Positions 1 through 64,000 of a DNA stretch of 64,000 bases are shown here, piece by piece (the first letter of the stretch is position 1; the number at the start of each line of letters is the position of its first letter). Source of the DNA: a virus. Lineage: Duplodnaviria; Caudoviricetes. The position numbers and the translations under genes were made by a program. The stretch covers positions 1 through 64,000 of the IMG/VR virus record IMGVR_UViG_3300030330_005435. The stretch is one strand, 5' to 3'. Below the pieces are notes generated by a model. The model ran no database searches. It saw nothing but the letters and a program-made list of their open reading frames with translations, and was not told where the DNA came from.

Positions 1-60
1 GCCCTCTGCCAACACGTTCTCTCGAACATACTTAAACCAATTGTCGGTATAAATTTCCAT
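1..60 (-). CDS. 5' end of a gene running off the window edge (MEIYTDNWFKYVRENVLAEG...), probable virion/head-associated protein
   Basis: ATG at 58-60, GAGG Shine-Dalgarno upstream, CTATTTA motif at 82-88; N-terminus resembles that of the 63383-63961 protein. Confidence 0.55.
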   Translation of the reverse strand, partial: MEIYTDNWFKYVRENVLAEG

Positions 61-100
61 TAATTTACCTCTTTAACACAATAAATAGTCATCTTTATAA

Positions 101-856
101 CTAACCGCTGGCAAAAAGGTCAGTCTTGAGAAGTGCGGCAGTATCTTGCCAACAATCAACCTCAATCGCTTCGCCGTTAGGGTGTTTACGCAGAGCCTCT
201 GCTAATGCATAATCATTACCAGGAAAAGGAATACGATCCCCAACAAACACTATACGATGATCTTTAAGCTTATCTTCAAAGTGTTTTATAACCTGCGACT
301 TGTCGTTGCCTTTGTTGAATATGTCAATACTGACTGCGCCACCAATTACAAAGTCAAGTTTGGAATATTTACTGGACAATTTTTTTACGATTTGCTCTCT
401 TTCTTTATGTTGCTTGTCGTAGGCTGCATATTCTTTTCTCTGCTCGGGTGTCGCGTCCAAGCCAACAATAGAAAAGTTTACCATGCCTGTCCGTTCTTCG
501 TAGTGTCTGCCGACGTTTGTGTGATAATTGGAACTCATAACACACCTCTCTAATTCGCTGAAGAATAACTTTGGCTTGGCTACGGTAAATTTGTTTTTAT
601 ATTGTAGTGCCCACGAACTGTAGCCGTCAATGTCTTTTATCTTTTTGTAGTGTGCGTTGCCCATGCAACTAAATACACCTTTTGTTTGCTCAATGATTTT
701 GCGAGTAAGCTGATCGATAAGGCGAGGGAACGAGCCGCCAGAAACTATATAGACCTCTTTGTCTTTCTGCCAGTTGTAAAAAGTTTTGGCAAACCCTTGA
801 TCAATCTTGCTTTTTGCGGGCGTTAGAGTACCATCTACATCGAATATATATATCAT
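101..856 (-). CDS. HAD-IIB family phosphomannomutase (eukaryotic PMM-like)
   Basis: FDVDGTLTP nucleophile motif, VSGGS, ERTGMVNFSIVG, GGAVSIDIF, FVGDR..PGND; start reassigned to MIYIFD (ATGA overlap with upstream stop). Confidence 0.85.
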   Translation of the reverse strand: MIYIFDVDGTLTPAKSKIDQGFAKTFYNWQKDKEVYIVSGGSFPRLIDQLTRKIIEQTKGVFSCMGNAHYKKIKDIDGYSSWALQYKNKFTVAKPKLFFSELERCVMSSNYHTNVGRHYEERTGMVNFSIVGLDATPEQRKEYAAYDKQHKEREQIVKKLSSKYSKLDFVIGGAVSIDIFNKGNDKSQVIKHFEDKLKDHRIVFVGDRIPFPGNDYALAEALRKHPNGEAIEVDCWQDTAALLKTDLFASG

Positions 857-1203
857 CTCCAAAACAGTTGTACCCCTACGATCATAAACGAAAGCGCAAC
901 ACAAATCATTGTCTTGGTGGTGAACATACTCTCATGTAAAAAATACCATGTTAGTAATGGAAAAGTGAAATATGACATGCTGAATATCAGAAATCTAGGG
1001 CCCCATACTTCGCCCCATTCTTCATAACAAAGTTTGATACCGTACCAAAAGCATATGCCTGTTGGCACCGAAAACAAAACTGCCGCCATCAACGGTTTAT
1101 CTTTCCACCAATCCCACACAAATTGTGAGTTTAATTGAAACCAGCCAAGTGTTTGCCCAAGCGCGAATAAAAGGCACGCGAATATAATATTAAAAGTTGG
1201 CAA
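853..1203 (-). CDS. Small 4-TM membrane protein, SMR/DMT (EamA half)-like
   Basis: Four hydrophobic segments; C-terminal WYFLHE.MFTTKTMICVALS resembles the DMT 'FFGE.LT' signature; TTG start. Confidence 0.55.
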   Translation of the reverse strand: MPTFNIIFACLLFALGQTLGWFQLNSQFVWDWWKDKPLMAAVLFSVPTGICFWYGIKLCYEEWGEVWGPRFLIFSMSYFTFPLLTWYFLHESMFTTKTMICVALSFMIVGVQLFWR

Positions 1204-1948
1204 TTAAAATTTCCTTTGCATCTTGCTCGTTTGTGACGTTACCGTGCTGATTTATAAAATACATTTTATCACAAATTTTAGAGTAATTGTTGATAACGTG
1301 TGGTGCATTTTTGTATATTATTGCTGTATTTTTGTCTGTGTTTTTAAAATAATCGAGCAGTTCTGCGTGGTTTAGTTGTGTTTCTTCGAGGCCATAACTT
1401 TTTCCCTCTTCAAATAAATTTAATGAATATTTGCCGGCATTAATAATCTGGTAATCTCCCCGAGACATTGCGAGAGAGTCGATAATGTTTCCACCATCAA
1501 ATATTAAAAAAAAGTTTTCTGGCTTTCTAAATGTTTTTAAAACTGCTAAATCGGATTTATTAAGTTCGCTGGATTCCATGGAGCCGAATGATACTGCACC
1601 ATCCGATGAGCATTTATTCAAAAAGTAAAACAACGCTGAACGTATATATTGGTCTTTATACTTGGCAAAATTTTCCTGCAAAAAGGGGAATTCTTTTTCG
1701 TCAAATTTAAAAAATTCAGTGCTGACAATTTCATAAATTTTGTCTGGGTTTTCCAATAGGCACATCCAAAACTCATAAATTACATATTGTGTCGTATGGG
1801 CACATACAAACCTATTATATTTGGACAACATCATTTCAAGTTGGCCACTGAAAAACATATAGCTGTCAATTACAGACCCTTCGGGTATTATTTTCAAGAT
1901 CTGCGCTAAGGTGCTTGTTTCATGTATTTTATTCTTTAGCAATATCAT
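1190..1948 (-). CDS. Degenerate D12-class (Dam-like) DNA adenine methyltransferase fold, probably inactive
   Basis: ALFYFLNKCSSDG resembles Dam 'FxYLNRxxFNG'; the DPPY position reads NAGKY; start uncertain (1948 or 1972). Confidence 0.5.
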   Translation of the reverse strand: MILLKNKIHETSTLAQILKIIPEGSVIDSYMFFSGQLEMMLSKYNRFVCAHTTQYVIYEFWMCLLENPDKIYEIVSTEFFKFDEKEFPFLQENFAKYKDQYIRSALFYFLNKCSSDGAVSFGSMESSELNKSDLAVLKTFRKPENFFLIFDGGNIIDSLAMSRGDYQIINAGKYSLNLFEEGKSYGLEETQLNHAELLDYFKNTDKNTAIIYKNAPHVINNYSKICDKMYFINQHGNVTNEQDAKEILIANF

Positions 1949-2345
1949 TATGAGCGCTATTTTGTTGTTCAAACACTTCTTTGAAATTGTTGATGTGTTT
2001 TTCTAATTGATCAATATCAACTTCGCCTGGTTCATAAAGTGACGCGGTTGGAACATCATGCATCTGCTGTTGTGACTGCTCATCAATACCTGATTTGTGT
2101 GCAACGTAACCTTTTATGATATTTTGTATGTCCTGCAGCGCATAGTCAATATTCATAAGCGCAAGGCGTGCTTTTTCTACACACTCCATATTGTCCATTG
2201 TCAGTATATTTTCTGCTTCAGCTAATTCAGATAAGATACATGTGGACAGCTTTGATTGATCATGCGCTTTTTTAACTAACCTTAATGTTTCGTTTGGTAG
2301 TTCGTCTATGTCGACTGTATATTGTAAGTTTACTCTTTGTCCCAT
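1929..2345 (-). CDS. Hypothetical coiled-coil protein
   Basis: 138-aa ORF with GAGG RBS, in operon. Confidence 0.7.
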   Translation of the reverse strand: MGQRVNLQYTVDIDELPNETLRLVKKAHDQSKLSTCILSELAEAENILTMDNMECVEKARLALMNIDYALQDIQNIIKGYVAHKSGIDEQSQQQMHDVPTASLYEPGEVDIDQLEKHINNFKEVFEQQNSAHNDIAKE

Positions 2346-2346
2346 G

Positions 2347-2640
2347 TTAACCTCTTAAAAGTTGCTTATTTGTGTTTAGTGAGCGCTCAACGATATCAGG
2401 TGCACCAACAACAATTATTTCAGTACCTGTATGACCGCGATTAATTGTTAATTTTGTAAACCTATGATTTGTGTTCAGACCTTCCGTGAGCGGTATGCTT
2501 TCATTAATCTCTTGTAGTCTTGCATCTTCGCGAATCATCACGACATGTTCAGGATTTATAAAAACTTCTCTCAAAGTATAGTCATTTTGTTTTGTTGTGA
2601 GCGCGTTATTTCTGCACACTTCTGTTAGTCTTACTAACAT
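2347..2640 (-). CDS. Hypothetical protein, weak FlbD/SwrD-like pattern
   Basis: GGAGG RBS before MLVRLTE; 'VFINPEHVVMIRE...TKLTI...IIVVG..DIV' pattern. Confidence 0.45.
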   Translation of the reverse strand: MLVRLTEVCRNNALTTKQNDYTLREVFINPEHVVMIREDARLQEINESIPLTEGLNTNHRFTKLTINRGHTGTEIIVVGAPDIVERSLNTNKQLLRG

Positions 2641-2855
2641 GTTTCCTCCATTGGGTAAATGCATTTTAAAGAAACAGATTTTTCTTGGCCGTTTGTAAAA
2701 ATTCTACACGTGTTAAATGCGTCCATCTTAAGAAAAACACCAGTTATAGGCTTTTGCGTCTTATAATATTTTACGCCCGTTGTTCCTTCTTCAAAGTCCC
2801 ACAGATCCACATCTTGTGGTATATATATTAGATCGCCCGCTCTTATAGTAGTCAT
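2634..2855 (-). CDS. Small hypothetical protein (possible SH3/KOW-like barrel)
   Basis: 73-aa ORF directly after groEL; IRAGDLIYI start motif. Confidence 0.55.
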   Translation of the reverse strand: MTTIRAGDLIYIPQDVDLWDFEEGTTGVKYYKTQKPITGVFLKMDAFNTCRIFTNGQEKSVSLKCIYPMEETC

Positions 2856-2857
2856 AA

Positions 2858-4438
2858 TTAATCCGTCTGTATAATACCGTAATTAGTAGTAATTAGGGTA
2901 CCGGCACAACTGGCGGCGTTTTGTAGAGCGGTTCTGGTTACCTTTACAGGGTCAACAATGCCCGCGTCAAACAACTCAGACAGTTCGTGGCGCTTAAAAT
3001 CCCAACCATAATCTGTGTCGTGTCCTTTTTCAAGAATTTTAGAAATGATTATATCCGCTGATGAATGTCCTGAATTGACAGCCATTTGTCTAAGCGGCTC
3101 GCGGCACGCGACCTGTATAACCGATGCACCCAGTGCCTGATCAGCACTATCGGCTGTTATAACTAATGAACTACTGGCGCGCAAAAGCGAGGCGCCACCC
3201 CCAGGCAAAATGCCTTCATCAAGTGCCGATTTTACAGCCTCAAGCGCATCTTCAATACGATGCTTTCTTTCTGTCATCTCTACCTCTGTAGAGCCACCAA
3301 CGCGTATTACTGCTACGCCTGAAGATAATCTCACAACACGGCCTTGAATTCTTTCGCACTCGTCAATAGACTCTGTTTCTTCTATTTGTGTTTTAAGGCT
3401 TTCAATTTTTGTTTCAACCGTTTCAAAGTCACATTCACCTCCAACAATGGTGGTGAAATACTTGCTACATTCAATAGATTTTGCACTTCCGAGATCCGCC
3501 AAAGTCACCTCATTTAATTTTGTACCACTTTCGCGTGTAATAAAGTTAGCCCCTGTGGAAAGTGCTAGATCTTCTAATAAATCTCTGCGTTCTTCTCCGT
3601 AATGCGGAGCCTTGATTGCTGCGATCTTGAGTGTGCCTCGCATGGCGTTCATAATCATAGCCGCCAGTGCTTGGCCTTCAATTTCTTCTGCAACAAATAT
3701 TAACGGCCTACCTTCTCTCGCGGCCATTTCAAGCACGGGCATGATAGGTTCGACAGCAGAAACCTTATAGTCAGTAACTAAAATAAGTGGGTCTTCGTGC
3801 GACATGGCGGCGCGGCGCTCATCTGTCACGAAAGCTGCCGCGGCGTATCCTGACTGAAAGCGAAAACCTTCTGTAATGTCAATCGAAGTTTCAAGCGAGC
3901 GAGATTCTTCAATTGTGATCGAGCCGTCTTGTCCTACTTTATCGACTGCCATGGCGATGAGCTTGCCGATAGTGGGATCATTGTTGGCCGATATGGTCGC
4001 AATGTGCTCGATATCGTCGATACTACGAATAGGGTGTGCTAAATCTTTTAAATTATTAACAACTTCATCAACAGCCAATAAAATACCACGCTGTAGTTCG
4101 GTGGGAGATACACCAGAAGCAATAAATCTCTGTGATTCTCTCAAGATTGCTCTCGCTAGCACTGTTGCTGTGGTCGTACCATCGCCAGCATCAGCATTTG
4201 TTTGAACCGCTGCTTGTTTGATAACCTGAACCGCTGCATTCTCGATGGGATCTTCTAAGGCCACAAAATGTGCCACTGTTACCCCATCTTTTGTAACAAA
4301 CGGTGTTTTACCTTTTTCTTGTAGCAGAACATTGCGACCTCTCGGGCCAAGTGTTGAGGCTACATTGTCTGCTAAAATGTTTGCCCCTCTCATAATCTTT
4401 TGTTGTAATGTTTGATTGTCGTCGTATTCTCGACTCAT
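2858..4438 (-). CDS. groL: Chaperonin GroEL (Cpn60)
   Basis: TLGPRGRNV, TKDGVTVA, AGDGTTTAT, GGVAVIRVGG, GIVDPVKVTR; no GGM tail. Confidence 0.98.
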   Translation of the reverse strand: MSREYDDNQTLQQKIMRGANILADNVASTLGPRGRNVLLQEKGKTPFVTKDGVTVAHFVALEDPIENAAVQVIKQAAVQTNADAGDGTTTATVLARAILRESQRFIASGVSPTELQRGILLAVDEVVNNLKDLAHPIRSIDDIEHIATISANNDPTIGKLIAMAVDKVGQDGSITIEESRSLETSIDITEGFRFQSGYAAAAFVTDERRAAMSHEDPLILVTDYKVSAVEPIMPVLEMAAREGRPLIFVAEEIEGQALAAMIMNAMRGTLKIAAIKAPHYGEERRDLLEDLALSTGANFITRESGTKLNEVTLADLGSAKSIECSKYFTTIVGGECDFETVETKIESLKTQIEETESIDECERIQGRVVRLSSGVAVIRVGGSTEVEMTERKHRIEDALEAVKSALDEGILPGGGASLLRASSSLVITADSADQALGASVIQVACREPLRQMAVNSGHSSADIIISKILEKGHDTDYGWDFKRHELSELFDAGIVDPVKVTRTALQNAASCAGTLITTNYGIIQTD

Positions 4439-4460
4439 TAGTACCTCGAAGTTATATTAT

Positions 4461-4489
4461 ATTATAATCTCTTTTGATAATTATGTCAA
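4461..4489 (-). promoter_or_regulatory. Consensus sigma70 promoter for groEL operon
   Basis: TTGACA-17 nt-TATAAT. Confidence 0.9.
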
Positions 4490-5772
4490 GCACTTTCTTC
4501 ATCATCTGGCTGTTGAAGTTGTGCTTGAAGAGTTTGTTGAATATCAATAGAATCTTGAATAGCTTTTTCCCCTGAGTTGATTGCTGTGCTTCTCTTTTCC
4601 ACAAGGAAGTAGCGATTGATATTGTCAGACAAGGCCTTGGTTGCATTAAACAATTGCATTACTTCTTCGTTTAATTTATCCATGTGCATTCTTGCAACTT
4701 TTACAATTTGCTCTTCAGAGTATGGCAACGTGCCTAACGTAGTAACACCCAGCAGATCTTTAAAGGTACCAGACGATAGTTGAGGCACCGACAGCTTCCA
4801 TTGATAACCACCATCGCCTTTGCCACCTTCATTGATGGGCTCTTGTTGCGGTTCCTGTGGGAGTTCGGCGTCAGTTTCCTGGTCCACCTGTTTGTTTAAT
4901 CTTTTTTGTCGGACATTTTTACTATATCCTTTGGTTTGTTGCAACAAATCATACCTTTCAGGCCAGGTTTCTTTTGACATAATAAGTTTAATTGAATCTT
5001 CGTTGCTTAAGTCCGTGCCCCGAATTTGTAATATATCTGTCTTTCTGGCTCCACCTTTCGCTGTCATAATAAATGCTTTCATAAAATTTTCTTGAGTGAA
5101 TGTAAATTTTTCAATCGTCATGGCACCAGTGTTTTTATCTTTTCTGGCAACAATATATACCATCTTGCCAAACTCATCTAGTCCATCTACCAAGTTTGTA
5201 AAACTTCCCTCAACTACTGTTTTGGGACCAAGTAATTTAAGACTAATTGGCATAGCTTTGTCAGTGCCTTCAAAACCAATTAAATCTTGAATTGGTAGGT
5301 TGCCTTTTGCAGAAATTTCAGCTTCTTGGGTACCTTGAAGCAGTGCAGCTAGCCATCCTTCAAATACAAAACCCGCAGACGACGCATTGAAACTGCCGAT
5401 GACCGCTTTTAATGATTCCAGAATAATAATTGAGGATATGATGCGCCGCGGCGATGTAATTTTATTGTTTGGATCCACAATTCTCTGAAGGAATTGAAGC
5501 TTGCCTTCCACTGTGCGGCCACCACCGATAGCATTAAACAATTTGGTAATCTGTTGTCTCTCCATCGAGTTTGGATCACCCCAGGCTTCTGTTGGGGTGA
5601 ACTTAGGTAAGGATAGTACAAATTCTTTTGCTTTATCTGCTGCCATTTCAGTTACAAGTGGCTTAGTTGAAGATTCCATAATGGCGCTATACACCATATC
5701 CAAAATCTGATCATCATCTTTTGGCTTCTGTTCCCGTACCTCAATAAACATATCTTTCAAATAATCGCCCAT
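4486..5772 (-). CDS. Hypothetical 428-aa protein, possible PD-(D/E)XK-like domain
   Basis: Long ORF; GFVFEGWL...IQDL...ISLKLL pattern. Confidence 0.6.
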   Translation of the reverse strand: MGDYLKDMFIEVREQKPKDDDQILDMVYSAIMESSTKPLVTEMAADKAKEFVLSLPKFTPTEAWGDPNSMERQQITKLFNAIGGGRTVEGKLQFLQRIVDPNNKITSPRRIISSIIILESLKAVIGSFNASSAGFVFEGWLAALLQGTQEAEISAKGNLPIQDLIGFEGTDKAMPISLKLLGPKTVVEGSFTNLVDGLDEFGKMVYIVARKDKNTGAMTIEKFTFTQENFMKAFIMTAKGGARKTDILQIRGTDLSNEDSIKLIMSKETWPERYDLLQQTKGYSKNVRQKRLNKQVDQETDAELPQEPQQEPINEGGKGDGGYQWKLSVPQLSSGTFKDLLGVTTLGTLPYSEEQIVKVARMHMDKLNEEVMQLFNATKALSDNINRYFLVEKRSTAINSGEKAIQDSIDIQQTLQAQLQQPDDEESA

Positions 5773-5782
5773 CTATAAAACC

Positions 5783-6403
5783 TCATATAATTTCATCAGC
5801 AATGCCTAATTCCACCGCTTCTTCTGCTGATAAATAGACGTTAACTTTACGTTCTAGCATATTTTTTAATTTAACTCTCGTCAGTCTTGTCTCGGATATT
5901 AAAGCATCGCAATACATGTCTTGCAATTGTTCAATAGCTTCCATTTCGTTCATCATGTTATGTAGGGCACCATGGTTACCTCCCATGACAGAATGTATCA
6001 TAACGCGGCAGTTCTTACCAATATAGCGGTGCCCCTTGGTTCCTGCTGCCAGTAATAGAACGCCAGCAGACATAACCTTTCCAAGACCTACTGTATGTAT
6101 TTCGGTGCTGCTTCTTATATTTCTCATTAAGTCGTACATAGCGAACATATCATCTGCATTACCGCCATAAGTTGACAGGTAAAATGTAATAGGTCTTAGA
6201 TTATCTTGTTCAGCTTGTAAATTCAATTCATTGAAGTATAAAATACTCTGAATAATCTCTGCAACTTTTTCATCGTTTACATCGGCAAACAACCCAACAA
6301 CTCTCATGTCTGGCTCTTGTGGTCCCAGCGAGGCTGGGTCCAATATAACCACCTTCTTTTCTTCTTCAGGTCCAGAAATTATATCTTTAATCTTTTTTAT
6401 CAT
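5783..6403 (-). CDS. clpP: ClpP-family protease subunit (copy 1)
   Basis: STYGG, GKVMSAG (Ser), MIH (His), YLSAEEAVELGIADEI; catalytic Asp apparently replaced. Confidence 0.9.
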   Translation of the reverse strand: MIKKIKDIISGPEEEKKVVILDPASLGPQEPDMRVVGLFADVNDEKVAEIIQSILYFNELNLQAEQDNLRPITFYLSTYGGNADDMFAMYDLMRNIRSSTEIHTVGLGKVMSAGVLLLAAGTKGHRYIGKNCRVMIHSVMGGNHGALHNMMNEMEAIEQLQDMYCDALISETRLTRVKLKNMLERKVNVYLSAEEAVELGIADEII

Positions 6404-6794
6404 ATATTAGCTCCTTTGGAATTTCTCGTTTGTATTTAGCAATAAACATCATTGCCTCGTCCCAAGTCTCAAAATGTTCAAGTACTTTAAGATACTCAGG
6501 AATCGGCTTATTTATAGCATTTATTGATTGTTTTTTGAAAAAGTCAATGTCATTTTGGATGAATATTTTAAATGCTGCTATTTCGCTATCGCTAGCACCT
6601 TTTTCTTCAAGCTGTAAAACACCAAATGTTTTCACGTATGAATACTTTTCTATTGCGCGCAACAACATCAGCAGGACTGTCAATTTGCCGTGAAGAAAGA
6701 TTAATGAACCAGTCTTTGTAGCAATGTATGTGTGAAAAGTTCTGTGTGTTGCATACCCAAATATGAACACCAAAAGATATAATAATAATTCCAA
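6387..6794 (-). CDS. Hypothetical membrane-anchored protein
   Basis: N-terminal hydrophobic helix; own sigma70 promoter. Confidence 0.65.
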   Translation of the reverse strand: MELLLYLLVFIFGYATHRTFHTYIATKTGSLIFLHGKLTVLLMLLRAIEKYSYVKTFGVLQLEEKGASDSEIAAFKIFIQNDIDFFKKQSINAINKPIPEYLKVLEHFETWDEAMMFIAKYKREIPKELIYDKKD

Positions 6795-6803
6795 AGCTTC
6801 ACC

Positions 6804-6840
6804 AAAAAAATAACCACCAGTAACTAGTACAGGTGGTTAT
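6804..6840 (-). terminator. Intrinsic terminator after acidic protein gene
   Basis: ATAACCACC / GGTGGTTAT 9-bp stem followed by a T run on the minus strand. Confidence 0.75.
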
Positions 6841-6869
6841 ATTATAATTACTCTTTTTAACTTTGTCAA
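6841..6869 (-). promoter_or_regulatory. Consensus sigma70 promoter
   Basis: TTGACA-17 nt-TATAAT. Confidence 0.9.
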
Positions 6870-6870
6870 G

Positions 6871-7617
6871 TTATTTTGTAAGTCTTTTCATTATTCTTTC
6901 GGCAAGAGCGTCGACCATTTGTTCTTTTCGGTTTTGCGTTTGGAGCCTCTGTGCAACGCGGCGCGCCACTTCAGCTACCAAATCATCTTCGGAAGATTCT
7001 TCCAATTCTTCTTCTTCCATCATAGGCTCTTCTTCATCGTCTTCCATGCCCATCGCCATTTCTGGCTCTGCGGCTGGTTCGTCATCAAGCGCTGGTTCTG
7101 GCATTGCGTCCATATCACCCCCTTCCATGCCATCATCTTCTCCAGCTTCAACGGATACTTGATCTTCAATACCAAGCGCTTGTGCTACTGCTCGTACAAC
7201 ATCAGCCATTACTTCTTCGCGGGCTGCGTCATCCATACCGCCCATGTCCATATCGTCTGCGGGAGCGTCCATATCCATATCCATTTCGGCATCACCCATG
7301 TCATCAGCAGCCGCATCCATGTCCATTTCTGCGTCGTCCATCATTTCATCTTCGTCGCGGTCCATGGCTCCGCGCATTTCATCAATTTCGTCTTCGTCAC
7401 GATCCATAACTTTGCCGCCGCGGCCCTCTTCGACTTCTTCAGCTTGTTCTTCAAGTTCCTCATCTTCAGTCATTTCTTTTTTGTGATCTTCTTTATCACG
7501 GTTTCCAGGTGGGGTACCATACATTTCCTCAATCTTGGCTGCGCCAAGTGGTTCCAAGTTAGCCAACTTCATGAATTGACGAATCTCGGATTCTGTTAAC
7601 AAAGTCTTACGAGCCAT
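6871..7617 (-). CDS. Highly acidic D/E/M-rich low-complexity protein, probable internal head/scaffold-like protein
   Basis: AGGAG RBS before MARKTLLTES; MDRDED and MDMD repeats; CTATTTA motif at 7654-7660. Confidence 0.7.
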   Translation of the reverse strand: MARKTLLTESEIRQFMKLANLEPLGAAKIEEMYGTPPGNRDKEDHKKEMTEDEELEEQAEEVEEGRGGKVMDRDEDEIDEMRGAMDRDEDEMMDDAEMDMDAAADDMGDAEMDMDMDAPADDMDMGGMDDAAREEVMADVVRAVAQALGIEDQVSVEAGEDDGMEGGDMDAMPEPALDDEPAAEPEMAMGMEDDEEEPMMEEEELEESSEDDLVAEVARRVAQRLQTQNRKEQMVDALAERIMKRLTK

Positions 7618-7680
7618 TATAAAATCTCCTTGTTTATTCAAATAAACTCAAAATAAATAGTCTTAATGTGCTATAAACAC

Positions 7681-7941
7681 CTAAAAAAATGAGTTCAGCG
7701 ATGTCGTATGTTTCCTAATCTTACTTAGTGCTTTAGTTTCTATTTGTTTTATTCTTGCAAAAGAAAGATGCAGCCTTTCGGCAATTTGTCTTAATGTCAT
7801 AGAACCGTTGCGCTTCACAGATACCAAAGAGCAGTTATTTTCCTTCGAAAAATCTATCCAATGTTTGCAGTCTGTGTGTGGGCAAGCAACGTTAAGTTCT
7901 ACACACTTACGTGAGCATGCTAATAATCCGTCGCCTCTCAT
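7681..7941 (-). CDS. Sigma70 region-4 HTH protein with Cys-rich N-terminus
   Basis: MTLRQIAERLHLSFARIKQIETKALSKIR is a region 4.2 pattern; five Cys in the N-terminal half. Confidence 0.8.
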   Translation of the reverse strand: MRGDGLLACSRKCVELNVACPHTDCKHWIDFSKENNCSLVSVKRNGSMTLRQIAERLHLSFARIKQIETKALSKIRKHTTSLNSFF

Positions 7942-8267
7942 AAATCTGGATGTTCCTCTGCAATTAGGTCAAAGATGTTTTCTATCTCTGAGTCTTCAAA
8001 CGCTAAATCTTTCATCAATTCTTTTCCTTTGTTTTTTAATTTATTTATCTTGCTTGTTTTGGACTTAGACTGTCCACTGTTTTCAGAAATAAACTCAAAT
8101 AGCCTGTCATCGTCGTCAATAAATCCAGTAATAATTAAGCGAAAGAATTTTGATTGTGTAATCCCAACCTCTCGCAATTTCATCATAAACTGTGCGTGTC
8201 GATTATCGTTTTCTGTAAAAACAATACGCTTGTTTAAATTACCATAGTCTATATCAGGCATCACCAC
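7938..8267 (-). CDS. Hypothetical protein, possible ribbon-helix-helix-like regulator
   Basis: RIVF..NDNRHAQFMMKL...ITQSKFFRLII pattern; coupled to the sigma4 gene. Confidence 0.45.
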   Translation of the reverse strand: MVMPDIDYGNLNKRIVFTENDNRHAQFMMKLREVGITQSKFFRLIITGFIDDDDRLFEFISENSGQSKSKTSKINKLKNKGKELMKDLAFEDSEIENIFDLIAEEHPDL

Positions 8268-9307
8268 TGCCTATGGGTGATGTGAGTTCCACTTTCAGTT
8301 GCTCCCGCGCTGGTCTGGGTCACGAATATTGCCTTTGCTTGTAGTTCGCTGATTGTGCGGGCCCCTGAGTACGACAATCCAGATCTGATACCTTTTTCCA
8401 AATCATACAATATATCTGATACTGGGCCCTTGTATGGGACTGTTGAAGATACACCTTCAAACGAAGAGTACTTTCCCTTCCAATCAACTTGTGCCTCTTT
8501 GGAGGCCATGCCGCGGTAAGTTTTCCATGAAAATCCATCCTTACCTTTGTGTATCTGTCCTGGTGATTCCAACGTCCCAGCTAACAACGAACCGCACATC
8601 ACAGCATCAGCGCCGGCGGCGAGAGCTTTAACAATATCGCCTGAATTACGAATACCGCCGTCAGCAATAATTTTTACATCACGATCAGTCAAGGAGCAGT
8701 TTATGATTGTTTGTAGCCCAGGAACGCCGTGGCCAGTTTGAATCCGAGTTGAACAAATTGAGCCGCCTCCAATATTGCATCGAACCGAATTAGCGCCCCA
8801 GTCAGCCAAATCATTTATACCTTCAAGAGTAGCAACATTACCTGCCATAATGTGATAGTCATCACCTATCATGATCCTAAGACGATGCAATGCTGTTTTC
8901 ATAGTTGCATGGTGGCCATGTGCAACATCAACACAAAGAAAATTAGCGCCTTGGTTGTATGCCTCAGATGCTCGCTCAAGGTAATCTCCAGTAATACCGA
9001 TAGCGGCTCCAATATTATTGTTGATGTTTTTTGCTGCTTTAGAAATTATTTCAGACTGTTCATCAATGGTGTTATATCTATGTATAATTCCTGAGCCTCC
9101 CTGTGTATCCATTGCGATACACATTTTATCTTCTGTGACTGTATCCATCGGTGATGAAAACACGGGCAGGGTTAAGCACAAATCATTTCCTAAATCAGAA
9201 TCAAGATTAATCTCAGAGCGAGAAATAATATCTGAATATCTTGGTACTAATAATACATCATCGTACGAAAGACCTGATACGGTGTGTTCATTATTACGGG
9301 TAATCAT
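8261..9307 (-). CDS. GuaB family IMP dehydrogenase / GMP reductase lacking CBS domains
   Basis: [36 protein letters not shown] (catalytic Cys), IADGGI, YRGMAS, SGLSYSG. Confidence 0.93.
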
Positions 9308-9684
9308 TGTTTTTCTCTCTTAATAAAGCTTTTAATTTGTTTTGTGGTGTACCAAGTAGACTCATGCGGACGCTCAGGATCTTTTAAGATTCTAGTTTTA
9401 ATGCATTTACCATTTTGAGTTTGGAACAATCCAATAGATGGTACACCATTTAATTTTAGTTTTTCTGCCAGAGCGCCTCCGCTATCTTCAACATTATAAG
9501 CAAAAAAGTATATATCCTCAAAATCATTTTCATCTGATAGATTTACAAAATATTCGCTTAGTGCATGGCAGTAGTGACACCCATTAGAATAAAACTTTAC
9601 AACCACTGTTGTTCGATCAGTGCTATTAATTCCTCCAGACAATATTTTCTCCATCGCATTCGTAGAAATTCTATTCACGGACAT
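9304..9684 (-). CDS. Thioredoxin-fold protein
   Basis: VVKFYSNGCHYC, GVPSI cis-Pro loop. Confidence 0.85.
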   Translation of the reverse strand: MSVNRISTNAMEKILSGGINSTDRTTVVVKFYSNGCHYCHALSEYFVNLSDENDFEDIYFFAYNVEDSGGALAEKLKLNGVPSIGLFQTQNGKCIKTRILKDPERPHESTWYTTKQIKSFIKREKQ

Positions 9685-9946
9685 TTTCTATTTCCTCCTT
9701 AAAAGTTTTTATAGCGTCGTTAGCTAACTGCCAACAATCGGGACAGTAAAGCCTAACAATGTTTTCTTTTTCTCTAACAACGACATTCCAAGTCATAGCC
9801 ATTTGTTTATCTTTTTTATCATACGGCTTGGTGCACGCAGAGCATTGATTTGGCAGCTTATCAAACTGCATCATTTTTTCATTAAGTTGTTCCGCGTTTT
9901 GCTTCTTGGAGATCTTGTTCATGGCTCGCCGTTGCTTACGATTCAT
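9671..9946 (-). CDS. Small zinc-finger-like protein
   Basis: CSAC...CPDC pair; MNRKQRRAM N-terminus. Confidence 0.6.
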   Translation of the reverse strand: MNRKQRRAMNKISKKQNAEQLNEKMMQFDKLPNQCSACTKPYDKKDKQMAMTWNVVVREKENIVRLYCPDCWQLANDAIKTFKEEIENVRE

Positions 9947-10307
9947 CTTCAGTATTTTTCCTCAACAATTTAGCATTCCGTGTAGACTTGCGATAGGACG
10001 GCGAAATTTCTTCAAGCTGTTCTTCGTTGATAGTAGTTTCATTTTCCTGCTCAACCAAGACTTCAGTTACCTCTTCGGGCATATTTGATTTTTCTTCGTT
10101 TTCAGTTTGGCGCGCTAGTAAATCACCATATTGCGCCAATGTCAAAGCGGCGCCTTCATACTGGACCAGATTCAAAGCATGATTAGCAATCCTGTCAACT
10201 GTCCCAGGCTCTGATGGCCTGTGATAGATATCTTTAATGATTGCCAACTCTTCAGTGGCTTTTGATTTAAGTCTCTGTATTGCTGCTTGTAAAATTTCTT
10301 CTGTCAT
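9936..10307 (-). CDS. Hypothetical protein
   Basis: 123-aa ORF in operon with overlapping start/stop. Confidence 0.65.
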   Translation of the reverse strand: MTEEILQAAIQRLKSKATEELAIIKDIYHRPSEPGTVDRIANHALNLVQYEGAALTLAQYGDLLARQTENEEKSNMPEEVTEVLVEQENETTINEEQLEEISPSYRKSTRNAKLLRKNTEDES

Positions 10308-10777
10308 TTGTTAATTCCTTCTACTCTCCAAAGTTCTCCGCCTCCATCAAACACAACTACAGCGGAGGGAAACGGCGCGGAGTTACTACTGTCTCCAAAT
10401 TTAAGGCGACCCTTGACAAAGTGAATTTCGGATGCCTTCATAACATAGTTGTGCCAATATTTTGTATCTGTTCTCGCTGGGATGAGCATGACAACCTTTG
10501 TGTCAGATTTCTTAGCTTCATTATAAGCTTTCTCGATCCATTTGTCAATACCTCTTCCATACGGAGGATTGACAAAACATGTAAATCCCTCCCAATCTTT
10601 TTCTAAACCATTTTCTGCCTTTGTAAAAAAGTTGGCGCACTTCGTATTGTGTGGACTGGCGCACGGATCTAAGTCAAACGGCCCAAAGCGCCAATCAAGC
10701 TTATTGAAAAAATCTTGAGGGGTAGCCCAATTACCAGACTTCGAGCTGAACATTGTTCTTTGCGTTTCTTTATTCAT
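10304..10777 (-). CDS. Phage N6-adenine DNA methyltransferase (phage Dam family)
   Basis: WATPQ, FDLDPCA, FVNPPYG, LIPARTDTKYWH, GRLKF. Confidence 0.92.
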   Translation of the reverse strand: MNKETQRTMFSSKSGNWATPQDFFNKLDWRFGPFDLDPCASPHNTKCANFFTKAENGLEKDWEGFTCFVNPPYGRGIDKWIEKAYNEAKKSDTKVVMLIPARTDTKYWHNYVMKASEIHFVKGRLKFGDSSNSAPFPSAVVVFDGGGELWRVEGINK

Positions 10778-11931
10778 TGCTTTTCCTTAACCTCTACAAA
10801 TTCTTCTGAGTCTTCTTCCCACTGAAAGGCTCGATAGTCTCCTTGGTGCATTTGTTTTACAAACAAAATTTTAGTAATGATTGGATAACCTCCAAACTTG
10901 TAGACTTCATGCTTGTTAATTGCAGCAATCTTTGCAACAACCTTTGGGATCTCTTTTGAAATTGTTTCAGAAGAAGTAATTGAAGCAGTTAGATTGTCTC
11001 CAACACGCAACGTTGCATAGCACGGCACACGTACTGAAGATGCTGGTAAGTCGTTCTTCCAACAGTTCGTTAGCGTTTCTAAGATGCGATAGATTCGTGT
11101 TGGGCACTCAAACTTAAACACATTGCCAGTGTCGGTTGTCCAATCAACATTGGGAAAAAACCTTCTAGCATTTAAATCAATCTCTTCTTGCAATGGGAAC
11201 GAAAGTGATTGACCCCTATGTGATGCGAATGCTTTGTTGACGATTTCTCCCAAGAAGCGCTTCTTGGACGAGTGAGCAAAATCTGAACTAATGTTGTCGA
11301 TGGCCCACTGTTTTCCCCATTCAATCTGTTGTTCTTCATCCCACTGTCTTACGCTCTCAACAAACTTAGCCATTGTGTTGTACTCTGATTGAATTTGGTG
11401 TACCCAATCTTTGCTCGAATCTTCTCTTACAGAGTCGAGTCTTTTATTGCTTAGTCTTGCTAGTGAACTGCAAAACTTTAAAATTTCGTAAATCTCTGCA
11501 TCTTCATCAAAAATGACTTCTAGAAAATTAAACTTACTTTCTGCACCTTTGCTGATTGCTTTAAGATGGCCCTTGGCGCGCTTCCATCCAAATATCATAA
11601 ACAATTCGTCGTTTATGCGGGTTGCAATGGGAATTTGCGTTTGTGGTTTTTCTAAAACGTAAAATTCATCATAATAATTGACATCGCCTGCTAGAGTCGA
11701 GTTTGCTCTTGGTTGAAATGTCGGGTAGTATTCGTGGCTTTCAGAAACTAAATCGCTTAAATCGTGCTTTGTGCGTACACGAAAGTCTCTAACTAATTCA
11801 CTGCTGGTTAAAGCTGCCCATGCATCACGGATACGCGGATCAGTATTTCCTGGCAAGTCGTCATAACCGAGATCCCTTACCTTATTCTCAATTGTTGTTG
11901 TATTAATGTCTATGACATTTGATGCCTTCAT
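10774..11931 (-). CDS. Hypothetical 385-aa protein with ParB/Srx-like N-terminal motifs
   Basis: FQPR...IPI...MIFGWKR resembles the ParB-N 'QPR...PI...I.GxxR' box. Confidence 0.45.
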   Translation of the reverse strand: MKASNVIDINTTTIENKVRDLGYDDLPGNTDPRIRDAWAALTSSELVRDFRVRTKHDLSDLVSESHEYYPTFQPRANSTLAGDVNYYDEFYVLEKPQTQIPIATRINDELFMIFGWKRAKGHLKAISKGAESKFNFLEVIFDEDAEIYEILKFCSSLARLSNKRLDSVREDSSKDWVHQIQSEYNTMAKFVESVRQWDEEQQIEWGKQWAIDNISSDFAHSSKKRFLGEIVNKAFASHRGQSLSFPLQEEIDLNARRFFPNVDWTTDTGNVFKFECPTRIYRILETLTNCWKNDLPASSVRVPCYATLRVGDNLTASITSSETISKEIPKVVAKIAAINKHEVYKFGGYPIITKILFVKQMHQGDYRAFQWEEDSEEFVEVKEKQ

Positions 11932-12630
11932 TTATTCTCCTAAAATGTTTTGTTGTTTAATTCTTCTTTGTTCAAACCTTTCATCGGTTTTTTTATTAAT
12001 TTCTAATATTGTATCAATATTGTATGGTACATTGCAAGCTTTTTTTTCAAAAACCCAAAAATATGAGTGATATTTTCTTGCATGGCTTTGATTATTTTTA
12101 TGGTTGTGGCCAATGATGCGATTTTTAGCCAGCAAGACAAACATGTCTCTTGGGTAAAATCCATGAACAAGTGCGCGCTCCATGATATAACAATGAGAAA
12201 ACCAATTTTTACCAGACGAAACAGTATCCTGGCACTTAAATGCTAAGACACCTTTGTTTTTGAGAATCCTGCTAAATTCTGCTAAGCACTGGTCATACCA
12301 CCCCCACAAATCGGTTACATACCTAAATCCATGGAATCTTTTACCCATAATGCCGGTAGGTACAGCTTTGGTGTGACCCGCAACAAACGGAGGGTCAAAC
12401 ATAATGCTGGAAATACTGCTGTCATCAAACGGTAAATCATCAGCAGACGCCTTTTGTACCTCATCGTTCTTGGGAAACAAATCGTATTTATATCGAGGCT
12501 CAATAATCTCGGGAGATTTGTAAAAATTACCTTTGCTGTATGTTGGGTCTAGTTCAAACCCGTCAGGTGCGAACATCGTTTGTATGTTCTTAATGATTTC
12601 GTTTTGATCTTCTGATGTGCTCTTTATCAT
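11932..12630 (-). CDS. Amino-DNA methyltransferase (m4C or m6A)
   Basis: ELDPTYSKGNF SAM-binding motif followed by MFDPPF catalytic motif, EFSRILKNKGVLAFKCQD; start reassigned to MIKSTS. Confidence 0.85.
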   Translation of the reverse strand: MIKSTSEDQNEIIKNIQTMFAPDGFELDPTYSKGNFYKSPEIIEPRYKYDLFPKNDEVQKASADDLPFDDSSISSIMFDPPFVAGHTKAVPTGIMGKRFHGFRYVTDLWGWYDQCLAEFSRILKNKGVLAFKCQDTVSSGKNWFSHCYIMERALVHGFYPRDMFVLLAKNRIIGHNHKNNQSHARKYHSYFWVFEKKACNVPYNIDTILEINKKTDERFEQRRIKQQNILGE

Positions 12631-12635
12631 AATTA

Positions 12636-13388
12636 TCACATTACAGGGCATTTGAATTGAATCTTTTTGCCCTTGGTCCCAGTTGCATATGTCCAAGAGA
12701 GGCCAGTGCCGTATCCGCTCGCTCTACTAGTAATAGTATCAACTTGTTGTTCAATTGTGTAGGTAGAAAAAGAACTAGCATATCTTGTGTTATAATCAAC
12801 TTTAAACATAATTGTGTGATTTGCAATTCTTAAATCTTCTTCATGCTTATTGGGGCTTCCAGTTAGCGTCCAACGCACAAATTCTTTTTTTATAGGTGCA
12901 ATTTTGCTTTTTAAAATTTCACGCTCTTCAACGTTGAAGTTTTTACCAGATGCATCAGTTTGAAACTTATTCATTAACTGCAGCAATGTGGCGTCTGTTA
13001 TACCTACTTCTTCTTTGATGGTGCTAACATCAAATTCAGCCACCGCTATGTTCGCAGATGAGGATTGCTTCACAGATATTTTGATAAAAAGCCCATTAAT
13101 CGCCACACAAACATCAGTCTTTGCGGGTCCACCACTATCTCTTTTAGGTACTTCAATAATTTTAATTGTATCGACATGATCAATATTGTACACAGCGCAA
13201 GTTTGATAAAATATCTGCTCAGCCATATTGTCAGGTTGTCTATTGCAATTAAATTTGTTAGCAATGTCAGAATCGGAAAAAATCAATTCGATAAATTCTT
13301 CGTAAGCCAAGCCAGCAAGTGCTGTTTTACTGCCAACACTCCTGTCTGGATCACTGACACCGTGTTTGCCAAATAGGTTTCGCAACAT
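12636..13388 (-). CDS. MspI-family type II restriction endonuclease
   Basis: GLAYEEFI, GGPAKTD, ISVKQSS..IAVAEFDV..I...VGITD, FVRW, GYGTGLSWTYATGTKGKKIQFK align collinearly with MspI as recalled (GKLYEKYI, GGSPKTD, LNIKHSS..VSIAEYDV, GFGTGLNWTYASGSKAKKMQFK); AGGAG RBS. Confidence 0.85.
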   Translation of the reverse strand: MLRNLFGKHGVSDPDRSVGSKTALAGLAYEEFIELIFSDSDIANKFNCNRQPDNMAEQIFYQTCAVYNIDHVDTIKIIEVPKRDSGGPAKTDVCVAINGLFIKISVKQSSSANIAVAEFDVSTIKEEVGITDATLLQLMNKFQTDASGKNFNVEEREILKSKIAPIKKEFVRWTLTGSPNKHEEDLRIANHTIMFKVDYNTRYASSFSTYTIEQQVDTITSRASGYGTGLSWTYATGTKGKKIQFKCPVM

Positions 13389-13390
13389 TG

Positions 13391-13651
13391 TTATACTCCT
13401 GTGTTATTCTCGTTATTGCTAAACATCTCAAAGTTTTCTACAACCTCATCAATGTTAACATTGTCTTTGAATAGACGATATGCTTTCACAGCTGCCCTAA
13501 GTTCGTCGGTATTGAGCCATCCGTTTTCGCGATATTCAGTACGCAAGTCACGTTTTTGTTCTTTAAAAGGCTCCATTGCCTCTTCAATTGCCACCAAAGA
13601 ACGGATGTATTCTTTTACGTAGCGTTTTCTCTCTTCGTTTGTTGTAGCCAT
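13391..13651 (-). CDS. Small dsDNA-binding protein, T4 DsbA / GapR-like
   Basis: Helical pattern 'YIRSLVAIEE.MEPFKEQKRDL..EY..NG...ELRAAVK.YR'; AGGAGG RBS. Confidence 0.6.
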   Translation of the reverse strand: MATTNEERKRYVKEYIRSLVAIEEAMEPFKEQKRDLRTEYRENGWLNTDELRAAVKAYRLFKDNVNIDEVVENFEMFSNNENNTGV

Positions 13652-13674
13652 TGGGCCCTCCTGATTGTTTATAT

Positions 13675-13703
13675 AATATAACACACATATGTTCAGCAGT
13701 CAA
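13675..13703 (-). promoter_or_regulatory. Sigma70 promoter driving dsDNA-binding protein / REase / MTase operon
   Basis: TTGACT-17 nt-TATATT. Confidence 0.75.
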
Positions 13704-13707
13704 CAAC

Positions 13708-14415
13708 TTATTTGACTATAATTCTAAAAAGTTGAAATATAAATTTTTTAATTAATTGATCTTTTTCTTCATCAGTTTCGGCTTCAGCAAAACCATAATT
13801 ATATGTATTTTTTTCTTTATCGACTTGTTGAGCAACCTTTTCGCTTTCACGTTTCATCCATCGAGTTTGTTGCTCATAATTTTTTGGTGTACTGATATTA
13901 TATCTGTCCGCTAAGTCTAATAAAATATAATATTTTTTGTCTTCAAATGCCTGATTCGCATCTTGGAACATATTTACTCTCATCTTTATCTCGTCGTCAG
14001 GTAATGATTTATCTATACGATCTGGGTGAAGTTTGAGGGCAATTTGTTTAAAAAGTTTTGAGAAGGCATCGTGCATTGCAATGTCGTCTGCTGACATTTG
14101 ATAACTATCATCTTTGTCCGAAGGAATATTGTTATGAATTATTATCGCTGTATCGCTGGGGGCCTCTATGCTGGCTTGATCTTGAGTGTTGCCGTCAGTT
14201 ATTTCGTGGCGTCCGTATAAAGTGTCAAGCCTTTCTTTGTTTTGTTTGTCCAAGCTTGATATGTTGATATTTTTTTGAGCGCAAAATCTTCTATAATATG
14301 CCTCAAACTCCACTGCTGTATCTTTAGATAGTTCTTGCGTGTATTCTAATTCATCATAACAAAAGCGCAATCTAGATAGGGCGCGCTTCCATTTAAGCTT
14401 TTTACTGATAGGCAT
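13708..14415 (-). CDS. J-domain (DnaJ-like) protein
   Basis: KLFKQIALKLHPDR...FQDANQAFE J-domain motif with HPD; flanking coiled coils. Confidence 0.75.
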   Translation of the reverse strand: MPISKKLKWKRALSRLRFCYDELEYTQELSKDTAVEFEAYYRRFCAQKNINISSLDKQNKERLDTLYGRHEITDGNTQDQASIEAPSDTAIIIHNNIPSDKDDSYQMSADDIAMHDAFSKLFKQIALKLHPDRIDKSLPDDEIKMRVNMFQDANQAFEDKKYYILLDLADRYNISTPKNYEQQTRWMKRESEKVAQQVDKEKNTYNYGFAEAETDEEKDQLIKKFIFQLFRIIVK

Positions 14416-14428
14416 ACCCTAAGTAGGG

Positions 14429-15034
14429 TTACTGAAACTTGAACGATACACTAGTTTCTATTTTAAATTCTGGAATGTGTATGTGATTTGCTAGATTATG
14501 TTTTAAACACTCGTTCGCATCTAAGAACCAGTCAGCATGACCTTTCTCGTGTACTATATCAAGAAAATAATCTTTGCCGTGTCCACAATTTTCTGCCATC
14601 ATTTCAAAAATCTTTTTATTAAGACGTTCAGCTTCTGCTGTTGAAGCTTTCATTTCTTCAATCTTGTCCCAGGCCATGGCACTAACTTCGTGTATCATCA
14701 CAGTTGCATCAGGGTCTATGTAACGCATATTTTCGTGCCCAAAGCTAAACAAAATGGCACCACAGGACATTGCTTTGCCTTCGATAATTGTTGCTACGGG
14801 AATTCTGCTATGTTTTATATTAGAGATCATAGACATTAGGCTATATACCTGTCCTCCATAACTATCAATAATAACAGGAAGGACTGGTTGTCCCGTATTT
14901 TGTGCTTTTGACACAATTGATGAGAAAGCCTTGGCTGTAGGTTCATCAAATTTATTAATTCTCGCTACAACTGGCAGATCGTCAATCAAAGCCGGCTCTT
15001 TAAGTAATGGACTGAATGTCTTGAGTATATGCAT
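14429..15034 (-). CDS. clpP: ClpP-family protease subunit (copy 2)
   Basis: IDSYGG, GKAMSCG (Ser), MIHE (His), ADWFL (Asp). Confidence 0.9.
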   Translation of the reverse strand: MHILKTFSPLLKEPALIDDLPVVARINKFDEPTAKAFSSIVSKAQNTGQPVLPVIIDSYGGQVYSLMSMISNIKHSRIPVATIIEGKAMSCGAILFSFGHENMRYIDPDATVMIHEVSAMAWDKIEEMKASTAEAERLNKKIFEMMAENCGHGKDYFLDIVHEKGHADWFLDANECLKHNLANHIHIPEFKIETSVSFKFQ

Positions 15035-15038
15035 ATAT

Positions 15039-18000
15039 TTATCCTAACAATTTAAACGTTTTACCGATTGCATATGTGGAGAAGCCCCAGTTCTGATCGT
15101 ACTTAAGTCTTGCCATGTATGGTCGGTTAAGGTGTATTTTATCTTTTTGAGGTTTTACGCCCCAACACCTTATCTTAGTTAGTTCATTGTTAGAGTCAAT
15201 CACCTCAACAATCCAATAAAGTTTGCCATTTTTTGTTTTTCTCTCAGCAACTTTTCGAGGGATAAACCAACAAACTTGCAATTCTTCATCAAACTCTGAG
15301 ATCGGTGGGATATACTTTTCTTGCAATCTTTCAACAGTCTCGTCGCTGATAACCAAGTTAATGGGAAATACACCTGTTAGATCAGATTTAAATTGTATGA
15401 TCTCTTCTTCAGTAAAGTCACCTTCTGGCTCATAAAGTTCGATGTTTTCGCCAAGCTTCTTAAGATTCTTTGGACGATCAACAATACATGCTGACCAGAA
15501 ATGTTTACGACCTGTAAACCTGTCGTCGAGAATATTATCAAGGGCCCCGCCGCGGCACAATGCGTCGAGAGACTTTTTGTTAAGTTTTGAATAGGTTATA
15601 TTTTCGTTGAATAACAAATCCTCTGCATTTTTTAGTGGGCGGTTAGCCAAAATCTGTTCAATAGCAGCAGCACCCAAACCTTTAATAGATGTTAGCGGCT
15701 GAATCAACGTCTTGCCGTCTTTGCTAATTTCCCAAACGGTTCCAGATTTGTTTACATCTAGTGGTGCAATGTCGAATCCAAATCGTTTTGCAATATTGAT
15801 TGCTTTTTCTTTACGACTTTCAGGCTCTTTGTCCAAGAACGCAGCCATCCATTCAGACGGGTAATAATTATACAACCATGCACACTGGTATGAGATGATC
15901 GAATACGAAACAGCGTGTGATTTGTTAAAACCGTACCCAGAGAAGAATTCAAACTTATTCCATAAATCTTGTGCTTTTTCTTTATCGATACCGTTGCTTG
16001 AACAACCATCAATAAACTTTTTGTGAAGCTTGCCTTTAACAGATCCTTTGCCAGTTCCCTTTTTGGTTAGCACCTTGCGAAGCATATTGCCTTCATCCAA
16101 AGTCAAACCACCAAGTTTATGAGCCAATAGTGCAATCTGCTCTTGAAAAATAAGGAACCCAAACGTTTCTTCTGTAATTGCTCTGGCTTCTGGTGTTAAA
16201 TACTGAATTCGCTGTGGGTGTTCCTTAGCCTCAACATAATCGTTGTCAACCCCTGCGGAAAGCGGGCCTGGGCGAAAGATAGAGGTGATAGCAGAAACAT
16301 CAATAATATTTGTCGGCATGGCGCGTGTGCAAAACTGTTGTGCGCCACTTTCTGTAAACTGAAAGATGCCTGCCCACTTACCTGCATGGAAGATTTTTTG
16401 ATACACAGAGACATCATTCATATCCAATACATCGGGGTGTAGTGTCTTTTCGTAGTAGTCTCGGATTTGCGCGAACGTGGGCTCTTCGATATTGTGGTGA
16501 CGCTTAAGAATGTGATAGATTGCACCCTCCATCATCTTAAGCGTTGACAAACCAAGCAAGTCAAACTTAATGAATCCCATTGGTTCAAGGTGACGGACGT
16601 TCTGCCCCTCTGCCCATGGTGCCTGACGGACACCACCTGAATTAATCAGTGGCATGTTGGCATCTAGATTTTCAGCAATAACAACCCCACCAGCATGTCG
16701 AGAACATGAACGCACTTGACCCACAAGGCCCTCAACATGTGTCTTGACTGCGGGGTATTTATCAAGATATGCACGGAGAGTTGGCGAGAACTCAATCACT
16801 TCTTCCCACGTAGGGGCATACACACCAGCCTTGATCCCGTGCTTGCGTTTAGCCTCTGGTGTTGCTTCTCTAATCATGATTGATGTGACTGTATTTACTT
16901 CAGTAAATTCGATACCATACAGTTTTGAAATGTCTTTGATTAGTGATTTTAGCTGTAGTGTATTCCAGTTGGAAATTGGAGCCACACAATCTTCGCCCCA
17001 CATTTCAACTAGTTTCTCTTTCAATGCCATGCTATCTGATACATCGTAATCAATATCAGGATAATCTGTGGCATCAGAACGCAGAAACCGAGAGAACAGC
17101 AGACCATACTTAATTGGGTCAACTTGTGTAATGTTAAGTGCATATGCCACCAATGAACCAGCGGCAGAGCCGCGGCCTGGGCCTGTCAGCATCATTCCTG
17201 TAGCTACGTCTGCAATAGATTTCATAGTCAGAAAGTATTTTGAGAACCCGCGATCATCGATGACATTAAGTTCTTCGCGTAATCTTTGAATATATTTTTG
17301 ATTTTTATGCAGTCCCTTGTCCTTTAGGCCCTCAAGAGCATAATTAACAAGCGCTTGAGTTGCCGTAAAGCCTGCTGGTACAACAAATTCAGGCAAGCGA
17401 ACGGTATTGTCAGGCAGAAAGCTTTCAATGCGTTCATGTGCGATACGGTGTGTTTCTTCTATAGAGCGCAAAACCAACTCATCATCATACTGAAAGCCGC
17501 AGGCATCTGAGTATTCTTTGTAACTTTTCCACATCTGGTCGCCATTCTTTGGGTATAGTTCGTAACCGATTTCCTCGACGCCATCAGGCAGTTCTGATTC
17601 TTCGTCAGCCCATGAGGGTCGGCCCTTACCAAGCCAACCAAGACGCTTGTAAAGCTCTCTGTCTTTCCAAGCGTCAGGGTTGGGGTAATGGCTGTCGGCT
17701 GTCGTGACCAGTCCAACGCCAAACTCTTTAGCAACTTGAATTACGTACTGGTTAAGTTCATGCTGCTCTTTAATATTGTTCCATTGTATTTCGGCATACC
17801 AGCGATCACCGAAAATGTCAACCATGCGACGTGTGGATTCGCGCATTGCATCCAATACTGCTTCATCCCCATCTTCTCGGTTCTCCCAATAGTTGCCAGC
17901 GTACACGCCGCCAAGACAAGCAGAAGAAGCAATGATGCCTTCGTTATATTTCTTAAGGAGCGCATAATCAATACGTGGATATCGGTAGAAGTTTTCAGCC

Positions 18001-18470
18001 TTGTAAGACTCCGACACTAGTTTAAATAGATTGTTCAATCCAGTTTGATTCTGAGCAAGTAATACAAGATGGCGCCGGCGGCGTAGAATGTCCTGGGTCT
18101 TCTTCGAAGCACCCTCATCCTCAACTGTTGCACCAGAAGCAGCGTCCTTCTTTACAGCGCGGGCGCGCTTCTTGTCTTCCATGGCCTTGGTGTACTCTTC
18201 TTGCCATTCTTCAATGGATGGAATGAAGTATGCTTCACAGCCAAAGATAGGCTTGAAGTCTTTACCTTCGGCCTGCATCTTCTTTGCGTGTAGCACCTGA
18301 TAAGCAAGTCCGTTCATGTTGCCATGATCAGTAAGCGCCAAGGCATCACAACCATTTTCATATGCAAAGTCCATGTGATCCTGTGGATATCCGATAGCGT
18401 CAAAGATAGAGCCCGCCACAGAGTGTGCGTGCAGTCCAACAAATTTAATTTTAGAATCAATCCGATTCAT
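15039..18470 (-). CDS. dnaE: DNA polymerase III alpha subunit (PHP + family C polymerase)
   Basis: LHAHS, ALTDHGNM, GPGRGSAAGSL, DYPDIDYD, HAGGVVI, KFDLLGL, YGFNKSHA; AGGAGG RBS before MNRIDS. Confidence 0.97.
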   Translation of the reverse strand: MNRIDSKIKFVGLHAHSVAGSIFDAIGYPQDHMDFAYENGCDALALTDHGNMNGLAYQVLHAKKMQAEGKDFKPIFGCEAYFIPSIEEWQEEYTKAMEDKKRARAVKKDAASGATVEDEGASKKTQDILRRRRHLVLLAQNQTGLNNLFKLVSESYKAENFYRYPRIDYALLKKYNEGIIASSACLGGVYAGNYWENREDGDEAVLDAMRESTRRMVDIFGDRWYAEIQWNNIKEQHELNQYVIQVAKEFGVGLVTTADSHYPNPDAWKDRELYKRLGWLGKGRPSWADEESELPDGVEEIGYELYPKNGDQMWKSYKEYSDACGFQYDDELVLRSIEETHRIAHERIESFLPDNTVRLPEFVVPAGFTATQALVNYALEGLKDKGLHKNQKYIQRLREELNVIDDRGFSKYFLTMKSIADVATGMMLTGPGRGSAAGSLVAYALNITQVDPIKYGLLFSRFLRSDATDYPDIDYDVSDSMALKEKLVEMWGEDCVAPISNWNTLQLKSLIKDISKLYGIEFTEVNTVTSIMIREATPEAKRKHGIKAGVYAPTWEEVIEFSPTLRAYLDKYPAVKTHVEGLVGQVRSCSRHAGGVVIAENLDANMPLINSGGVRQAPWAEGQNVRHLEPMGFIKFDLLGLSTLKMMEGAIYHILKRHHNIEEPTFAQIRDYYEKTLHPDVLDMNDVSVYQKIFHAGKWAGIFQFTESGAQQFCTRAMPTNIIDVSAITSIFRPGPLSAGVDNDYVEAKEHPQRIQYLTPEARAITEETFGFLIFQEQIALLAHKLGGLTLDEGNMLRKVLTKKGTGKGSVKGKLHKKFIDGCSSNGIDKEKAQDLWNKFEFFSGYGFNKSHAVSYSIISYQCAWLYNYYPSEWMAAFLDKEPESRKEKAINIAKRFGFDIAPLDVNKSGTVWEISKDGKTLIQPLTSIKGLGAAAIEQILANRPLKNAEDLLFNENITYSKLNKKSLDALCRGGALDNILDDRFTGRKHFWSACIVDRPKNLKKLGENIELYEPEGDFTEEEIIQFKSDLTGVFPINLVISDETVERLQEKYIPPISEFDEELQVCWFIPRKVAERKTKNGKLYWIVEVIDSNNELTKIRCWGVKPQKDKIHLNRPYMARLKYDQNWGFSTYAIGKTFKLLG

Positions 18471-19350
18471 CAGTGCCCTCCTGAAGTGTATATGGTATCT
18501 TAGCATGAGTGTGTGGCTTTGTCAATAGATAATAAGGCGATTCTAAAATAAATTTAGAACGCATATACTCATTGTACCCGCCCCATGTTGAGATATCAAA
18601 AAAGTATTTAGAATTATAAGTATGTGCATTGTCGATACAAAGCTTCTCAAACACTTCAGAAAAATTGAATTTTCTTGCCGACCATCTTTCTTCAAGTGGC
18701 AACTTTCGTGATGGATATTGTTCTCCTTTTTCGGTGTTGTAATACTGTTTTGTAGTTTTAGAGTTTATATCTCTTCTGCAATTAAGATAATCGTTCTCAA
18801 ACATTGTAAAGCTAAGAGGTAGTTCATCTTTTACTGTTTTATTCTGGTGTGTTAAGAAAAAATTATTTTGGTTGTCGTTTATAAGTTTTCTGTGTTTTCT
18901 GATCTCGTAGATATTGAATACGCCCATGGGAAAGGAAACATAATATTTATTGGGTACAACCCATTTGGATATTTTATTTGCTGTAATCCAAGATGCATAT
19001 ATTCCTGATAAAACTGACCAGCCATACGAATCTCTACGGTCAATATTTTTCGGCATAATATTGCAATAATATATTGGTATTTCGCGCCTGTGTTCGGAGC
19101 CTTCACCATACTGTGAACGGCCCAAATAAACTGGATCATATGTCCAGTCTCCTACAGTTTTTCTAACGACTGGGGCCAAATCTGGATTGGCTACAATCCA
19201 AATTGTACTGCAGCCAGCATACGCACACTCTATAACTGACTTTTGAATCGCTGTAAACCCATTGTTAAGGGGTATCAAAACTTCTGGAAAATTAAAATTA
19301 AAGTCTGTCTGCAGATTGGCAACTGGTATGATGCCAGCCAGGTGATTCAT
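18457..19350 (-). CDS. Nucleotidyltransferase (sugar-phosphate NTase)-like protein with degenerate signature
   Basis: LAGIIPVA...PEVLIPL...IQKSVIECAYAGCSTIWIV matches the NTP_transferase N-terminal fold but lacks GxGTR and the conserved Lys. Confidence 0.6.
   Translation of the reverse strand: MNHLAGIIPVANLQTDFNFNFPEVLIPLNNGFTAIQKSVIECAYAGCSTIWIVANPDLAPVVRKTVGDWTYDPVYLGRSQYGEGSEHRREIPIYYCNIMPKNIDRRDSYGWSVLSGIYASWITANKISKWVVPNKYYVSFPMGVFNIYEIRKHRKLINDNQNNFFLTHQNKTVKDELPLSFTMFENDYLNCRRDINSKTTKQYYNTEKGEQYPSRKLPLEERWSARKFNFSEVFEKLCIDNAHTYNSKYFFDISTWGGYNEYMRSKFILESPYYLLTKPHTHAKIPYTLQEGTDESD
18497..18525 (-). promoter_or_regulatory. Sigma70 promoter for dnaE embedded in the upstream ORF
   Basis: TTGACA-17 nt-TAAGAT with TGn extended -10. 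Confidence 0.65.
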
Positions 19351-20231
19351 AAGTGCCTCAAAAATCTATCGTATTCCACACAAGCCTGTGGTAAGCGTGC
19401 ACAATAATCTTCTTTGATAATTTGCGGAGTTTTAATATTGCTGGCTTTTGGTGTGACTTTATGTTTAAGCTTGCGGATTGAGCGATTAATGCTAGTAGCT
19501 CTAATCTTGTAATGTTTGAGTTTTCCATTTGGTCCATATCCGTTTGAAGGCCCTTTCATGCCTCTGTTTTCCATTTCGTGAATTAATTTAAATCGAGCCA
19601 TAGTTTCTGAATAACTAAATTGATTCATTTGTTCCTGTGTTAAAAGAGAGACAGCACACACATCTTTTATAAGAGTGCGACCGTCAATCCGATCTGATGG
19701 GTAAAACCACATTTCTTTTGTAAAATTGTCATTTGTTTCAATTAAGTCGATCTCTTGTTTGCCACCTCTGTTAATAGCTATCCAATCATAGCATATATAC
19801 TTGTCAGTAGCAAGCGTTTTTTCAGAGGCAAAACCAGTGGCACTTTTATCGTTAAAATAATAACAGGTCTCAAACTCAAACTGAGCAATTTTTGAATATT
19901 CATTTGAGCAAATAATCTTGTTATCTACTCGACGTAATTTATTGCACAAATTTGATAACGGCGCTTTTGAATCTAAGGACAATAAAAACAGCATTCGTTC
20001 CCACAACAAAGTCTTAGGAAGTCCGACAATAATATCTTCAATGCCTGTTTTGATGATCGAAGGCTTGTTTTCCAATCTCACGCAAGATAAATCTATATTG
20101 TGATCAAGATAATCAAACCTAAATGGTATGTCGTAGTCCGAATGAATTATAGGATAATTGTGAACAAATGCAAATAGCACTGCCTCAAACGAACTGCCAA
20201 CAACAATATTGTCGTAACTATAACTCATCAA
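19347..20231 (-). CDS. Hypothetical protein with degenerate FAD/Rossmann-like N-terminus
   Basis: YDNIVVGSSFEAVLFA resembles YDxIVVGxGxxGxxxA. Confidence 0.45.
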   Translation of the reverse strand: MMSYSYDNIVVGSSFEAVLFAFVHNYPIIHSDYDIPFRFDYLDHNIDLSCVRLENKPSIIKTGIEDIIVGLPKTLLWERMLFLLSLDSKAPLSNLCNKLRRVDNKIICSNEYSKIAQFEFETCYYFNDKSATGFASEKTLATDKYICYDWIAINRGGKQEIDLIETNDNFTKEMWFYPSDRIDGRTLIKDVCAVSLLTQEQMNQFSYSETMARFKLIHEMENRGMKGPSNGYGPNGKLKHYKIRATSINRSIRKLKHKVTPKASNIKTPQIIKEDYCARLPQACVEYDRFLRHL

Positions 20232-21219
20232 GTAATTTTTTAATGTCTAAGCCAGCACAGTCTATTTTATTTTTACTTACATGATAGTGACTTACAAATC
20301 CACAGAATTTACCATACTTGGCGTCTTGCACGTAGCCTTTGTCTGTGGTTCCAAACTGATTGGTGGGTGTTACTAATTTTACCCCTGCGCACTTATTAAT
20401 TGCCCTCCACAAAGCCTTTAAAGCTTCAATTTGTTTGGGATAAAAATCTGTGAAATCTTCAAGCTCTTCCCCGTGCACTCTGGCGCCAGAAATTATTGGT
20501 CTTTCACCAAAACCATTTCGCTTGTACCATTCTTGATATTTCGGGTAATAAGCGTTTGAAATTTCCACACCCACAGAAGCTCTGTTGACTCTCTCGGAGC
20601 CTGCATGCCAAGCGCCGTGTTGCATATCAAGCGCTTGATAAATGGTGCCGTCGTTGTCGATTAGAAAGTGTACTGAAATACCTCGCTTGTCTAATATAGT
20701 TTGGCATGAGCGCGAAGAAAGGCAAACGTCCCAATGATTAACAAAAAGTCTTACGCCGCGGCGTGGTCGACCAGTATAATCATAATAAGAGCCTTTTTTA
20801 GCTTGAATACCGCCTGTTTCAGACCATAAAACTACCTTGTCCCATTCAATAGGAAAGAATTCACCGTTGTATACAATGTAATTTGAATATTGACATTCTA
20901 CCGGTTTATAATCGTCAATGTCTGCTTGGCGTTCAGTCCATATTCTACGATAAGTAGAAGGTCCACACAGGCCATCCGCGGTTAAGCCTCTTTCTTTCTG
21001 CCACTTTTTGATCGATCTAATAAGTTGTTCATCAAAATATTTTTGGCCAAACCATGATGGATCCCATCCTAAATTTTTCGCAGACGATTCATTATAAAAG
21101 TTCTTGTCAATACCCATGTCTTGTTCTTCTTTTTCTTCTTGAAGTGGTTTATCTTCACGAAGTAAATAGTCCAAGAACGTAATTATCCAATACCAAATTG
21201 ATTGTATTGCCCCTAACAT
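20218..21219 (-). CDS. Endolysin: PG-binding domain + N-acetylmuramoyl-L-alanine amidase (Amidase_2)
   Basis: IKKWQKERGLTADGLCGPST; VNHW, VHFLIDNDGTIYQ, AWHAG, SVGVEI, SHYHV..NKIDC. Confidence 0.88.
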   Translation of the reverse strand: MLGAIQSIWYWIITFLDYLLREDKPLQEEKEEQDMGIDKNFYNESSAKNLGWDPSWFGQKYFDEQLIRSIKKWQKERGLTADGLCGPSTYRRIWTERQADIDDYKPVECQYSNYIVYNGEFFPIEWDKVVLWSETGGIQAKKGSYYDYTGRPRRGVRLFVNHWDVCLSSRSCQTILDKRGISVHFLIDNDGTIYQALDMQHGAWHAGSERVNRASVGVEISNAYYPKYQEWYKRNGFGERPIISGARVHGEELEDFTDFYPKQIEALKALWRAINKCAGVKLVTPTNQFGTTDKGYVQDAKYGKFCGFVSHYHVSKNKIDCAGLDIKKLLDEL

Positions 21220-21439
21220 TAACTTCCTCGATCATTGACTTGTCTACCATTAGCCAAGTATTTTTCTTTAAACAATCAGCAAACCTTACTTCAGAATCCC
21301 AAGAAATAACTTTTACACAAGCATGACGCGCTTCTTGCACTTTAAAATCGTTTGGAAGTAAGATTCCTGTTTCCGTCTGCGGTGGTTTGACTGGCTCAAC
21401 CTCAATTTGAATGTATCTATTCAGTGGTTTAAAATTCAT
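21155..21439 (-). CDS. groS: Co-chaperonin GroES-like protein
   Basis: FKPLNRYIQIE, TETGILLP mobile loop, LVLDNYVLG; GGAG RBS. Confidence 0.8.
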   Translation of the reverse strand: MNFKPLNRYIQIEVEPVKPPQTETGILLPNDFKVQEARHACVKVISWDSEVRFADCLKKNTWLMVDKSMIEEVNVRGNTINLVLDNYVLGLFTS

Positions 21440-21447
21440 TTTATCTC

Positions 21448-23415
21448 CTAAATTGTGCATGAATCATTGGTACAAAATTTTGTTCCCTCGCCCTGTTCGT
21501 CAGTGTTAATTCTAGTGACAGGTGTTATATTTTTGATTAATTTATTATATTGAGCCTCTGTTATTGGCTCATAAGGTGCTTGTTCATAGCCAGTTTCCTC
21601 ATATTTAAGGAATGATACAGCTTTTAGTCTAGATTCATACATCTCTAAAGCATCTTTTATGCTTTCAGCTTCATCTGGCTTAAATGTCACAGTAATAGAT
21701 ACCGAATTATCCGCCCAATAGTGCTGATACTGGGCTGCAATTTCAAGCTGTTCCCACATGTTAACATCTCTTTTACCCTTTACAAAATATGGCTCGCGAA
21801 CAGGAAACTCTACACAAACGGTATTTGGAGAATATACATCATCTTCAATTTTGTACCCTGCCGCGCGCAAAGGCTCAATTAAAGGCGAATCAGTAGAGAA
21901 CCTAATTCTGCGAATGTAAAACTCATCTTCTGGGAAGTGTATGCCAGGGGTTGAACCATTTAAAAGTGACACTGTTCCTGACGGTTTAATAGAAGTTGTT
22001 CTAATCGATTTTGGTATGCATAGCCAGTTAGAGTACTCTTCGTCTAGGTTTTGTACGTATTCGTATGCTTGATCGCACCAATCATATATTGCGCGGCGAC
22101 CATGCTTGTTAAAAGCCTGAACAACACCAGATTGAGAAAGGCCAATTCGACGATTCTTGAGCATCTTGGCGTTTGTTTCTGGCCAATGAGTATTGGAAAG
22201 AGTGATTGTTTTTCCATACAAATATGCAATCTTTAATGTGCGCAAGTAATCATCTAAATCGTCGTGCTTTGCAGGAAAAGTTTCAACCAGACAACATAAT
22301 TCAGCATCCTCAAGTTGCTGTTCGACACATGGATTAAACCCTGCAACGTTCATGTCATCTAATCTTTCGCCGTCTTTAAAACGCCCGCGAGTTCGTGCAT
22401 TTTCTAACCAAATATAGCCTGGTTCACCGTTTTTTTGCGACTGATTTGCGTGCCATGTATAGTCCATACCCACCAATGCGTTAAATGAGTTGTTTGAGTT
22501 CCAGCGGTGATGCATCAACTTTTCTGAATCATTTTTCATTTCAAGGTAATGAGTGTCATCATGTCGACCCATAGCCAATGCTGCTGAGCGCCTGACATTG
22601 CCCGATACAACACAGCGTCCAATTAAATTTTCTGTGTCCACGATATCAACTGATGTTATTGGCTCTCCGATTTTGTTTGAGTACATTTCTACTAGACTTT
22701 CGTGTAGCTCTATAAGTGGCTGTGGGCCCGAAGAAGTTCCCCCAAAGCCCTTGATATGTGCCCCAAAGGGCCTGATTGCTGAATAGTCAAATTTAGGAAC
22801 CTTATGGCCGAAAAAGTAACCATTTAATAATGTTTGTACAGAATCAACCCATCCTTCCCGCGAGTCGTCAATGATCAAAGTGTCATTTGTATATTGCGGT
22901 TCACAAATTGTAAGCGAACCCGCGCCCTCAGTATCAAAACCAACGCCGATGCCAACCATTAATGCATCCATCATCCAAGCAAACAAATAACCGCCCTTTG
23001 TTGCAAGATCTTTGGTGGAACGAAAAGCACAATTAAACAGTGCGGCCGCTGTTCTTTCTTCAATAAATTTTGTACCCATCATCCATAGGCCGCGGCCAGG
23101 GGGTGTCCATTTTAAATTAAACAATCGATCATATGCATCTTTAGCTGTTTTTTGAGCCTTTGCGTCATTCCACTCAAGACCAAGCGCAAATACGTGTTGT
23201 TTCTGCATGTTAAACATACCCTCCACAACACGGCGACAAGTTTGCCACCATTCTTCGGTACCAGAAACTTCAGGATCAAACTCATTTAAACGTCTGGAGT
23301 AGGTTCGTTTATATGTAATGTATCCCAGCGGGCCCCAAGGCACCTCTGCATCCTTGTACGGCTCAACGAAGGTGTCCGATAGTCTGAATCTGCGAATATT
23401 GTCGATTGTTCTCAT
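21448..23415 (-). CDS. nrdJ: Class II (adenosylcobalamin-dependent) monomeric ribonucleotide reductase
   Basis: PPGRGLW, LFNCAF, GNVRRSA, NPCVEQ, CCLVE, SIKPSGT, C-terminal CTNDSC. Confidence 0.95.
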   Translation of the reverse strand: MRTIDNIRRFRLSDTFVEPYKDAEVPWGPLGYITYKRTYSRRLNEFDPEVSGTEEWWQTCRRVVEGMFNMQKQHVFALGLEWNDAKAQKTAKDAYDRLFNLKWTPPGRGLWMMGTKFIEERTAAALFNCAFRSTKDLATKGGYLFAWMMDALMVGIGVGFDTEGAGSLTICEPQYTNDTLIIDDSREGWVDSVQTLLNGYFFGHKVPKFDYSAIRPFGAHIKGFGGTSSGPQPLIELHESLVEMYSNKIGEPITSVDIVDTENLIGRCVVSGNVRRSAALAMGRHDDTHYLEMKNDSEKLMHHRWNSNNSFNALVGMDYTWHANQSQKNGEPGYIWLENARTRGRFKDGERLDDMNVAGFNPCVEQQLEDAELCCLVETFPAKHDDLDDYLRTLKIAYLYGKTITLSNTHWPETNAKMLKNRRIGLSQSGVVQAFNKHGRRAIYDWCDQAYEYVQNLDEEYSNWLCIPKSIRTTSIKPSGTVSLLNGSTPGIHFPEDEFYIRRIRFSTDSPLIEPLRAAGYKIEDDVYSPNTVCVEFPVREPYFVKGKRDVNMWEQLEIAAQYQHYWADNSVSITVTFKPDEAESIKDALEMYESRLKAVSFLKYEETGYEQAPYEPITEAQYNKLIKNITPVTRINTDEQGEGTKFCTNDSCTI

Positions 23416-23420
23416 TTATA

Positions 23421-24800
23421 TTATTTCCTTCTTAATTTTGTATATTTTTGACGTAGTAGATCTTTTTGCTGTTTAGAGTCGAGCGCGACTGGGGCTGTAA
23501 CGACACCACTTGGGGTATCTTTTTGTTGAGGTGTTTTTGGCAATATCTTTATGTTAACATTTGAAGTATCCATAAATATGTTGTAAACCATTCCATCAGG
23601 ACCATTTCTGTTTTTTGCAATGAAAATTTTACCTTGATTGTTTTGCTTGTCTTCGATTGTTCGAGAGACAGAGAAGATAAAATCAGCAACAAAGCACTTA
23701 TTAAAAGCTTCAGATATTTGTTCCATTGTGATCACTTCAGCGCTTAATCCTGACCTGTTAGTTTGTGATGCTGTCCAGACAGGACATTGAAATTCTGTAG
23801 ACAATGCTCTAAGTTCTTCGTAAATAGAACCTAACTCTTCTCTTTTTTCTTTTCTATTTTGCACAGGCTTCAATAAGTCTGCGTAATCTACGATAACCAT
23901 TCCAGGAGTAATACCCCGCTTAACAAGACGAGAAAGATGTGCTCGGATTGTATTTGTGGAGGCAGATTTAGTCGGATACTCTTTAACAATAAGCGATCCT
24001 TCAATGTCTTTAATTTCTTCATAAACTTCCTCTTTAAAGTTAATAATGTCTGATAGTGGGTAACCTGTGATACAACTGTCATATCTTGTTGCAATAACTG
24101 TATCTTGTAATTCTAAGGTATAGTGTACTACGGTTTTGCCTTCTTTTAAAGCTTGACTTCCAAGATGCACCAAAACCATAGACTTGCCTGCACCAGTTGG
24201 CGCGATGACAACACCAAGTTCAGATTTACCTAAGCCACCCCCAGTTATTTTATCAATATCTCCCCAACCAGTTGTGACTGGTCTTCTGAATTTTGGCATG
24301 AAACGTTCTTCAAAGTCTGCCATATAATCATAGCCAAAGTTATTTTCAGAACCAAGCTTTAAAGCATCATTGATAACTTTTGAAATTTCATCAAAAGAAC
24401 AATTTTGAAGTAACCCAACTGAAGTCATCATTGCTTCTTTAAGGTTCTGCTTACGACAAAAATCAAGAGATATTTCCTTGATATAATCAATGTCTGTTAA
24501 TTCTCGTTTGTGCATTCTGTTAAAATAGTCTTGCACTTTTTCTTGAACAATTTCATCTTCTTCATCAAGTTCTGTTTTGATGATTGTAAGCATAGCGTCC
24601 ACCGATGGATGTTTGCCATAGCGGTGTCTGAATTGCAGCATCTTTTGTAGAAAAACACGCAGATATTCTAACTCAATAAAGTTAGCGTCGAGCACTTCAG
24701 TGATCTGATCTGCGAATGGTCGATCTTGAAAGATAAGCTGAACAAGTCCCTCTTGGAAGGCTTTTCCATACCTTCCAAAATTTACTTTCTCTGCTTTCAT
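23421..24800 (-). CDS. dnaB: DnaB/gp41-like replicative helicase
   Basis: APTGAGKS Walker A, YTLEL, IVDYADLL, WTASQTNR, IAKNRNG. Confidence 0.93.
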   Translation of the reverse strand: MKAEKVNFGRYGKAFQEGLVQLIFQDRPFADQITEVLDANFIELEYLRVFLQKMLQFRHRYGKHPSVDAMLTIIKTELDEEDEIVQEKVQDYFNRMHKRELTDIDYIKEISLDFCRKQNLKEAMMTSVGLLQNCSFDEISKVINDALKLGSENNFGYDYMADFEERFMPKFRRPVTTGWGDIDKITGGGLGKSELGVVIAPTGAGKSMVLVHLGSQALKEGKTVVHYTLELQDTVIATRYDSCITGYPLSDIINFKEEVYEEIKDIEGSLIVKEYPTKSASTNTIRAHLSRLVKRGITPGMVIVDYADLLKPVQNRKEKREELGSIYEELRALSTEFQCPVWTASQTNRSGLSAEVITMEQISEAFNKCFVADFIFSVSRTIEDKQNNQGKIFIAKNRNGPDGMVYNIFMDTSNVNIKILPKTPQQKDTPSGVVTAPVALDSKQQKDLLRQKYTKLRRK

Positions 24801-24824
24801 TGGTGCCCTCGCTTGGTGTTTATA

Positions 24825-24852
24825 AGTATATCGTTTCTGTCCGTAAAGTCAA
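24825..24852 (-). promoter_or_regulatory. Sigma70 promoter upstream of helicase
   Basis: TTGACT-16 nt-TATACT. Confidence 0.65.
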
Positions 24853-24860
24853 CCAAAAAA

Positions 24861-25859
24861 TTAGAATAATTCTGTTGCGCCGTCAAGGCACTCGGTTGAA
24901 ATCTTGTTTAAGTGTGTCCTAAGATCTTCCCAATTTAGCTCACCAAATCCATCCTCGCGCATGAGCCTAATAATCTCAGTTTTGTTAAAATCACATTCAA
25001 AATTTTCTACAGATTCTTTGACATGCATTTTTGCCTGAACTGACATTTGTGGCGCGTAAAGTTGCATCATTTTATAATTGTGTTCAATCAAATTTTTGGC
25101 CTCTACCACATTTGTAAAAAACTTAAGTTTGCTGCTTTCGGATTTTTCTTCGCAATGTTCAATTACATCATCGATTGTGTATGCTTTCTCTTCCGACAAA
25201 AATCCAATTCGCTTTGCAATAGTTTTAAATCCCGCACCTTTCACTCCTGGAAGATTATCAGAAGCATCGCCAATTACTGCACGTGCAAGTGCCATATTTG
25301 TTGGATGCACACCTGTTTGCTCAACAATACGTTTTGAGTTCAATATCTCATCCTTAACAGGTCGCCATAGAACGGTTTTCTCATCACACAATTGCATAAA
25401 GTCTTTATCGTTTGAGACAATAATTTTCTGCCAATCGTCGAAATGCCCGAGAGAACAGATGTACGAAATTACATCGTCTGCCTCAATCTCTGGTAACATT
25501 GTTTGAATGATAGGCATATTGTTAAGATATTCTACAACACGTCCTTGTTGCCAAATTTTGTTTTGCAACTCTTCATCATCCGTGAGATTGTGGACAGATC
25601 GATTTAGACGAATAGGTTTGCGACCAGCTTTATAATTTTTATCCATCGTCTTGCGCTTCTTGGAGCCATTTGGCCCATCCCAACATACCACTACAGCGTT
25701 AGGTTTTGTTTGCCTAACAAGTTTTTGTAGAATTTTGATAAATCCTTTTAGTCCGCCAATTGGATCTCCGTGTGTTGATACGGAGGGATCTACAATATAT
25801 GCCCTTAGATACGCGTTTAATGCATCTACAATTAGGACTCTTTTAATTCCATCAGTCAT
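24861..25859 (-). CDS. 5'-3' exonuclease / flap endonuclease (PolI N-terminal, T4 RNase H family)
   Basis: LIVDALN, VCWDG, YKAGR, EADDVI, IVSNDKDFMQL, IGDASDNLPGVKGAG. Confidence 0.93.
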   Translation of the reverse strand: MTDGIKRVLIVDALNAYLRAYIVDPSVSTHGDPIGGLKGFIKILQKLVRQTKPNAVVVCWDGPNGSKKRKTMDKNYKAGRKPIRLNRSVHNLTDDEELQNKIWQQGRVVEYLNNMPIIQTMLPEIEADDVISYICSLGHFDDWQKIIVSNDKDFMQLCDEKTVLWRPVKDEILNSKRIVEQTGVHPTNMALARAVIGDASDNLPGVKGAGFKTIAKRIGFLSEEKAYTIDDVIEHCEEKSESSKLKFFTNVVEAKNLIEHNYKMMQLYAPQMSVQAKMHVKESVENFECDFNKTEIIRLMREDGFGELNWEDLRTHLNKISTECLDGATELF

Positions 25860-26019
25860 TGATTTGTTCCTCTAATTTTGTAATCTCAGCCATAATCTCC
25901 GCATAGTGCCTTAGTTTGCCATTGCGTTGATAAGTCATAGCTTCATTTTGTAGTCTTGCTATCTTCTTTATAATGCTATTTTGTTTTCTTTTCTTAAAAA
26001 AATCAGTTAAAAATTTCAT
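25852..26019 (-). CDS. 55-aa helical protein not in ORF track (MKFLTDFFKKRKQNSIIKKIARLQNEAMTYQRNGKLRHYAEIMAEITKLEEQIND), DUF6435/Lacal_2735-like
   Basis: Manual translation; ATGA overlap with uvsE stop and overlap with the exonuclease start; fills the gap exactly. Confidence 0.7.
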   Translation of the reverse strand: MKFLTDFFKKRKQNSIIKKIARLQNEAMTYQRNGKLRHYAEIMAEITKLEEQIND

Positions 26020-26951
26020 ACTGCCATCCTTTGTTTATTCATTATATCACGATATTCTAACAATGCAAGTTCTTTGTGCTTAGCCTCAATCATAACATCA
26101 AATTCATTGCCATAATCATCAAATGGATTGCGGATCATATCAGAATGTGCTTGTGGTTTGATTTTGGGATTGTTTTGCTCAACAGAGCGTGATTCTGCGT
26201 AGTGTACCACTGGTTTGATATCACCCCATGTTGACAAAGCGAGTTCAAGTGCTTCTTGCTCTGTTTGCCCACCTGGATGAAGCATGTGATGATGATAGTC
26301 AAATACAATCGGAATACCAATACGCTTGTACACGCCCTCATACAACTCAAGTGTTGAGTATAGTGAAGTTTTGTCATCATTCTCGACTGTCAATCTTGAG
26401 CGGACATTTTCTGGCAACCGTTCAAAGTTGCGGCAGAAGTTGTCAAGAGCCATTGGTTTGTCGCCATAGGCTGCACCCACATGAATGTTAAGTTTAGCAT
26501 ACGGTGTACGTGGCAAGCCAATCATGTCAAATAAATCGCCGTGAACCTTGAGATCCTTGTATGTAAGCTGAAATACTCGTTCTTTTGGTGATGCCAGTTT
26601 GTTGAACGGCCCAGGATGCGATGTAAGACGCATACCGTGCTCACGTGCAAAGTTGCCAGCCTTCATAGCTGCTGCAAGAATAAGATTGTAATCTGGTAAC
26701 TCTTCCATTTCATACTCACTTGCCCATGGGATCATATCCGATGAGAGGCGATAGAAATAAATATCGTTCTCCAAATTCCATTCAAGAATTTTGTGAAGAT
26801 CTCGTACATTCTGTAAGGCAAGTTCGGACGCATACCCGATACCTTTCTCGAAGAACGTTCGCTTGATCATTGTTCTGTTAGTTGTAATGCGTTGCGATTT
26901 GGGGCGGTTTGAAAACCCCATGTTGATGCATGCATATCCGTAGTTTCGCAT
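26016..26951 (-). CDS. uvsE: UV DNA damage endonuclease (UvsE/UVDE)
   Basis: GYACIN, FYRLSSD, RLTSHPG, NIHVG, RLTVENDD, PIVFDYHHH, HYAES, AHSD, MIEAKHKE; AAGGAGG RBS. Confidence 0.95.
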   Translation of the reverse strand: MRNYGYACINMGFSNRPKSQRITTNRTMIKRTFFEKGIGYASELALQNVRDLHKILEWNLENDIYFYRLSSDMIPWASEYEMEELPDYNLILAAAMKAGNFAREHGMRLTSHPGPFNKLASPKERVFQLTYKDLKVHGDLFDMIGLPRTPYAKLNIHVGAAYGDKPMALDNFCRNFERLPENVRSRLTVENDDKTSLYSTLELYEGVYKRIGIPIVFDYHHHMLHPGGQTEQEALELALSTWGDIKPVVHYAESRSVEQNNPKIKPQAHSDMIRNPFDDYGNEFDVMIEAKHKELALLEYRDIMNKQRMAV

Positions 26952-26979
26952 GAAAAACCCTCCTTCATGATTATATCTT

Positions 26980-27008
26980 ATTATAACCAATCCAGAGGGT
27001 AAAGTCAA
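26980..27008 (-). promoter_or_regulatory. Sigma70 promoter for uvsE
   Basis: TTGACT-17 nt-TATAAT. Confidence 0.85.
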
Positions 27009-27017
27009 GAATTATTT

Positions 27018-28166
27018 TTATTCTTTTACGGGTACAGTGAGATCATCGGGATCTTCGTAATAATTACTAGCATCACCTTCACGTTTATCAAATTTTTGAA
27101 CAATTTCTTCATCCATAATTTGTACAACGTGCGATCTGAATTCTTCATCACTAGTAACTAACTCAGTCCACTTGGAGGGTTGGAACTTTTTCGTGTATCC
27201 ATCTGGCGTAGAGAGTGTGTACCACGCTCCAGCCGATGTTAACGAATCGGAACCTTTAATGGCATCAAACCAGCTTTCTTCATCGCGAATGCCGATCTCA
27301 TCTGTTCCCCACAAGATACGAAAAGCACAGGAGCGACCTTGCGTACCAAATCTTGACTTTTCAAGCTTCACTTTAACTTCAGAGCCAATGCGAAAGCCTT
27401 TTTCATCTTCGATAAACGAAGATTTTGCTTTGCGACCAGTAAGCCAAACACGTAACGAATATGCATAATGCATGGCTTTCCCACCCGGTGTAATGTATGG
27501 CGTTGTCATTGCCACAATACGTGCCGTTGGTCCTTGTGGGATATTTGTCTTCAATTGATTAAGAACAATAAACGTAGCTTGCTTATCTGCTAGTGGAATA
27601 GTCAACTTAGACATTCCTTTAGCCAAAATACGTGCTTTAACAGCCATAGAAGACTGAGGGTTAAAATCGCCCTCTACATCAGAAACTGAAGGTGTGAAAG
27701 CCAACGAGTCCCATATAAAAACAATCTGTTCGTCTGTTGCTCCAAGCAGTTCTTCAATTGTCTCAAGAACAAACTCCACAGACGATGCCTGAACATACAT
27801 TAAGCGTTCTAAATCACAGCCTGAGCGCTCCAAAAAAGTTGGGTCGATTGCTGATTCAGAATCAAAATATACGATAAGCTTGCCCATTTTCTGTGCGTTT
27901 GCTGCGATTTGCGCAGCCATATAGGATTTACCTGTAGATTCAAGTCCTGCTATCTCGGTAACTTTACCTACTGGGATTCCAGCAACTCGGCCTTTGCATA
28001 TAATAGAATCAAGCCACCTAGAGCCTGTTGGGATCCATTCTTTAACAGAAGTGGGATTGTCGCCAGTTAGATCGTGTGCTACGTTTCTACCTGCCTTCTT
28101 ATTTACTAATTTCATCAGATCTTGCATATCTACACGACCTGCTTTTGGTTTTGCTTTCCTGGCCAT
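27018..28166 (-). CDS. recA: RecA/UvsX recombinase
   Basis: IPTGS..LD, EIAGLESTGKS, YFDSE, WDSLA, FIVLNQ, PGGKA. Confidence 0.95.
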   Translation of the reverse strand: MARKAKPKAGRVDMQDLMKLVNKKAGRNVAHDLTGDNPTSVKEWIPTGSRWLDSIICKGRVAGIPVGKVTEIAGLESTGKSYMAAQIAANAQKMGKLIVYFDSESAIDPTFLERSGCDLERLMYVQASSVEFVLETIEELLGATDEQIVFIWDSLAFTPSVSDVEGDFNPQSSMAVKARILAKGMSKLTIPLADKQATFIVLNQLKTNIPQGPTARIVAMTTPYITPGGKAMHYAYSLRVWLTGRKAKSSFIEDEKGFRIGSEVKVKLEKSRFGTQGRSCAFRILWGTDEIGIRDEESWFDAIKGSDSLTSAGAWYTLSTPDGYTKKFQPSKWTELVTSDEEFRSHVVQIMDEEIVQKFDKREGDASNYYEDPDDLTVPVKE

Positions 28167-28177
28167 TGACCCTCCAT

Positions 28178-28214
28178 AAAAAATTAAAAGCGGCAGACTT
28201 TTTACCGGCCTGCC
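28178..28214 (-). terminator. Hairpin/terminator upstream of recA
   Basis: GGCAGGC / GTCTGCC stem then T-rich tail. Confidence 0.55.
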
Positions 28215-28225
28215 AGCGGCTGCAG

Positions 28226-28477
28226 CTATTCCGTTGCGTTTGTTTCAGTAGTTGTTTCAGTAGTTGTACCAGTAGTAACTTCAGTTGTAGTTTCTGTAAT
28301 GGTGGTATTAGAAACCTGTTCAGTTTCGGCCTCCACCTGCGGCACTACTTCGGCTTCTGAAACCTCTTGTGGATCGTACGAGCAGGTCCCATAAGCGGTT
28401 GCAACAACTATTGCTCCCCCCACCATGGTTACTCTAACTCTCCAACTGGCCCATGCGGCCTTTAACCAATCTAACAT
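28226..28477 (-). CDS. Small membrane-anchored protein with Thr/Glu-rich tail
   Basis: Hydrophobic N-terminal helix ending in GTC; TTITETTTEVTTGTTTETTTE; AAGGAG RBS. Confidence 0.7.
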   Translation of the reverse strand: MLDWLKAAWASWRVRVTMVGGAIVVATAYGTCSYDPQEVSEAEVVPQVEAETEQVSNTTITETTTEVTTGTTTETTTETNATE

Positions 28478-28494
28478 ACTATATCTCCTTCATT

Positions 28495-28535
28495 GGTAAA
28501 AATATGGCAGAGTATTTTCACTCCCGCTCTGCCAT
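28495..28535 (-). terminator. Terminator after SSB gene
   Basis: ATGGCAGAG / CTCTGCCAT 9-bp stem then ATTTTT. Confidence 0.65.
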
Positions 28536-28559
28536 CGGTCTCACAAGAGCCTAGTTACT

Positions 28560-29330
28560 TTAGCCACTCATTAGTTCATCGAATGCTTGGTCAACACTGC
28601 TCTTACCGTTGGCAGGACCATATTTGGCTGTTTCTGACGAACGGCCTTCTGCTGATGTATCACCAGAAAGCTGCTCGTCCAAGATAGCACCGACTTGCTG
28701 GGCACTAAGACGTTCGAAAAGTCCGTCAAAGTCTGGCATGCGATCAAGGAGGGCGGGGATCGCTTCTGCGTCTTCCAACAAGGTGGATGTGTTACGGCGC
28801 ATCTTGAGGCTCGTTTGTGGATATGCACCAGGCTTGTTTGGCTTGGTGTATGTAAGGGTGATATCGGTTCCCTCCTTGGAATCTGTGATATCACCATACT
28901 CTGGGTCGAGGATATATCCAAGAAGAAGCTCATAGGCCTGCTTACCGTAGCCATAGACCTTGATACCTTCTTCTTCTCGACCTCGAACAACGACTGGTGA
29001 GAAGTAGCGGGTTCGCACAAAAAGGCTTTTTGCAAGCTTCTTGCTCTCGTCGTCATTGTTGTCAACTCCTTCACGCCAAAGTGAAGAAGCGAATTCGCAA
29101 ATTGGGCACTCTTCCCCATAATTACGCTTGGGGCAAAGAACACCGCCCTTGTGCTCACCCACATTATAGTGGAAGAACATTTCCTTCAAGGGGTCGCCAT
29201 CGTTGGTCGGCACAATACGAATATCAGTGTCGCCCTCATCTGGCTTGAACCAAACAGACGTGCTGTCTTTCGTTCCCTCGCCACGAAGTGCGGCAAGTTT
29301 TTTTCTCATTAGTTCCATATTAATTGACAT
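28560..29330 (-). CDS. Single-stranded DNA-binding protein (gp32-like)
   Basis: WFKP..G...IRIVP, HY, CPK...CPIC zinc site, ITDSKEGTDITL, acidic C-terminus. Confidence 0.85.
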   Translation of the reverse strand: MSINMELMRKKLAALRGEGTKDSTSVWFKPDEGDTDIRIVPTNDGDPLKEMFFHYNVGEHKGGVLCPKRNYGEECPICEFASSLWREGVDNNDDESKKLAKSLFVRTRYFSPVVVRGREEEGIKVYGYGKQAYELLLGYILDPEYGDITDSKEGTDITLTYTKPNKPGAYPQTSLKMRRNTSTLLEDAEAIPALLDRMPDFDGLFERLSAQQVGAILDEQLSGDTSAEGRSSETAKYGPANGKSSVDQAFDELMSG

Positions 29331-29382
29331 TAGTTTTTTCTCCTATTTGTTTGTAAAGTATACTGTGCGTTCCACAGCATCT

Positions 29383-29411
29383 AATGTATCACTCTTGCTC
29401 TAGCTTGTCAA
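29383..29411 (-). promoter_or_regulatory. Sigma70 promoter for SSB
   Basis: TTGACA-17 nt-TACATT. Confidence 0.75.
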
Positions 29412-30252
29412 GAGTTTTTTTGGTTTGTACTACGTTAGTATGGGCAACGCAGAACCCAAAATCGTGATAAGGTGTTTCATAGATTGCATAAGAAATTTTG
29501 CGAAATGCATTTTTAGGCTTTTGCTTCAGCATGTCAACAATTTTCTTGTGTAATCCTCCCTCGGTTTCTAATCTTTCTGTATTGATAGCTAAATAATAGC
29601 ACAGTTCTCTCGGAGTGTCAAGGTTAAAAAACCATTTTTCCTCAAGATTTTTCATATTAAGCCCAGCAATCGCTCGAATACGATTAATTTCTGCTGGCTT
29701 TGATACTTGGCCAATCTCTGGCTCTGAATGAATAAAGTAATTTAAATGATGAATAGCTGAAAAAATAAAATTATTCAATGATGCGTAATAGGTTTTAATA
29801 TTCAAGTCGCCCAATGATTCCTCAATATGTAAATTTGAAATAACCGTAATTGAATTTAAAAGTCCAGATCTGGCATACTCCTGTAGGACTCCAAACGTTG
29901 TATTTTCAACAAGAACTGGATATCCAGTTAATAACTCTGTGTCTGGTTGAATGTAAATTAAGTCAATCTTTTTATCTTTGATTTGTTCTAAAATACCAAG
30001 AGTGTAATTGGAACTAAAGGAACCCCCCATAACAAAAAATTGAATGTAATCACTTGAGTCCTTAAAAAATTTTTCAACATTTGGAATATTTTGCTCATAT
30101 TCTTCAGGTACATCATAGTTCTTTAATTTAAATTCATATTTGTTGTTTTTTGAAACACTGGAGTTTAGCTTATACACTTTATATTGTTTAATATCAGCGA
30201 ACAATTCAGCTATCGCAGAAGCTGCATTTCCGAGACCCACTATTGAAATCAT
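29389..30252 (-). CDS. Divergent tubulin/FtsZ-superfamily (PhuZ/TubZ-like) protein
   Basis: ISIVGLGNAASAIA start; VMGGSFSS at the GGGTGSG position; IYIQP, ITVISN, LNNFI follow the tubulin secondary-structure order. Confidence 0.6.
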   Translation of the reverse strand: MISIVGLGNAASAIAELFADIKQYKVYKLNSSVSKNNKYEFKLKNYDVPEEYEQNIPNVEKFFKDSSDYIQFFVMGGSFSSNYTLGILEQIKDKKIDLIYIQPDTELLTGYPVLVENTTFGVLQEYARSGLLNSITVISNLHIEESLGDLNIKTYYASLNNFIFSAIHHLNYFIHSEPEIGQVSKPAEINRIRAIAGLNMKNLEEKWFFNLDTPRELCYYLAINTERLETEGGLHKKIVDMLKQKPKNAFRKISYAIYETPYHDFGFCVAHTNVVQTKKTLDKLEQE

Positions 30253-31418
30253 AACTTTAACTCTTTGAGGTTATAAGCATCTTTGCCAGCACTAACTGAT
30301 GCCATGAAGCCGTCTTCAAATATTTCCTTTATATCACCAATCATCTCTCGATCATCATCGCAATAATCCAAAACAATTTCATCATGAATTATGTGAGACA
30401 CATAACTTTTGTGACCTTCGAGCGCTTGGTCAATTTTTACCGCTTTATCCAAAACTCGATCAGCAGTAGCACTTTGTATAAGATAGTTAAATGCCTTTCT
30501 TTGCTCGACTTCAATTTGTCGTCCGTACGGCGTTTTAATAAAGGTGCCGTCGTACCATTTTTGTAACAAAGTTTCACGATCATAAAAATCAGTCTTAATA
30601 TCATTTGAATCGGGATCGTAAAGCCACGCAAAAAATCTAACCTTGCATTCATCACGTGTTACATCTTGTTCAAACAAATGTTTTGCATTCCACTCATGTA
30701 TATCTTCCTTTGGCTGCGCAACGCCTTGCAATTCGAGTAGTGTGCGTACCTCCGCACCATTGTAATCTAATGCAACGAACAGATCGTTATTGGGCTTTAT
30801 AATCTGTCTGATTTCTTTTTTAACAGTTAACATAGGAAAAGAATTTTGTTTTGTTGTAAGACGGCCTGTCACTGTACCAAACAAATCATAGTCAATAAAA
30901 TTTTGGTTTGCTATCTTTTTAATCTTAGTTCGCATGGGCGTTGAAGTTAATAAATGCTTGCAGTCGCTAATCTCAATATTTAAATTCTGATAACGTATTT
31001 TATGAAGAAGTTTTTGAACGGCGTCTAAATGATCGTAGTTTTTAGGTTTTGCAAAGTTATCAAAAACGTGTTCAGTAACTTTATTTTTAATTTCACAAAA
31101 TTGTAGTAAAAAATCATGCGGGATCAAATCATAAATGCAATGATCACGCAAATTTATTTTAGCAATCTCAAAAGATTTTACATATGCGCGGGCCTTTTTT
31201 TGAGCGTTCTGTAATTCCTCTACCAATTCCGCAGGGCAACACTCAACAAGCTCTTGACCGCCCGCATAAAGCCAACCATACTCAACTGTTTCATCACATA
31301 TAGAACCACTATATTTCCAAGTCTTGGTAAGTCCTGTTGGTATGTTTTTGAAGTCAAGTTTTCCGTTAGCGTATATGCCGATGCATTCATTTTTATCGTC
31401 AATAGCCTGAAAAATCAT
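30249..31418 (-). CDS. Miniature family A DNA polymerase (palm motifs retained)
   Basis: TVTGRLTT, motif A LDYNGAEVR, motif B K..FFAWLY, NYLIQSATAD, motif C IHDE; about 390 aa. Confidence 0.8.
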   Translation of the reverse strand: MIFQAIDDKNECIGIYANGKLDFKNIPTGLTKTWKYSGSICDETVEYGWLYAGGQELVECCPAELVEELQNAQKKARAYVKSFEIAKINLRDHCIYDLIPHDFLLQFCEIKNKVTEHVFDNFAKPKNYDHLDAVQKLLHKIRYQNLNIEISDCKHLLTSTPMRTKIKKIANQNFIDYDLFGTVTGRLTTKQNSFPMLTVKKEIRQIIKPNNDLFVALDYNGAEVRTLLELQGVAQPKEDIHEWNAKHLFEQDVTRDECKVRFFAWLYDPDSNDIKTDFYDRETLLQKWYDGTFIKTPYGRQIEVEQRKAFNYLIQSATADRVLDKAVKIDQALEGHKSYVSHIIHDEIVLDYCDDDREMIGDIKEIFEDGFMASVSAGKDAYNLKELKL

Positions 31419-32664
31419 TCCCACCCTCTTCCACTGTAATGTTGGATATCTTGCCTTTTTGAAAATCTTCAAGGCGGCGTTTTCTTTTACCTTCTCTAAT
31501 ATATCCTAAAGAGCCTTCAATGTCAAATGTTTTATTTATTTGTGACTCTAAAAATTCAAAAAGGTGATTTAAATTAGGGTTTGCGTTAAAATGATCAAGC
31601 TGATCTTTTACAACTCTATTGCACATTTCGCCGCTTAAATCAGGCATCTCTTCGTAAAGACGTATTTTGGTATATATCTCAACAAAATCATTATCGCTAA
31701 ACTGTTCTTTAAATTGTTGGAAAGTGTATCGCTCTGGCACAGTAGCACTTTGCACAATAGCACCAGTATCATCGCACACCACTAAATCGATGTACTCTTG
31801 TCTAATCAAATTGTATAAATCAAACATTGTTTTTTTAAAAAATGAAAAGTTATATCTTGACGAATTTGCATAATAATATGCCAATGTTTTATCTGCGGAA
31901 TTTGTTTCGATATACTTTGACGTCATTTCTAAAACACAATCTGCGTTTAAATCAATTACAATCCTCCATGGTATATTTAAGTCTACCATAAATCCGTACG
32001 AATCGCAAGTATTAACAAAAAAATGCCAATTTGGGCTTTTAACGAATGTGTTAATTTTGTCATCATCGTTTATATAATCTGAGTCGGCTATTTCAATAGC
32101 GAGCCCAGTAGACATTATTGAGCAATTCTTGCTTTTCAAAAATCCAGTGAATGTTAGTGGTTGATATTTTACTACTTCTTTAAGAATCGGCATTATTGCT
32201 GTGACCATTTGTTTAAAATTAGTTATCCGCACGCCTTCTTGCAATAACAACCCTGCCATAGAATTGAAAAACTGAACTTTATATGTCTGATACAGCGTAA
32301 GGGGGTCCTCGTATGCTTTATAAGCTTTTAAATTAGTTAAGAACGGATCATTTTCATTTATAGTGCCGTTTTGTGCGCATTTTTTAAATTGGTCGACCAT
32401 AGCATTGAATAGATCTACCACAAAGTTAACTGCAACTGGGGGAGTTGGTTGTTCTTCATAATATGCTATGTTAGTTAATTTATCTTTGGTAACTACTATA
32501 GGCACAAAGTTTCTATTAATTTTACCATATAAAATCTTTTCAGCACCATCCATTTGAATTATATTATTATGGTTTTGTGCTTTTAAGTATTCTCTATAAA
32601 CAGTCCTTTTATTAAAAAGGCGCATTGTGCTCTCGCCATTTGTTTCAGCAAAATATTGTGACAT
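31399..32664 (-). CDS. Hypothetical baseplate-region protein with degenerate peptidase M15B (VanY)-like segment
   Basis: SIMSTGLAIEI...FFVNTCDSYGF...IPWR versus VanY SEHxxGLAxD...WLxxNAxxYGF...EPWH. Confidence 0.5.
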   Translation of the reverse strand: MSQYFAETNGESTMRLFNKRTVYREYLKAQNHNNIIQMDGAEKILYGKINRNFVPIVVTKDKLTNIAYYEEQPTPPVAVNFVVDLFNAMVDQFKKCAQNGTINENDPFLTNLKAYKAYEDPLTLYQTYKVQFFNSMAGLLLQEGVRITNFKQMVTAIMPILKEVVKYQPLTFTGFLKSKNCSIMSTGLAIEIADSDYINDDDKINTFVKSPNWHFFVNTCDSYGFMVDLNIPWRIVIDLNADCVLEMTSKYIETNSADKTLAYYYANSSRYNFSFFKKTMFDLYNLIRQEYIDLVVCDDTGAIVQSATVPERYTFQQFKEQFSDNDFVEIYTKIRLYEEMPDLSGEMCNRVVKDQLDHFNANPNLNHLFEFLESQINKTFDIEGSLGYIREGKRKRRLEDFQKGKISNITVEEGGNDFSGY

Positions 32665-32665
32665 A

Positions 32666-35600
32666 TTATGGCTTCTCCATTTCAGTTATTCTGTTGTCGA
32701 TTGTACTTTGGCAAGATGGGTCTGGCTCTCCAGATTCGATACCGGTGCCACCTTCCGCTGGGGGGAAGTCATTGTGTAAATTAGCCACCCATTTAGCGGA
32801 TATTTGCGATGATGCTTCACCCATCGCAAATTTGTGTGTGGAGCGTATTATCATATAATAACCTCCAATTCCAACTTGTGATAAATCAAAATTAACTTTT
32901 TTGCCGTTTTTATCCACTGTTTGCGGTGGCAATCTAGCAAAACTAGGATCAAAACCAGCAGGTGGAACATATATGTACATTCCAGGATATGTGTTTACGT
33001 TTGCGTATGAAGTAATATCTAAATCGTAAACAACTCTAAGTTGTGAAAGCCCATCGTATCCATCTTGCTCAAATCTAACTTCGGCTAATCCCTTTGATGT
33101 TGTTTTTTGCAAATTAATTTCTTTTATCAGGCCACGATCGCGACCCAATAAATAATGAAAAACACCATTTGCGCTGTCTGCTTCTCTGTTTGGAACACTG
33201 CCATGGGCTGAAACTCTGGCGGCATAAAAAACCATATAATTGATTTCATTTGAAAGAGGCGGATAATTAGAAAATTTATTATTTGGACGGCCTGAAACAT
33301 TTAGTATCGGCCCTAAATTGCTTGAGTCTCCATTTACAATAGTTCCGTCAGCATTTAAGCCTCTGTGATCTTGTACTACAGCGTCTGCCATATTTAATTT
33401 TGTTGGATTACCGCCGTATTCGAGATTCTTCATTGCTTTAGCTTTTCTTCTAAGTAAATAAGTAATTTCGTCAAGGCCACCATATTCAGGCGCGGAATAT
33501 GTTGTTAGGGTGGCTTGGTTAACTCTAACCTTTTGTTTTATGTCAAAATAAAAACACCTATTGTTATTTAAAAATTTAGTTACCAAATTGTTCATAAGTT
33601 GATTCAAAAACGCTGATAAAGAATAAAACACCTCGTCTTTTGACAACACTTTACCTGCCACCCACTCTAAAAAATATTTTACAGAAATTGGCAAATCTCC
33701 AAAACTAACAAATACTGAAGGATGTCCTTTCTCAAAATTGCTGTGATGTGCCAACTCGATAGGTCCTAGCAATAGCCTAAATCTTTTTAAATTTTTCTTG
33801 TATTTTTCAAGATCTGCCATGCGTTTGTTCCAATCATCAATATGAATTAAATCTTCGCTACTGTCAGATGTAGTTGTTAAATCTTTTTTATTTTGGTCCT
33901 TTTTATACTGTTCAGACAATTTTTCTAATTCAAGTTGAATGTTTTCTAGCACAACATCAATTAAATCACTTAAGTAAAAAAAGCTCAACTCATTACTTTG
34001 TGGCGATGCAGCAAAAAGTGCAGCTTTAAGTGAGGCCTCGGAAGCCTGCTCATCAGTGTTTCCTTGCTGTTGACTATATGCCGCAAAAGCATCATTAATA
34101 ATTTCCTGTTGAACTTCGTCCCTGTCAGAATCACTAAGCACAATATCATCTTCAGAATTTGAGATTACGTAATCCTCATAAGCATTATATGGCCCATCGG
34201 CAATAAAGTTTTGTATTTTTTCGTAATCAATATTAATGTAGTATATTTTTTTCTTTTGAATCATTGCTCTCATCAAAGAACTTAATGAGTCGTTGACTTC
34301 TTTCTGTACTATATCTTTGTATTTCTGATTTAAGTCTTGTATTTCTTCAGCAGATGAGCACTTAGAGCGAATGCGCGCCATTTGCATGCGACGTAATTCT
34401 CTTTGCCATCCTACTTTGCCTGTTGGGTCAGCAAAAACATTAAACCCTCTGTCATCGAAAAAATCGTCTATATAGGCAAGATAATTAATCTCAAAAGTCA
34501 CTGCGCCAGTTTGATCGAATGCAAAATTATGAATTGTTGGTGTTAAATTAAGAGTTACATATGAATTGGATAATACAGATTTCAATTTATTTTTTTCATC
34601 AGCACTTAACCCAGGAATATCGCCTTTTGGCATTGACCATCCCACAACTGCTTTTAATCTGAAATTTAATTTTGCTAAATTTGCATTTTCATCAAATATC
34701 TTTTGATATTTTTTAGCTAATGAGTTATTGTTGCTAAACTTAGAAAAAGTTTTTAATGCCAAATCAATGTAGCGATAATTTTTGTTTGGACCTGCTGATA
34801 GGCTACCATTTTTTACTCTAGTTGTTTCGCCCTTTCTCTCAAGAAAAAGTTCCTGGAACGTTGCCGCGTGTAACACTAATTTAGCTTTGATACTTTTTTT
34901 ATATGAAAATGGGTTACTGCCATCATAAGTAAATTCAAACTCTTTTAAACCGACACCAGCAGACCTCGTTCTTCTGCCGAGAAAAACATCTGATAATTCT
35001 GCTTGGGTGAATGCAGAATTAAATTTCATTTCTACTTCAGTTTCTAAATCAGTATGTTCGTTATCATCCATTTCTTCACTGTATTCTACTTTAAAAAGTC
35101 TTATCATTGGTTGTAATGCTGAAAGTTGGTGATGAGGTATATCTATTAATGCTGCATAATTTGGTGATTGTGTAAGTTTGTTTATAAACCCAAAAGAGTC
35201 GCCATTCATTTGTAATGAAGCATTGTATGTGCTCTGTGCTGCAAAATCTGTTTGATTGACCTCCAAGTCTTCAATATTGCAATAAGGTAGTCTTTTGGTT
35301 ACTCCTGAACTGTTAATCGCTGTAAGGTTATCGTCTACGTGTTCGAGTTTTTTATTCTTAAATTCTGCAATTTTTGCCGCATAAGCAAGCAAAAAGCATT
35401 GTTCCTTAAACAGTTTTTTGTCTTCAAGTGAGCCAAAACCAATATCGTCCAAGTCTGTATCAGCTAAATTTTCCATGGCCTGATTAAAAGCTTCCTGGGC
35501 AACATCGTCATCCAACACTTCTGCCGCTTCGGGAATATTGTTACGCAGATCATCAATAAAATCGTCAAAATCGTCTTTTGCGTCCTTAATGTCTTCAGCA

Positions 35601-36949
35601 CAACGTTTAATTTTATCAAGAAGAGATTTTAAGCTTGGTAAAAGGCTAGTGCCTCCTGAAACTAAAAACTGCTTAAGAGGTCCCTCGGGCAATTTATTCA
35701 CTGCAGGGGTGCAAAAATCGTCAATAAACCCTATTAGTCCTGGCGCTGAATCAAACCCTTTTCCAGCAAGCCCCACTGTGCCTTTAGCTGGTTCCCCATA
35801 ATATGTTAAAATTGCTTGCGCTTTGTTGAATAAAGCTGCTGATGATCCGTCCGCACCGCCAGTAAACGCGGCGACTTCAGATTCGGTTGGTAAATATTGC
35901 ATCAGACCTTGTTCTAGAACGTTATGAAGGCCCACCAAGAAAGAGGCGTATAAATGCGGTATATCACCCAGAGGTATAGGGCTTGGCTGGCTTATGTCTC
36001 CGTAAAATTCTGGTGTTTTCAGTGATTGTCTTGCCTCATCACTAATTAAAATATGATCATATTGAGAAATCTCGCCTCCCACTCTCAAATAGTCAGGCAC
36101 ACTAGTAGGCGGGTCTGTTGTGATTAATAAATTAGTTGCGTTGCCCACTCTGCCATAATCAATCGCTGGGGCCCCTTCGGTCATGCCAATTTGCTCAAGC
36201 GCTCTAAGTTGTGCAGCCTCTATCGATTCTTCGTAAGAAGCAACCTGTTCTGCAGCGCCTGGAATTCCCAATGCGGCGGCTTGTCTTGCTTCGTTTATAT
36301 CTGAAGCAGGCCCAACAGTTGGAGCATACTGGTTAATTGGCGCCCTTCCTCGTAATGTGTTGGCATCAAAATTATTAAACATGCCTGCTTCTGGATCGGA
36401 AGCTCCCTCAAAAAACAAATCAATTGCTTGTTGCAGCATAACTCTTGCGTTTTTTAAATTTTCTGCGCATTCCATTGATGCTTGTTTTGCTATGCTGCCT
36501 GCTTTTTGAACATCCTCTTTAACTATTTCTAGAAGTTCTGCTGCTCTATAGTCTTGCCATGCCTTATCTAACGTGTCTTGTACGTGTTGGCTACCGCCGT
36601 CGCAACCTGCTGATATAAAGGCCTGGTCGATAACGTCTTCGTAGGCGCCGCGAATCGTCGCGGGACCGACACGGTCGACTGGAATACCTAGGTGTTCAGC
36701 GTAGGTTTCGTCAGTGATGCCAATGGCCTTCTGTACATCCGTGCTCGTCGTCGAGCCGTATTGCTTGATAGCAGTTCTGTAAGTCTTGGAGAAAGCGGCG
36801 CATTTAGGTCCGAAGAAACGTTCGACATTTCCGTATTTCCAATCGGCTTCTGTTGTACCGCCATCAAGCTGTTCAACTCTTTCTTTAAAGGCAGTTTCGT
36901 ATTTTTCCTTAATTTCTTGATCTGACATATCTAAAATGTTATCAGACAT
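32666..36949 (-). CDS. Large baseplate hub / tail-associated protein
   Basis: Position between LysM-like wedge gene and downstream baseplate genes; C-terminal 'YPGMYIYV...GIGGYYMIIRSTHKF' hub-like pattern. Confidence 0.6.
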   Translation of the reverse strand: MSDNILDMSDQEIKEKYETAFKERVEQLDGGTTEADWKYGNVERFFGPKCAAFSKTYRTAIKQYGSTTSTDVQKAIGITDETYAEHLGIPVDRVGPATIRGAYEDVIDQAFISAGCDGGSQHVQDTLDKAWQDYRAAELLEIVKEDVQKAGSIAKQASMECAENLKNARVMLQQAIDLFFEGASDPEAGMFNNFDANTLRGRAPINQYAPTVGPASDINEARQAAALGIPGAAEQVASYEESIEAAQLRALEQIGMTEGAPAIDYGRVGNATNLLITTDPPTSVPDYLRVGGEISQYDHILISDEARQSLKTPEFYGDISQPSPIPLGDIPHLYASFLVGLHNVLEQGLMQYLPTESEVAAFTGGADGSSAALFNKAQAILTYYGEPAKGTVGLAGKGFDSAPGLIGFIDDFCTPAVNKLPEGPLKQFLVSGGTSLLPSLKSLLDKIKRCAEDIKDAKDDFDDFIDDLRNNIPEAAEVLDDDVAQEAFNQAMENLADTDLDDIGFGSLEDKKLFKEQCFLLAYAAKIAEFKNKKLEHVDDNLTAINSSGVTKRLPYCNIEDLEVNQTDFAAQSTYNASLQMNGDSFGFINKLTQSPNYAALIDIPHHQLSALQPMIRLFKVEYSEEMDDNEHTDLETEVEMKFNSAFTQAELSDVFLGRRTRSAGVGLKEFEFTYDGSNPFSYKKSIKAKLVLHAATFQELFLERKGETTRVKNGSLSAGPNKNYRYIDLALKTFSKFSNNNSLAKKYQKIFDENANLAKLNFRLKAVVGWSMPKGDIPGLSADEKNKLKSVLSNSYVTLNLTPTIHNFAFDQTGAVTFEINYLAYIDDFFDDRGFNVFADPTGKVGWQRELRRMQMARIRSKCSSAEEIQDLNQKYKDIVQKEVNDSLSSLMRAMIQKKKIYYINIDYEKIQNFIADGPYNAYEDYVISNSEDDIVLSDSDRDEVQQEIINDAFAAYSQQQGNTDEQASEASLKAALFAASPQSNELSFFYLSDLIDVVLENIQLELEKLSEQYKKDQNKKDLTTTSDSSEDLIHIDDWNKRMADLEKYKKNLKRFRLLLGPIELAHHSNFEKGHPSVFVSFGDLPISVKYFLEWVAGKVLSKDEVFYSLSAFLNQLMNNLVTKFLNNNRCFYFDIKQKVRVNQATLTTYSAPEYGGLDEITYLLRRKAKAMKNLEYGGNPTKLNMADAVVQDHRGLNADGTIVNGDSSNLGPILNVSGRPNNKFSNYPPLSNEINYMVFYAARVSAHGSVPNREADSANGVFHYLLGRDRGLIKEINLQKTTSKGLAEVRFEQDGYDGLSQLRVVYDLDITSYANVNTYPGMYIYVPPAGFDPSFARLPPQTVDKNGKKVNFDLSQVGIGGYYMIIRSTHKFAMGEASSQISAKWVANLHNDFPPAEGGTGIESGEPDPSCQSTIDNRITEMEKP

Positions 36950-37293
36950 TAATATACTCCAAGGGCCATCAGAACTTTTTCTAAGTTTAACGGAATGACA
37001 ATAGCATCTCCGTTTTGAATATCGGCTTCTGTTGGCAATCCGTTATACCAAGCAATAACCCACCAATATTCTGGATCATCGTAATATTTGTGTGCGAGAT
37101 TATAAAACCTGTCGCCATACTTCCATATATGGGCGGTTGTTTTTAAAGAAGCTCTATCCAACATTGTTGGGTGGCGCATAACTACAGTTGACATATGAGA
37201 AATAGACTTTGTGTTGCCTCTTTTCTTTCTAAGAAATTCATAAAATTCAGTGCTATTATCTAAAATTTGCGATCTTGTGTATCTTGTAGACAT
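36949..37293 (-). CDS. LysM-like baseplate wedge / tail protein X
   Basis: HIWKYGDRFYNLAHKYY.DP..WWVIA.YNG...I..GD.I.IP. Confidence 0.8.
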   Translation of the reverse strand: MSTRYTRSQILDNSTEFYEFLRKKRGNTKSISHMSTVVMRHPTMLDRASLKTTAHIWKYGDRFYNLAHKYYDDPEYWWVIAWYNGLPTEADIQNGDAIVIPLNLEKVLMALGVY

Positions 37294-37304
37294 TTATAAA
37301 CTCC

Positions 37305-38504
37305 TTAATCAATGAACTCACTCAAAAAAGACCCATAGGCTGCTTCTTCAGATTTAGTAGCTTCATCAGGATACGGTCTTGCATTAAATGGTTTCTTGTC
37401 TTTTACGGCGGCGCTGCGCTCAGAGATCTTGTTTTTTCTTCTTTCGCCTTTTGCTGTTAGTTCGTATTCTATTTTGCCATCTACAACTCCGCCTGCAATT
37501 AGATAGCCAGCAGCTATGGCGTTTTTAATCATTTGTTCTTTCTTTTCTCGCTCTTCATCAGCCAAAAGTTTGTCAATTTGTTTTTGAACCGCGGCTTGGG
37601 CTGCAAGTGCTTGGTTTAGATCCAATTGGGCTTGGGAGCCAGCTGCGTTAGAATCATTTACGTTTATTCCATAAGGAAACAATCTATCGTTGAAGGCGTT
37701 TTTTTCCCATCCAAGTGTATTTTCGTGTATAACATCAAAATCAAGTGTTACTTCAATTGCTTTTGGAATTATAACACCATCTGCTAAAATAAAAGAGCCC
37801 ATTTCTAAGTTGTCTATGTTATGATTAACACTCACATTTCTAATAGCCCCTAGCAAACCTTGGCTAGCAGCGCCATGCGACAAAGTTTTTTGAGCTTGTT
37901 TGTGGTGTTTAAGATTGCCTACTGCGGGCGGTTCCGGAAGGCCCGAGAACGCATTTACCACTGGAACTTGTGATTGGCGAATCATATTCATTATTCTCAT
38001 CCTAATTAACGGAGACTGCGATACAGTTAAAGCGTTATCGACGTCTTCATATGTCGGATACAAAAAGGATAAAAGTTCTTGTACTTTACCTAAATTTTCA
38101 AATGCTTCGCCTTCAGAAGAAGCTGGTATGATTAATGACAAAGTTATGCTTCTTGTTGTTTGTTTAAACATTCTAATTGGATCAGTTCGTCCATAAACGG
38201 ATTCAGAATTCCAATCGCTACTAAAGGTTTCATTAAAAGCATTTATAAATGATTTAAAGTGCACATAGTTGCTTGTCGGAACATGAAAAAATGATACAGC
38301 AAACCCCCTGTTTGCAAATGCATCCGATCCATCACTATAGTAAACTTTAGTCGCGTTAATAGCGTTACCCTTCGCATCGATGCCGCTTTTTAATTCATCA
38401 AGAGTATATTCTGCCAAGTGTCCAACTTGGCCCGTTTCAGGATCACCATTTTCTTTTACTAAGCTTGCAAATTTGTTAGTGCTGTAATAATCTTTTATGC
38501 CCAT
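37305..38504 (-). CDS. Baseplate tube initiator (CIS tube / gp48-gp54-like)
   Basis: FSSDWN.ESVYGRTDPI..F..T.R.ITLS; PLIRMRI; PKAIEVTLDF; directly after tape measure. Confidence 0.7.
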   Translation of the reverse strand: MGIKDYYSTNKFASLVKENGDPETGQVGHLAEYTLDELKSGIDAKGNAINATKVYYSDGSDAFANRGFAVSFFHVPTSNYVHFKSFINAFNETFSSDWNSESVYGRTDPIRMFKQTTRSITLSLIIPASSEGEAFENLGKVQELLSFLYPTYEDVDNALTVSQSPLIRMRIMNMIRQSQVPVVNAFSGLPEPPAVGNLKHHKQAQKTLSHGAASQGLLGAIRNVSVNHNIDNLEMGSFILADGVIIPKAIEVTLDFDVIHENTLGWEKNAFNDRLFPYGINVNDSNAAGSQAQLDLNQALAAQAAVQKQIDKLLADEEREKKEQMIKNAIAAGYLIAGGVVDGKIEYELTAKGERRKNKISERSAAVKDKKPFNARPYPDEATKSEEAAYGSFLSEFID

Positions 38505-38512
38505 TTATATCT

Positions 38513-41176
38513 TTACGACAGTATTTTTGATACTGTTGTTTTCCTTCTCTGTATAATATTAACTACTGCTTCCTCAAAAAGTGGTGTATTAAATTTAACT
38601 TCTACTTGTCCTGTAACTTCTGTTTTTGTTGCTGCTTGAGCACCACCAGCACCTGCAACCCTTGTCATGCCGAGAGCAGCGCGAGCGCCTGCCGTATTGG
38701 CTGCGCGTGCTGCCGCGGCTGTGGAGGTCATTGTTGTAGTGAACGCAATCGATCTTTCGACGGGAATATCGTCCATTGCGTCTGCAATTTTTCTTATGGC
38801 TTTTACTAAGGCGTCTATCGCACTAACGTTGATATTTGACAATCCAGTAGCAAATTCTGCAATTGCTTCTAAATCTTTTGTCGCTATAAATTTTAGCGCT
38901 AAACCAAACGCCAACATACCTGCACCAACCGCAACAAAACCAAGTCCTGCCATTGCTAAAAACGGACCCGCGATTGCTAAAGCGCCTACTAAAGCACCAA
39001 ATGCAATTGCCTTGTCAATACTAATAGAATCAAACATAAGAGCCATACCAGCACCCATAAGACCAACGCCTGCTGCAGCAACAAACACAGAACCAGCTAA
39101 TGTGGCTATAAATGCGCCTGCAATTAATAAACCTGGGGCCGAAGCAACTGCCGCGGCGCCTAGTGCCGCCATACCCGTGGCTAAAATACCAAGAGCCGGC
39201 GCCAACAAATATGCACTAACAGCGGCTGTTGCAAAAACAGTCGCCATTCCTATCATTTGCTCTAAAGAAAGAGTGCTAAATGCAATTGCCAAGCCAGCAA
39301 GAGCTAAAGATACCAGACCTACTGCTACGGCCATTTGCATAAGCGGCGGATTCATTGCTTGTATACCAGGAGCAGCCCTAGGGCCGACTTGACTAACGGC
39401 ATACAGGGCCGCGGCCATTCCAAACAAAGCTAACACCACTTTTGAAGGTGATGCAATACCTAGCGCTTTTGAAAGCAGGAATATGACGCCAGCTAGTAAG
39501 CCAACGTAGAAAACCGTTTTTCCCATGCCTTTTACTTGTAGTGCTTGGGCTGCAGCATTAACCTGTGTAACAACTGCGAGAACAATCATCACACCTTTAT
39601 AGGTAATAAGTGCTGGAATAAGAAAATCAACATGCTTTGCGAACGTGGCAAACAAATCAACCATTCTATGCAGTAAAGGTGCCAATTTAGTGCTCTCAGC
39701 TAACACTGATTGCAGTGTAAGTGCTAGTTTCTCTTGAGCGCTTTGCACATCCAAGGCTCTTTGTTTTTCTTCAATCAGTGCTTCAGCACTTTTGTTTGTA
39801 GAGCCAGCCAACATGTCCATATTACCTGACAGCATTAGCGCTAAATCTCCTACATCGGAAAGTCCGAGTGATTCGGCGTAAAATTGCTTTTGATAATAGG
39901 ACATTTCATCAAACGATAAGCCAGCGCTTTCGATAGCGTCCCTAACCATTCCAAAACGCTCAGCAGGATCGGTTGCCATCATCATATCCATGGCATTTAC
40001 AAAATTGCCCCCTAAAGCTGCGTTTAGTTGGCCAGTCATTGTGGCTGCGTCTTCAAAAGTGTCAAACTTGTTCGTAATGTTTAGTACCTTATCTAATTCC
40101 AGACCTGTAATCTTAGAAATTCTTGATAATTCTTTAAATGTGCTAATCCCCTCGTTGCCAAACTTTGCTAGCGCAGGACCAGCTTTGGCAAATTCTGCTG
40201 CTAGAGCGCCTGGCTCTCGACCCAAGGCACGTGCAGTCGCCATAAGCTCTCTTTGCACTACCACAGCTTGACCTGCCGACTGTCCAAAAAGTTTTGTTGA
40301 GTTCTGTATACCTTTGGAGAAATCTTCTTGTGCAACGCCTAATTCTGCTAATACGAGTGCATTTTCAGTTATTATATCTCTTTGATCTTTGCCCAACATT
40401 GTAAAGTCAGTGAATGTTGTAGCCATTTCTTGTTGCATTTTGGTCGCATCTTCAATACTTACGCCTAATTCGACCATAGCGTGGTATTGTTCTTCGATTG
40501 ATTGCGTATACGCGGGACCAAGCTGCATTTGGCGCTCAAAGCCTTTTGTAAGGTTATCAAACTCAAAAACTGTTTTTACCATAGCAGAAAAAAGTTTATC
40601 CATAACCCCAGTTACTGGTGACATGGCGCTTTTAAATTTCTCGGCATTTTCGGCAACGCCTTTCATATGATGAGCTAACTTTCCAATGCCGCTCAGAGAT
40701 TCTATTTTTTTGAGTTCTTTTCTCTGTGTTTTAATTTTCTTGTTTGCTTCTTCAATTTTATCAACTTGATCTTGAAGTGCAATTGCCTGCTTTCGCATTT
40801 CAGGCGTAACTTGTTCGCCTTCAAGCGCAGCTTTAGCTTTTATTAATGTAAGCTGAGATTCAAGTTTTGCTTGAGCAGCTTCTAATTCAGCATTGGATAG
40901 TGCTTGTTTATGAAGTAAAGTTTCTGCAGTTTCTTTACGTTTGGCTGCTGTAGCTTCTTGTTGAGAAGCAATTCGCTCTTCTTGTTCCGCAATGTTTGCA
41001 ATAGCCTTTACGCGGGCCTTAAGAAGCTTCTGGTCTTCGGCTAATCGGTCACCCTGGTTTTTAAGTCGGCGCGCTGTTCTTCCTTCGGCTTCTGCTTGTG
41101 CTTCTTTAAGTTTAACAAGATCTTTGTTAAGTTGCACCAATCTTTCAATGTCTGATAATTTATCTTTATCGGCCAT
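38513..41176 (-). CDS. Tail tape measure protein
   Basis: 887 aa; N-terminal coiled coil, Ala/Gly-rich hydrophobic C-half; follows tail chaperones. Confidence 0.85.
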   Translation of the reverse strand: MADKDKLSDIERLVQLNKDLVKLKEAQAEAEGRTARRLKNQGDRLAEDQKLLKARVKAIANIAEQEERIASQQEATAAKRKETAETLLHKQALSNAELEAAQAKLESQLTLIKAKAALEGEQVTPEMRKQAIALQDQVDKIEEANKKIKTQRKELKKIESLSGIGKLAHHMKGVAENAEKFKSAMSPVTGVMDKLFSAMVKTVFEFDNLTKGFERQMQLGPAYTQSIEEQYHAMVELGVSIEDATKMQQEMATTFTDFTMLGKDQRDIITENALVLAELGVAQEDFSKGIQNSTKLFGQSAGQAVVVQRELMATARALGREPGALAAEFAKAGPALAKFGNEGISTFKELSRISKITGLELDKVLNITNKFDTFEDAATMTGQLNAALGGNFVNAMDMMMATDPAERFGMVRDAIESAGLSFDEMSYYQKQFYAESLGLSDVGDLALMLSGNMDMLAGSTNKSAEALIEEKQRALDVQSAQEKLALTLQSVLAESTKLAPLLHRMVDLFATFAKHVDFLIPALITYKGVMIVLAVVTQVNAAAQALQVKGMGKTVFYVGLLAGVIFLLSKALGIASPSKVVLALFGMAAALYAVSQVGPRAAPGIQAMNPPLMQMAVAVGLVSLALAGLAIAFSTLSLEQMIGMATVFATAAVSAYLLAPALGILATGMAALGAAAVASAPGLLIAGAFIATLAGSVFVAAAGVGLMGAGMALMFDSISIDKAIAFGALVGALAIAGPFLAMAGLGFVAVGAGMLAFGLALKFIATKDLEAIAEFATGLSNINVSAIDALVKAIRKIADAMDDIPVERSIAFTTTMTSTAAAARAANTAGARAALGMTRVAGAGGAQAATKTEVTGQVEVKFNTPLFEEAVVNIIQRRKTTVSKILS

Positions 41177-41215
41177 GAAAAGCCCTCACTTTTATATCAA
41201 TAATTAGTTATAAAT

Positions 41216-41243
41216 AAAAAAAGACAGAGTGGTTAACTCTGTC
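41216..41243 (-). terminator. Intrinsic terminator after tail chaperone extension
   Basis: GACAGAGT / ACTCTGTC stem + T7. Confidence 0.8.
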
Positions 41244-41502
41244 AATCGCCAATGAATCTCTTAAGGTCTTGCGGCATGGGTGGCGAATTTTGTGCAGTAA
41301 GCTCTGTAGAGCCGCTACCGCCCCCATTATGTGCTTTTTCAATGGCTTCTTTTTCAGCTTCTAGCTGTTTTATTAATCTTTGAACAAACCAGTCTCTCAA
41401 TCCAACTGGTAAATTGTATGCTTCCGAAAATGACCAGCCTCCACTATATTTTAAGAAGAAAAACTGCTCATATACGTTTTCCATGTATTCATCGGTCAGG
41501 CC
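41242..41502 (-). CDS. Tail assembly chaperone C-terminal extension (probably reached by frameshift)
   Basis: GLTDEYMENVYEQFFFLKY.GGWSFSEAYNLPVGLRDWF; overlaps upstream ORF end at a T7 run; no RBS for the internal ATG at 41484. Confidence 0.7.
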   Translation of the reverse strand, partial: GLTDEYMENVYEQFFFLKYSGGWSFSEAYNLPVGLRDWFVQRLIKQLEAEKEAIEKAHNGGGSGSTELTAQNSPPMPQDLKRFIGD

Positions 41503-42340
41503 AAAAAAAGTCCGCGGTGAGCGGCACCTCCAAATCTTGTTCATGACCGCATTCAATGCACTCAAAGTGTTGTACCATGTCAACGTTCGGAGTAGCCAGC
41601 TTGTATACAAGACGCAAATGACGCGAATCGCTTGTTGGCATATTATCAACAACATAATTGATATTTTTTTGCTCTGTGTCTCCGTTGACAGCTACAATGA
41701 TATGTTTAAGCTGTCTAGTGACTGCATTTTCGTCCATTTTACGCTTGCGAGCATTTTCTACTTGATCAAGCAATATTCTCTCATCAGAGCCATTTAGAAG
41801 CCTAAAAGTAGCTTCAACTTTTGTGCTTGGGAGAATTGTAGTGAAAGTGCCATCATCATTTGGCGTTGCATCTTCAGGTAACAAACCTTGTCCATGATAA
41901 GTATCTAAGCCGCTCAAGTTAAAATTACACTCTTGAGAGGTGCTACAAGCGGGACAGGTTACGTTTGTTATATAATCGCTTCCATAGCCTGAAACTCTTG
42001 CTGCTATAATAATAGCGTTCCTATCTCCCACCAAAAGAGAAGTAGGTTTAACGTTTTTATCCATAATAACACTGGAAATAACACGTTCAATCGCGATTCC
42101 CTTTTTAAGAAGAGATCTTGAAGTAAGAATATCTTCTTCTTTGGCCGTCATTTGCTTAATCTCAATCGTTTCTTGATTGTGAAGCGGATGGTTTGGTGGA
42201 TAAAACAAACCTTTTGACGGAAGCTCTACAAACTCAGTTGGGACAACAAACGAAAATCCCACGTTTTCTTGTAGAGCCGGTTGTGGCGGGCCTGTATCTT
42301 CTGGAGTTGGCTGACCCATCCTGTCTCTATTTCGTGACAA
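41489..42340 (-). CDS. Tail assembly chaperone / gp26-like baseplate hub assembly protein
   Basis: VELPSKG.FYP, MTAKEEDILTS, LLVGDR.AIII.AR..GYG, CPAC and CIEC, ends FFWPDR; follows tube gene. Confidence 0.8.
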   Translation of the reverse strand: MSRNRDRMGQPTPEDTGPPQPALQENVGFSFVVPTEFVELPSKGLFYPPNHPLHNQETIEIKQMTAKEEDILTSRSLLKKGIAIERVISSVIMDKNVKPTSLLVGDRNAIIIAARVSGYGSDYITNVTCPACSTSQECNFNLSGLDTYHGQGLLPEDATPNDDGTFTTILPSTKVEATFRLLNGSDERILLDQVENARKRKMDENAVTRQLKHIIVAVNGDTEQKNINYVVDNMPTSDSRHLRLVYKLATPNVDMVQHFECIECGHEQDLEVPLTADFFWPDR

Positions 42341-42364
42341 TGTACACCTCTATTTTAAAGTATT

Positions 42365-42952
42365 TTACGATTTGAAGAACTCGCTACCTTGATTAAGTGT
42401 GGCGACTGATTTACCTTGTGGTGTTTCAACTCTCGCCCAGTCATACTTAAGGGTAACTGAAAGTTCTGTTAAGTTTTCATCACCATAAGCAAGTGTGTCT
42501 CCAAACTTGAGATCTGTGATGAATGCGTTCCAAAGTGTCCAAACTTCTAAGTCATTACCTTCGGCGTCAATTTGAGTGATGGTAACTGAACCAAGAGCAT
42601 TAACGGCTGTTGCCTTGGACATTGTTTGAAGGCTATTAGCATTTGTGGGTGGCCTATAGCCTCCTTCTTGAACAATAGCAGCCATAGTAGCGGTCATATC
42701 AGGATCGTTTGGATCAACCATAGTAATTGTGATATCATTCCAAGTAACAGAGCCTGGATAGTAAAAAGTATGATTCAAATACTTGTGCTCTGCGGCAGAA
42801 ATTGCAAATGATGGTTTAGCAGCAGTTTTTGCAAACCAAAGTGATGGGCCGTCTGGACCTTGAATTCCTTGAAATTCTATTCTAAATCGAAAATTTCTTT
42901 TCGGGTCCTTTATGGACGCTTCTAGACCGTGATTTTGTGACCAAAATGCCAT
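42365..42952 (-). CDS. Tail tube protein (gp19-like)
   Basis: PKRNFRFRIEF, AAKPSF, YYPGSVTWNDITIT..D, L.YGDE..TELSVTLKYDWA. Confidence 0.88.
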   Translation of the reverse strand: MAFWSQNHGLEASIKDPKRNFRFRIEFQGIQGPDGPSLWFAKTAAKPSFAISAAEHKYLNHTFYYPGSVTWNDITITMVDPNDPDMTATMAAIVQEGGYRPPTNANSLQTMSKATAVNALGSVTITQIDAEGNDLEVWTLWNAFITDLKFGDTLAYGDENLTELSVTLKYDWARVETPQGKSVATLNQGSEFFKS

Positions 42953-42989
42953 TGTTGGGGTTCTCCTGTTAATCTATAATATATAGTTG

Positions 42990-43010
42990 CGCGGCTCGAA
43001 AAGAGCCGCG
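42990..43010. terminator. GC-rich hairpin between sheath and tube genes
   Basis: CGCGGCTC / GAGCCGCG 8-bp stem; no T tail on the coding strand. Confidence 0.5.
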
Positions 43011-43017
43011 ACTTTTA

Positions 43018-45993
43018 TTAGTCTTCAAATGATGCGCCTGTTGAAGCAATTACGAAGTCAATCGCAATGTACTCGATAGCGCGTGCTGGCTTAACCATAA
43101 TCTTAGCATACATAATGTTTTGATCAATTAAGTCAGGGGTCGTTGTAGTTTCATCGAGAATAAGTTTATAATCGGTGATACCGTACTGTGTTTTTACCGT
43201 TGAAAGGAATGGCTCGACAAGTCCCTTGAAGCGATTCCACGTGGTTTGTACATTTTGTTCGAAAAGAACTTGAGTTGAAAGAATCGAGATTTGCTTCTTT
43301 AGGAAGATAACAAGTCTACGAACATTAATTCTATCAAGCGCCGACGCTCTTTCTTGGAGTGTTTTCTGTCCAAATACCACAAGTCCAGTAGACGGGAATG
43401 AGGCGATTGGATTAATCTTTGCTTCATAAAGAACATCTCTATCTTTCGAAGTAAGTCTTTCAGTCACGTTTGTGATTGGTATACCTGCCGCACCATCGGA
43501 TAAACCACCGCGGTTAAATCCTGCTGGAGCGAACCAAAGGTGCGAACGCGCTTGCGAGGACGCAAGTACACCCATCATTGCAACACTTGGCGGGATCCAA
43601 ACTAGTTGACTGGTTGGTTCATCAAGTGTTTGCACCCATGGGTAGAATGTGGCACCGTATGATGTGTCAAGTCTTCTATTCTTGAGAGCATTGGCAACGG
43701 CTTCTGCGCCAGCACCTAGACGGCCCGAGAATGTAGAACTATATGACTCATGATTAGGAGTATAAATTCCTGCCAAGTCTACAAGCGACATAGCGTCACC
43801 TCTATCTTCGCAAACGTTTGTCATGTGTACCGTAAGTGCATCAGAAGTAAGCCCTGGCATAGTCAGCAAGTTCATGTCGACTGATTCAGGGTCCGCAACT
43901 GTATCAATTGCTCTTCGGACTGTAAAGAATGCTGAACTGTTTCTTTCGGTTTTTGTTGAGTCCATCAGAGAACTTGCGAATGGGTCGGGCTTCATAACAT
44001 CTAAACCATCAAACCCGCCAAAGAACGGGGCAGTAAATCGGTTAACGCGCTGATCAAGCAATCTTTCGTAAGATGCAGAGCTATAGGAGTCTCCTTCCTT
44101 GTGCGAACCTGATTCATAATAGAATAAATGGTTAGCGCCGCTTTCTTCTGCCCTGATATCGTTAAGAGTAAAGATATAAGAGAAACCTTGCACGCCGTCA
44201 ACAGCTGTTACGGTATTATCAACAGTTTGTGCCATTCTAGAATCTAAAAGGCGATGCATATCAGCGACAGAATCGTCATGACGTGTCGTATCTTTAGACC
44301 TTGTGTTCATAAATCCGTAATATGCATTTTTCTGATCTGACAAGCCGCCGTCAGAGCCACTAACTCTAAGTCTGTCAATTGGAAATTCAAACGAAGCGTT
44401 AATTCGAGGCGCCTCGACACCAAGCGCATCACCTATCGACATGAATGGGAATGCATTTCGGAACTTCTCGCCGCGAGTTGCTTCGAGCAACGCATCGCCT
44501 GTGGTTTTTGAAGGCGTTCCGAAGGCGCCTGAAGGCAATCTCACCATAGAAGTGGCTGGCACGGTGCAGCAAGAGCCGCCTGCAGAGTTGGAAATAAAGT
44601 TCACGCTTCTGTAGCGTGGAGGACCATAATAACCGAATGGTATGAGTTTTGTGTTGGTTGCCCCAGCTTCAACTTCAGTGTTCATATCAACGTAAACATA
44701 TTTAGACATATTTGGATATGAACCGTATCTTCTGAGTTTGCGCTCTTGATTGTTCCACTCATGATAAGTATCACCAATTTTTCTGGCAACATAGTTAGGG
44801 GAAGCAGGGTTCAAGTTACAATTGTCAAAACGTTCCAGAACAATAACTCTATTATCTGTATCTTGAAGTTGTCGAATCACAACAGAGAACGTTCCAAAAT
44901 CATCAGTTGTAGAGGTCGATTGTCTAATTTTTTCAATCGAAACTTTGCAGTTTTTCTGCAACCATTCTCCGTGGCCGCGGCCAATAAGACGGAAAAGCTT
45001 TTGTGCATCTTCTGCAACATAAGTGCTTGGATCGCCGCTTAAATCTTGACCGATAAACCAGCCTGCTCTTGCTTCTTGCGACGGCAAACGCCTTGCATGT
45101 GGGCCTGTGGTTATTGATGATGATAATGCTAACGGATAAATAACCCCTAAAGCAGCCGCATCAACCAAGTTTTTATCTCGTAAGGTTAACTCATAAGATT
45201 CGCCCAGCCAGTATGGTTTGTGAGCCGTAGAATCGTAATAAGTGCCAGCATCACTTGTTAATGCAGGGTTGGTATTAAATTTGTCTCTAATAAAAGAGTC
45301 TTTGTTATCGTTGAAACCAAACTTAATAGTTTCATCATAAGTTCCGCCCGAAGACTTAATATTAACTGTGAACAAATTGTTGGAGTCAGTTTTTAAAAGC
45401 ATTCCAATGCCGCTGTTATCTGCGGTACCGCTGCCGGCGAGGAAGGATCTGTCAGACCAGTAAGCGCCTGAAAGTTGAACTTGCGCGCCTGAATTACAAT
45501 ACCAAACGGCTGCTAATGATCCCGTTCCTGGAGTTGTTGCCGACTCAGAAACATAAGTGGAATTTGGGAACACGAACAGACCAAATGCGCCACCTTGCGA
45601 AGCAACAGCAGCAGCATCAGCGGTATTTGAAGTGTCCCAGCCCGCTTTGCCTGCGGTCTCTGCCTGTGGGTGTTCTGCTCCCAACAATCTAATGTAGGTA
45701 AGAGGGGCTACATTAGCTGCTAAGAAAGCTTTTGATGCGTATGTACCATACATTGGTGAGTTGAAGTTACCTCTTCTGGTAACATCGCCACCTTGATTAC
45801 CTGGCACTGTGTCTCCGAATACTTCTACAAATTCAGAATAAGACTGAACTTTAATCGGCTGCAAAGCCAATCCTCTTGTGGCGCGGCCAATTACAACTGG
45901 GCCGATTGCTTCCGAAGAGCGTGGACGAAATGAATTATCAATTTCATTAATGAACACTCCAGGAGATACGAACTTAAAACTTTTTACTGACAT
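43018..45993 (-). CDS. Contractile tail sheath protein (gp18-like), 991 aa
   Basis: FVSPGVFINEID, YGATFYPWV, WFAPAGFNRG, INPIASFP, VFGQKTLQ, LDRINVRRL, KPARAIEYI.IDF. Confidence 0.95.
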   Translation of the reverse strand: MSVKSFKFVSPGVFINEIDNSFRPRSSEAIGPVVIGRATRGLALQPIKVQSYSEFVEVFGDTVPGNQGGDVTRRGNFNSPMYGTYASKAFLAANVAPLTYIRLLGAEHPQAETAGKAGWDTSNTADAAAVASQGGAFGLFVFPNSTYVSESATTPGTGSLAAVWYCNSGAQVQLSGAYWSDRSFLAGSGTADNSGIGMLLKTDSNNLFTVNIKSSGGTYDETIKFGFNDNKDSFIRDKFNTNPALTSDAGTYYDSTAHKPYWLGESYELTLRDKNLVDAAALGVIYPLALSSSITTGPHARRLPSQEARAGWFIGQDLSGDPSTYVAEDAQKLFRLIGRGHGEWLQKNCKVSIEKIRQSTSTTDDFGTFSVVIRQLQDTDNRVIVLERFDNCNLNPASPNYVARKIGDTYHEWNNQERKLRRYGSYPNMSKYVYVDMNTEVEAGATNTKLIPFGYYGPPRYRSVNFISNSAGGSCCTVPATSMVRLPSGAFGTPSKTTGDALLEATRGEKFRNAFPFMSIGDALGVEAPRINASFEFPIDRLRVSGSDGGLSDQKNAYYGFMNTRSKDTTRHDDSVADMHRLLDSRMAQTVDNTVTAVDGVQGFSYIFTLNDIRAEESGANHLFYYESGSHKEGDSYSSASYERLLDQRVNRFTAPFFGGFDGLDVMKPDPFASSLMDSTKTERNSSAFFTVRRAIDTVADPESVDMNLLTMPGLTSDALTVHMTNVCEDRGDAMSLVDLAGIYTPNHESYSSTFSGRLGAGAEAVANALKNRRLDTSYGATFYPWVQTLDEPTSQLVWIPPSVAMMGVLASSQARSHLWFAPAGFNRGGLSDGAAGIPITNVTERLTSKDRDVLYEAKINPIASFPSTGLVVFGQKTLQERASALDRINVRRLVIFLKKQISILSTQVLFEQNVQTTWNRFKGLVEPFLSTVKTQYGITDYKLILDETTTTPDLIDQNIMYAKIMVKPARAIEYIAIDFVIASTGASFED

Positions 45994-46046
45994 GTTGTGA
46001 AACCCTCTTTACAATTTTGTATTAATTGATGTCCTCAATCATACTT

Positions 46047-46054
46047 TAAATAGT
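46047..46054 (-). promoter_or_regulatory. Representative copy of putative late promoter motif ACTATTTA (upstream of sheath gene)
   Basis: CTA(T/C/A)TTA recurs in about 17 intergenic positions upstream of virion genes (see findings). Confidence 0.7.
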
Positions 46055-46118
46055 ATTTTGGTTTTCAAAAGGATATTCAGAAACCAAGAAAAACACCATA
46101 TCATGTCCTGAAGTGTTT

Positions 46119-46985
46119 TTAAAAGTCTATTAAGCCACTTGGTAGCGTCGTTTCGGTGGGAAAGATGTATTCAACTGTATTTTCGTCAACTCGTACAATT
46201 GGTCGATCATCGTTAGGGCCCTCACCTATTAAGTACCCTAAAACTCTTATAGAAATCTCGGTATTAAACTCTCTTAAATCCTCATTAAGATTACTTAAGT
46301 TGTTGTTATGAGTAAAGTTTTGGTCAATAAAAACTTCATAAATGTGACCATTACGATTCAAAACAAAAGCGTTAATTTGGCCTGTTCTGGCTATAAATGG
46401 TGTTAAAAGCTCATTCATACTTTGTTGATATTCAGTTTTAAGTTTGATCTTATATTGTACATTAACATAAACAGGAATTGGTACAGACAACGTTCTAATG
46501 ACTATTTTTTTGTTATTTCCTGGGAAAAATTGCTGTCTTTTACCGCGAGTATTGGTTCTAGTTCCTGAAGCGATTGCAAAATTTTGAGTTTTATCAGGAA
46601 CTATTTGTTTTGCAATAACAAAGCGTCCAGATCTGCCGTTTTTATCAACCGAAAATGTGTGCGCTTGAAATGACCCTTTTTGTTCAGGATTTTTAACTAT
46701 ATTTGTTCTTTCAATGCTTATTAAAGGTAACTTTAAGGTATTATTTTCATCACGCAAGTTTTTTTCATTCTTAATCTGGTACGCTCTTTCGGGTACTTGC
46801 CAAAGAACAGGCACTTGTACACGACCCTCGTTAGTATTACAAAATAAATTTAGGTCTTTTTTTAACCACGAAGTAATTGTATAATCTATATCTTCGATAG
46901 TCGACGAATACATTCCAATCTCTTTAAGAGTAAATTCACTTGAACCTTCAGGTAATAACGCAAAATCAAAATTATCAGGAAGCAT
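46119..46985 (-). CDS. Tail terminator / completion protein (gp15-like)
   Basis: TIEDID, VPV.W..PER, LPLISIER, PVYVNVQY; position between neck and sheath genes. Confidence 0.7.
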   Translation of the reverse strand: MLPDNFDFALLPEGSSEFTLKEIGMYSSTIEDIDYTITSWLKKDLNLFCNTNEGRVQVPVLWQVPERAYQIKNEKNLRDENNTLKLPLISIERTNIVKNPEQKGSFQAHTFSVDKNGRSGRFVIAKQIVPDKTQNFAIASGTRTNTRGKRQQFFPGNNKKIVIRTLSVPIPVYVNVQYKIKLKTEYQQSMNELLTPFIARTGQINAFVLNRNGHIYEVFIDQNFTHNNNLSNLNEDLREFNTEISIRVLGYLIGEGPNDDRPIVRVDENTVEYIFPTETTLPSGLIDF

Positions 46986-47463
46986 CGAAAAGGCCCTTTC
47001 TTGCGCGCTTGCAAGTTGCAGAAATCTCAAAAGTTTGATCAACTTGACCAAAAAGCTTGCGAGGTTGAGATAGTTTTACAATCTCATAGTAAATATCGCC
47101 ATAAAGAACAAAATCACCTTCTCTAACAAATACATCTTGATCTTGCTCCAAACGACGCTTATGAAAGTTAACCGTTATTTGAGAAATCTTATCAATCCCA
47201 AACCCTTCTAAGTAATTTGTAGACTCATCATCAAACTTAACCAGAGCATACACACGAATTGGAGGCAAAAAAGTTTTTTGAATTGCCTCGCCGTACATAT
47301 TATGAAAATTCGTTGTTTGCATATCAATTGGATAATACAATATTTGCTGACCAATGACTTTTTCTACAAGCTCGTCATTGACTTGTTTTACTAAGTCACG
47401 CTCTTTTTTACCTAAAAAAAGCGGTGGTGGCGGTGCATCTGGTTTTTTCCATTCATCACCCAT
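46975..47463 (-). CDS. Neck / head-closure protein (gp14-like)
   Basis: ELVEKVIGQQILYY, NMYGEA, F.PP, EGDFV.YG..YYEI. Confidence 0.75.
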   Translation of the reverse strand: MGDEWKKPDAPPPPLFLGKKERDLVKQVNDELVEKVIGQQILYYPIDMQTTNFHNMYGEAIQKTFLPPIRVYALVKFDDESTNYLEGFGIDKISQITVNFHKRRLEQDQDVFVREGDFVLYGDIYYEIVKLSQPRKLFGQVDQTFEISATCKRARKGLFDAS

Positions 47464-47468
47464 TTATA

Positions 47469-48740
47469 TTACCCCACATAAATTCCAAGAGGACTAATTT
47501 TAAGAACGTTGGTAGCTGCATCGGAAAGTTCTTGATCTTTCTTAGCCAATTCAGGGTATTCGACCTCTTTAAGTAATTCGGTAAGCTTTTCTCTAAGCTG
47601 TTGCTGTTCTTCTTTAGCCTGTGAAAGAAGTTCTGAGTGATTTAGTGTCACACTTTCGCCAGGTATCGGCATTGTAGTAAATTTACCTCTAATTTGGCCC
47701 AACATTTCTTTACAAAGTGCAAGAGAGTATTTTCTTATCCACTGCATACCCATCGAATTAATGTTCTTAAACGGAAGATTGTCGAATGGCACTGTGTTAA
47801 TATTGTTTACACCCTCAACGCCAGAATTGTACGAACCAGTTTCAAATGGCTGTTGATCGATATAAAACTTAAACCATATTTCATCTGCGAGATGATCAAA
47901 GCCAAAATTAGATGGTGTTGGAAATAGTCTTAAATTGTTGTCGATTAGCTCATACGAATAATGAGATGTTCTAGTATATATTGAATCTTCATACATTATA
48001 GCTTGCATTTTGTTTTGCCAAGTAGGAATTACCTCAAATGTAGAATCATCAGCAAACTGACCGTATGTCGAGTAGTTTCCAACGACACCTACACCTCCAT
48101 AATACCCATAAAAGCGCCACATGGCCCTTGGAGAGCGGAAATAAACTTTTGTGACACGCAATTTAGTATTATTAATTAAGCCAGAATACGGAACAGCACG
48201 GTTCTCTTGGTCAACACCTGATTCAGACGCACTTTGTATAATACTTTGCAAATTATAATCTTGCACATCTTCCAATATTTTAAATGAACCCGAATAATGC
48301 GGTGTTGTACCACCGAATCCTGCTGCGCTAGCTGCGCCGTCACCTACACGTTGTGAATATCCAAGACTAAATCTTGGATATTTAATATTGCTACCACTCG
48401 GCCCTGTTTTGAGATCACCTTTGTGATTAAATGTGCCCGTTGGTGAACCTAAAACAGTTGATAAAACATTTTTGGCCTGGTGCATGTTAACAATGTAAGA
48501 ATACTCTAAAACTGCTTCTTCATATGAAGCATATACATTGTCAGCCGTAATTTCAATATCAACAACATCACCACCTAGCTTTTTGTAAACATATGCAACC
48601 TGTGCCGCGGCGCCGGTTACAAAACGGTTTGAACTTTTATAAGTGCCAATCGGCAAAGCTGATTCAACATCATCCGTGCTTCCCGTGGCTGTTAATACTA
48701 TTGCGCTTGTTTGTGATTTTGGATTAAGATTAGCTGGCAT
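47469..48740 (-). CDS. Neck / head-tail adaptor (gp13-like)
   Basis: KKLGG.VVDIE, WIRKYSLALCKEMLGQIRGKF..MPIPG..VTLN..LL..AKEE. Confidence 0.8.
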   Translation of the reverse strand: MPANLNPKSQTSAIVLTATGSTDDVESALPIGTYKSSNRFVTGAAAQVAYVYKKLGGDVVDIEITADNVYASYEEAVLEYSYIVNMHQAKNVLSTVLGSPTGTFNHKGDLKTGPSGSNIKYPRFSLGYSQRVGDGAASAAGFGGTTPHYSGSFKILEDVQDYNLQSIIQSASESGVDQENRAVPYSGLINNTKLRVTKVYFRSPRAMWRFYGYYGGVGVVGNYSTYGQFADDSTFEVIPTWQNKMQAIMYEDSIYTRTSHYSYELIDNNLRLFPTPSNFGFDHLADEIWFKFYIDQQPFETGSYNSGVEGVNNINTVPFDNLPFKNINSMGMQWIRKYSLALCKEMLGQIRGKFTTMPIPGESVTLNHSELLSQAKEEQQQLREKLTELLKEVEYPELAKKDQELSDAATNVLKISPLGIYVG

Positions 48741-48800
48741 ATGTGAAAACCCTCACATTAAATAGTAAAGAGGGTCACAAAACTCAATGCTGTATATCGT

Positions 48801-49139
48801 TTATTTTTTGGTGCTAGTATTGGTAGTGCTCTTTTTTGTTTTTGTTTTGCTATTGGTGCGCTTAACAGATGAGCGTTTTTTGGCCGTAGGCGTGGTTTTC
48901 TTGCTTTTAGTGGCCTGAACTGAAGTTGTGGTCACAGCATCGGTCTCAACGGTATCTTCAATTGCTTGCTTCGTTTCAACTGGCTGTTCGATTGTTGTTT
49001 TAATTACTTGTGTCGCTTCTTCTATAATTGTATCGTCAGTGGCTGTTGTTTGATTTCGAACCGCTGCCAAACGCGGATGATTAGAATGTTTAGCTGCAAA
49101 TTTAGCGCCTGATGATGTTAATCTTCGTTTTCTACCCAT
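48801..49139 (-). CDS. Lys/Thr-rich basic hypothetical protein
   Basis: AGGAG RBS, late motif at 49165; K/T-rich C-terminal tail. Confidence 0.65.
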   Translation of the reverse strand: MGRKRRLTSSGAKFAAKHSNHPRLAAVRNQTTATDDTIIEEATQVIKTTIEQPVETKQAIEDTVETDAVTTTSVQATKSKKTTPTAKKRSSVKRTNSKTKTKKSTTNTSTKK

Positions 49140-49262
49140 GATAACTCCTATTGTGGTATGTATGTAAATAGTTCAAAAAGTAAAAAACGAAAATCTCAAA
49201 AAATTGGCGGCGAAAAATTTTGGGAAATCGCCATTTTTGCTTTTTTGCTTGAAATAGCAAAA

Positions 49263-50645
49263 TTATATCGGTAAGTAACGATTGATTGCAAAGCAGTGTA
49301 CTTTTGTGTTGCCAGTTCCATCAGTGTCGTCTGGGAATCCGTTTATCACCTTAACCCAGCCCGCAGAACCGCCTGAACCTGTGTGGGCTCCATTAAACTG
49401 ATTTTCGCAAATGCTGCCTTTTGGATCGCCATCGGCTGAAACATACCAATTGCCTTCACCGTCCGTACCAACGTCATTGAGGTTGCCGTTTACGTGTTCA
49501 CCGTTGCCGACGTCAGTTCTTGGTGTAACAATTATCAATCTGTCAGCCAATGCTGACGCCGAGCCATCAACATCGGCAAACATCATAGTTTCAGTATCGT
49601 GGAAAGCAACCCTGCCATTGGCGGCGACAGCTTTGTTTGTTGATGCAGCATTCATAATTGGGCTACCACTGGCGTCAGGGTATCTTCCGACACCCGCGCC
49701 AGATAATAAGACTTCTGTTCCCCAGCCTGCTTCACCATCGCTTGATGCAAATGTTGATGTGTTGCTTCCTGGGGCAGCGCGGGCATGTATACGACCATCG
49801 GCGGGATCACTATCACCTTTTCTATATAGACATACGAGAGTGTCATTGGTATAAACTAAATCTTGTATGTTTCCATTAGTGTATGCTCCAAAGGTGATAT
49901 CAAAAGTACACTGCAGGGACCACGTTAGTCCATTGTCTGAAGATTTATACAATTTATCTACCACACCAAACCACCAATTACCATTGCCATCTGTGGTTAG
50001 AGCAGTACAACTTCGATTACCTGTGGGCATCTCAGAAAGAGTGTCGATTATGACGGGATCCCATGTGGCGCCGTCTACGGAACGAAAAATATACTTTTTT
50101 GTTTTTAGATCGCCAATACTCATCCACACATTATTGCCCCAAGCAACCGTAAGTTGTTTCACTTGTGTCTGGGGTCTAGCCGACGAAGTGAATGCGCTGC
50201 CAGTAGGATCTGCCCATTGACGGAAAGAGATTTGATTTGATCCGACGCCGCGGGAGCCTGAAACAAAATTTGCATCAGTTATTCGGTGTAGACTTTGTGT
50301 GTCTGCACCAGTTTTAAGAACCCACATTGGGTTACCGCTGCCATCCTTTCCGTATGCAATTTCTGAAATAGCTTTTCCAGAACCTGCAAATGGTCCAAAT
50401 GGTTTTCTGATATCCGATGTGTCAGCATACCAAGCGCTTTTACTGCTTACGGAACCTGAAGCCGCCCAAGATAAATCGTAATCATCTAAACCAACATACA
50501 TTCTCGACCAAGCAGTACTCGCGCTGCCTCCGCCACCTGTACAATATTCAAGACCATTTATTGTGTTAATGCTTCCTTTAGTAGTGTCATTAACTAAAGT
50601 TATGCTGGTGCATGAAACACCATTATATGAAGAATATTTTGCCAT
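49263..50645 (-). CDS. Virion protein with Asp-box (BNR) repeats, probable beta-propeller
   Basis: IFRSVDGATW and LYKSSDNGLTW Asp-boxes; Gly/Ser/Thr-rich. Confidence 0.6.
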   Translation of the reverse strand: MAKYSSYNGVSCTSITLVNDTTKGSINTINGLEYCTGGGGSASTAWSRMYVGLDDYDLSWAASGSVSSKSAWYADTSDIRKPFGPFAGSGKAISEIAYGKDGSGNPMWVLKTGADTQSLHRITDANFVSGSRGVGSNQISFRQWADPTGSAFTSSARPQTQVKQLTVAWGNNVWMSIGDLKTKKYIFRSVDGATWDPVIIDTLSEMPTGNRSCTALTTDGNGNWWFGVVDKLYKSSDNGLTWSLQCTFDITFGAYTNGNIQDLVYTNDTLVCLYRKGDSDPADGRIHARAAPGSNTSTFASSDGEAGWGTEVLLSGAGVGRYPDASGSPIMNAASTNKAVAANGRVAFHDTETMMFADVDGSASALADRLIIVTPRTDVGNGEHVNGNLNDVGTDGEGNWYVSADGDPKGSICENQFNGAHTGSGGSAGWVKVINGFPDDTDGTGNTKVHCFAINRYLPI

Positions 50646-51151
50646 TATTCTATTACCATGTAATCAGGGCTTGGATTGAAATAAATAACGTTTTGTGTCG
50701 TTGAACAATTGCCAAGCACTCTTAAAATTTCTCCACTACCCGATGGTTTTGCTGTGGTAATACCACCGCTTGCTGTCAAATACACAGTTGCGCCTGCTGT
50801 AAACGTACCAGTAAGTTGTGTGGCGTAATCAAAAAAACCGCGCACAAGCATGCCATCACGCGACGGCAACGTACCCATAGCTGTTGCCAGCATACCTAAA
50901 CCTCCAGAAACTTCGGCTGTAATTGAAGTTTCAAGCCAACTTGAGCCGCTGTGCAGGTAGTATGTCTTTCCTGCTGTAGTCGTGCCACTACCAAATGTAA
51001 CTATTTCGCCGCGACCTCTATTGTTCTCCATTGCGCTTAAATAATAATCAACTTTCACATCACTAAAAATAGTTCCATTCATGTCTATTCTTCTTTTTAA
51101 TTGTTCGAGAAGCGTTTGAAAACGATCAAGCCCGATCCTTTTATATCCCAT
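50645..51151 (-). CDS. Virion structural protein (decoration/cement-like)
   Basis: AGGAG RBS before MGYKRIG; 'AG.T.YL..SG.IT..KP.GSG....LG' cement-like pattern. Confidence 0.6.
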   Translation of the reverse strand: MGYKRIGLDRFQTLLEQLKRRIDMNGTIFSDVKVDYYLSAMENNRGRGEIVTFGSGTTTAGKTYYLHSGSSWLETSITAEVSGGLGMLATAMGTLPSRDGMLVRGFFDYATQLTGTFTAGATVYLTASGGITTAKPSGSGEILRVLGNCSTTQNVIYFNPSPDYMVIE

Positions 51152-51269
51152 GAGTATTTTCTCCTGTATATTTAAGTAGTCTACACAAATACAACCGTAG
51201 TTCACAAAAAACAACGTTTTTCATACTAACATTTTATGGTGCTCTTTTTTATTCATACCTTAAATAGTT

Positions 51270-51294
51270 AAAAACCCCCTTCCGAAGAAGGGGG
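51270..51294 (-). terminator. Intrinsic terminator with UUCG loop
   Basis: CCCCCTTC-TTCG-GAAGGGGG + T5 on the minus strand. Confidence 0.85.
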
Positions 51295-51331
51295 AAAATC
51301 ACAAGATTAATTTATAAAGTAAACTTTATTA

Positions 51332-51892
51332 TTAGAGCGTAGCCGCTAAGACATACTGTACACCTGAGCCAGCAGCGTCAGCGACACAGTCTTTTGCATC
51401 TTGCGGGTGAACAATTTTGAGATACCAATCAGTTCCATCACAAAGAGCGCTAATTTGAGTACCGAATACGGTCTTCACATTAGTTGCATCGATAGTAATT
51501 TTGCTCGTCGAATTCAATGTTTCCTGAATACCAACAGCACCGTTGTTGCAGACAATTGCACCTTCAAAATCAGAATCATTACCTGTGGTTTGAAGAACAA
51601 TGTCTGCATCTGCATTTACCTGATCGTTAACAATTAAAAAATCAAAGGACAAGCCGGCCTGTGGCGATGGCATTGTCACCGTAATTGTTGTAGCAGTATT
51701 TGTAGATGGATCAAGTGTAATGAATGCACCCGATTCATTAGCCAAAAGTGATCTGGCTGTTGTCGACGCATTTGTCAAGGTAATTGCCTTTCTTTTTGTA
51801 CCGACAACCGTTGAGCCTTGCATAGCTAGCTCTCTTTTTAAATTTTCCATTAAGGCTTCCATTCTTGCAAGCCCTATTCTTTTACTTCCCAT
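51332..51892 (-). CDS. Capsid-associated decoration-like protein directly after MCP
   Basis: Position; N-terminus shared with the 50645-51151 protein; beta-rich C-domain. Confidence 0.6.
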   Translation of the reverse strand: MGSKRIGLARMEALMENLKRELAMQGSTVVGTKRKAITLTNASTTARSLLANESGAFITLDPSTNTATTITVTMPSPQAGLSFDFLIVNDQVNADADIVLQTTGNDSDFEGAIVCNNGAVGIQETLNSTSKITIDATNVKTVFGTQISALCDGTDWYLKIVHPQDAKDCVADAAGSGVQYVLAATL

Positions 51893-51981
51893 GTTTAAAA
51901 CCCTCCATTTGTAATCATGTCAAAAACACAATAGGAAAGACTACTATTATAGCCTTACCCATAAATAGTTTCCTTTAAAAC

Positions 51982-52015
51982 AAAGACCCCCGCCTTTTTC
52001 AAGGCGAGGGTTTTG
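51982..52015 (-). terminator. Terminator after major capsid gene
   Basis: AAAACCCTCGCCTT / AAGGCGGGGGTCTT stem, T-rich tail. Confidence 0.75.
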
Positions 52016-52065
52016 TGTTTAGTTTTGCTTAGGTTTTGTTTCCTAGTGTTAACAAAAGTTAACTA

Positions 52066-53841
52066 TTAGCTAACAGCACCAGCTTCACCCAAGAGTCCGC
52101 GGACGACAACAAGACCGTACATATCAGGACGCACCATCTTCTTGGCATAGCGCGTCATGACTCCCTTACGGGGTACGAAGTCTTCTGGTCCGAAGATCGT
52201 AGGTGTAGTTTGCAGTGGTACGTATGGTGCGTACACATATCCACTTTCAAGGAAAGAGGAACCGCGACGACCAACCAGGATCACGTTGCGAAGGAAGTAT
52301 GGGTCAACAATGACGTCAAACTTCTTGCTCAGAGAACCAACGTTCACAGCACCAACTGAGCCAGTTTCATCGTCGTGAGTGACAGATGCACGGAACCCAG
52401 CGGTAAACTCAAGGATGTTCGCAACTTCAGGTCCGCAGACAAGGAAGTTAGCGCCACCACGAAGAGTCTTACGGTGGATCGCAGCAGAAACATCATTGAT
52501 TGTCTCAATGAGGGTTTCATACCACTCAGACACGGTACCAGTGAAATCAGGAGCAGCAGAGCTAGCACCAATTTCAGCACCATTGACGTCTACAAACAGA
52601 CCTGGAGCACGTGACCAATAACGAGTTGCAGCAGTTGCACCGTTAACAAGGTCAGCAAGAATCTCACGATCAATTTCGAGAGCGATCTGCTCAGAAAGAA
52701 TCGAGGTCAACTCAACTTCGGCGTCAAGGTTGTGGTAAGCGTTAAGATCTTGTCCTAACTCTGGAGTCCACTTGGCCTTGAGCTTCTTGGTTTGAGCGGT
52801 AACAGCGATGCTGTCGACCTTGATGTCGATCTCAGGGATCAACTCAGATCCTTCCAGACCCCACGAAGACGTACCTATAACTGAACCAATAGCGTCAGAC
52901 GCTTTAAAGTTATCAACAATTGGGAATTCAACCGCAAGGTTAAGTTCGCCGTCATTTGTGGACGTAGCAGAAGCATCTTGAGAAGTGTGATAATACAAGC
53001 GAGTATTCACACCACTGTTTTGACTTAAGCGACGAATTTGTGCTGTGTTAGCACTGCTCAAGGTGACTCCACCCAATATAAGGTTCAAAGAATTAACTGA
53101 TGCTGTAACAGCAGCAAGGTTTTCTTTGTCAAGTTGCGACAATAGACTATCAGCAAACTGAACTTGAATAACGTGTCCAGCAGTTGATGAAGCGCTGAGT
53201 GCAAGCAGATCAGGATCATATGCAATCAGCTTCTTTTGTGCAGCAGTAGAGCCCGTCAACGAGAACGTTGTGAACGAAATAGCTGACGAAGTAACATTCG
53301 CGGTGCTTTTTGGGCTTGCGTATGCATAACCACGTGCACCAGCGGTACGAGCACCAGAGAAGTCTTCCTTAAGGGTACCCCCGATAAGGTCAACACCACC
53401 AGTAACTTGCGAAGCTACTTGATCGCCACCATAGATAGACTTATTAACTAAGTTACCCATTCTGCCGTCACTGTCGCCTAACGTAGTGGTTCCAAGATTT
53501 GGCGAATACACAAAATCCAGGAAGAAAATGAGTCCGCTTGGCAGGCTCATTGGTTGAACAGAAACAAGATCATTTGCGATTAGTCCTGCAAATACGCGAC
53601 GAACAATTGGAAATGCGACAGCCGCGAAGCCCTCAACATCACCAGCAGACATGCTGCTGCTCTCACGTAGTAATTCTTTTGCTTGGTTTTCAAGCAAGCG
53701 TGCCATTTGGCCCTTCTTGCGATCTCCATCGAGACCTTCAAGAAGTCCAGTCTTTTCCCACTTGGAAAGAAGAGCGGAGCCCTCTGCACGCATATCACGA
53801 TTGACAACACCTTCGGTCAATCTATCGATAATACCAGCCAT
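52066..53841 (-). CDS. Major capsid protein (T4 gp23 family)
   Basis: FPIVRRVF, VSVQPM.LPSGLIFFLDF, TKKLKAKWTPELGQDL.AYH.LDAE.EL, YAPYVPL, PRKGVMTRY. Confidence 0.97.
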   Translation of the reverse strand: MAGIIDRLTEGVVNRDMRAEGSALLSKWEKTGLLEGLDGDRKKGQMARLLENQAKELLRESSSMSAGDVEGFAAVAFPIVRRVFAGLIANDLVSVQPMSLPSGLIFFLDFVYSPNLGTTTLGDSDGRMGNLVNKSIYGGDQVASQVTGGVDLIGGTLKEDFSGARTAGARGYAYASPKSTANVTSSAISFTTFSLTGSTAAQKKLIAYDPDLLALSASSTAGHVIQVQFADSLLSQLDKENLAAVTASVNSLNLILGGVTLSSANTAQIRRLSQNSGVNTRLYYHTSQDASATSTNDGELNLAVEFPIVDNFKASDAIGSVIGTSSWGLEGSELIPEIDIKVDSIAVTAQTKKLKAKWTPELGQDLNAYHNLDAEVELTSILSEQIALEIDREILADLVNGATAATRYWSRAPGLFVDVNGAEIGASSAAPDFTGTVSEWYETLIETINDVSAAIHRKTLRGGANFLVCGPEVANILEFTAGFRASVTHDDETGSVGAVNVGSLSKKFDVIVDPYFLRNVILVGRRGSSFLESGYVYAPYVPLQTTPTIFGPEDFVPRKGVMTRYAKKMVRPDMYGLVVVRGLLGEAGAVS

Positions 53842-53876
53842 TTTATAATTTCTCCTTTAATAATAATTAATGGTAT

Positions 53877-54971
53877 CTATTTGATACCTGCTAGTCTTTT
53901 CATCCTATCCGCAATTGGATCGGATGGTGTGCTCTCTTGACGAGTAGCACGAATAACTGACGAACGTTTATTTCCAATAGCTTCGCTCAGTGATTGTGGG
54001 CTTCGCTTAGGCTTTGCCTCCACTGTGCTTTGAAGTGTCTCAAAGATTGTACGTGCTTCAGTTACAGAACCAGCATTAGAAATTGCTTCGACAATCTTTT
54101 CTTTTTGTCGCTCATTAAAGGAGGTATTCCTAAGTACGCGGTTCGTATACAACAAGCGAGCATTTGAAAGGTTTACATCTTGCAAGTTTTCTTGCAATTC
54201 TCCCAGTGCTCCCTCATATTGTGAAAGCTTTTCAGTAAGTTGTTTATTTTCAAAAACCAACTCTTCTTGTGCTTTCTTTAAGGTTTCCATATCCTCTTCT
54301 ACGTCAGTAGAGCGTCTATGGGCCAATTCTTTTTCAATTTGATATGTCGTGTCTTCAGATGACCTGCCAGCCCAGCCAGCAAGTTCAGCTCCCATATCAA
54401 CAGTAAGTTTTTCCATGATAGCGTCAACAAGCGCATCTGCGTCAAGTTCTTCTTCCATTTTAAGATCTTTATCTTCATCTGCTTCAGCCTCTGTTTCGTC
54501 AGCGCTTGCTTGTGCAGCAGAAGCGTCAACAGTCTCAGCTTCTTCGATCTCTTCTTTTTCATTCAATTCTTCATCGTCTTCAGAAAGAATTGCAGCTAAA
54601 TCTTCTTCAGTCAACTCAATCTCTTCATCTTCATTTAACTCCGCATCCTCGTTTTCACTAAGTTCTGCTTCCAAAGCAGCAACAGCTTCTTGAAGCGCGT
54701 CAAGATCAATGTTGACAGGAACCTCTTCGCCCGATTCTTGCATCGCAGGGATTTCGCCTTCTTCTTCTGACAAATTATCAGTTGCAGCAAGGGGAATGTT
54801 TTTAGCAACGTTACTGGGGGTAACGTCAGTTTCTTCTTGTTCTAATAATTGTTCTAAAGTTGCTTTTACTTCATCTGAGTATTTTTCAATAACTGAAGTT
54901 TCAGCGTTTTTAAGTGCAGACTCGCGCAATGCTTTAGCATCCACGATTGCTTCTTGTAATAAGCTTGACAT
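53877..54971 (-). CDS. Prohead scaffolding protein (gp22-like)
   Basis: Acidic coiled coil directly upstream of MCP; VNLSNARLLYTN; C-terminal RMKRLAGIK. Confidence 0.85.
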   Translation of the reverse strand: MSSLLQEAIVDAKALRESALKNAETSVIEKYSDEVKATLEQLLEQEETDVTPSNVAKNIPLAATDNLSEEEGEIPAMQESGEEVPVNIDLDALQEAVAALEAELSENEDAELNEDEEIELTEEDLAAILSEDDEELNEKEEIEEAETVDASAAQASADETEAEADEDKDLKMEEELDADALVDAIMEKLTVDMGAELAGWAGRSSEDTTYQIEKELAHRRSTDVEEDMETLKKAQEELVFENKQLTEKLSQYEGALGELQENLQDVNLSNARLLYTNRVLRNTSFNERQKEKIVEAISNAGSVTEARTIFETLQSTVEAKPKRSPQSLSEAIGNKRSSVIRATRQESTPSDPIADRMKRLAGIK

Positions 54972-55042
54972 TAATAGGGCTCCTAAAGTGGGAAATGTTC
55001 AAAATAAATAGTGCCAAGACTCACAAAAGGCCATTTTTGATA

Positions 55043-56551
55043 TTAGTTGCCAGAGCCACTTATAAATGCATTAAGCTGATCTAACTCCCAAACTGTTGTA
55101 ACAATAGCCTGACCAGGAATGTTGTTGCTTGTGTCATCGCCAGACTTAAATCTTAGGCCAACCGCGGATCCTGTTCCAAACGACCAGCTTCCTGTTGTGT
55201 TTGTGCCCCCTAAAGTTCCGTCACCTGTTATTACATTTACTCCGCCAACATAATTTCTTCCTGGCCAAGATGAAGCTGTGCAGTAAGATGTAGCAACAGC
55301 CGCGGCGTCTATAGTGCTGCCATTCAATTCATTGACATTGGCTACGAACAATAACCATTCTGGTTGTCCATTTGCTGGGTTTTGAGTTGCCCCAGTAAAG
55401 TGATAAGTAATACTAATTAATCTTCCAGAGAAAGGTGATAACAAAGCATTTGTTCTGTCTAAAGTGTTAGAAACTCCGCCGGCGCCATTTAATGCCACAT
55501 ACCGTCCCGTTGCAGCTTGACCACCGCTTGTTAAATCAAATTGACTAACAACTGTGTGCAGCATCCTGCCTCTTGTAGCGCCATCACCATCAATGGTAAA
55601 GGCTGGGTCAGCAGTATCACTTTTGACGCTTACTAATAAATCAGAATCAGATCCACTAACATTAAATTTGCCACTCAAATGCACTCCGCCAATAGCAACT
55701 TTTCCAGATCCAGTCACTGCTAAAATAGTATCATGGCTTGGGCTTTTTATTAAAAGTGGTACATCTGAGTCTGTTCCCTTAATTTTAACCATAACGCCGG
55801 CGCCGACTTCTTCGGTTCCAACCTGCAATTTACCATTTTGAAGATCAAGCAATGATAGTGCACCAGAAATTGCAGAACCTGTCATATTAGACATGTTGAT
55901 ATCGCCTGTAACAGTAAGACGATCACCATCAAATGTAAGGTTAGCTTCACCATTAACTTGGCCACCGCCCAAAGAAGTAAATATTCGATCATTACCATCA
56001 TTAGAAATACTAGTTACTGCTGGTGCTGCACCATTCGAAGCTGCAGTTAATCTACCTTGGGCATCAACTGTTAAAGAGGTGTAGGTATAACTACCTGCAG
56101 ATACTGCGGTGTTATTTAATACAATATTTATTTGATCAGCTTCTGCGGTGGTTGTTGTAATCCCAGTGCCGCCAGAAACAAAAAGTGTATTGCTATCAGA
56201 TATTGTTTGAGTGGGGCCCAAATTGCCTGACAGAATAAAACTTGACATAGCAGACGCGGGCGCAATACCACTTAAAGTGCTGCCATCTCCGTAAAATTTA
56301 GAACCTGAAATATTTAAAGAACTTGAAATATGAACTTCGTCAATTACGGTGCCCGCTGAATAAAAAGCTGAACCAGATACGTTACCAGAGGCAGATACAT
56401 GGTTATTATTAACCTCTAAGCGAGTTACAGCACCAGTCCCTGTTTTTAATTTTATAGAATCGTTTTCAAAATCAATTTGTGTATCGTTCGGGTCGCCTTC
56501 AAACTGGATGTCGCCAGTGTGCTGATTACCTTTGTTGCTGTTGTATGCCAT
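55043..56551 (-). CDS. Fibre/decoration-like virion protein
   Basis: MAYN N-terminus, Gly/Ser/Thr-rich, late motif upstream. Confidence 0.6.
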   Translation of the reverse strand: MAYNSNKGNQHTGDIQFEGDPNDTQIDFENDSIKLKTGTGAVTRLEVNNNHVSASGNVSGSAFYSAGTVIDEVHISSSLNISGSKFYGDGSTLSGIAPASAMSSFILSGNLGPTQTISDSNTLFVSGGTGITTTTAEADQINIVLNNTAVSAGSYTYTSLTVDAQGRLTAASNGAAPAVTSISNDGNDRIFTSLGGGQVNGEANLTFDGDRLTVTGDINMSNMTGSAISGALSLLDLQNGKLQVGTEEVGAGVMVKIKGTDSDVPLLIKSPSHDTILAVTGSGKVAIGGVHLSGKFNVSGSDSDLLVSVKSDTADPAFTIDGDGATRGRMLHTVVSQFDLTSGGQAATGRYVALNGAGGVSNTLDRTNALLSPFSGRLISITYHFTGATQNPANGQPEWLLFVANVNELNGSTIDAAAVATSYCTASSWPGRNYVGGVNVITGDGTLGGTNTTGSWSFGTGSAVGLRFKSGDDTSNNIPGQAIVTTVWELDQLNAFISGSGN

Positions 56552-56582
56552 TAAGTGGTTTCTCCTGTACTACTAAGTAGAC

Positions 56583-57710
56583 TCAACTTCCCTTTGAACC
56601 TAAAATCCACCAGTTTTCGCCGTCAGACTGGAGTGTTCTTGACGAATAATTCATTTTAATCTCCACTCTGTCGTTAATATCAATCGTTCCCTCATCACAA
56701 GAAATATAAACAAGATTTGAATTAAGCTTATATTTGTCTCTATTTGTTTTCTTAACAATTAAGATTCTACCGGTATGATTTTTAGCTGCTGGTAATTTAA
56801 CATTTATGGTATTATCAGAAGCATCGCACAATATAGTATAATCGCTTGCTAAGACTTCGTACTGTTTTGATGTGATTTTTATAATACTATTGTAGACTGC
56901 TCCGTCGTTTACTAATTTTTGTTTTATTACGGCACAATTTGTATTTACCTTCCCGTTTATATCAAGAGTGTTTTTTGTGCTGTCATAAGATAGATTGTCG
57001 GATGATTCAAATTCTTTTTTGCCCTTAAATTGTATATTGCCAACAGCGCCGTGGGCGTGAGGAATTTTATTATTTATAAATGAATTATATAAATTTCCTA
57101 GTGTTGTGCATGCAGCCGTGTTGCGCGAAACATCTTGTATAATCAACAAATCTGCATCACTTAGGTTTTGACCTTCTGAATTAACTTGTATACAATTACC
57201 TGGGTTAAAATGTAATTTATTTGATGAGATTTGTAAACCTGATTGTGGTTTTATGTTAATAGCAATACCATCTTCGTCGCATGTGATACCATCAGCCACT
57301 TTGATTTGCAATTCATCTCTTATGTTTTCAAGACCAAATCCATACATTATATGCTGGGCGCCGATGGGTGACACAAATTGATTTGACGGTATGTTACTTA
57401 ATTTTTCTGCGGAGCCTTCAACCACATGTGCAACTATTCTTTTTACATGAAGTGTTTCATTTTCATATCTAAAATTATAAGTTGCATTAGCTGTTTGATT
57501 TTTTCCCAATAGCAAAATACTATTTTCTGAACCGCCTTTTACTTTTTGGATTGCAACATCTTTTATTGTTGCGCAAGGGCTTTGAGCATCTGTATCGTAA
57601 AAAACGCTTGCACTAATTGTATTTTTGAAAATTTTAATTCCATTAATTTCTTGATCGCCGTGCTGGTCAACAGAACCTTCTATTGAACCTTTTAGGACAT
57701 TATACGCCAT
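56583..57710 (-). CDS. Fibre/decoration-like virion protein (paralogue family)
   Basis: MAYN start; C-domain DYTILCDAS..TINVKLP.A...GRILIVKK...TID...QSDGENW. Confidence 0.6.
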   Translation of the reverse strand: MAYNVLKGSIEGSVDQHGDQEINGIKIFKNTISASVFYDTDAQSPCATIKDVAIQKVKGGSENSILLLGKNQTANATYNFRYENETLHVKRIVAHVVEGSAEKLSNIPSNQFVSPIGAQHIMYGFGLENIRDELQIKVADGITCDEDGIAINIKPQSGLQISSNKLHFNPGNCIQVNSEGQNLSDADLLIIQDVSRNTAACTTLGNLYNSFINNKIPHAHGAVGNIQFKGKKEFESSDNLSYDSTKNTLDINGKVNTNCAVIKQKLVNDGAVYNSIIKITSKQYEVLASDYTILCDASDNTINVKLPAAKNHTGRILIVKKTNRDKYKLNSNLVYISCDEGTIDINDRVEIKMNYSSRTLQSDGENWWILGSKGS

Positions 57711-57773
57711 ATTAATTCTCCAACACTATAAATAGGCCATTAATTTCATTTATTCGACACATTGTATAACTAT

Positions 57774-57807
57774 AAAAAAAAGATGCCCCCTCATAAGAGG
57801 GAGCACC
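57774..57807 (-). terminator. Intrinsic terminator
   Basis: GGTGCTCCCTC-TTAT-GAGGGGGCATC + T8. Confidence 0.8.
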
Positions 57808-57843
57808 AAAGTTATTACAACTAAAGCTGTAAAGGGATAATGA

Positions 57844-59211
57844 TTATACAATGCCCCAAATGTTAGTTGCAAGGTATACACAAGTGACAGCAGCACCAGC
57901 AGATTCAAGTACAATTGAATCAGCATCATCAATCTTGTGAGAACCAGATGTCAGAATCGTAAGTGTTCCTGCAGCACCATTTTTAATAGTAACAACGTCA
58001 CCAGCTACCTGAGAATCATCTGGAAGAGATACTGTAGCACCAGCAGAGCCAGTAGCAAAGTTGTAACCTTCAGAAAGTGTTGCACCATCATGTATTACTG
58101 TTACTTCACTTGACTCAAGCGACAAAACACCATCGGTGGCCATGAGACCAGCGCCAGCAAGCTTTGTAGCCAGTGAATCAATAGTAACTTTTTTGGTTGG
58201 ATCGCCAGCTTCGGCTTCTTGTGCCATAGCGAAAGTATCGCCAGACGCAATAGCTGTAACAGCACTTAATTGATTTACATCAAGTTCAACGCTGTCGGCG
58301 TTGACGGTGAGACCACCGTTAGCCGCGGCAACCATATTGAGTTCGCCAGAAGCCGCAGTCATACCTGCACCAGCAAAGTCAGAAGCAATGTTAGTGCGTG
58401 TACGAACTTTTAAGTCACCCGTATCATTACGTGTAACAAAGAACTCACCAGCAGGAAGTGCAGCGGTACCGATGTTCGCAAAGTTGACAACTGAGCCAAC
58501 AACGCCAAGGTTACCTGTAACGTCTAGAGCACCACCAAAACGGACGTTTCCGACATTCTCAAGAACACCAGAACCAGACAAGTTACGGTGTCCCGCAATG
58601 TCTTTGTTTGCATCTAAGACCATAGCCTTAGAACCCGCGGCGACACCAGCAGTTACACCATCAATGAAGCCAGCTTCAGTTTCGCTGATTGATGTAGAGC
58701 CAACAACCAATGCTGTATCACAAGTAACAGTCGAAGCTGAAAGTGAGTTCAATAAGCCAATGTTAAGGTTTGCACCTAAAACCATTGCTTTATTAGCGGC
58801 AGCAGTGCCATTGGTGATACCATCAAGCTTCTCCATATCGGTTTCGTCAAGATCAGCAGAGCCGATGATGAAAGAGCCACCAGCAGTAATGTTGCCAGTA
58901 CCAGTAACATTACGGAACCCACTGACATCTTTGTCAGAGTCAACGACGACTGCTTTGCTAGCAGCAACAGTACCAGCTGTGACACCGTCAATCGTTTCTA
59001 ACTCTGCTTGAGTTATTTGCGCTGCTCCGATACGAATCTCAGAAGAAGCGGACAGAATGCGACCAAACACATCGCGGTTGCTATCGACAACAGTAGTACC
59101 ACCTAACTTAAGTTCAGCACTATCTGCTTCGTTACCGATGATATCGAGCGCACCTTCTTGATCTAAAGAACCGCTCATGACAGCGGGACCAAATTGGAAT
59201 TTATAAGCCAT
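57844..59211 (-). CDS. Fibre/decoration-like virion protein with three internal repeats
   Basis: GGAGG RBS before MAYKFQ; repeats IDGVTAG..A.SKA.V.D..KD; shared C-domain. Confidence 0.65.
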   Translation of the reverse strand: MAYKFQFGPAVMSGSLDQEGALDIIGNEADSAELKLGGTTVVDSNRDVFGRILSASSEIRIGAAQITQAELETIDGVTAGTVAASKAVVVDSDKDVSGFRNVTGTGNITAGGSFIIGSADLDETDMEKLDGITNGTAAANKAMVLGANLNIGLLNSLSASTVTCDTALVVGSTSISETEAGFIDGVTAGVAAGSKAMVLDANKDIAGHRNLSGSGVLENVGNVRFGGALDVTGNLGVVGSVVNFANIGTAALPAGEFFVTRNDTGDLKVRTRTNIASDFAGAGMTAASGELNMVAAANGGLTVNADSVELDVNQLSAVTAIASGDTFAMAQEAEAGDPTKKVTIDSLATKLAGAGLMATDGVLSLESSEVTVIHDGATLSEGYNFATGSAGATVSLPDDSQVAGDVVTIKNGAAGTLTILTSGSHKIDDADSIVLESAGAAVTCVYLATNIWGIV

Positions 59212-59321
59212 ATTTAAAACCCTCCATATTATAGTTTTTATTATGGTAAGCAGCTTAATGCTTAACATGTAAGCAGATAAGCGTGCTTGCTTTTAATTAG
59301 TACTGTGCGGTGGCAAAAAAT

Positions 59322-60077
59322 TTAGAATATATAAAATCTATCTATTCCGTTTGAATAAACTTGAATAGATGCATAAGGTGACTCCAAAATTACTTGATTT
59401 TCGCCGTCGATTGTTTGGGAGCCAGAGCCAGAAATTGTTATATTATTTGTGTTCGCTGCGCCGCCTTCATCTTTAAATATCCATGTTTGTCCGTCAGAAG
59501 TAGCTGCAGCATCGGGCAAAGTAAACTTGATTATATTACTTGTTGAGTTAGCCCCGATGAAGTAGTCCGAAACAGTAACTGTATAATTTGCTGTTTTGAG
59601 AACTCTTTTGTAAATAAGACCACCACTTAACTCTGATGTCCCTTTTACATTTAATGTTTGTGTTGGTGTTGCATTAGAGCCAATGTTAATGCTACTGGTA
59701 GTGAATGCTTGGTTGGCACTTGCTTGTGTAAAAATACCCCCACCAGATCCGCCGCCTGCTGAGATTCCTGTTAAACGACTACCATCCCCCATAAAAAATG
59801 AAGCTGACACGCCTGTGCTGGCTGTAATTTCTCCTGTAACATTGAGGGTATCACCGTCGAATGTCAGTGCAGTATCGCATCTTAATGTGTTTGGATCCCC
59901 ATCAGTGTTAATGACTAAACTATTGGCGTTAGCTAATGATACACGCGGCACATTAATAACATCAGCACCATCGGACGTACTAAGATTACCAGACACAATA
60001 GAGCCACTAGCCAGTGTAAGCCTTGTGGTCAGTCTGTCTGGTAAAAATACGGTACCAGATAAGTTATTATATGCCAT
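59322..60077 (-). CDS. Fibre/decoration-like virion protein (paralogue family)
   Basis: MAYN start; C-domain DYFIGAN....FTLPDA...GQTWIFKDEGG...TIDG...YSNG. Confidence 0.6.
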   Translation of the reverse strand: MAYNNLSGTVFLPDRLTTRLTLASGSIVSGNLSTSDGADVINVPRVSLANANSLVINTDGDPNTLRCDTALTFDGDTLNVTGEITASTGVSASFFMGDGSRLTGISAGGGSGGGIFTQASANQAFTTSSINIGSNATPTQTLNVKGTSELSGGLIYKRVLKTANYTVTVSDYFIGANSTSNIIKFTLPDAAATSDGQTWIFKDEGGAANTNNITISGSGSQTIDGENQVILESPYASIQVYSNGIDRFYIF

Positions 60078-60100
60078 TTAATGGTGCCTCCCTTAATTAA

Positions 60101-60781
60101 TTAGAAGACAAACCAATTGGCTCCATTAGAATATAGACTAATAGCTGGATTAGAGCCAGTTAAGCTATAGGTTAGGGAACCATCAATAGCATATCCAGTG
60201 GCTGCATTTATTGTAATATTGGTGCCATCGACATGGCCGACTTCGTCTTTAATAAGTAATATGGAGCCTGAGCCATATATTGATGCGCTTGGTATGAGAA
60301 TTTCAACTTGACCAGTTTGCTGAACGCCCAGAATATAACCTGGGGCGCTAGCCGTATAGCTGCCAATTGAGCATGTTTGATACATAACATTAAGGCCGCG
60401 AATATGTATGGCTTCGGTTGCTGTGCTTGCGCTTAAAATGTTAACAGGTGAGGCGCCCGCAGTTTTAACAACAAGGCTACCAACTCTTGTGTGAGTGTCA
60501 TCATTTGAATTACCGAAGTTTGTCGAACCTGTGGCATCTATTATTGAAATATCGCGATATTGAAATACGCTGGCACTGACCGTTCCAGTAACAATTAAAT
60601 TACCAGACAATACTAATGAATTCTGAGGATTACCGGCAACTGATCCAGTATAAAATATAAAATGTGACGAACCACTTGTCGTATTGTGCGCAGTCAAAAA
60701 TTGTACTGAACCAGTTGGTCCAGCCGCCTGACCTCCACCGCCTGAAGCATCACAATCTACATAAGCCCATCCAAACGACAT
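60101..60781 (-). CDS. Fibre/decoration-like virion protein (paralogue family)
   Basis: C-domain YILGV...ILIPSA...GSILLIKDEVG...AIDG...YSNGANW. Confidence 0.6.
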   Translation of the reverse strand: MSFGWAYVDCDASGGGGQAAGPTGSVQFLTAHNTTSGSSHFIFYTGSVAGNPQNSLVLSGNLIVTGTVSASVFQYRDISIIDATGSTNFGNSNDDTHTRVGSLVVKTAGASPVNILSASTATEAIHIRGLNVMYQTCSIGSYTASAPGYILGVQQTGQVEILIPSASIYGSGSILLIKDEVGHVDGTNITINAATGYAIDGSLTYSLTGSNPAISLYSNGANWFVF

Positions 60782-60783
60782 GT

Positions 60784-61221
60784 TTAACCAACTCCCACAG
60801 AACCGCTCCAGGACGGACCAGCGCTACCTGACGTCCTTTCGGGTCGAATAGTTGTGAGACCTGCAACAATATCAACATTTGTTGAACCTGAAATCCAAAT
60901 CTGTGAAACTTTTAACTCAAGTGCGGCGGAGTGTCCTAATTGACCTGGAGAGCCCGCATGCTTTGGTATACTAAAATAATTAGTTCCGTCAACACCTGCC
61001 TTAGAAAAACCAACCTTGAGAGTTTCGTGTATATCTTTGTTGACAATGGTAATCCAACGCGTAACAAACGGGAATTCCACAACTTGTGCAGGCCGATTTA
61101 CGCTGCCAGTACTGCAATTTATGCCGCCAGATGCGAATGGGCGCCCTCCAACTTGATACGCAGGGACGTTGTTTAAACCAACTTCCATTTGCCATGATTT
61201 TGTAAAATTCTTGTTACCCAC
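60784..61221 (-). CDS. Small virion protein, tandem duplicate copy B (GTG start)
   Basis: Highly similar over its full length to the 61284-61712 protein. Confidence 0.75.
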   Translation of the reverse strand: MGNKNFTKSWQMEVGLNNVPAYQVGGRPFASGGINCSTGSVNRPAQVVEFPFVTRWITIVNKDIHETLKVGFSKAGVDGTNYFSIPKHAGSPGQLGHSAALELKVSQIWISGSTNVDIVAGLTTIRPERTSGSAGPSWSGSVGVG

Positions 61222-61243
61222 TTAAAACTCCGAAATTTAAATA
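61178..61243. repeat. 66-bp direct repeat, copy 1 (5' end and RBS of duplicated gene)
   Basis: 63/66 identical to 61669-61734 by manual comparison. Confidence 0.85.
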
Positions 61244-61283
61244 TTATAAATATAAATAGTTGCCTGTGATATATCGCACAAGT

Positions 61284-61712
61284 CTATCCAACTCCCGCAG
61301 ATCCGCTCCATGAAGGACCATCAGAAGTGGTAGTTCTTTCTGGGCGGATACTTGTAAGACCTGCAACAACGTCGACATTTGTTGAGCCTGAAATCCAAAT
61401 TTGTGAAATTTTTAGCTCCATTGGGCTACTGGTAGCCAGTAGTCCTGGTGCACCACCAAGTTCGGGAACTGTAAAGTAATTATCTCCATCAACCCCAGCT
61501 TGAGAAAATCCAACCCTAACTTCGCGTGCGGAATCGTTATTTACAATTGATACCCAGCGGGCCACAAACGGAAACTCTACAACTTTAGCGCCCTGAGTTG
61601 GGCTGCAGTTAATGCCGCCTGTAGCAAACGGTCTTCCACTAACTTGATACGAAGCAACATTATTAAGGCCAACTTCCATTTGCCACGATTTTGTAAAATT
61701 CTTGTTACCCAT
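61284..61712 (-). CDS. Small virion protein, tandem duplicate copy A
   Basis: MGNKNFTKSWQMEVGLNNV..YQV.GRPFA; late motif at 61744. Confidence 0.75.
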   Translation of the reverse strand: MGNKNFTKSWQMEVGLNNVASYQVSGRPFATGGINCSPTQGAKVVEFPFVARWVSIVNNDSAREVRVGFSQAGVDGDNYFTVPELGGAPGLLATSSPMELKISQIWISGSTNVDVVAGLTSIRPERTTTSDGPSWSGSAGVG

Positions 61713-61734
61713 TTAAAACTCCAAAATTTAAATA
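61669..61734. repeat. 66-bp direct repeat, copy 2
   Basis: Matches 61178-61243. Confidence 0.85.
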
Positions 61735-61750
61735 CATTCAATATAAATAG

Positions 61751-61996
61751 TCACTTATTTCTTCTATTACGTCTTTCTTTTGCCCGCTTTCTTTTTAACT
61801 CTTGTCGGATCCGTGCACGCTCGGCTTTGATTCGTTTTTCTTTTTTAGCAACAGATGGTTTTTTATAGCGGCGACGATCACGAACCTGTTCAACAATTCG
61901 TTCTTTCTTGCACTTTTTAATAAATCTTCTTATCATTCTTTCAGAGTTGCCGCGGCATTCTTTAGATGAAACTGATACGTTACATTGTTTTTTCAT
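61751..61996 (-). CDS. rpsU: Phage-encoded ribosomal protein bS21
   Basis: VSV....GNSERMIRRFIKK..K..I....R.RRRYKKPS..KKEK matches the bS21 pattern. Confidence 0.85.
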   Translation of the reverse strand: MKKQCNVSVSSKECRGNSERMIRRFIKKCKKERIVEQVRDRRRYKKPSVAKKEKRIKAERARIRQELKRKRAKERRNRRNK

Positions 61997-61999
61997 AAT

Positions 62000-62410
62000 T
62001 CACTTCATTGCATTCCATATTTGAGATGCGCCGCCAACCAAAGATGAGATATCGACTCCAGAATCATTAGGGGCCCCCAGGTCAACAGTGCCGGCTGCTT
62101 GACTATGTTCAGCAGGTGCGGGTGTTGTACCTTCAAATAAATCAACGCCATTATAAGCATCTTTCCCAATAGCATCTAACATGCGTCTTTTCTGTTGTTT
62201 TAATTTTTGGACGTTGTTCGTTTGTCGATTTTCATTTTTTGTTGTTTGTGGGGCTGTAGATTGTTGTTGTGCTTCAACAAGCACTTTACCTTGCATGCCG
62301 ACTGCAACTTCTGAAACAATATTTGACAGCAAGCCTTCTTCCAACAATACTTCATGTATGCACTCTTTTACTAATGGCTTAATTACTTTTTTAAGATCAG
62401 CCTTTTTCAT
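62000..62410 (-). CDS. Hypothetical head-associated protein
   Basis: MKKADLKKVIKPLVKECI.EVLLEE amphipathic N-terminus; follows the prohead protease. Confidence 0.6.
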   Translation of the reverse strand: MKKADLKKVIKPLVKECIHEVLLEEGLLSNIVSEVAVGMQGKVLVEAQQQSTAPQTTKNENRQTNNVQKLKQQKRRMLDAIGKDAYNGVDLFEGTTPAPAEHSQAAGTVDLGAPNDSGVDISSLVGGASQIWNAMK

Positions 62411-63005
62411 TTAAAACCTCATTTAATAGACGATTAATTCTATCTGCTTTTGTAAATACTTTGTTTTGAAACTCTTTAGCTTCTTTCATCATGAACGCGC
62501 CTGGTGTGGATGGTTCAGAAACAAAGTCAAAACAAATAAGTTGAAAATCGTCTTCAACAACAGTGTTTCCTTGGGACTCTGATACCGATCCCATTCCCCG
62601 AGATGATATACCAATACTAACTCCAGCGCTTACCAAAGACTGTAAAACTTGTCCAGAAGGTGTGTCCAGAACTTTGGCTTTGCCCATAACATTTTTACCA
62701 TCCCACCAAACATCAGTCATCATATGAGATGCGTTTCTTAAATTAATTACTGAATCATCTGGGTGGTCTAATTCACCTAATGCTCGGCGCTCTTTTACAA
62801 GCTTTGAATAGTTCACCATTTCTCTTTTTAGTACATGTTCTGGGTAAACTCTTCCATTTCCATTAACAGTATCTGCTTTTTGAATGATGCCAGTTAGCAT
62901 CATTCCCCCATTAGATACAAAGCGCTTCTCTTCTTCTGTTAATAAATCCTGGCAAACACCACCTTCGCAGAGTTCATAGTACTCTCTAAGTAACTTCTGA
63001 CCCAT
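62397..63005 (-). CDS. Prohead core protease (gp21-like)
   Basis: GIIQKADTVNGNGRVYP, ALGELDHP, ASH, GISSRGMGS, FDFVSEPSTPGA. Confidence 0.95.
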   Translation of the reverse strand: MGQKLLREYYELCEGGVCQDLLTEEEKRFVSNGGMMLTGIIQKADTVNGNGRVYPEHVLKREMVNYSKLVKERRALGELDHPDDSVINLRNASHMMTDVWWDGKNVMGKAKVLDTPSGQVLQSLVSAGVSIGISSRGMGSVSESQGNTVVEDDFQLICFDFVSEPSTPGAFMMKEAKEFQNKVFTKADRINRLLNEVLNEKG

Positions 63006-63007
63006 AG

Positions 63008-63097
63008 CTAAGATCCTTTGCAGCAGCGTCTAACTGGTTGAAGCATCCACTTGTTTGTCCATGTGGCAGGACTGTTCATTTGCGTGTTTGTGTTCAT
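63008..63097 (-). CDS. 29-aa peptide MNTNTQMNSPATWTNKWMLQPVRRCCKGS (not in ORF track)
   Basis: Manual translation; GGAG RBS 6 nt upstream; stop 2 nt before the protease start. Confidence 0.45.
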   Translation of the reverse strand: MNTNTQMNSPATWTNKWMLQPVRRCCKGS

Positions 63098-63380
63098 GTT
63101 TTACTCCGTTATCTCCGAATATCATATTCAGTATGTAAGATGTTCCTGATGAAAGCCAACCTAAAATAAAATAGTTTGTTACAGAAACTTCAAAACTAAA
63201 TAGTTCCGTGAACGGAGAAAGTAGCATTAAAAACCAACCAACATGAAATCCCATGCACATAGGACATTTAAACAACTGTCCCAATCTTCCCTCTGTCGGT
63301 CTTAAGCCGTCAAATATTTTACCGTATACAAGTATTTGTGTCAGCCCGTAGGCACATAGTATGAATGTTAATAGTTCCAA
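63030..63380 (-). CDS. Membrane protein, DUF1360-like
   Basis: Hydrophobic helices, LFKCPMCMGFHVG CxxC motif. Confidence 0.6.
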   Translation of the reverse strand: MELLTFILCAYGLTQILVYGKIFDGLRPTEGRLGQLFKCPMCMGFHVGWFLMLLSPFTELFSFEVSVTNYFILGWLSSGTSYILNMIFGDNGVKHEHKHANEQSCHMDKQVDASTS

Positions 63381-63382
63381 TT

Positions 63383-63961
63383 TTACTCCATTGGTTTTGA
63401 TTGTAATTTGAAATCGGTGGCTAAGTATTTTTGCATAGTATCAGTTCCCCAGTTTTTTGGTATAGGTTGATCATCGCCCAATGACTGTAATTGCTCCATA
63501 GCAAAAGACACAAAGGGGCCGTTCAATAATGGGTTGATTGAGCCTTCATATGCATCGTGAACGTTCAACAAATTTAAAATTGGATTTTTGCTGGCTGCAA
63601 CATCATCTACCAACATTAAACTTGCTATGACTTGCGCGTCGTCTTTAAGATTTAATTTTGCCCTTTTGCTTACATTGGAAACTAATTTAGCACCAGAGCG
63701 TACTAAACCAAATCCAATCGCGCCCGTTGCAAAAGATGCTATATCAACACCAGCATCGATGGCTGCTGTTTCCAATTGTTTTCCAAGTTTACCACCCGAG
63801 GCTATATCTTTAGCAATAAATCTTACGAGGAATTTTAATTGGCCAGCGTTGATACTATCACCTTGAATGCTTTTAAATTTGCTTAAAATGTCAGCAAACT
63901 TATCGGTTTCTGTTTCTTGTTCGTTGACAAACTTGTTCCAATTTTCAATTAAAGTTTTCAT
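63383..63961 (-). CDS. Hypothetical virion/head protein
   Basis: MKTLIENWNKFVNE N-terminus; lies within the head module. Confidence 0.6.
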   Translation of the reverse strand: MKTLIENWNKFVNEQETETDKFADILSKFKSIQGDSINAGQLKFLVRFIAKDIASGGKLGKQLETAAIDAGVDIASFATGAIGFGLVRSGAKLVSNVSKRAKLNLKDDAQVIASLMLVDDVAASKNPILNLLNVHDAYEGSINPLLNGPFVSFAMEQLQSLGDDQPIPKNWGTDTMQKYLATDFKLQSKPME

Positions 63962-64000
63962 TTTAAATTGTATACAAGTAGCTCAACGAATATGGATCTC
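63958..64000 (-). CDS. 3' end of gene entering from beyond the window (...RDPYSLSYLYTI)
   Basis: Open frame ending in TAA overlapping the next ATG; frame not independently confirmed. Confidence 0.35.
   Translation of the reverse strand, partial: RSIFVELLVYNLK

Follow-up and report, generated by a model that had tools for sequence, protein, structure and literature searches.

The DNA analysed here comes from an uncultured, apparently marine myovirus with a genome of approximately 190 kb, of which the available contig (74,052 bp) represents 39%; the window, meaning the whole stretch of DNA that was analysed, comprises 64,000 nt. No near-identical DNA was found in cultured phages, and the nearest cultured phages, which infect Microcystis and Flavobacterium, have major capsid proteins 39–48% identical to that of this phage. 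The clade possesses a variable slot between the dUTPase/small-ORF genes and a Dam gene, which receives exchangeable restriction-modification cassettes. The slot of this phage was found to contain an intact MspI-family nuclease (hereafter REase), a small amino-methyltransferase (MTase) and a gene of 385 amino acids, ORF385 (Table 1). The small ORF at its upstream edge is kept in 61 of 66 loci with a readable slot, and also in G001 and G002. The Dam-family gene at the downstream edge belongs to the core of the clade, being present in 64 of the 80 relatives that lack the REase; where it is missing, the locus in most cases stops short of the slot. Since it is a core gene in most of the relatives that have no REase, the Dam-family MTase was rejected as the partner of the nuclease.

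Table 1. Coordinates of the cassette slot, its neighbouring genes and the CCGG features in the window
Feature	Coordinates	Strand	Evidence
Dam-family N6-adenine MTase, downstream edge of variable slot	10304..10777	-	PF05869, 118.5 bits
ORF385, unannotated cassette gene between MTase and Dam	10774..11931	-	cluster c26
Small amino-methyltransferase, 232 aa from ATG at 12630, DPPF motif	11932..12630	-	PF01555, phrog_24333
MspI-family type II restriction endonuclease, 250 aa, intact	12636..13388	-	PF09208, 1sa3, PADLOC
Small conserved ORF (cluster c3), upstream edge of cassette slot	13391..13684	-	conservation
Remaining non-RCCGGY CCGG site, one of only two	27485..27488	.	ACCGGG on coding strand
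Remaining non-RCCGGY CCGG site, the other of only two	37934..37937	.	TCCGGA
CCGG-depleted phage DNA	1..64000	.	Markov O/E 0.27–0.29, codon shuffle, KS test

The REase matched its Pfam family with 81.4 bits (cut-off 25.6) over profile positions 14–258 of 259, the PDB entry of MspI with E = 8e-29 (residues 5–246 on 9–261) and the REase_II model of PADLOC with 99 bits; a rough estimate from the 1sa3 alignment places it at ~30–35% identity to MspI. The catalytic Asp99 and Lys119 of MspI correspond to D92 and K107 of the phage protein and are invariant across 30 family members, and the C-terminal segment GTGLSWTYATG..KKIQFK is likewise invariant across the family. The position of MspI Asn117 is occupied by S105. 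Ser or Thr is usual at this position, including in bacterial members paired with C5 MTases, with Asn occurring in 2 of 37 sequences; the substitution was therefore rejected as the mark of a dead enzyme, Ser being the family norm, though it may affect activity. From the conserved C-terminal segment and the loss of CCGG in the phages carrying the gene, the REase is predicted to cleave CCGG. No HpaII-family REase was found in the contig.

The closest cellular homologues of the REase are at most 42% identical and belong mainly to Bacillota of animal guts. In 21 of 23 loci these bacterial homologues have a C5 MTase within 4 kb, and the phage-type MTase is never their partner. The phage REases form a separate lineage, and nothing therefore points to their recent acquisition from a marine host.

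The start codon of the cassette MTase lies 5 nt past the stop codon of the REase on the same strand, and this order of REase then MTase is common to L099, L183, L187, L212, L081, L186 and L214. Its match to PF01555 barely exceeds the cut-off (27.2 against 26.7 bits), its match to phrog_24333 reaches 196 bits and a PDB sequence search gave no informative match. The DPPF motif is commoner in adenine MTases than in N4-cytosine MTases, and the enzyme may methylate either adenine N6 or cytosine N4. Within the clade this MTase occurs only beside the REase (eight of nine carriers, 0 of 80 non-carriers); elsewhere, some 2,000 homologues with identities from roughly 60% upwards are mostly stand-alone genes of other phages. 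No decay of the MTase was seen in lineages purged of CCGG, every copy being intact with conserved motifs. The 74-kb contig contains neither a C5 MTase (PF00145) nor a D12 MTase, nor any N6_N4 MTase besides that of the cassette. ORF385 had no match in Pfam, PHROG, NCBIfam or PADLOC; the ESM Atlas provides a weak ParB/Srx-like lead (score 0.90). L081 and L186, which carry the REase and are not depleted, have this gene as well.

An earlier reading made from the sequence alone had proposed that CCGG is strongly under-represented across the window, on a hand count of about 21 sites. The exact count is 21, with all 15 of the positions it listed among them. Its figures of ~38% GC and ~80 naively expected sites were too low, the GC content being 40.1% and the naive expectation 102. 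Using the Markov expectation, N(CCG)xN(CGG)/N(CG), 78.9 sites would be expected, giving an observed/expected ratio (O/E) of 0.27 (z = -8.0), the lowest of the 4-mers and far under every other 4-bp palindrome, the second-lowest being CTAG at 0.75. GCGC and CGCG, which the same reading had described as frequent, are not depleted (1.05 and 1.00). In the whole contig there are 25 CCGG sites against 87 expected, and the resulting O/E of 0.29 is the lowest among 136 strand-merged 4-mers. The sites are evenly distributed along the contig (KS p = 0.88).

For a null that preserves both codons and amino acids, synonymous codons were shuffled inside each gene (300 shuffles). Coding sequences contained 23 CCGG sites, compared to 90.2 +/- 7.5 after shuffling (z = -9.0; shuffle minimum 71). 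Because the depletion survives this shuffle, it is independent of protein sequence and codon usage, and a composition artefact of codons or amino acids was rejected. The shortage is real and results from selection at silent codon positions, by which about three quarters of the CCGG sites have gone.

A comparison was then made of relatives with and without the REase. The REase-negative set consisted of 80 loci whose DnaE is 79–95% identical to that of this phage, 61 of which span the slot. None was depleted, with CCGG O/E ranging from 0.72 to 1.50, and L103, whose DnaE is 95% identical, is in this undepleted set. Complete genomes free of the REase gave 1.37 (G002), 1.00 (G006) and 1.19 (G007). 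By contrast, six of the nine REase-carrying lineages are depleted (O/E 0–0.44; Fisher test of 6/9 against 0/80, p = 1.4e-7). These are this phage (G000, O/E 0.29) and, as observed/expected counts, L096 (0/17.4), L099 (0/17.1), L212 (5/23.3), L187 (13/32.5) and L183 (4/9.1). The three carriers that are not depleted, L081, L186 and L214, all possess the MTase. In L096, most of whose backbone genes share 80–96% protein identity with this phage, the REase is present, CCGG is entirely missing from 20.7 kb and no cytosine or c19-type MTase gene was found within 10 kb. In L183 the REase is 91% identical, the DnaE and IMPDH proteins are only 56–65% identical and the depletion is mild.

The loss of CCGG thus follows carriage of the nuclease among the relatives, and this association favours a resident rather than a host enzyme as the agent. 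The sequence-only reading had suggested that the shortage fits a CCGG-cutting enzyme of either origin, and the palindrome comparison, the resident MspI-family gene and the relatives all support such a fit. As CCGG is lost almost only in carriers of the MspI-type nuclease, this phage is most likely spared cutting of its own DNA by the scarcity of targets, and we consider it probable that the shortage represents self-avoidance of a resident, mobile MspI-type nuclease cassette.

The main rival to self-avoidance is that the CCGG-cutting restriction-modification systems of hosts drove the loss, with the depletion having permitted the acquisition of the nuclease rather than resulting from it, and the MspI-like gene being a passenger tolerated by CCGG-poor genomes. 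In its favour is G001, a more distant relative whose DnaE is 63% identical and whose depletion exceeds that of this phage (CCGG 5 against 74 expected, O/E 0.07). No REase or MTase was found in the 70.7 kb of G001 that are available (39% of its genome), its slot is empty and a check of the ten largest ORFs that are unique to it and non-structural revealed nothing recognisable as a hidden nuclease or MTase. With G001 depleted and no REase in the available 39%, a host enzyme may be the agent in place of the resident one. Other palindromes point the same way. Many members of the clade whose slot contains no nuclease avoid GGCC, and in many GGCC-free phages the slot has nothing extra; GTAC is avoided where an MTase is the sole occupant of the slot; ACGT and AGCT are also avoided without a recognisable resident nuclease, as are CTCGAG and GAGCTC across the clade. 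Avoidance imposed by the host is therefore frequent among these phages. In prokaryotic viruses, site avoidance caused by host restriction-modification is widespread (PMC6286503). The idea that every slot cassette is a nuclease was rejected, since the GTAC-free phages have an MTase as their slot ORF and many GGCC-free phages carry nothing additional there.

Set against this, under a permissive model there should be purged genomes that lack the REase, and none of the 80 close REase-less relatives is depleted. L081, L186 and L214 bear the cassette and are undepleted, so that a prior purge is not required. A host that methylates CCGG could not be cut by a CCGG nuclease of the phage, which would then have little use for one, and among 185,579 species genomes there was no close homologue of the REase in marine bacteria. 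Host-imposed loss of CCGG in this phage is, on this evidence, rather unlikely, while being the alternative that survives best.

The loss of sites was also found to depend on their flanks. Of the 25 sites remaining in the contig, 23 lie in the context RCCGGY, which by the clade baseline is about 2-fold down (23 against 50), whereas all other contexts together are about 27-fold down (2 against ~55; difference p = 3.9e-6). At the codon level, NCC then GGR was found in 0 of 118 cases and NCC then GGY in 15 of 312. The sparing of RCCGGY is not shared by the other carriers L187, L212 and L183, and the pattern is therefore peculiar to this phage. The idea that it characterises the REase subclade was not supported, since L212 and L183 retain other contexts, the L183 contig keeping three non-RCCGGY sites (6.7 expected) despite its 91%-identical REase.

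One account of this pattern is that a second MTase specific for RCCGGY or GCCGGC, of the Cfr10I/NgoMIV type, protects those sites and leaves every other CCGG context to be purged; its gene would belong to the host or to the 61% of the phage genome that is missing. Such an enzyme would modify either the self-avoidance or the host-imposed reading and does not compete with them. It would agree with the bias of the remaining sites and with its restriction to this phage, but the available 74 kb provide no candidate gene and RCCGGY is itself depleted, which graded kinetics fit better than full protection; we regard a second MTase as improbable. The flank-graded purge suggests that the nuclease cuts RCCGGY poorly or that the cassette methylase guards it well. 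A neutral or mutational origin, whether as a by-product of codon, amino-acid or dinucleotide bias or through m5C deamination at CCGG, which depletes methylated sites in some genomes, found no support and can be dismissed as extremely improbable, given that the depletion persists under the Markov and codon-shuffle nulls, that the deamination products are at expectation (CTGG/CCAG 1.04, TCGG/CCGA 1.01), that T, A and G are alike in the replacement codons, that close relatives of like codon usage are undepleted and that no C5 MTase is present.

Under self-avoidance, the phage nuclease would cut unmethylated CCGG in the DNA of the host or of rival phages, and the position of the cassette amid nucleotide-metabolism genes would fit either nucleotide salvage or the exclusion of competitors. 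Each CCGG in the phage's own DNA would be a liability, so that sites would have been lost by synonymous change, mainly from NCC-GGN to NCT-, NCA- or NCG-GGN. The adjacent methylase may give partial or initial protection and could become dispensable after the sites have gone, as L096 with the nuclease alone may illustrate. The cassette would have arrived first and the purge followed, because the MTase-bearing L081, L186 and L214 are undepleted, L183 is mildly so and no REase-less close relative is purged. More tentatively, it is possible that this clade of myoviruses swaps restriction cassettes at a recombination hot-spot, that recipients of the MspI-type nuclease erase its target word until they can finally do without a methylase, and that the flank-graded purge of this phage, with CCGGR gone and RCCGGY kept, is a part-way readout of the in vivo flank preferences of the enzyme pair.

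Avoidance of restriction sites is usually read as the footprint of host defence. Within a single clade, the 80 negative controls and nine carriers indicate that the agent can be a nuclease of the phage itself, and that a methylase is unnecessary once the sites are lost. If this is true, the palindrome vocabularies of phages in metagenomes would in part reflect the weapons of the phages and not their host range, with consequences for the prediction of hosts from site avoidance. Such phages would be immune to their own weapon through the absence of its sites, and their genomes would serve as in vivo specificity readouts for uncharacterised nucleases (the prediction here being CCGGR over RCCGGY). 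They would also point to type II enzymes that work independently of a methylase, and to a defined cassette hot-spot in a phage group that is abundant in the ocean.

Among known systems, the closest is R.MspI of Moraxella sp., a type IIP enzyme cutting C^CGG (PF09208; PDB 1sa3/1yfi) with the C5 methylase M.MspI as its partner. The phage REase resembles it in its full-length homology and its conserved catalytic Asp and Lys and C-terminal segment, and the word missing from the phage genome is the MspI recognition site. It differs in being phage-borne, in its identity (~30–35% by rough estimate), in having Ser for Asn117 and in a specificity that is predicted; in place of a C5 MTase, it has a small DPPF amino-MTase as partner, or none at all. 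As in type II systems generally, the MTase gene adjoins that of the REase on the same strand. A survey of 831 phages reported 12 solitary REases and nine restriction-modification systems (Oliveira et al., 2014; PMC4176335), and an REase without a cognate MTase, as in L096, thus has precedents at low frequency. A solitary REase may be lethal when its sites are present (PMC4176335); no link between solitary REases and site loss is reported in that survey or in a paper on solitary REases.

The shortage described here has much in common with viral site avoidance, namely the strong loss of a single 4-bp palindrome through synonymous changes, to an extent that varies between related phages. The loss of GATC in Staphylococcus phage K is a classic case. 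In the avoidance known from prokaryotic viruses (Rusinov et al., 2018; PMC6286503) the agent is the restriction-modification of the host, whereas the depletion in this phage tracks its own nuclease gene and is flank-dependent. The chloroviruses and Marseilleviridae also encode restriction-modification systems, whose proposed role is attack on the DNA of the host or of co-infecting competitors (PMC7253447; PMC7019647), and they share with the present phage a lytic virus, a type II REase with an adjoining MTase of prokaryotic type and a patchy distribution, with the system found in some clade members and not in others. The chloroviruses and Marseilleviridae protect by methylation the sites that they retain, melbournevirus giving 387 fragments if cut at its methylated GATC sites (PMC7253447; PMC7019647). 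In the phages described here, by contrast, the sites have been removed, 25 remaining against 87 expected in this contig and 0 against 17 in both L099 and the MTase-less L096.

The tetranucleotide CCGG occurs exactly 21 times in the window, and all sites listed in the sequence-only reading, which had counted about 21, are among them. The GC content assumed there (about 38%) was too low, the measured value being 40.1% and the naive expectation 102 rather than about 80. With Markov correction, N(CCG)N(CGG)/N(CG), 78.9 sites were expected, giving an observed/expected ratio (O/E) of 0.27 (z = -8.0), which bears out the strong under-representation proposed; the second-lowest 4-bp palindrome was CTAG (0.75), and GCGC (1.05) and CGCG (1.00) were normal, as that reading had judged them not to be scarce. 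The viral contig to which the window belongs, as its first 64 kb, is 74,052 bp long and carries 25 CCGG sites (O/E 0.29, bottom of all 4-mers) distributed evenly along its length (KS p = 0.88). All contig genes lie on the same strand and include those for a DnaE-type polymerase, GroEL, ribonucleotide reductase, tail sheath and major head protein. CheckV estimates the IMG/VR contig to be 39% complete, with complete genomes of relatives at 187-203 kb. In the major capsid protein, identity to the nearest cultured phages (Microcystis and Flavobacterium phages) is only 39-48%, and the closest relatives stem from ocean (Tara) metagenome assemblies.

When synonymous codons were permuted within each of 81 genes (300 shuffles), 90.2 +/- 7.5 coding CCGG sites were obtained (lowest shuffle 71) against 23 observed, so neither the encoded proteins nor codon usage accounts for the shortage. 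Decay of methyl-cytosine was rejected as its cause, since the deamination products are at expectation (CTGG/CCAG 1.04, TCGG/CCGA 1.01) and this phage has T, A or G alike where relatives carry CCGG, which points to selection instead.

A full-length endonuclease (REase) of the MspI family is resident in a cassette within a variable slot of the genome.

Features of the cassette slot in the window and in loci of relatives (L-numbers)
Feature	Position	Strand	Evidence and context
MspI-family REase, full-length	12636-13388	-	Pfam PF09208, 81 bits; PDB 1sa3, E = 8e-29, nearly whole length; PADLOC REase_II, 99 bits
Small amino-methyltransferase (MTase), 232 aa, DPPF motif	11932-12630	-	Starts 5 bases downstream of REase; PF01555 barely over cut-off; phrog_24333, 196 bits
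ORF385, 385 aa	10774-11931	-	After MTase; no family-library match; weak ParB/sulfiredoxin-like lead (ESM Atlas, score 0.90)
Dam-family MTase	10304-10777	-	After ORF385
Slot	10777-13391		Hyper-variable cassette site between small ORF/dUTPase and Dam; same in L103-L182
PurA/PurZ-like adenylosuccinate synthetase (PF00709, ~328 aa)	L099:4627-5592; L187:7464-8450; L136:6070-7053		Just upstream of slot
Solitary type II MTase	L105:11917-12891		In slot of GTAC-poor phages (also L106, L107; G006); PADLOC 152 bits; no nuclease

Asp99 and Lys119 of MspI are kept in the phage REase. Asn117 is replaced by Ser, but family members generally have Ser or Thr at this position, those from bacteria with orthodox partners among them. 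The C-terminal GTGLSWTYATG..KKIQFK segment shows almost no variation across the family. The small MTase, intact in each lineage examined, is one of a very large family (~2,000 homologs) with high conservation, whose members usually stand alone in other large phages; no C5 MTase, HpaII-type enzyme or further amino-MTase was found in the 74-kb contig.

REase homologs are scarce, a large protein collection containing 37; the closest all come from metagenome assemblies of environmental samples, largely Tara ocean ones. The position of the gene in the clade is constant, with the small ORF or dUTPase on one side and Dam on the other.

CCGG content of relatives carrying the REase
Locus	Cassette genes	CCGG observed/expected	Remarks
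L096	REase only; no c19-type (small) or C5 MTase in locus	0/17.4	Backbone proteins mostly 80-96% identical to those of this phage
L099	REase + MTase	0/17.1	
L212	REase + MTase	5/23.3	
L187 = L213	REase + MTase	13/32.5	
L183	REase + MTase	4/9.1	
L081	REase + MTase + ORF385-like	11/10.7	Not depleted
L186	REase + MTase + ORF385-like	27/23.5	Not depleted
L214	Divergent REase + MTase	9/6.9	Not depleted

A CCGG O/E below 0.5 was found in six of nine carrier lineages and in none of 80 non-carriers (Fisher p = 1.4e-7); within REase subclade A, each of the five members was depleted (pooled 34 vs 153.5 expected). The non-carriers were retrieved via the neighbouring DnaE (79-95% identical; 61 span the slot); REase, small MTase and ORF385 were absent from all 80, and their O/E was 0.72-1.50 (median 1.16), one with a DnaE 95% identical to that of this phage being likewise non-depleted. 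Three complete genomes gave no PF09208 match and had O/E values of 1.37 (G002), 1.00 (G006) and 1.19 (G007). The suggestion that the depletion fits a resident or host CCGG-cutting enzyme is thus supported, as it tracks carriage of the REase, and the phage probably lost its CCGG sites in avoiding an MspI-type nuclease that is resident and mobile. ORF385 recurs in two of the non-depleted carriers (L081, L186). The PurA/PurZ-like gene, present in some relatives and absent from this phage, may hint at a 2-aminoadenine (Z-base) pathway.

The principal alternative, avoidance imposed by the host, is possible but considerably less probable. Among 80 relatives retrieved via the major capsid protein (pooled O/E 1.11), the sole depleted one was G001 (IMGVR_UViG_3300013111_000230; L063, L082-L085; DnaE 63% identical), which covers the syntenic region with an empty slot and has 5 CCGG vs 74 expected, low in all flank contexts; no REase or MTase was recognisable among its unique ORFs in 70.7 kb (39% of the genome). 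It is also low in CGCG (0.56) and GGCC (0.64). Other palindromes are nearly lost in the clade, in some cases from phages whose slot has no nuclease, and host-imposed avoidance is therefore common there and the main rival for CCGG: many GGCC-free members have no extra gene in the slot, and G006 has 59 GTAC vs 350 expected genome-wide (O/E 0.17). In the GTAC-poor phages avoidance accompanies a methylase only. The REase carriers L212 (IMGVR_UViG_3300030333_007226) and L214/L215 have zero GGCC, so one genome can purge two palindromes. In some relatives the slot contains N6_N4 MTases (cluster c8) whose unannotated upstream partners are found together with low TCGA (c12), TGCA (c39) or GGCC (c27); in others it is occupied by a D12 MTase, an HNH protein or a GHKL-ATPase protein, or is empty. 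CTCGAG (XhoI) and GAGCTC (SacI) are both absent from the window (naive expectation ~10 each) and number 0/3 in G002, 0/0 in G006 and 0/0 in G007 (naive expectation 26-31; loci L086-L095, L189-L208). With both words missing or almost missing from all clade genomes examined, whatever the slot cassette, this looks like clade-wide 6-mer avoidance.

Sequence comparisons indicate that the nuclease cassette is mobile. This phage and L096 have backbones ~90% identical and REases only 52% identical, while its REase is 91% identical to that of L183, with DnaE only 65% and IMPDH only 56%. On the contig of protein P0015 (ENA ERZ25072384) the REase in the same slot is broken into two ORFs (140 and 112 aa), presumably a decayed, dead copy. 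For avoidance of the resident nuclease, the cassette would have arrived together with its MTase, CCGG sites would have been purged afterwards, and the MTase would at last have become dispensable. This order fits a small sample, because all undepleted genomes with the cassette have the MTase, L183, with a cassette apparently of recent transfer, is only mildly depleted, close relatives without the REase show no purge, and the fully purged L096 lacks the MTase. Among 185,579 species genomes, no cellular homolog was more than 42% identical; the closest ones belong mainly to Bacillota from animal guts, and a few to Melainabacteria and Treponema, so there is no sign that the gene was captured recently from a marine host. 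Of 23 such cellular loci, 21 have a conserved C5 MTase no farther than 4 kb away and none has the phage-type small MTase there; the phage REases therefore form a separate lineage with the methylase replaced or missing.

RCCGGY accounts for 23 of the 25 CCGG sites that remain in the contig (13 GCCGGC, 6 ACCGGC/GCCGGT, 4 ACCGGT; R = A/G, Y = C/T), the exceptions being at 27485 and 37934. Against REase-negative relatives, the baseline in which GCCGGC is ~3-fold over-represented, RCCGGY numbers 23 vs 50 expected and all other contexts 2 vs 55 (p = 3.9e-6). At the codon level, CCGG was formed by NCC before GGR in 0/118 and before GGY in 15/312 cases. The GCCGGC excess in L103-L182 (826 vs 278 by second-order Markov) is probably a GCC-GGC (Ala-Gly) codon-pair preference. 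No other REase carrier spares RCCGGY, and this flank dependence, which is new, is therefore specific to this phage. The cause may be flank-dependent kinetics of the nuclease/methylase pair, or an extra methylase, specific for RCCGGY or GCCGGC, encoded in the 61% of the genome outside the contig.

Site avoidance under host restriction-modification systems is well documented (PMC6286503), and such systems and solitary REases are rare among sequenced phages (PMC4176335). The literature search yielded no report linking a REase carried by a phage to the loss of that enzyme's site. Chloroviruses and marseilleviruses encode restriction-modification systems directed against the DNA of hosts or competitors, and retain their own sites and methylate them (PMC7253447), whereas in this phage the CCGG sites are mostly gone.

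Follow-up and report, generated by a model that had tools for sequence, protein, structure and literature searches.

The window, a 64,000-nucleotide stretch of DNA, comes from a marine myophage whose lineage is abundant and uncultured; a complete relative is 195.7 kb long. The window encodes six ORFs that resemble known enzymes, every one on the minus strand: a Dam-like ORF, ClpP-1, an NTase-like ORF, an FAD-like ORF, a tubulin-like ORF, and a VanY-like ORF. They are interspersed among about 39 coding-strand ORFs of at least 80 aa in the 1-37 kb region, 20 of which have ordinary Pfam matches. Three of the six genes are closely linked to DNA polymerases, the FAD-like and NTase-like genes to that of DnaE and the tubulin-like gene to that of a mini family-A polymerase (mini-PolA). 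The genome also encodes restriction-modification-like genes.

The initial annotation had described these ORFs as intact enzyme folds with eroded catalytic motifs. We confirm the existence and coordinates of all six, and in each the motif change is as first described and, when relatives are aligned, fixed across the family. Of the folds that had been named, four are confirmed (tubulin-like, ClpP-1, Dam-like, and FAD-like), that of the NTase-like ORF is supported over its N-terminal third, and that of the VanY-like ORF is a candidate only, with non-significant matches that lie in the expected register. The ORFs had also been called full length and not pseudogenes, and the substitution patterns agree. 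For five of them dN/dS lies between 0.05 and 0.18 (ClpP-1 0.09, NTase-like 0.12, FAD-like 0.18, tubulin-like 0.05, and Dam-like 0.06), and for the VanY-like ORF pN is 0.14 against a pS of 0.75. Because all six are under purifying selection across homologues, with no neutral decay, they are not pseudogenes. Intact ORFs persist in these families down to about 20-30% identity. The six genes are therefore kept by selection despite the loss of canonical catalytic residues; an actual absence of catalysis in their products is predicted from the motifs alone.

The Dam-like ORF (1190..1948, minus strand) encodes 252 aa from its ATG and is a homologue of D12-class adenine methyltransferases. The family profile, compared with PDB sequences, matches 7m6b (E-value 4.5e-10, positions 30-254) and EcoDam (2g1p, E-value 0.004); the single sequence has no Pfam (PF02086 included) or PHROG match. 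Homology to solved members of the D12 class (PF02086; EcoDam, T4 Dam, and DpnM belong to it) spans the greater part of the protein and takes in the L-N-R/x-x-x-x-G region, but the equivalents of EcoDam R124 and L122 are lost. Aligned with the solved methyltransferase 7m6b, motif IV reads N-A-G-K-Y in place of DPPY, and [DNS]PP[YFW] occurs in none of 120 relatives. In motif I, G-G-G aligns with F-S-G and a single glycine (G35) is kept. The equivalent of EcoDam Asp54 is His, as in 110 of 120 sequences, and the family does not have the combination of an FxGxG motif I and an acidic residue that binds the SAM ribose. Judged by these changes, the protein would methylate no longer. Because motif IV keeps its aromatic residue, the protein may have retained a grip on a flipped base or on DNA. 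METTL14 and DNMT3L, for example, are non-catalytic methyltransferase paralogues that are comparable in kind. Newly conserved in the family are H-T and P-x-G-K-F, the latter being the consensus at motif IV. Several relatives carry the JGI label 'site-specific DNA-adenine methylase'.

ClpP-1 (5783..6403, minus strand) matches PF00574 with an E-value of 2.6e-31 over profile positions 17-179 of 182. Its neighbours are a 428-aa ORF, which has no Walker A motif, and a GroEL-like chaperonin. We read the triad columns by alignment with E. coli ClpP; the window protein and 18/18 relatives retain Ser and His but have Asn in place of Asp185 (E. coli precursor numbering), giving Ser-His-Asn. A second gene, ClpP-2 (14429..15034, minus strand; PF00574, E-value 3.2e-19), lies 4 nt downstream of dnaE and encodes a complete Ser-His-Asp triad in the window protein and in all 23 relatives. 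Identity between ClpP-1 and ClpP-2 is about 22-27%. Neither gene has a recognisable ClpX-like ATPase beside it. The pair is like ClpP1 and ClpP2 of Listeria monocytogenes, paralogues of which one has Asn for the triad Asp and the other is canonical; Listeria ClpP1, in which Asn replaces Asp172, shows no activity as a heptamer and acquires it only within the ClpP1/2 heterocomplex (PMC5361862). Unlike in the Listeria comparison, the phage clpP-1 and clpP-2 genes are not adjacent, and a heterocomplex is putative here. ClpP-1 probably serves as a regulated subunit of a barrel that it forms together with ClpP-2, its likely partner ring. If ClpP-1 works in such a barrel as its Listeria counterpart does, it is probably still catalytic, and by this analogy the precedent would speak against lost catalysis in ClpP-1.

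The tubulin-like ORF (29389..30252, minus strand) encodes a 287-aa protein with the two-domain tubulin/FtsZ fold, both GTPase and activation domains being present, and no C-terminal tail. The T4 signature GGGTG[ST]G, in the superfamily [SAG]GGTG[SAT]G, is replaced by G-G-S-F-S-S-N in the window; all 21 sequences have G-[SGA]-S-x-S-S-N, with the consensus G-S-S-x-S-S-N. The T1 loop, which is glycine-rich in known tubulins, reads G-L-G-N-A-A-S. A conserved acidic segment, E177-P-E179-I-G, follows helix H7. By its position only, it would correspond to the T7 loop, and acidic residues kept there would argue for some nucleotide-dependent function. The BFVD contains no close relative of the protein, and the best viral matches there are at most 13% identical. 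The start of the gene overlaps by 4 nt (ATGA) the stop of the mini-PolA gene (30249..31418, minus strand; PF00476, E-value 4.3e-13), which is translationally coupled between the VanY-like gene upstream of it and the tubulin-like gene downstream. The order VanY-like, mini-PolA, tubulin-like, gp32 is conserved in lineage L112, with overlapping stops and starts. The phage also has a canonical tubulin, of which a fragment at genome position 73247-74050 reads GGGGGTGSS and matches CetZ (E-value 3.7e-8). It co-occurs with the tubulin-like gene in related genomes, the complete one included, and is 94-99% conserved among relatives. PhuZ, TubZ, and CetZ differ from the tubulin-like protein, which lacks the GGGTG[ST]G signature and the glycine-rich T1 loop, is coupled to mini-PolA, and exists alongside a separate canonical tubulin. 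Little or no GTP binding is predicted for the protein. It is probably a scaffold or modulator that acts with mini-PolA and the replication module, or with the canonical tubulin of the phage.

The FAD-like ORF (19347..20231, minus strand, 294 aa) and the NTase-like ORF (18457..19350, minus strand) overlap by 4 nt, and the NTase-like gene in turn overlaps the start of dnaE by 50 nt. The product of dnaE (15039..18506, minus strand) is Pol III alpha, in which Pfam recognises PHP, DNA_pol3_alpha, finger, and HHH_6 domains. All 6/6 lineages checked, the window and five distant ones (L115, L117, L125, L126, and L127), share the order FAD-like, NTase-like, DnaE. In the distant lineages the FAD-like HMM recognises the upstream ORFs with E-values from 1e-31 to 2e-4, and the downstream ORFs, which are incomplete, are 57-63% identical to DnaE. 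The FAD-like protein has the two-domain flavoprotein fold (amine-oxidase or PHBH-like), with G-S-S-F-E-A at the place of GxGxxG. It has no detectable sequence relationship to Rab GDI and REP-1, which have an FAD fold and bind no flavin, or to renalase, a small flavoenzyme; it differs from them in being only 294 aa long and always paired with the NTase-like gene, upstream of DnaE. We infer that the two proteins act together, with a functional link to DnaE or to the supply of nucleotides.

The NTase-like family is large, with 509 representative clusters. Its N-terminal ~55 residues are in register with GalU, GalF, and RmlA. In the window N-L-Q-T-D stands in place of the loop G-L-G-T-R, the Arg being Asp in 48/91 sequences; in the 'PK' motif, Glu replaces Lys in the window, and 61/91 sequences have Asp there. 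Newly conserved are E-C...A-G-C and W-H-D. The best single aligner to the family is GalF, the E. coli GalU paralogue, which is annotated 'low activity' and whose own GxGTR loop is degraded to G-L-G-M-H. The phage family shares the degraded loop but has lost far more than GalF (Arg to Asp, Lys to Glu/Asp), and the relation is demonstrable for the first ~55 residues only.

The VanY-like ORF (31399..32664, minus strand) encodes 421 aa, and the tape measure gene, a 399-aa ORF, and a 1427-aa ORF lie upstream of it. Its central motifs, S-I-M-S-T-G-L-A-I-E-I and Y-G-F-...-P-W-R, are like the zinc motifs of LAS/M15 peptidases with the ligands absent. At the ligand positions H, D, and H it has M (variable, M/L/N), E (69/69), and R (69/69); E191, D228, R234, G224, F225, and P232 are invariant in the 69 sequences. 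Compared with VanY, VanXYg, and the T5 endolysin, it locally resembles both zinc-binding segments, at a level of homology below statistical significance, but has lost all three zinc ligands and has large flanking regions. We tentatively describe it as a metal-free LAS-like domain protein at the boundary of the tail and replication modules.

Taken together, these are likely six independent and long-established genes with known enzyme folds, in which the canonical motifs have been replaced by others that are themselves conserved; they would be stable, selected subfamilies of changed function or without catalysis, and are neither decaying nor coordinated. The motif replacements behind the "pseudoenzyme collection" of the initial annotation hold, but the genes are scattered, belong to families of differing breadth, and form no system, so "collection" is a label and not a structure. 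A recent borrowing of host scaffolds finds no support here; the replaced motifs are old and conserved.

The newly conserved residues of the NTase-like, Dam-like, and VanY-like families could form new active sites, in which case some of the proteins would be enzymes with a new chemistry and not pseudoenzymes. That some are working enzymes on an old fold is a serious possibility, the foremost candidates being the FAD-like/NTase-like pair and the Dam-like protein, with a role, for instance, in the metabolism of nucleotides or the modification of DNA that feeds the DnaE replicase, albeit one to which we give less than even weight. It agrees with the conservation of the replaced motifs in themselves, with dN/dS values as low as those of true enzymes, and with the presence of ThyX, dUTPase, and DnaE around the FAD-like/NTase-like pair in distant phages. 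Among the distant FAD-like relatives, that of L125 reads G-N-G-P-I-A, which would be usable as GxGxxA, but the second Gly of GxGxxG/A is missing from 27/27 close relatives and 4/5 distant ones, and thus from five of the six lineages. Foldseek matches of the FAD-like model include PaMx11 gp47 (8z79, 286 aa), a phage FAD-dependent lyase of thymidine hypermodification, at an E-value of 3e-6; this match is no better than those to dozens of unrelated flavoenzymes and falls outside the top 50 by Z. In the NTase-like protein, the charge reversal at phosphate-binding positions (Arg to Asp, Lys to Glu/Asp) speaks against the binding of NTPs, and no substrate can be named for any such enzyme.

A chance match of short motifs on other folds, which would concern the VanY-like ORF above all and the NTase-like ORF to a smaller extent, we think rather unlikely. 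For the VanY-like ORF, VanXYg (4mur) ranks first or second among PDB profile matches at non-significant E-values of 0.79 and 0.45, hhalign with the T5 endolysin gives an E-value of 0.085 and a probability below 1%, there is no Pfam match, and 106 relatives are without annotation. Yet these two independent LAS enzymes align with one motif in the same register, and the second LAS-like motif follows at a compatible distance, so that the LAS fold is weakly suggested. For the NTase-like family, PDB profile searches matched no nucleotidyltransferase, and homology is confined to 54 N-terminal columns, over which hhalign with an alignment of E. coli GalU, GalF, RmlA, and RffH gives a probability of 78.6% and an E-value of 1.7e-5. 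Against a chance match, three independent methods agree on the family: besides hhalign, the nearest named Atlas clusters are NTP_transferase (score 0.91-0.92), and PF00483 is the only Pfam family matched by more than one member (5/91, best E-value 0.019). These lend moderate support to the predicted fold.

It is improbable that this phage lineage and its wider relatives have turned former enzyme folds into non-catalytic components of their replication apparatus, with the tubulin-fold protein, made by coupled translation with mini-PolA, as a replisome or polymerase organiser without a GTP cycle and the FAD/NTase-fold pair as a dedicated DnaE accessory module.

Least probable of all is an anti-defence role as sponges, decoys, or dominant-negatives on host scaffolds (for example, a tubulin-fold poison of FtsZ, a sponge for SAM or nucleotide signals, or a ClpP poison), for which we found nothing in support: a decoy would need a fold retained without catalytic residues, as here, and the same genome has restriction-modification-like genes, but the six genes are core and syntenic, evolve slowly, and sit in replication operons whose reading frames overlap, none of the six is near a host protein (8-17% identical to solved homologues), and no match to a known anti-defence family was noticed in passing, apart from a single stray Tad8 match (E-value 0.13, 1/28 members). 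Phage-encoded signal sponges such as Tad1, Tad2, and Acb2 are known, and genes that counter host defences typically belong to the accessory set, evolve fast, and have a patchy distribution. Returning to six independent genes of changed function, the phage itself encodes a canonical ClpP-2 and a canonical tubulin, and partners inside the phage are therefore a simpler reading for ClpP-1 and the tubulin-like protein than host poisons.

All six genes lie where the initial annotation placed them, and the two that it had left without positions are ClpP-1 (5783-6403) and the tubulin-like gene (29389-30252). They are not pseudogenes, as it had argued. The selection check gave dN/dS of 0.05-0.06 for the tubulin-like gene and 0.06 for the Dam-like gene (against a 92%-identical relative), and the VanY-like gene is under purifying selection (pN 0.14, pS 0.75); Dam-like and VanY-like dN/dS was saturated among the first loci compared, and closer relatives were used instead. 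We favor a reading in which each of the six is probably a separate, old case of fold reuse. The main rival explanation is that some of the six are enzymes with new chemistry. The proposal that they form one collection of pseudoenzymes did not hold up: the neighbors differ, family breadth is unequal (106 VanY-like proteins, all from this lineage, versus 509 representative NTase-like clusters at 50% identity), and there is no tie among the genes, which are dispersed across 31 kb in a set of about 39 coding-strand ORFs that includes 20 ordinary Pfam members. Non-canonical sites occur in 5-6 of about 25 recognized folds, a share that is on the high side and biased by the first reading's own selection. 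A role as ligand sponges or decoys is a poor match for core, syntenic, slowly evolving genes. As a collection the six have little importance; what the set mainly shows is that remote enzyme homologs with replaced motifs account for a considerable fraction of the unannotated genes in a large phage. Each case represents an uncharacterized protein family, and three are common in the ocean.

The window takes in positions 1-64,000 of a viral contig from IMG/VR that is 74 kb long and 39% complete by CheckV, and its genes are on the minus strand throughout. It belongs to a very abundant lineage of uncultured marine myophages, for which a class II ribonucleotide reductase query retrieved 474 related stretches in viral contigs, a complete 195.7-kb genome among them. 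There is no close relative among cultured phages (the identity of DnaE to cultured-phage proteins does not exceed 31%), and a megablast search with 8.4 kb of the DNA found no match. Around the six genes are auxiliary and replication genes, including phosphomannomutase, GroEL, GMP reductase/IMPDH, thioredoxin, two DNA methyltransferases, an MspI-like endonuclease, DnaE, an amidase endolysin, RNR, DnaB, a 5′-3′ exonuclease, UvdE, RecA, gp32, and mini-PolA. Among the auxiliary genes, all on the minus strand, are a phosphomannomutase-like HAD hydrolase (101-904), a GroEL-type chaperonin (2858-4438), and a GMP reductase/IMPDH-family enzyme (8261-9307); a small sigma-70 region 4 protein is encoded at 7681-7941 (minus). 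Head and tail genes lie at higher coordinates, beyond about 37 kb, and include the tape measure gene (38513-41176), the sheath (43018-45993), and the major head protein (52066-53841), all minus.

In single-sequence Pfam and PHROG scans only ClpP-1 had a match, and the other five ORFs had none. Relatives were therefore gathered from related contigs and built into family alignments for the tubulin-like (A1), NTase-like (A2 and A6), FAD-like (A3), VanY-like (A4 and A7), and Dam-like (A5) proteins. Pfam scans of A2, A3, and A4 member by member returned noise, apart from one PF00483 match, and the tubulin-like, NTase-like, and FAD-like profiles had no relevant match among PDB sequences. A tblastn search of cultured phages with the tubulin-like, NTase-like, and central VanY-like sequences turned up no relatives, and PF02086, PF02557, and PF00483 yielded no candidates when run over the phage's own genome. 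Word-indexed homolog searches returned only close, unannotated relatives. Alignment by hhalign of family profiles to single sequences of E. coli RmlA, Glf, and FtsZ and the T5 endolysin gave short alignments in the expected register that were non-significant.

As a hint of function, the most telling feature of this region is a fixed trio of genes, FAD-like (19347-20231), NTase-like (18457-19350), and DnaE (15039-18506), all on the minus strand. Neighboring members overlap, FAD-like with NTase-like by 4 nt and NTase-like with dnaE by 50 nt. In five distant lineages (L115, L117, L125, L126, and L127) the NTase-like gene is preceded by an ORF of 227-288 amino acids that matches the FAD-like HMM (E values of 1e-31 to 2e-4), and is followed by DnaE, directly or past a few small ORFs. 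ThyX (once intein-bearing) or dUTPase is frequently nearby in these lineages. The shared order in the window (15039-20231) and the five lineages suggests that the DnaE replicase is at the center of a functional module. A complex prediction for the FAD-like and NTase-like proteins scored 0.00 against a mark of 0.32, which amounts to no answer and is silent either way. This pairing of a flavoprotein fold and a transferase fold, tied to DnaE in distant phages, is a clear candidate for a function in replication or nucleotide supply.

The AlphaFold2 model of the FAD-like protein (pLDDT 85) matches group A flavin monooxygenases and geranylgeranyl reductases in Foldseek (E about 1e-7, with low TM scores), and an independent language-model search listed solely FAD-oxidoreductase clusters. 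Its GxGxxG motif is lost, as had been reported: the site reads G-S-S-F-E-A, with the first Gly and final Ala invariant and the second Gly missing in 27/27 close relatives. A distant relative (L125:50-892) has G-N-G-P-I-A, a usable GxGxxA motif, so a dinucleotide may have been bound by the family's ancestor. For the NTase-like protein, the nearest named Atlas clusters are NTP_transferase families (score 0.91-0.92), and PF00483 is the sole Pfam family matched more than once among 91 diverse members (five matches; best E value 0.019). The family aligns in register with an alignment of E. coli GalU, GalF, RmlA, and RffH over its first 54 columns only (hhalign probability 78.6%, E 1.7e-5). In this alignment N-L-Q-T-D stands opposite G-L-G-T-R, and Glu opposite the Lys of "PK", which bears out the claimed loss of GxGTR and Lys. 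Across the family, Asp occupies the loop Arg position in 48/91 members and the Lys position in 61/91. Among single sequences the best comparator is GalF, a paralog of low activity whose own loop is damaged.

The tubulin-like protein has a confident AlphaFold2 model (pLDDT 89, pTM 0.88). The loss of its GTP signature is clear in the T4 loop, which reads G-G-S-F-S-S-N, with the consensus G-S-S-x-S-S-N in 21/21 sequences; two glycines are left in the T1 loop. By direct sequence reading, the spacing from T4 to P-D-x-E...G equals the T4-to-T5 spacing of E. coli FtsZ, and a conserved E-P-E-I-G after helix H7 appears to occupy the position expected for the T7 loop. The stop codon of mini-PolA (30249-31418, minus) overlaps the tubulin-like start (ATGA), an order kept in relatives. 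Beyond the window is a canonical tubulin/FtsZ-family gene, cut by the contig end (73247-74050 in the genome; L114:11248-12051, minus). It has GGGGGTGSS and matches CetZ (E 3.7e-8) and PF00091 (1.4e-4); in relatives it is about 380 amino acids long and 94-99% identical, far better conserved than the degenerate paralog. The two occur together in 4/5 records, the complete genome included. Compared by hhalign, the tubulin-like profile and the canonical tubulin of this phage show no similarity, and BFVD holds no close relative of the degenerate family. A tubulin fold lacking the GTP signature beside a canonical tubulin in one phage is a natural test of the fold without its nucleotide cycle.

ClpP-1 matches PF00574 (2.6e-31). 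Aligned to E. coli ClpP, it retains Ser111 and His136, and the suspected replacement of Asp by Asn is confirmed: Asp185 is Asn in this protein and in 18/18 relatives. Its paralog ClpP-2 (14429-15034) has a complete triad in 24/24 sequences. The arrangement is that of ClpP1 and ClpP2 in Listeria monocytogenes, where ClpP1, which has Asn172, is a heptamer with no activity of its own and has to be stacked on ClpP2 to be active (PMC5361862). Because Listeria ClpP1 is active in that stack, a regulated subunit is a likelier reading of ClpP-1 than a dead one, and by this analogy the protein is probably still catalytic. The pair would extend to phages a regulatory arrangement known in a few bacteria. 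Between ClpP-1 and GroEL is a 428-aa ORF (4486-5772, minus; 428-615 aa across relatives). It was considered as a ClpX-like partner and ruled out, as it lacks a Walker A motif and matches no family.

The Dam-like profile (gene at 1190-1948, minus) aligns over positions 30-254 with 7m6b, a solved adenine-specific DNA methyltransferase (E 4.5e-10), and also matches EcoDam (E 0.004); JGI labels several relatives "site-specific DNA-adenine methylase". The DPPY motif is indeed lost, pairing with N-A-G-K in the 7m6b alignment. In motif I, F-S-G stands opposite G-G-G; the counterpart of EcoDam Asp54 is His. None of 120 relatives contains [DNS]PP[YFW]; at this site the family has P-x-G-K-F, which retains the aromatic residue. 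Two ordinary-looking methyltransferases are encoded at 10304-10777 (PF05869, NPPY) and 11932-12696, both minus. Within 10304-13388 (minus), an MspI-like endonuclease (PF09208, 1e-22) directly adjoins an N6/N4-type methyltransferase, and the separate PF05869 Dam is two genes from this couple.

For the VanY-like family (gene at 31399-32664, minus), VanXYg (4mur) is the first or second PDB profile match, a weak one (E values of 0.79 and 0.45), and the segment concerned is also where the T5 endolysin aligns (E 0.085). Both weak alignments place S-x-H-x-x-G-L-A-I-D opposite S-I-M-S-T-G-L-A-I-E, pairing His with Met and Asp with Glu. The family has Y-G-F...P-W-R where LAS enzymes carry Y-G-F...P-W-H, and all 69 sequences have E191, D228, and R234. 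The gene order is tape measure, a 399-aa ORF, a 1427-aa ORF, VanY-like, and mini-PolA, with overlapping junctions. The 1427-aa ORF (32666-36949, minus), with the tail genes on one side and the VanY-like gene on the other, matches nothing in Pfam or PHROG. It is conserved among relatives; the version in L112, which has the VanY-like, mini-PolA, tubulin-like order, is 1395 aa long.

Follow-up and report, generated by a model that had tools for sequence, protein, structure and literature searches.

The window (the whole 64,000-nucleotide stretch of DNA analysed here) carries, on its minus strand, a restriction endonuclease gene followed directly by a gene for a small methyltransferase, which we term phMT. 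The carrier genome (G000) is that of a marine tailed phage, a myovirus, and was examined over 74 kb, approximately 39% of its whole length. The features of the locus, listed in the direction of transcription with the one CCGG site inside them, are:

13675..13703, minus strand: sigma-70-type promoter (TTGACT, 17-nt spacer, TATATT, with TG upstream; 10/12 in a consensus scan)
13391..13651, minus strand: small leader ORF, 86 aa (ATG at 13651; ribosome-binding site AGGAGGG at 13662-13656)
12636..13388, minus strand: MspI-family Type IIP restriction endonuclease, 250 aa (ATG at 13388; stop TGA at 12638-12636)
11932..12630, minus strand: SAM-dependent amino-methyltransferase phMT, 232 aa (ATG at 12630; FDPPF)
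12353..12356, strand not applicable: residual CCGG site inside the methylase gene, context ACCGGC and hence RCCGGY, one of 25
10774..11931, minus strand: 385-aa ORF, abutting the methylase stop in the same transcription unit
10304..10777, minus strand: phage Dam-type N6-adenine methyltransferase, 157 aa (PF05869, NPPY)

The promoter, running from 13703 to 13675, begins 5 nt past the stop of the preceding gene. Both hexamers, and the distance between them, are preserved in four diverged relatives (L003, L006, L009, and L012), with TTGAC and the -10 core invariant and in register with G000 while the flanks diverge, which bears out the sigma-70 promoter originally placed here. Transcription of the nuclease and methylase genes likely begins here. 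The leader ORF is the first gene after it; relatives have an ORF of 84-96 aa in the same place, and the G000 copy has no match in Pfam or PHROG. Beyond the methylase, the 385-aa ORF has no match in Pfam, PHROG, NCBIfam, or PADLOC, and a ParB/sulfiredoxin-like similarity is weak (Atlas score 0.90, a lead only). Its homologues come after the methylase in L002/L027 and L034, and its membership in the nuclease-methylase system is uncertain. The Dam-type methyltransferase, which belongs to the same string of genes and still adjoins the nuclease in a relative without phMT, cannot protect CCGG because the site contains no adenine.

Around the module lie genes for nucleotide salvage and for replication (dUTPase, adenylosuccinate synthase, GMP reductase/IMPDH-type, thioredoxin, RNR, and DnaE). 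The phage has its own replisome and no integrase within the 74 kb (39% of the genome), from which a lytic lifestyle is likely. Among ten late genes compared with PHROG, proteins of the major head, tail sheath, and adaptor types were recognised, and none of the ten had a bearing on a phage nucleus. The 74 kb contain no C5 methylase, no second PF01555 match, and no other cytosine methylase that we could see; the other 61% of the genome is unsequenced and could hold a further methylase, which counts against the explanation that we favour below.

The nuclease, the methyltransferase, and their linkage

As first reported, the nuclease gene has its own AGGAG ribosome-binding site; it lies at 13400-13396, 7 nt ahead of the ATG at 13388. 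Its product matched the Pfam family PF09208 (Endonuc-MspI) with 81.4 bits (cut-off 25.6; 1e-22) over profile positions 14-258 of 259, aligned over residues 5-246 with the MspI chain 1sa3_A at an E-value of 8e-29, and matched the PADLOC REase_II profile at 8e-29. When the AlphaFold model (pLDDT 94.1) was searched with Foldseek, 1sa3_A was the best match, with TM-scores of 0.85/0.81 and an rmsd of 2.8 Å, followed by HinP1I at 0.59; no structure beyond these two fell below E 0.001, and the model is nearly superposable on the structure of the MspI-DNA complex. The original prediction had quoted MspI motifs along the 250-aa frame and had named membership of the MspI family as a check; the quoted motifs are present, and both Pfam and structure return that family. 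On sequence and model together, the nuclease is confirmed as a true, full-length MspI-family member. A search of 50,697 phage records gave no nucleotide or protein match to it, and NCBIfam gave none for either the nuclease or the methylase.

In the 1sa3_A alignment, D99, N117, and K119 of MspI pair with D92, S105, and K107 of the phage protein, whose predicted catalytic residues are D92, S105-x-K107, and E118. Across 19 homologues, D92, K107, E118, and a C-terminal block (GTGLSWTYATG...KIQFK) are invariant, and dN/dS against an 88-91% identical relative is 0.12. The serine at the MspI Asn117 position had been read as a warning of changed activity or specificity, a reading that we do not retain: most of the 19 homologues have Ser there, with Asn or Thr in single sequences, and since Ser is the family majority, bacterial members included, it gives no sign of altered activity.

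The methylase ATG follows the nuclease stop after 5 nt (TAATT), in agreement with the original description of a DPPF methyltransferase at this distance. As phMT has no Shine-Dalgarno sequence and starts so close to that stop, translational coupling is suggested. The protein carries an amino-methylase motif of the (D/N/S)PP(Y/F) type on a SAM-dependent Rossmann fold, with a motif I-like LDPTYSKG, the acidic residue D50, and motif IV, FDPPF, at residues 78-82; FDPPF is invariant in 19 phMT homologues. With LDPTYSKG and D50 before DPPF, the motif order is that of Trm11/HemK-type enzymes. The match to PF01555 (N6_N4_Mtase) is marginal (28.1 bits, cut-off 26.7) and covers profile positions 3-132 of 221 only, and this partial domain match, together with a motif I that precedes motif IV, sets phMT outside the beta class of that family. 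PHROG 24333, an uncharacterised family named 'DNA methyltransferase', matched at 1.6e-57 (residues 1-198 on profile positions 32-228 of 238). The predicted fold is that of a class I methyltransferase (Z 13-14), with Trm11/TrmN as the nearest amino-methylases; Foldseek and VIA-align returned generic class I methyltransferases among which no DNA methylase stood out, and such generic matches do not discriminate m4C from m6A activity. PDB searches, whether with the single sequence or with a profile, turned up nothing beyond a chance peptide and a sub-threshold Trm11, and phMT has no detectable similarity to the SPPY amino-methylase of the bacterial locus L020. As a tendency, m6A enzymes carry DPPF and m4C enzymes SPPY/F. 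Because it has DPPF and no significant match to a solved DNA methylase or to the L020 enzyme, we do not file phMT as a known m4C family.

The phMT family has a core of approximately 195 aa and comprises 1963 homologues in the protein collection and 326 viral contigs. In phages it is mostly an orphan, the MspI-type nuclease being missing from 75 of the 80 best viral contigs. Among 185,579 species genomes there were 2 matches only, both in MAG contigs, and in the 50,697 phage records its matches were confined to a 636-kb phage without annotation, to Pseudoalteromonas phage H103, and to partial methylases of mycobacteriophages.

Linkage was surveyed in 50 loci retrieved with the nuclease alignment, plus loci collected earlier. 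phMT lies 0-90 nt after every phage-type nuclease with enough downstream DNA, in approximately 14 lineages; the exception is a single lineage, represented by one relative, in which the nuclease is intact and phMT is missing. Adjacency is kept down to 36-38% nuclease identity although the neighbouring genes change, and gene order varies by lineage, the dUTPase lying mostly upstream but downstream in L026 and L048. In the phMT tree, all nuclease-linked phMTs fall within one subclade (15 linked and 4 unlinked rows), the linkage state changes 3 times as compared with 14 in shuffles, and the distances among nucleases go in parallel with those among methylases (Mantel r 0.79, a value reached by 0 of 5000 permutations). 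Between G000 and L009, dS is 0.63 for the nuclease and approximately 3 (saturated) for the methylase. In G000 the two genes are adjacent and co-oriented, and with their linkage conserved they have the arrangement of a Type II pair.

A C5 enzyme had been named as the natural partner of MspI, and bacterial relatives indeed adjoin C5 methylases. The claim that the phage nuclease is paired with an amino-methylase instead holds for the approximately 14 lineages and for the 74 kb of G000. The term 'non-canonical' applies to a lesser degree than proposed: 17 bacterial MspI-type loci have a beta-class amino-methylase adjoining the C5 enzyme, with the motif SPPY in L020, whose sequence was read. These loci show that putative amino-methylation beside an MspI-type nuclease is not unique to the phage.

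CCGG sites in the phage and its relatives

In G000, CCGG is the lowest of the 136 4-mers, with 25 sites seen and 86.6 expected (O/E 0.29; next lowest 0.72), and the window has 21 as compared with 80.7 ± 8.6 in shuffles. The surviving sites comprise 23 RCCGGY (30.3 expected) and 2 others (56.2 expected; P 4.5e-9). This contrast, RCCGGY spared and other CCGG removed, is new here, and it points to an agent that protects particular sequences, not to shielding of the DNA at large. When sought in relatives the sparing was not found, so that it is seen in G000 only.

The relative with an intact nuclease and no phMT has 0 CCGG in 30,375 bp (25.8 expected), with all other 4-mers at 0.77 or above. In genomes that have both genes a number of CCGG sites remain, with counts of 10 over 31 kb, 56 over 55 kb, and 9 over 8 kb, and L026 and L046 combine intact nuclease genes with normal CCGG density. 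An intact nuclease alongside normal CCGG in these two, or alongside 23 RCCGGY in G000, implies that some sequence-specific protection must exist. The association of a missing methylase with missing sites comes from a single lineage, and L006, its methylase-bearing sister, also has 0 CCGG in 10.7 kb, which tells against our favoured explanation.

Phages whose phMT falls in the nuclease-linked subclade, but which lack the nuclease, avoid CCGG as well, with O/E values of 0.06 in G005, 0.45 in G002, and 0.52 in G004, which is odd if phMT protects CCGG. These phages also erase other palindromes (GGCC 0.01-0.05, GATC 0.0, CGCG 0.0), and related phages without an MspI-type gene in 36-127 kb of contig strongly avoid CCGG along with other 4-bp palindromes. 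Since host-driven palindrome avoidance can be total in this group, it could explain CCGG loss without a phage nuclease, and the depletion in G000 could be imposed by host restriction. Bacterial contigs with MspI-type systems are themselves CCGG-depleted (0.46).

A candidate restriction-modification module and its alternatives

What the analysis shows is the membership of the nuclease in the MspI family, a gene pair and a promoter that are conserved, purifying selection, and the CCGG statistics; these are best explained, at a probability that we put at about 0.5, by a virus-borne Type IIP restriction-modification module in which a CCGG nuclease and an amino-methylase partner would cut host DNA and spare the phage. 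The module would lie among the early genes for DNA metabolism in a marine myovirus, where host RNA polymerase would start at the promoter at 13703-13675 and read through the leader ORF into the genes for nuclease and methylase, giving a single transcript. The nuclease, as a monomeric MspI-type PD-(D/E)XK enzyme, would cut unmodified CCGG, while phMT, made by coupled translation 5 nt downstream, would methylate an exocyclic amino group. As CCGG has no adenine, the phMT target would be N4 of a site cytosine, and we infer m4C on that ground; cleavage by MspI is reportedly blocked when the outer C carries m4C (PMC4936722). Phage DNA would come in modified and be re-modified after replication, and few CCGG sites plus modification would let it survive while host, and perhaps competing-phage, DNA is cut. 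Such cutting would shut down the host and feed the adjoining nucleotide-salvage genes. Protection in G000 seems limited to RCCGGY, because all other kinds of CCGG have been purged.

A broader account that joins these points is tentative, and we would sooner bet against it than for it. Phage-only, minimal (approximately 195-aa core) amino-methyltransferases would make N4-methylcytosine in CCGG-type sites, and a single recruitment would have turned them into the antidote to an MspI-type nuclease with which a marine myovirus clade shreds host DNA. One lineage would have erased all CCGG and then discarded the antidote ('restriction without modification'); in G000 the antidote would cover RCCGGY only, so that selection removed the other CCGG (96% of expected). 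On that account, G000 would be a natural record of a specificity mismatch between nuclease and methylase.

We consider it unlikely that phMT is not the nuclease's partner at all but an orphan anti-restriction amino-methylase, probably m6A-forming with an unrelated target, whose adjacency is inherited gene order. Self-protection would then come mainly from few sites, plus perhaps timing, compartmentation, or an RCCGGY methylase in the unsequenced 61%. The distribution of phMT in viral contigs and species genomes, the DPPF motif, the absence of a DNA-methylase-specific fold match, the lineage that runs the nuclease without phMT, the near-lack of non-RCCGGY CCGG in G000 despite phMT, and the purge of CCGG in unlinked phMT phages would all suit such an enzyme. 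They have to be set against a near-zero spacing that persists even where nuclease identity has dropped to 36-38% and the neighbours have changed, against the clustering of linked phMTs and their co-divergence with the nuclease, and against the intact nucleases that coexist with normal CCGG (L026, L046) or with 23 RCCGGY (G000), for which the 74 kb show no other cytosine methylase.

The remaining alternatives accept less of the host-degrading role or of the nuclease itself. The setting among nucleotide-salvage and replication genes and the early-type promoter fit host-DNA recycling as in chloroviruses, and it is quite unlikely, in our estimate, that a true CCGG pair serves to exclude co-infecting phages or persists as a selfish addictive cassette. 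Precedent for such a role is the marseillevirus system, which spares host DNA and is thought to hit competitors (PMC7253447); the dS mismatch between G000 and L009 hints at separate histories or inter-phage exchange, and hosts with CCGG systems of their own, which is one reading of the avoidance in relatives, would have protected DNA. Least probable, and by our estimate a small chance, is that the gene no longer encodes a CCGG restriction enzyme (through changed specificity, or as a nickase or DNA-processing enzyme) and that avoidance stems from host CCGG restriction. The strong palindrome avoidance of related phages without an MspI-type gene and the similar depletion of bacterial contigs would agree with this, whereas the invariant catalytic and C-terminal blocks, the dN/dS of 0.12, the near superposition on the MspI-DNA complex, and the fact that CCGG stands out alone among the 4-mers in exactly G000 and the phMT-less relative speak for a retained function.

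If the restriction-modification explanation is true, a restriction enzyme would serve abundant, uncultured marine myoviruses as an offensive weapon, in the manner of chloroviruses, and a very large uncharacterised phage methylase family (approximately 2000 proteins) would gain a function. Two new tools would follow, an m4C (or RCCGGY-specific) methyltransferase of very small size and a series of CCGG isoschizomers, and the phages would offer a clean evolutionary case of a genome swapping methylation for site elimination.

Comparison with known systems

A close relative in kind is the MspI system of Moraxella sp. (R.MspI, PDB 1sa3), whose nuclease shares family and fold with the phage enzyme, can be aligned with it end to end, including the catalytic Asp/Lys and the C-terminal block, and likewise has an adjacent methylase. 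M.MspI, however, is a C5 enzyme that modifies the outer C, while the phage partner is a small DPPF amino-methylase and not a PF00145 C5 enzyme; the phage system further differs in its tailed-phage carrier, in Ser for Asn117 (as in most family members), and in the site depletion of the genome itself. Bacterial loci (L020, L051, L054, L055, L066, and others; largely from gut metagenomes) resemble the phage in having an amino-methylase directly after an MspI-type nuclease. Their amino-methylase belongs to the canonical PF01555 enzymes (162 bits) and shows no detectable similarity to phMT, and they also have a C5 methylase and, in some, an HTH controller (C-protein), neither of which the phage has in its 74 kb.

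A parallel also exists in T4, whose endonucleases II and IV destroy host DNA while its own cytosine-substituted DNA is chemically exempt. T4 replaces all its cytosines, whereas the 74 kb of G000 show no thymidylate-synthase-like or dCMP-hydroxymethylase-like gene. The idea of cytosine replacement in G000 was dropped, the 'DCD' gene that adjoins in relatives being an ordinary dUTPase.

Complete restriction-modification systems were found in 9 of 831 phage genomes, as opposed to many solitary methylases, and are nearly absent from sequenced virulent phages (PMC4176335). In keeping with this, most phMT homologues stand alone in diverse phages, as do orphan anti-restriction DNA methyltransferases of phages; unlike those, one phMT subclade is tied to a nuclease, and the family is uncharacterised, with motif I before motif IV (like Trm11) rather than the beta-class order. 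The marseillevirus GATC system is a clade-conserved, adjacent pair under purifying selection in which the nuclease is transcribed first, as here; its site and enzyme families differ from those of the phage, host DNA is not degraded, and competitor exclusion has been proposed (PMC7253447). Chloroviruses degrade host DNA with packaged restriction enzymes, and their systems (e.g., CviAII) combine a lytic virus, an adjacent nuclease-methylase pair, a short site, methylated virus DNA, and host DNA that is degraded early and recycled (PMC7019647). They differ in their eukaryotic algal hosts, in other enzyme families, and in m5C or m6A as the modification; site avoidance, prominent in G000, sets the phage apart from the chlorovirus systems.

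MspI-family nuclease and its gene neighborhood

The window represents 64 kb of a 74,052-bp IMG/VR virus contig (G000), the completeness of which was estimated at 39%. All genes of the window are carried on the minus strand. Tail sheath and major head protein genes identify a myovirus, which encodes replication and nucleotide genes of its own (DnaE, two ClpP, GroEL, a GMP-reductase/IMPDH-type enzyme, and thioredoxin); a search of the 74 kb detected no integrase.

13703-13675, minus strand: sigma-70-like promoter, 5 nt past the stop of the preceding gene
13391-13651, minus strand: 86-aa ORF directly 3' of the conserved promoter; no family match
12636-13388, minus strand: full-length MspI-family endonuclease (Pfam, PADLOC, 1sa3_A, AlphaFold model)
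11932-12630, minus strand: phMT, a 232-aa ORF containing FDPPF; ATG at 12630, 5 nt past the nuclease stop
10774-11931, minus strand: 385-aa ORF between two methylase genes; no family match
10304-10777, minus strand: phage Dam-type methylase (PF05869, 118.5 bits)

An MspI-like ORF with specific motifs and its own AGGAG ribosome-binding site, a DPPF methyltransferase 5 nt after its stop, and a sigma-70 promoter had been described in the original prediction, and all were located, the AGGAG at 13400-13396. The nuclease matches Pfam PF09208 with 81.4 bits (cut-off 25.6), PADLOC REase_II at 8e-29, and, over residues 5-246, the MspI chain 1sa3_A at an E-value of 8e-29. Its AlphaFold model (pLDDT 94.1) superimposes on 1sa3_A with a TM-score of 0.85; in a structure search with this model, HinP1I followed at 0.59, with no other significant match. 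Membership in the MspI family is virtually certain. Counted along the sequence alignment with 1sa3_A, MspI D99/N117/K119 correspond to D92/S105/K107. The serine had been taken as a hint of changed activity or specificity, a suggestion that did not survive comparison: in a 19-member family alignment that includes bacteria, this column is mostly Ser, with Asn and Thr in single sequences, so the residue is the family's usual state and no sign of altered activity. D92, K107, E118, and a C-terminal GTGLSWT.A...IQ.K block are invariant in all 19, and dN/dS against the closest relative (88-91% identical) is 0.12.

Five diverged phages share the TTGAC and -10 core of the promoter, invariant and in register, between flanks that have drifted; early transcription by the host polymerase is plausible. 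The promoter is followed by the 86-aa ORF, a dUTPase in relatives, the nuclease, and the methylase; nuclease-methylase gaps of 0-8 nt in several lineages suggest that the two may be translationally coupled. An ORF of similar size occupies the position of the 86-aa ORF in all relatives examined. The dUTPase that lies between this ORF and the nuclease in relatives (e.g., L003:4504-5004) is missing from 13389-13700 of the window, and a search of the 74 kb of G000 gave no homologue; it is upstream in most marine-phage lineages and downstream in loci L026 and L048. The 385-aa ORF has a weak ParB/sulfiredoxin-like lead in a protein atlas (score 0.90, TM below 0.5), and its homologues come after phMT in L002/L027 and L034. 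The Dam-type methylase falls under the NCBIfam equivalog cut-off (90 vs 97). In TARA scaffold_24, a relative with an intact nuclease and no phMT, the Dam gene comes immediately after the nuclease and is the only methylase remaining beside it.

phMT and the partners of MspI-type nucleases

phMT barely passes PF01555 (28.1 bits vs 26.7, over the first 60% of the profile only) and matches PHROG 24333 'DNA methyltransferase' at 1.6e-57. It has roughly 2000 homologues (45-96% identical, mostly about 195 aa). It is present on 326 IMG/VR contigs and in only 2 of 185,579 species genomes, both MAG contigs; the family is essentially phage-specific. LDPTYSKG, D50, and FDPPF, all invariant, follow one another in this order, and a phMT model (pLDDT 79) places them after β-1, at the end of β-2, and after β-4, respectively, a predicted I-II-IV order that is that of Trm11/HemK-type amino-methylases and not of the beta class. 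The matches from Foldseek and VIA-align were all generic class I methyltransferases (Z 13-14); Trm11, TrmN, and Trm14 ranked near the top of the amino-methylases, and DNA methylases did not stand out. The DPPF motif leans towards m6A; neither sequence nor fold tells whether the product is m4C or m6A.

The nuclease family is small, with 37 clusters among 5.8 billion proteins. Using the nuclease alignment, we retrieved 50 loci from viral and metagenome collections, combined them with earlier loci, and scored neighbors by tblastn; the loci form two clearly distinct groups. Nucleases of the bacterial type (31-42% identity with the query) adjoin a PF00145 C5 methylase, and marine-phage-type nucleases (36-91%) have a phMT homologue 0-90 nt downstream in about 14 lineages with several gene orders. 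The proposed difference in partners, C5 methylase or amino-methylase, therefore holds, but phages are not alone in having an amino-methylase beside an MspI-type nuclease: at 17 bacterial-type loci a canonical beta-class PF01555 enzyme, with motif IV SPPY in the one read (L020), separates the nuclease from the C5 gene. These two-methylase loci are largely from gut metagenomes (L020:180-3372, L051, L054, L055, L057, L058, L061, L066, L071, and others); an HTH controller gene lies upstream in L020.

In a maximum-likelihood tree, all phMTs linked to a nearby MspI-type gene fall in one 19-row subclade (15 linked, 4 unlinked; SH-aLRT 86), and the linkage label changes 3 times, vs a mean of 14 with shuffled labels. 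Nuclease and methylase pairwise identities co-vary (Mantel r 0.79, reached by 0 of 5000 permutations). This fits a single recruitment of phMT followed by co-inheritance with the nuclease; the clustering and co-variation would arise equally if the phages had descended together as wholes. For 75 of the 80 best viral phMT contigs, the MspI-type gene is absent from the 5-kb flanks, and in five of those 75 (8-127 kb) it was not found anywhere on the contig. Between G000 and its closest relative (L009:2138-3624), compared over 11932-13388 of the window, dS is 0.63 for the nuclease and about 3 (saturated) for the adjoining methylase; only in this pair is the nuclease the more similar, which suggests recent exchange of its gene between phages.

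CCGG depletion and the sparing of RCCGGY

The window contains 21 CCGG sites, compared with 80.7 +/- 8.6 in dinucleotide-preserving shuffles. Across G000, 25 were seen and 86.6 expected (O/E 0.29), the lowest of 136 4-mers; the next lowest is 0.72.

Table. CCGG sites in related phage contigs and loci (gene content; seen / expected)
G007; nuclease + phMT; 10 / 34.6
G008; nuclease + phMT; 56 / 109
L006; nuclease + phMT; 0 / 8.4
L041; nuclease + phMT; 0 / 6.7
L026; nuclease + phMT; 9 / 6.9 (normal)
L027; nuclease + phMT; 11 / 10.8 (normal)
L046; nuclease + phMT; 5 / 5.3 (normal)
TARA scaffold_24; nuclease, no phMT; 0 / 25.8

When TARA scaffold_24 was extended to 30,375 bp, CCGG was still absent and every other 4-mer was at least 0.77. 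This absence supports a nuclease that would be active on CCGG and a phMT that would let sites persist; against this, TARA scaffold_24 is a single lineage, and sites are likewise missing from its sister L006, which has the methylase. Three contigs with a linked-subclade phMT and no MspI-type gene are still CCGG-poor (G005, O/E 0.06; G002, 0.45; G004, 0.52), and phages of this group have lost other 4-bp palindromes almost entirely: GGCC in G007 (L155-L156; 0.01), GATC (0.0) and GGCC (0.05) in G002 (L160-L163), and CGCG in G005 (L164-L170; 0.0). Since nuclease-less relatives avoid CCGG and other palindromes, host-driven avoidance can be total in this phage group, and CCGG loss alone proves neither nuclease specificity nor phMT protection. 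G002, G004, and G005 might have lost the nuclease recently, because they are nested inside the linked subclade, or might carry it in unsequenced DNA.

The 25 sites of G000 comprise 13 GCCGGC, 6 ACCGGC/GCCGGT, 4 ACCGGT, and 2 others. RCCGGY shows no depletion (23 seen, 30.3 expected from a second-order Markov model; GCCGGC, 13 vs 7.6), and the remaining CCGG contexts are nearly gone (2 seen, 56.2 expected; O/E 0.04; share test P 4.5e-9); the RCCGGY share in pooled unlinked-phMT phages is 0.25. Judged from these frequencies, a sequence-specific agent therefore exempts RCCGGY in G000. The simplest explanation is that phMT or another methylase, specific to or preferring RCCGGY, gives protection from a nuclease that cuts every CCGG; a second methylase may also be encoded in the 61% of the genome outside the contig. 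It is less likely that the nuclease itself spares RCCGGY, as this sequence is also missing from methylase-less TARA scaffold_24 (0 seen, 8.6 expected). The sparing was not seen in the relatives examined and thus does not characterize the phMT family as a whole. Overall, the nuclease probably cuts CCGG, and the odds somewhat favor phMT as its protective partner; we assign the whole chain, including cytosine-N4 chemistry, a probability of about 0.5. PMC4936722, citing Butkus 1987, reports that MspI is blocked by m4C on the outer C.

Comparison with known systems

Among 831 phage genomes, 9 complete restriction-modification systems were counted, and such systems are described as 'nearly absent' from phages (PMC4176335); our search of 50,697 phage records gave no MspI-type gene. 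The nuclease adds a member to a family already known; new here are its pairing with a phage-only uncharacterised amino-methylase, a methylase-less site-free lineage, and an RCCGGY-sparing purge. The place of the module among salvage and replication genes favors a role in which it would serve to recycle host DNA. This is the role of chlorovirus restriction enzymes, which degrade and recycle host DNA (PMC7019647), whereas a marseillevirus system of similar kind is proposed to target competitors (PMC7253447).
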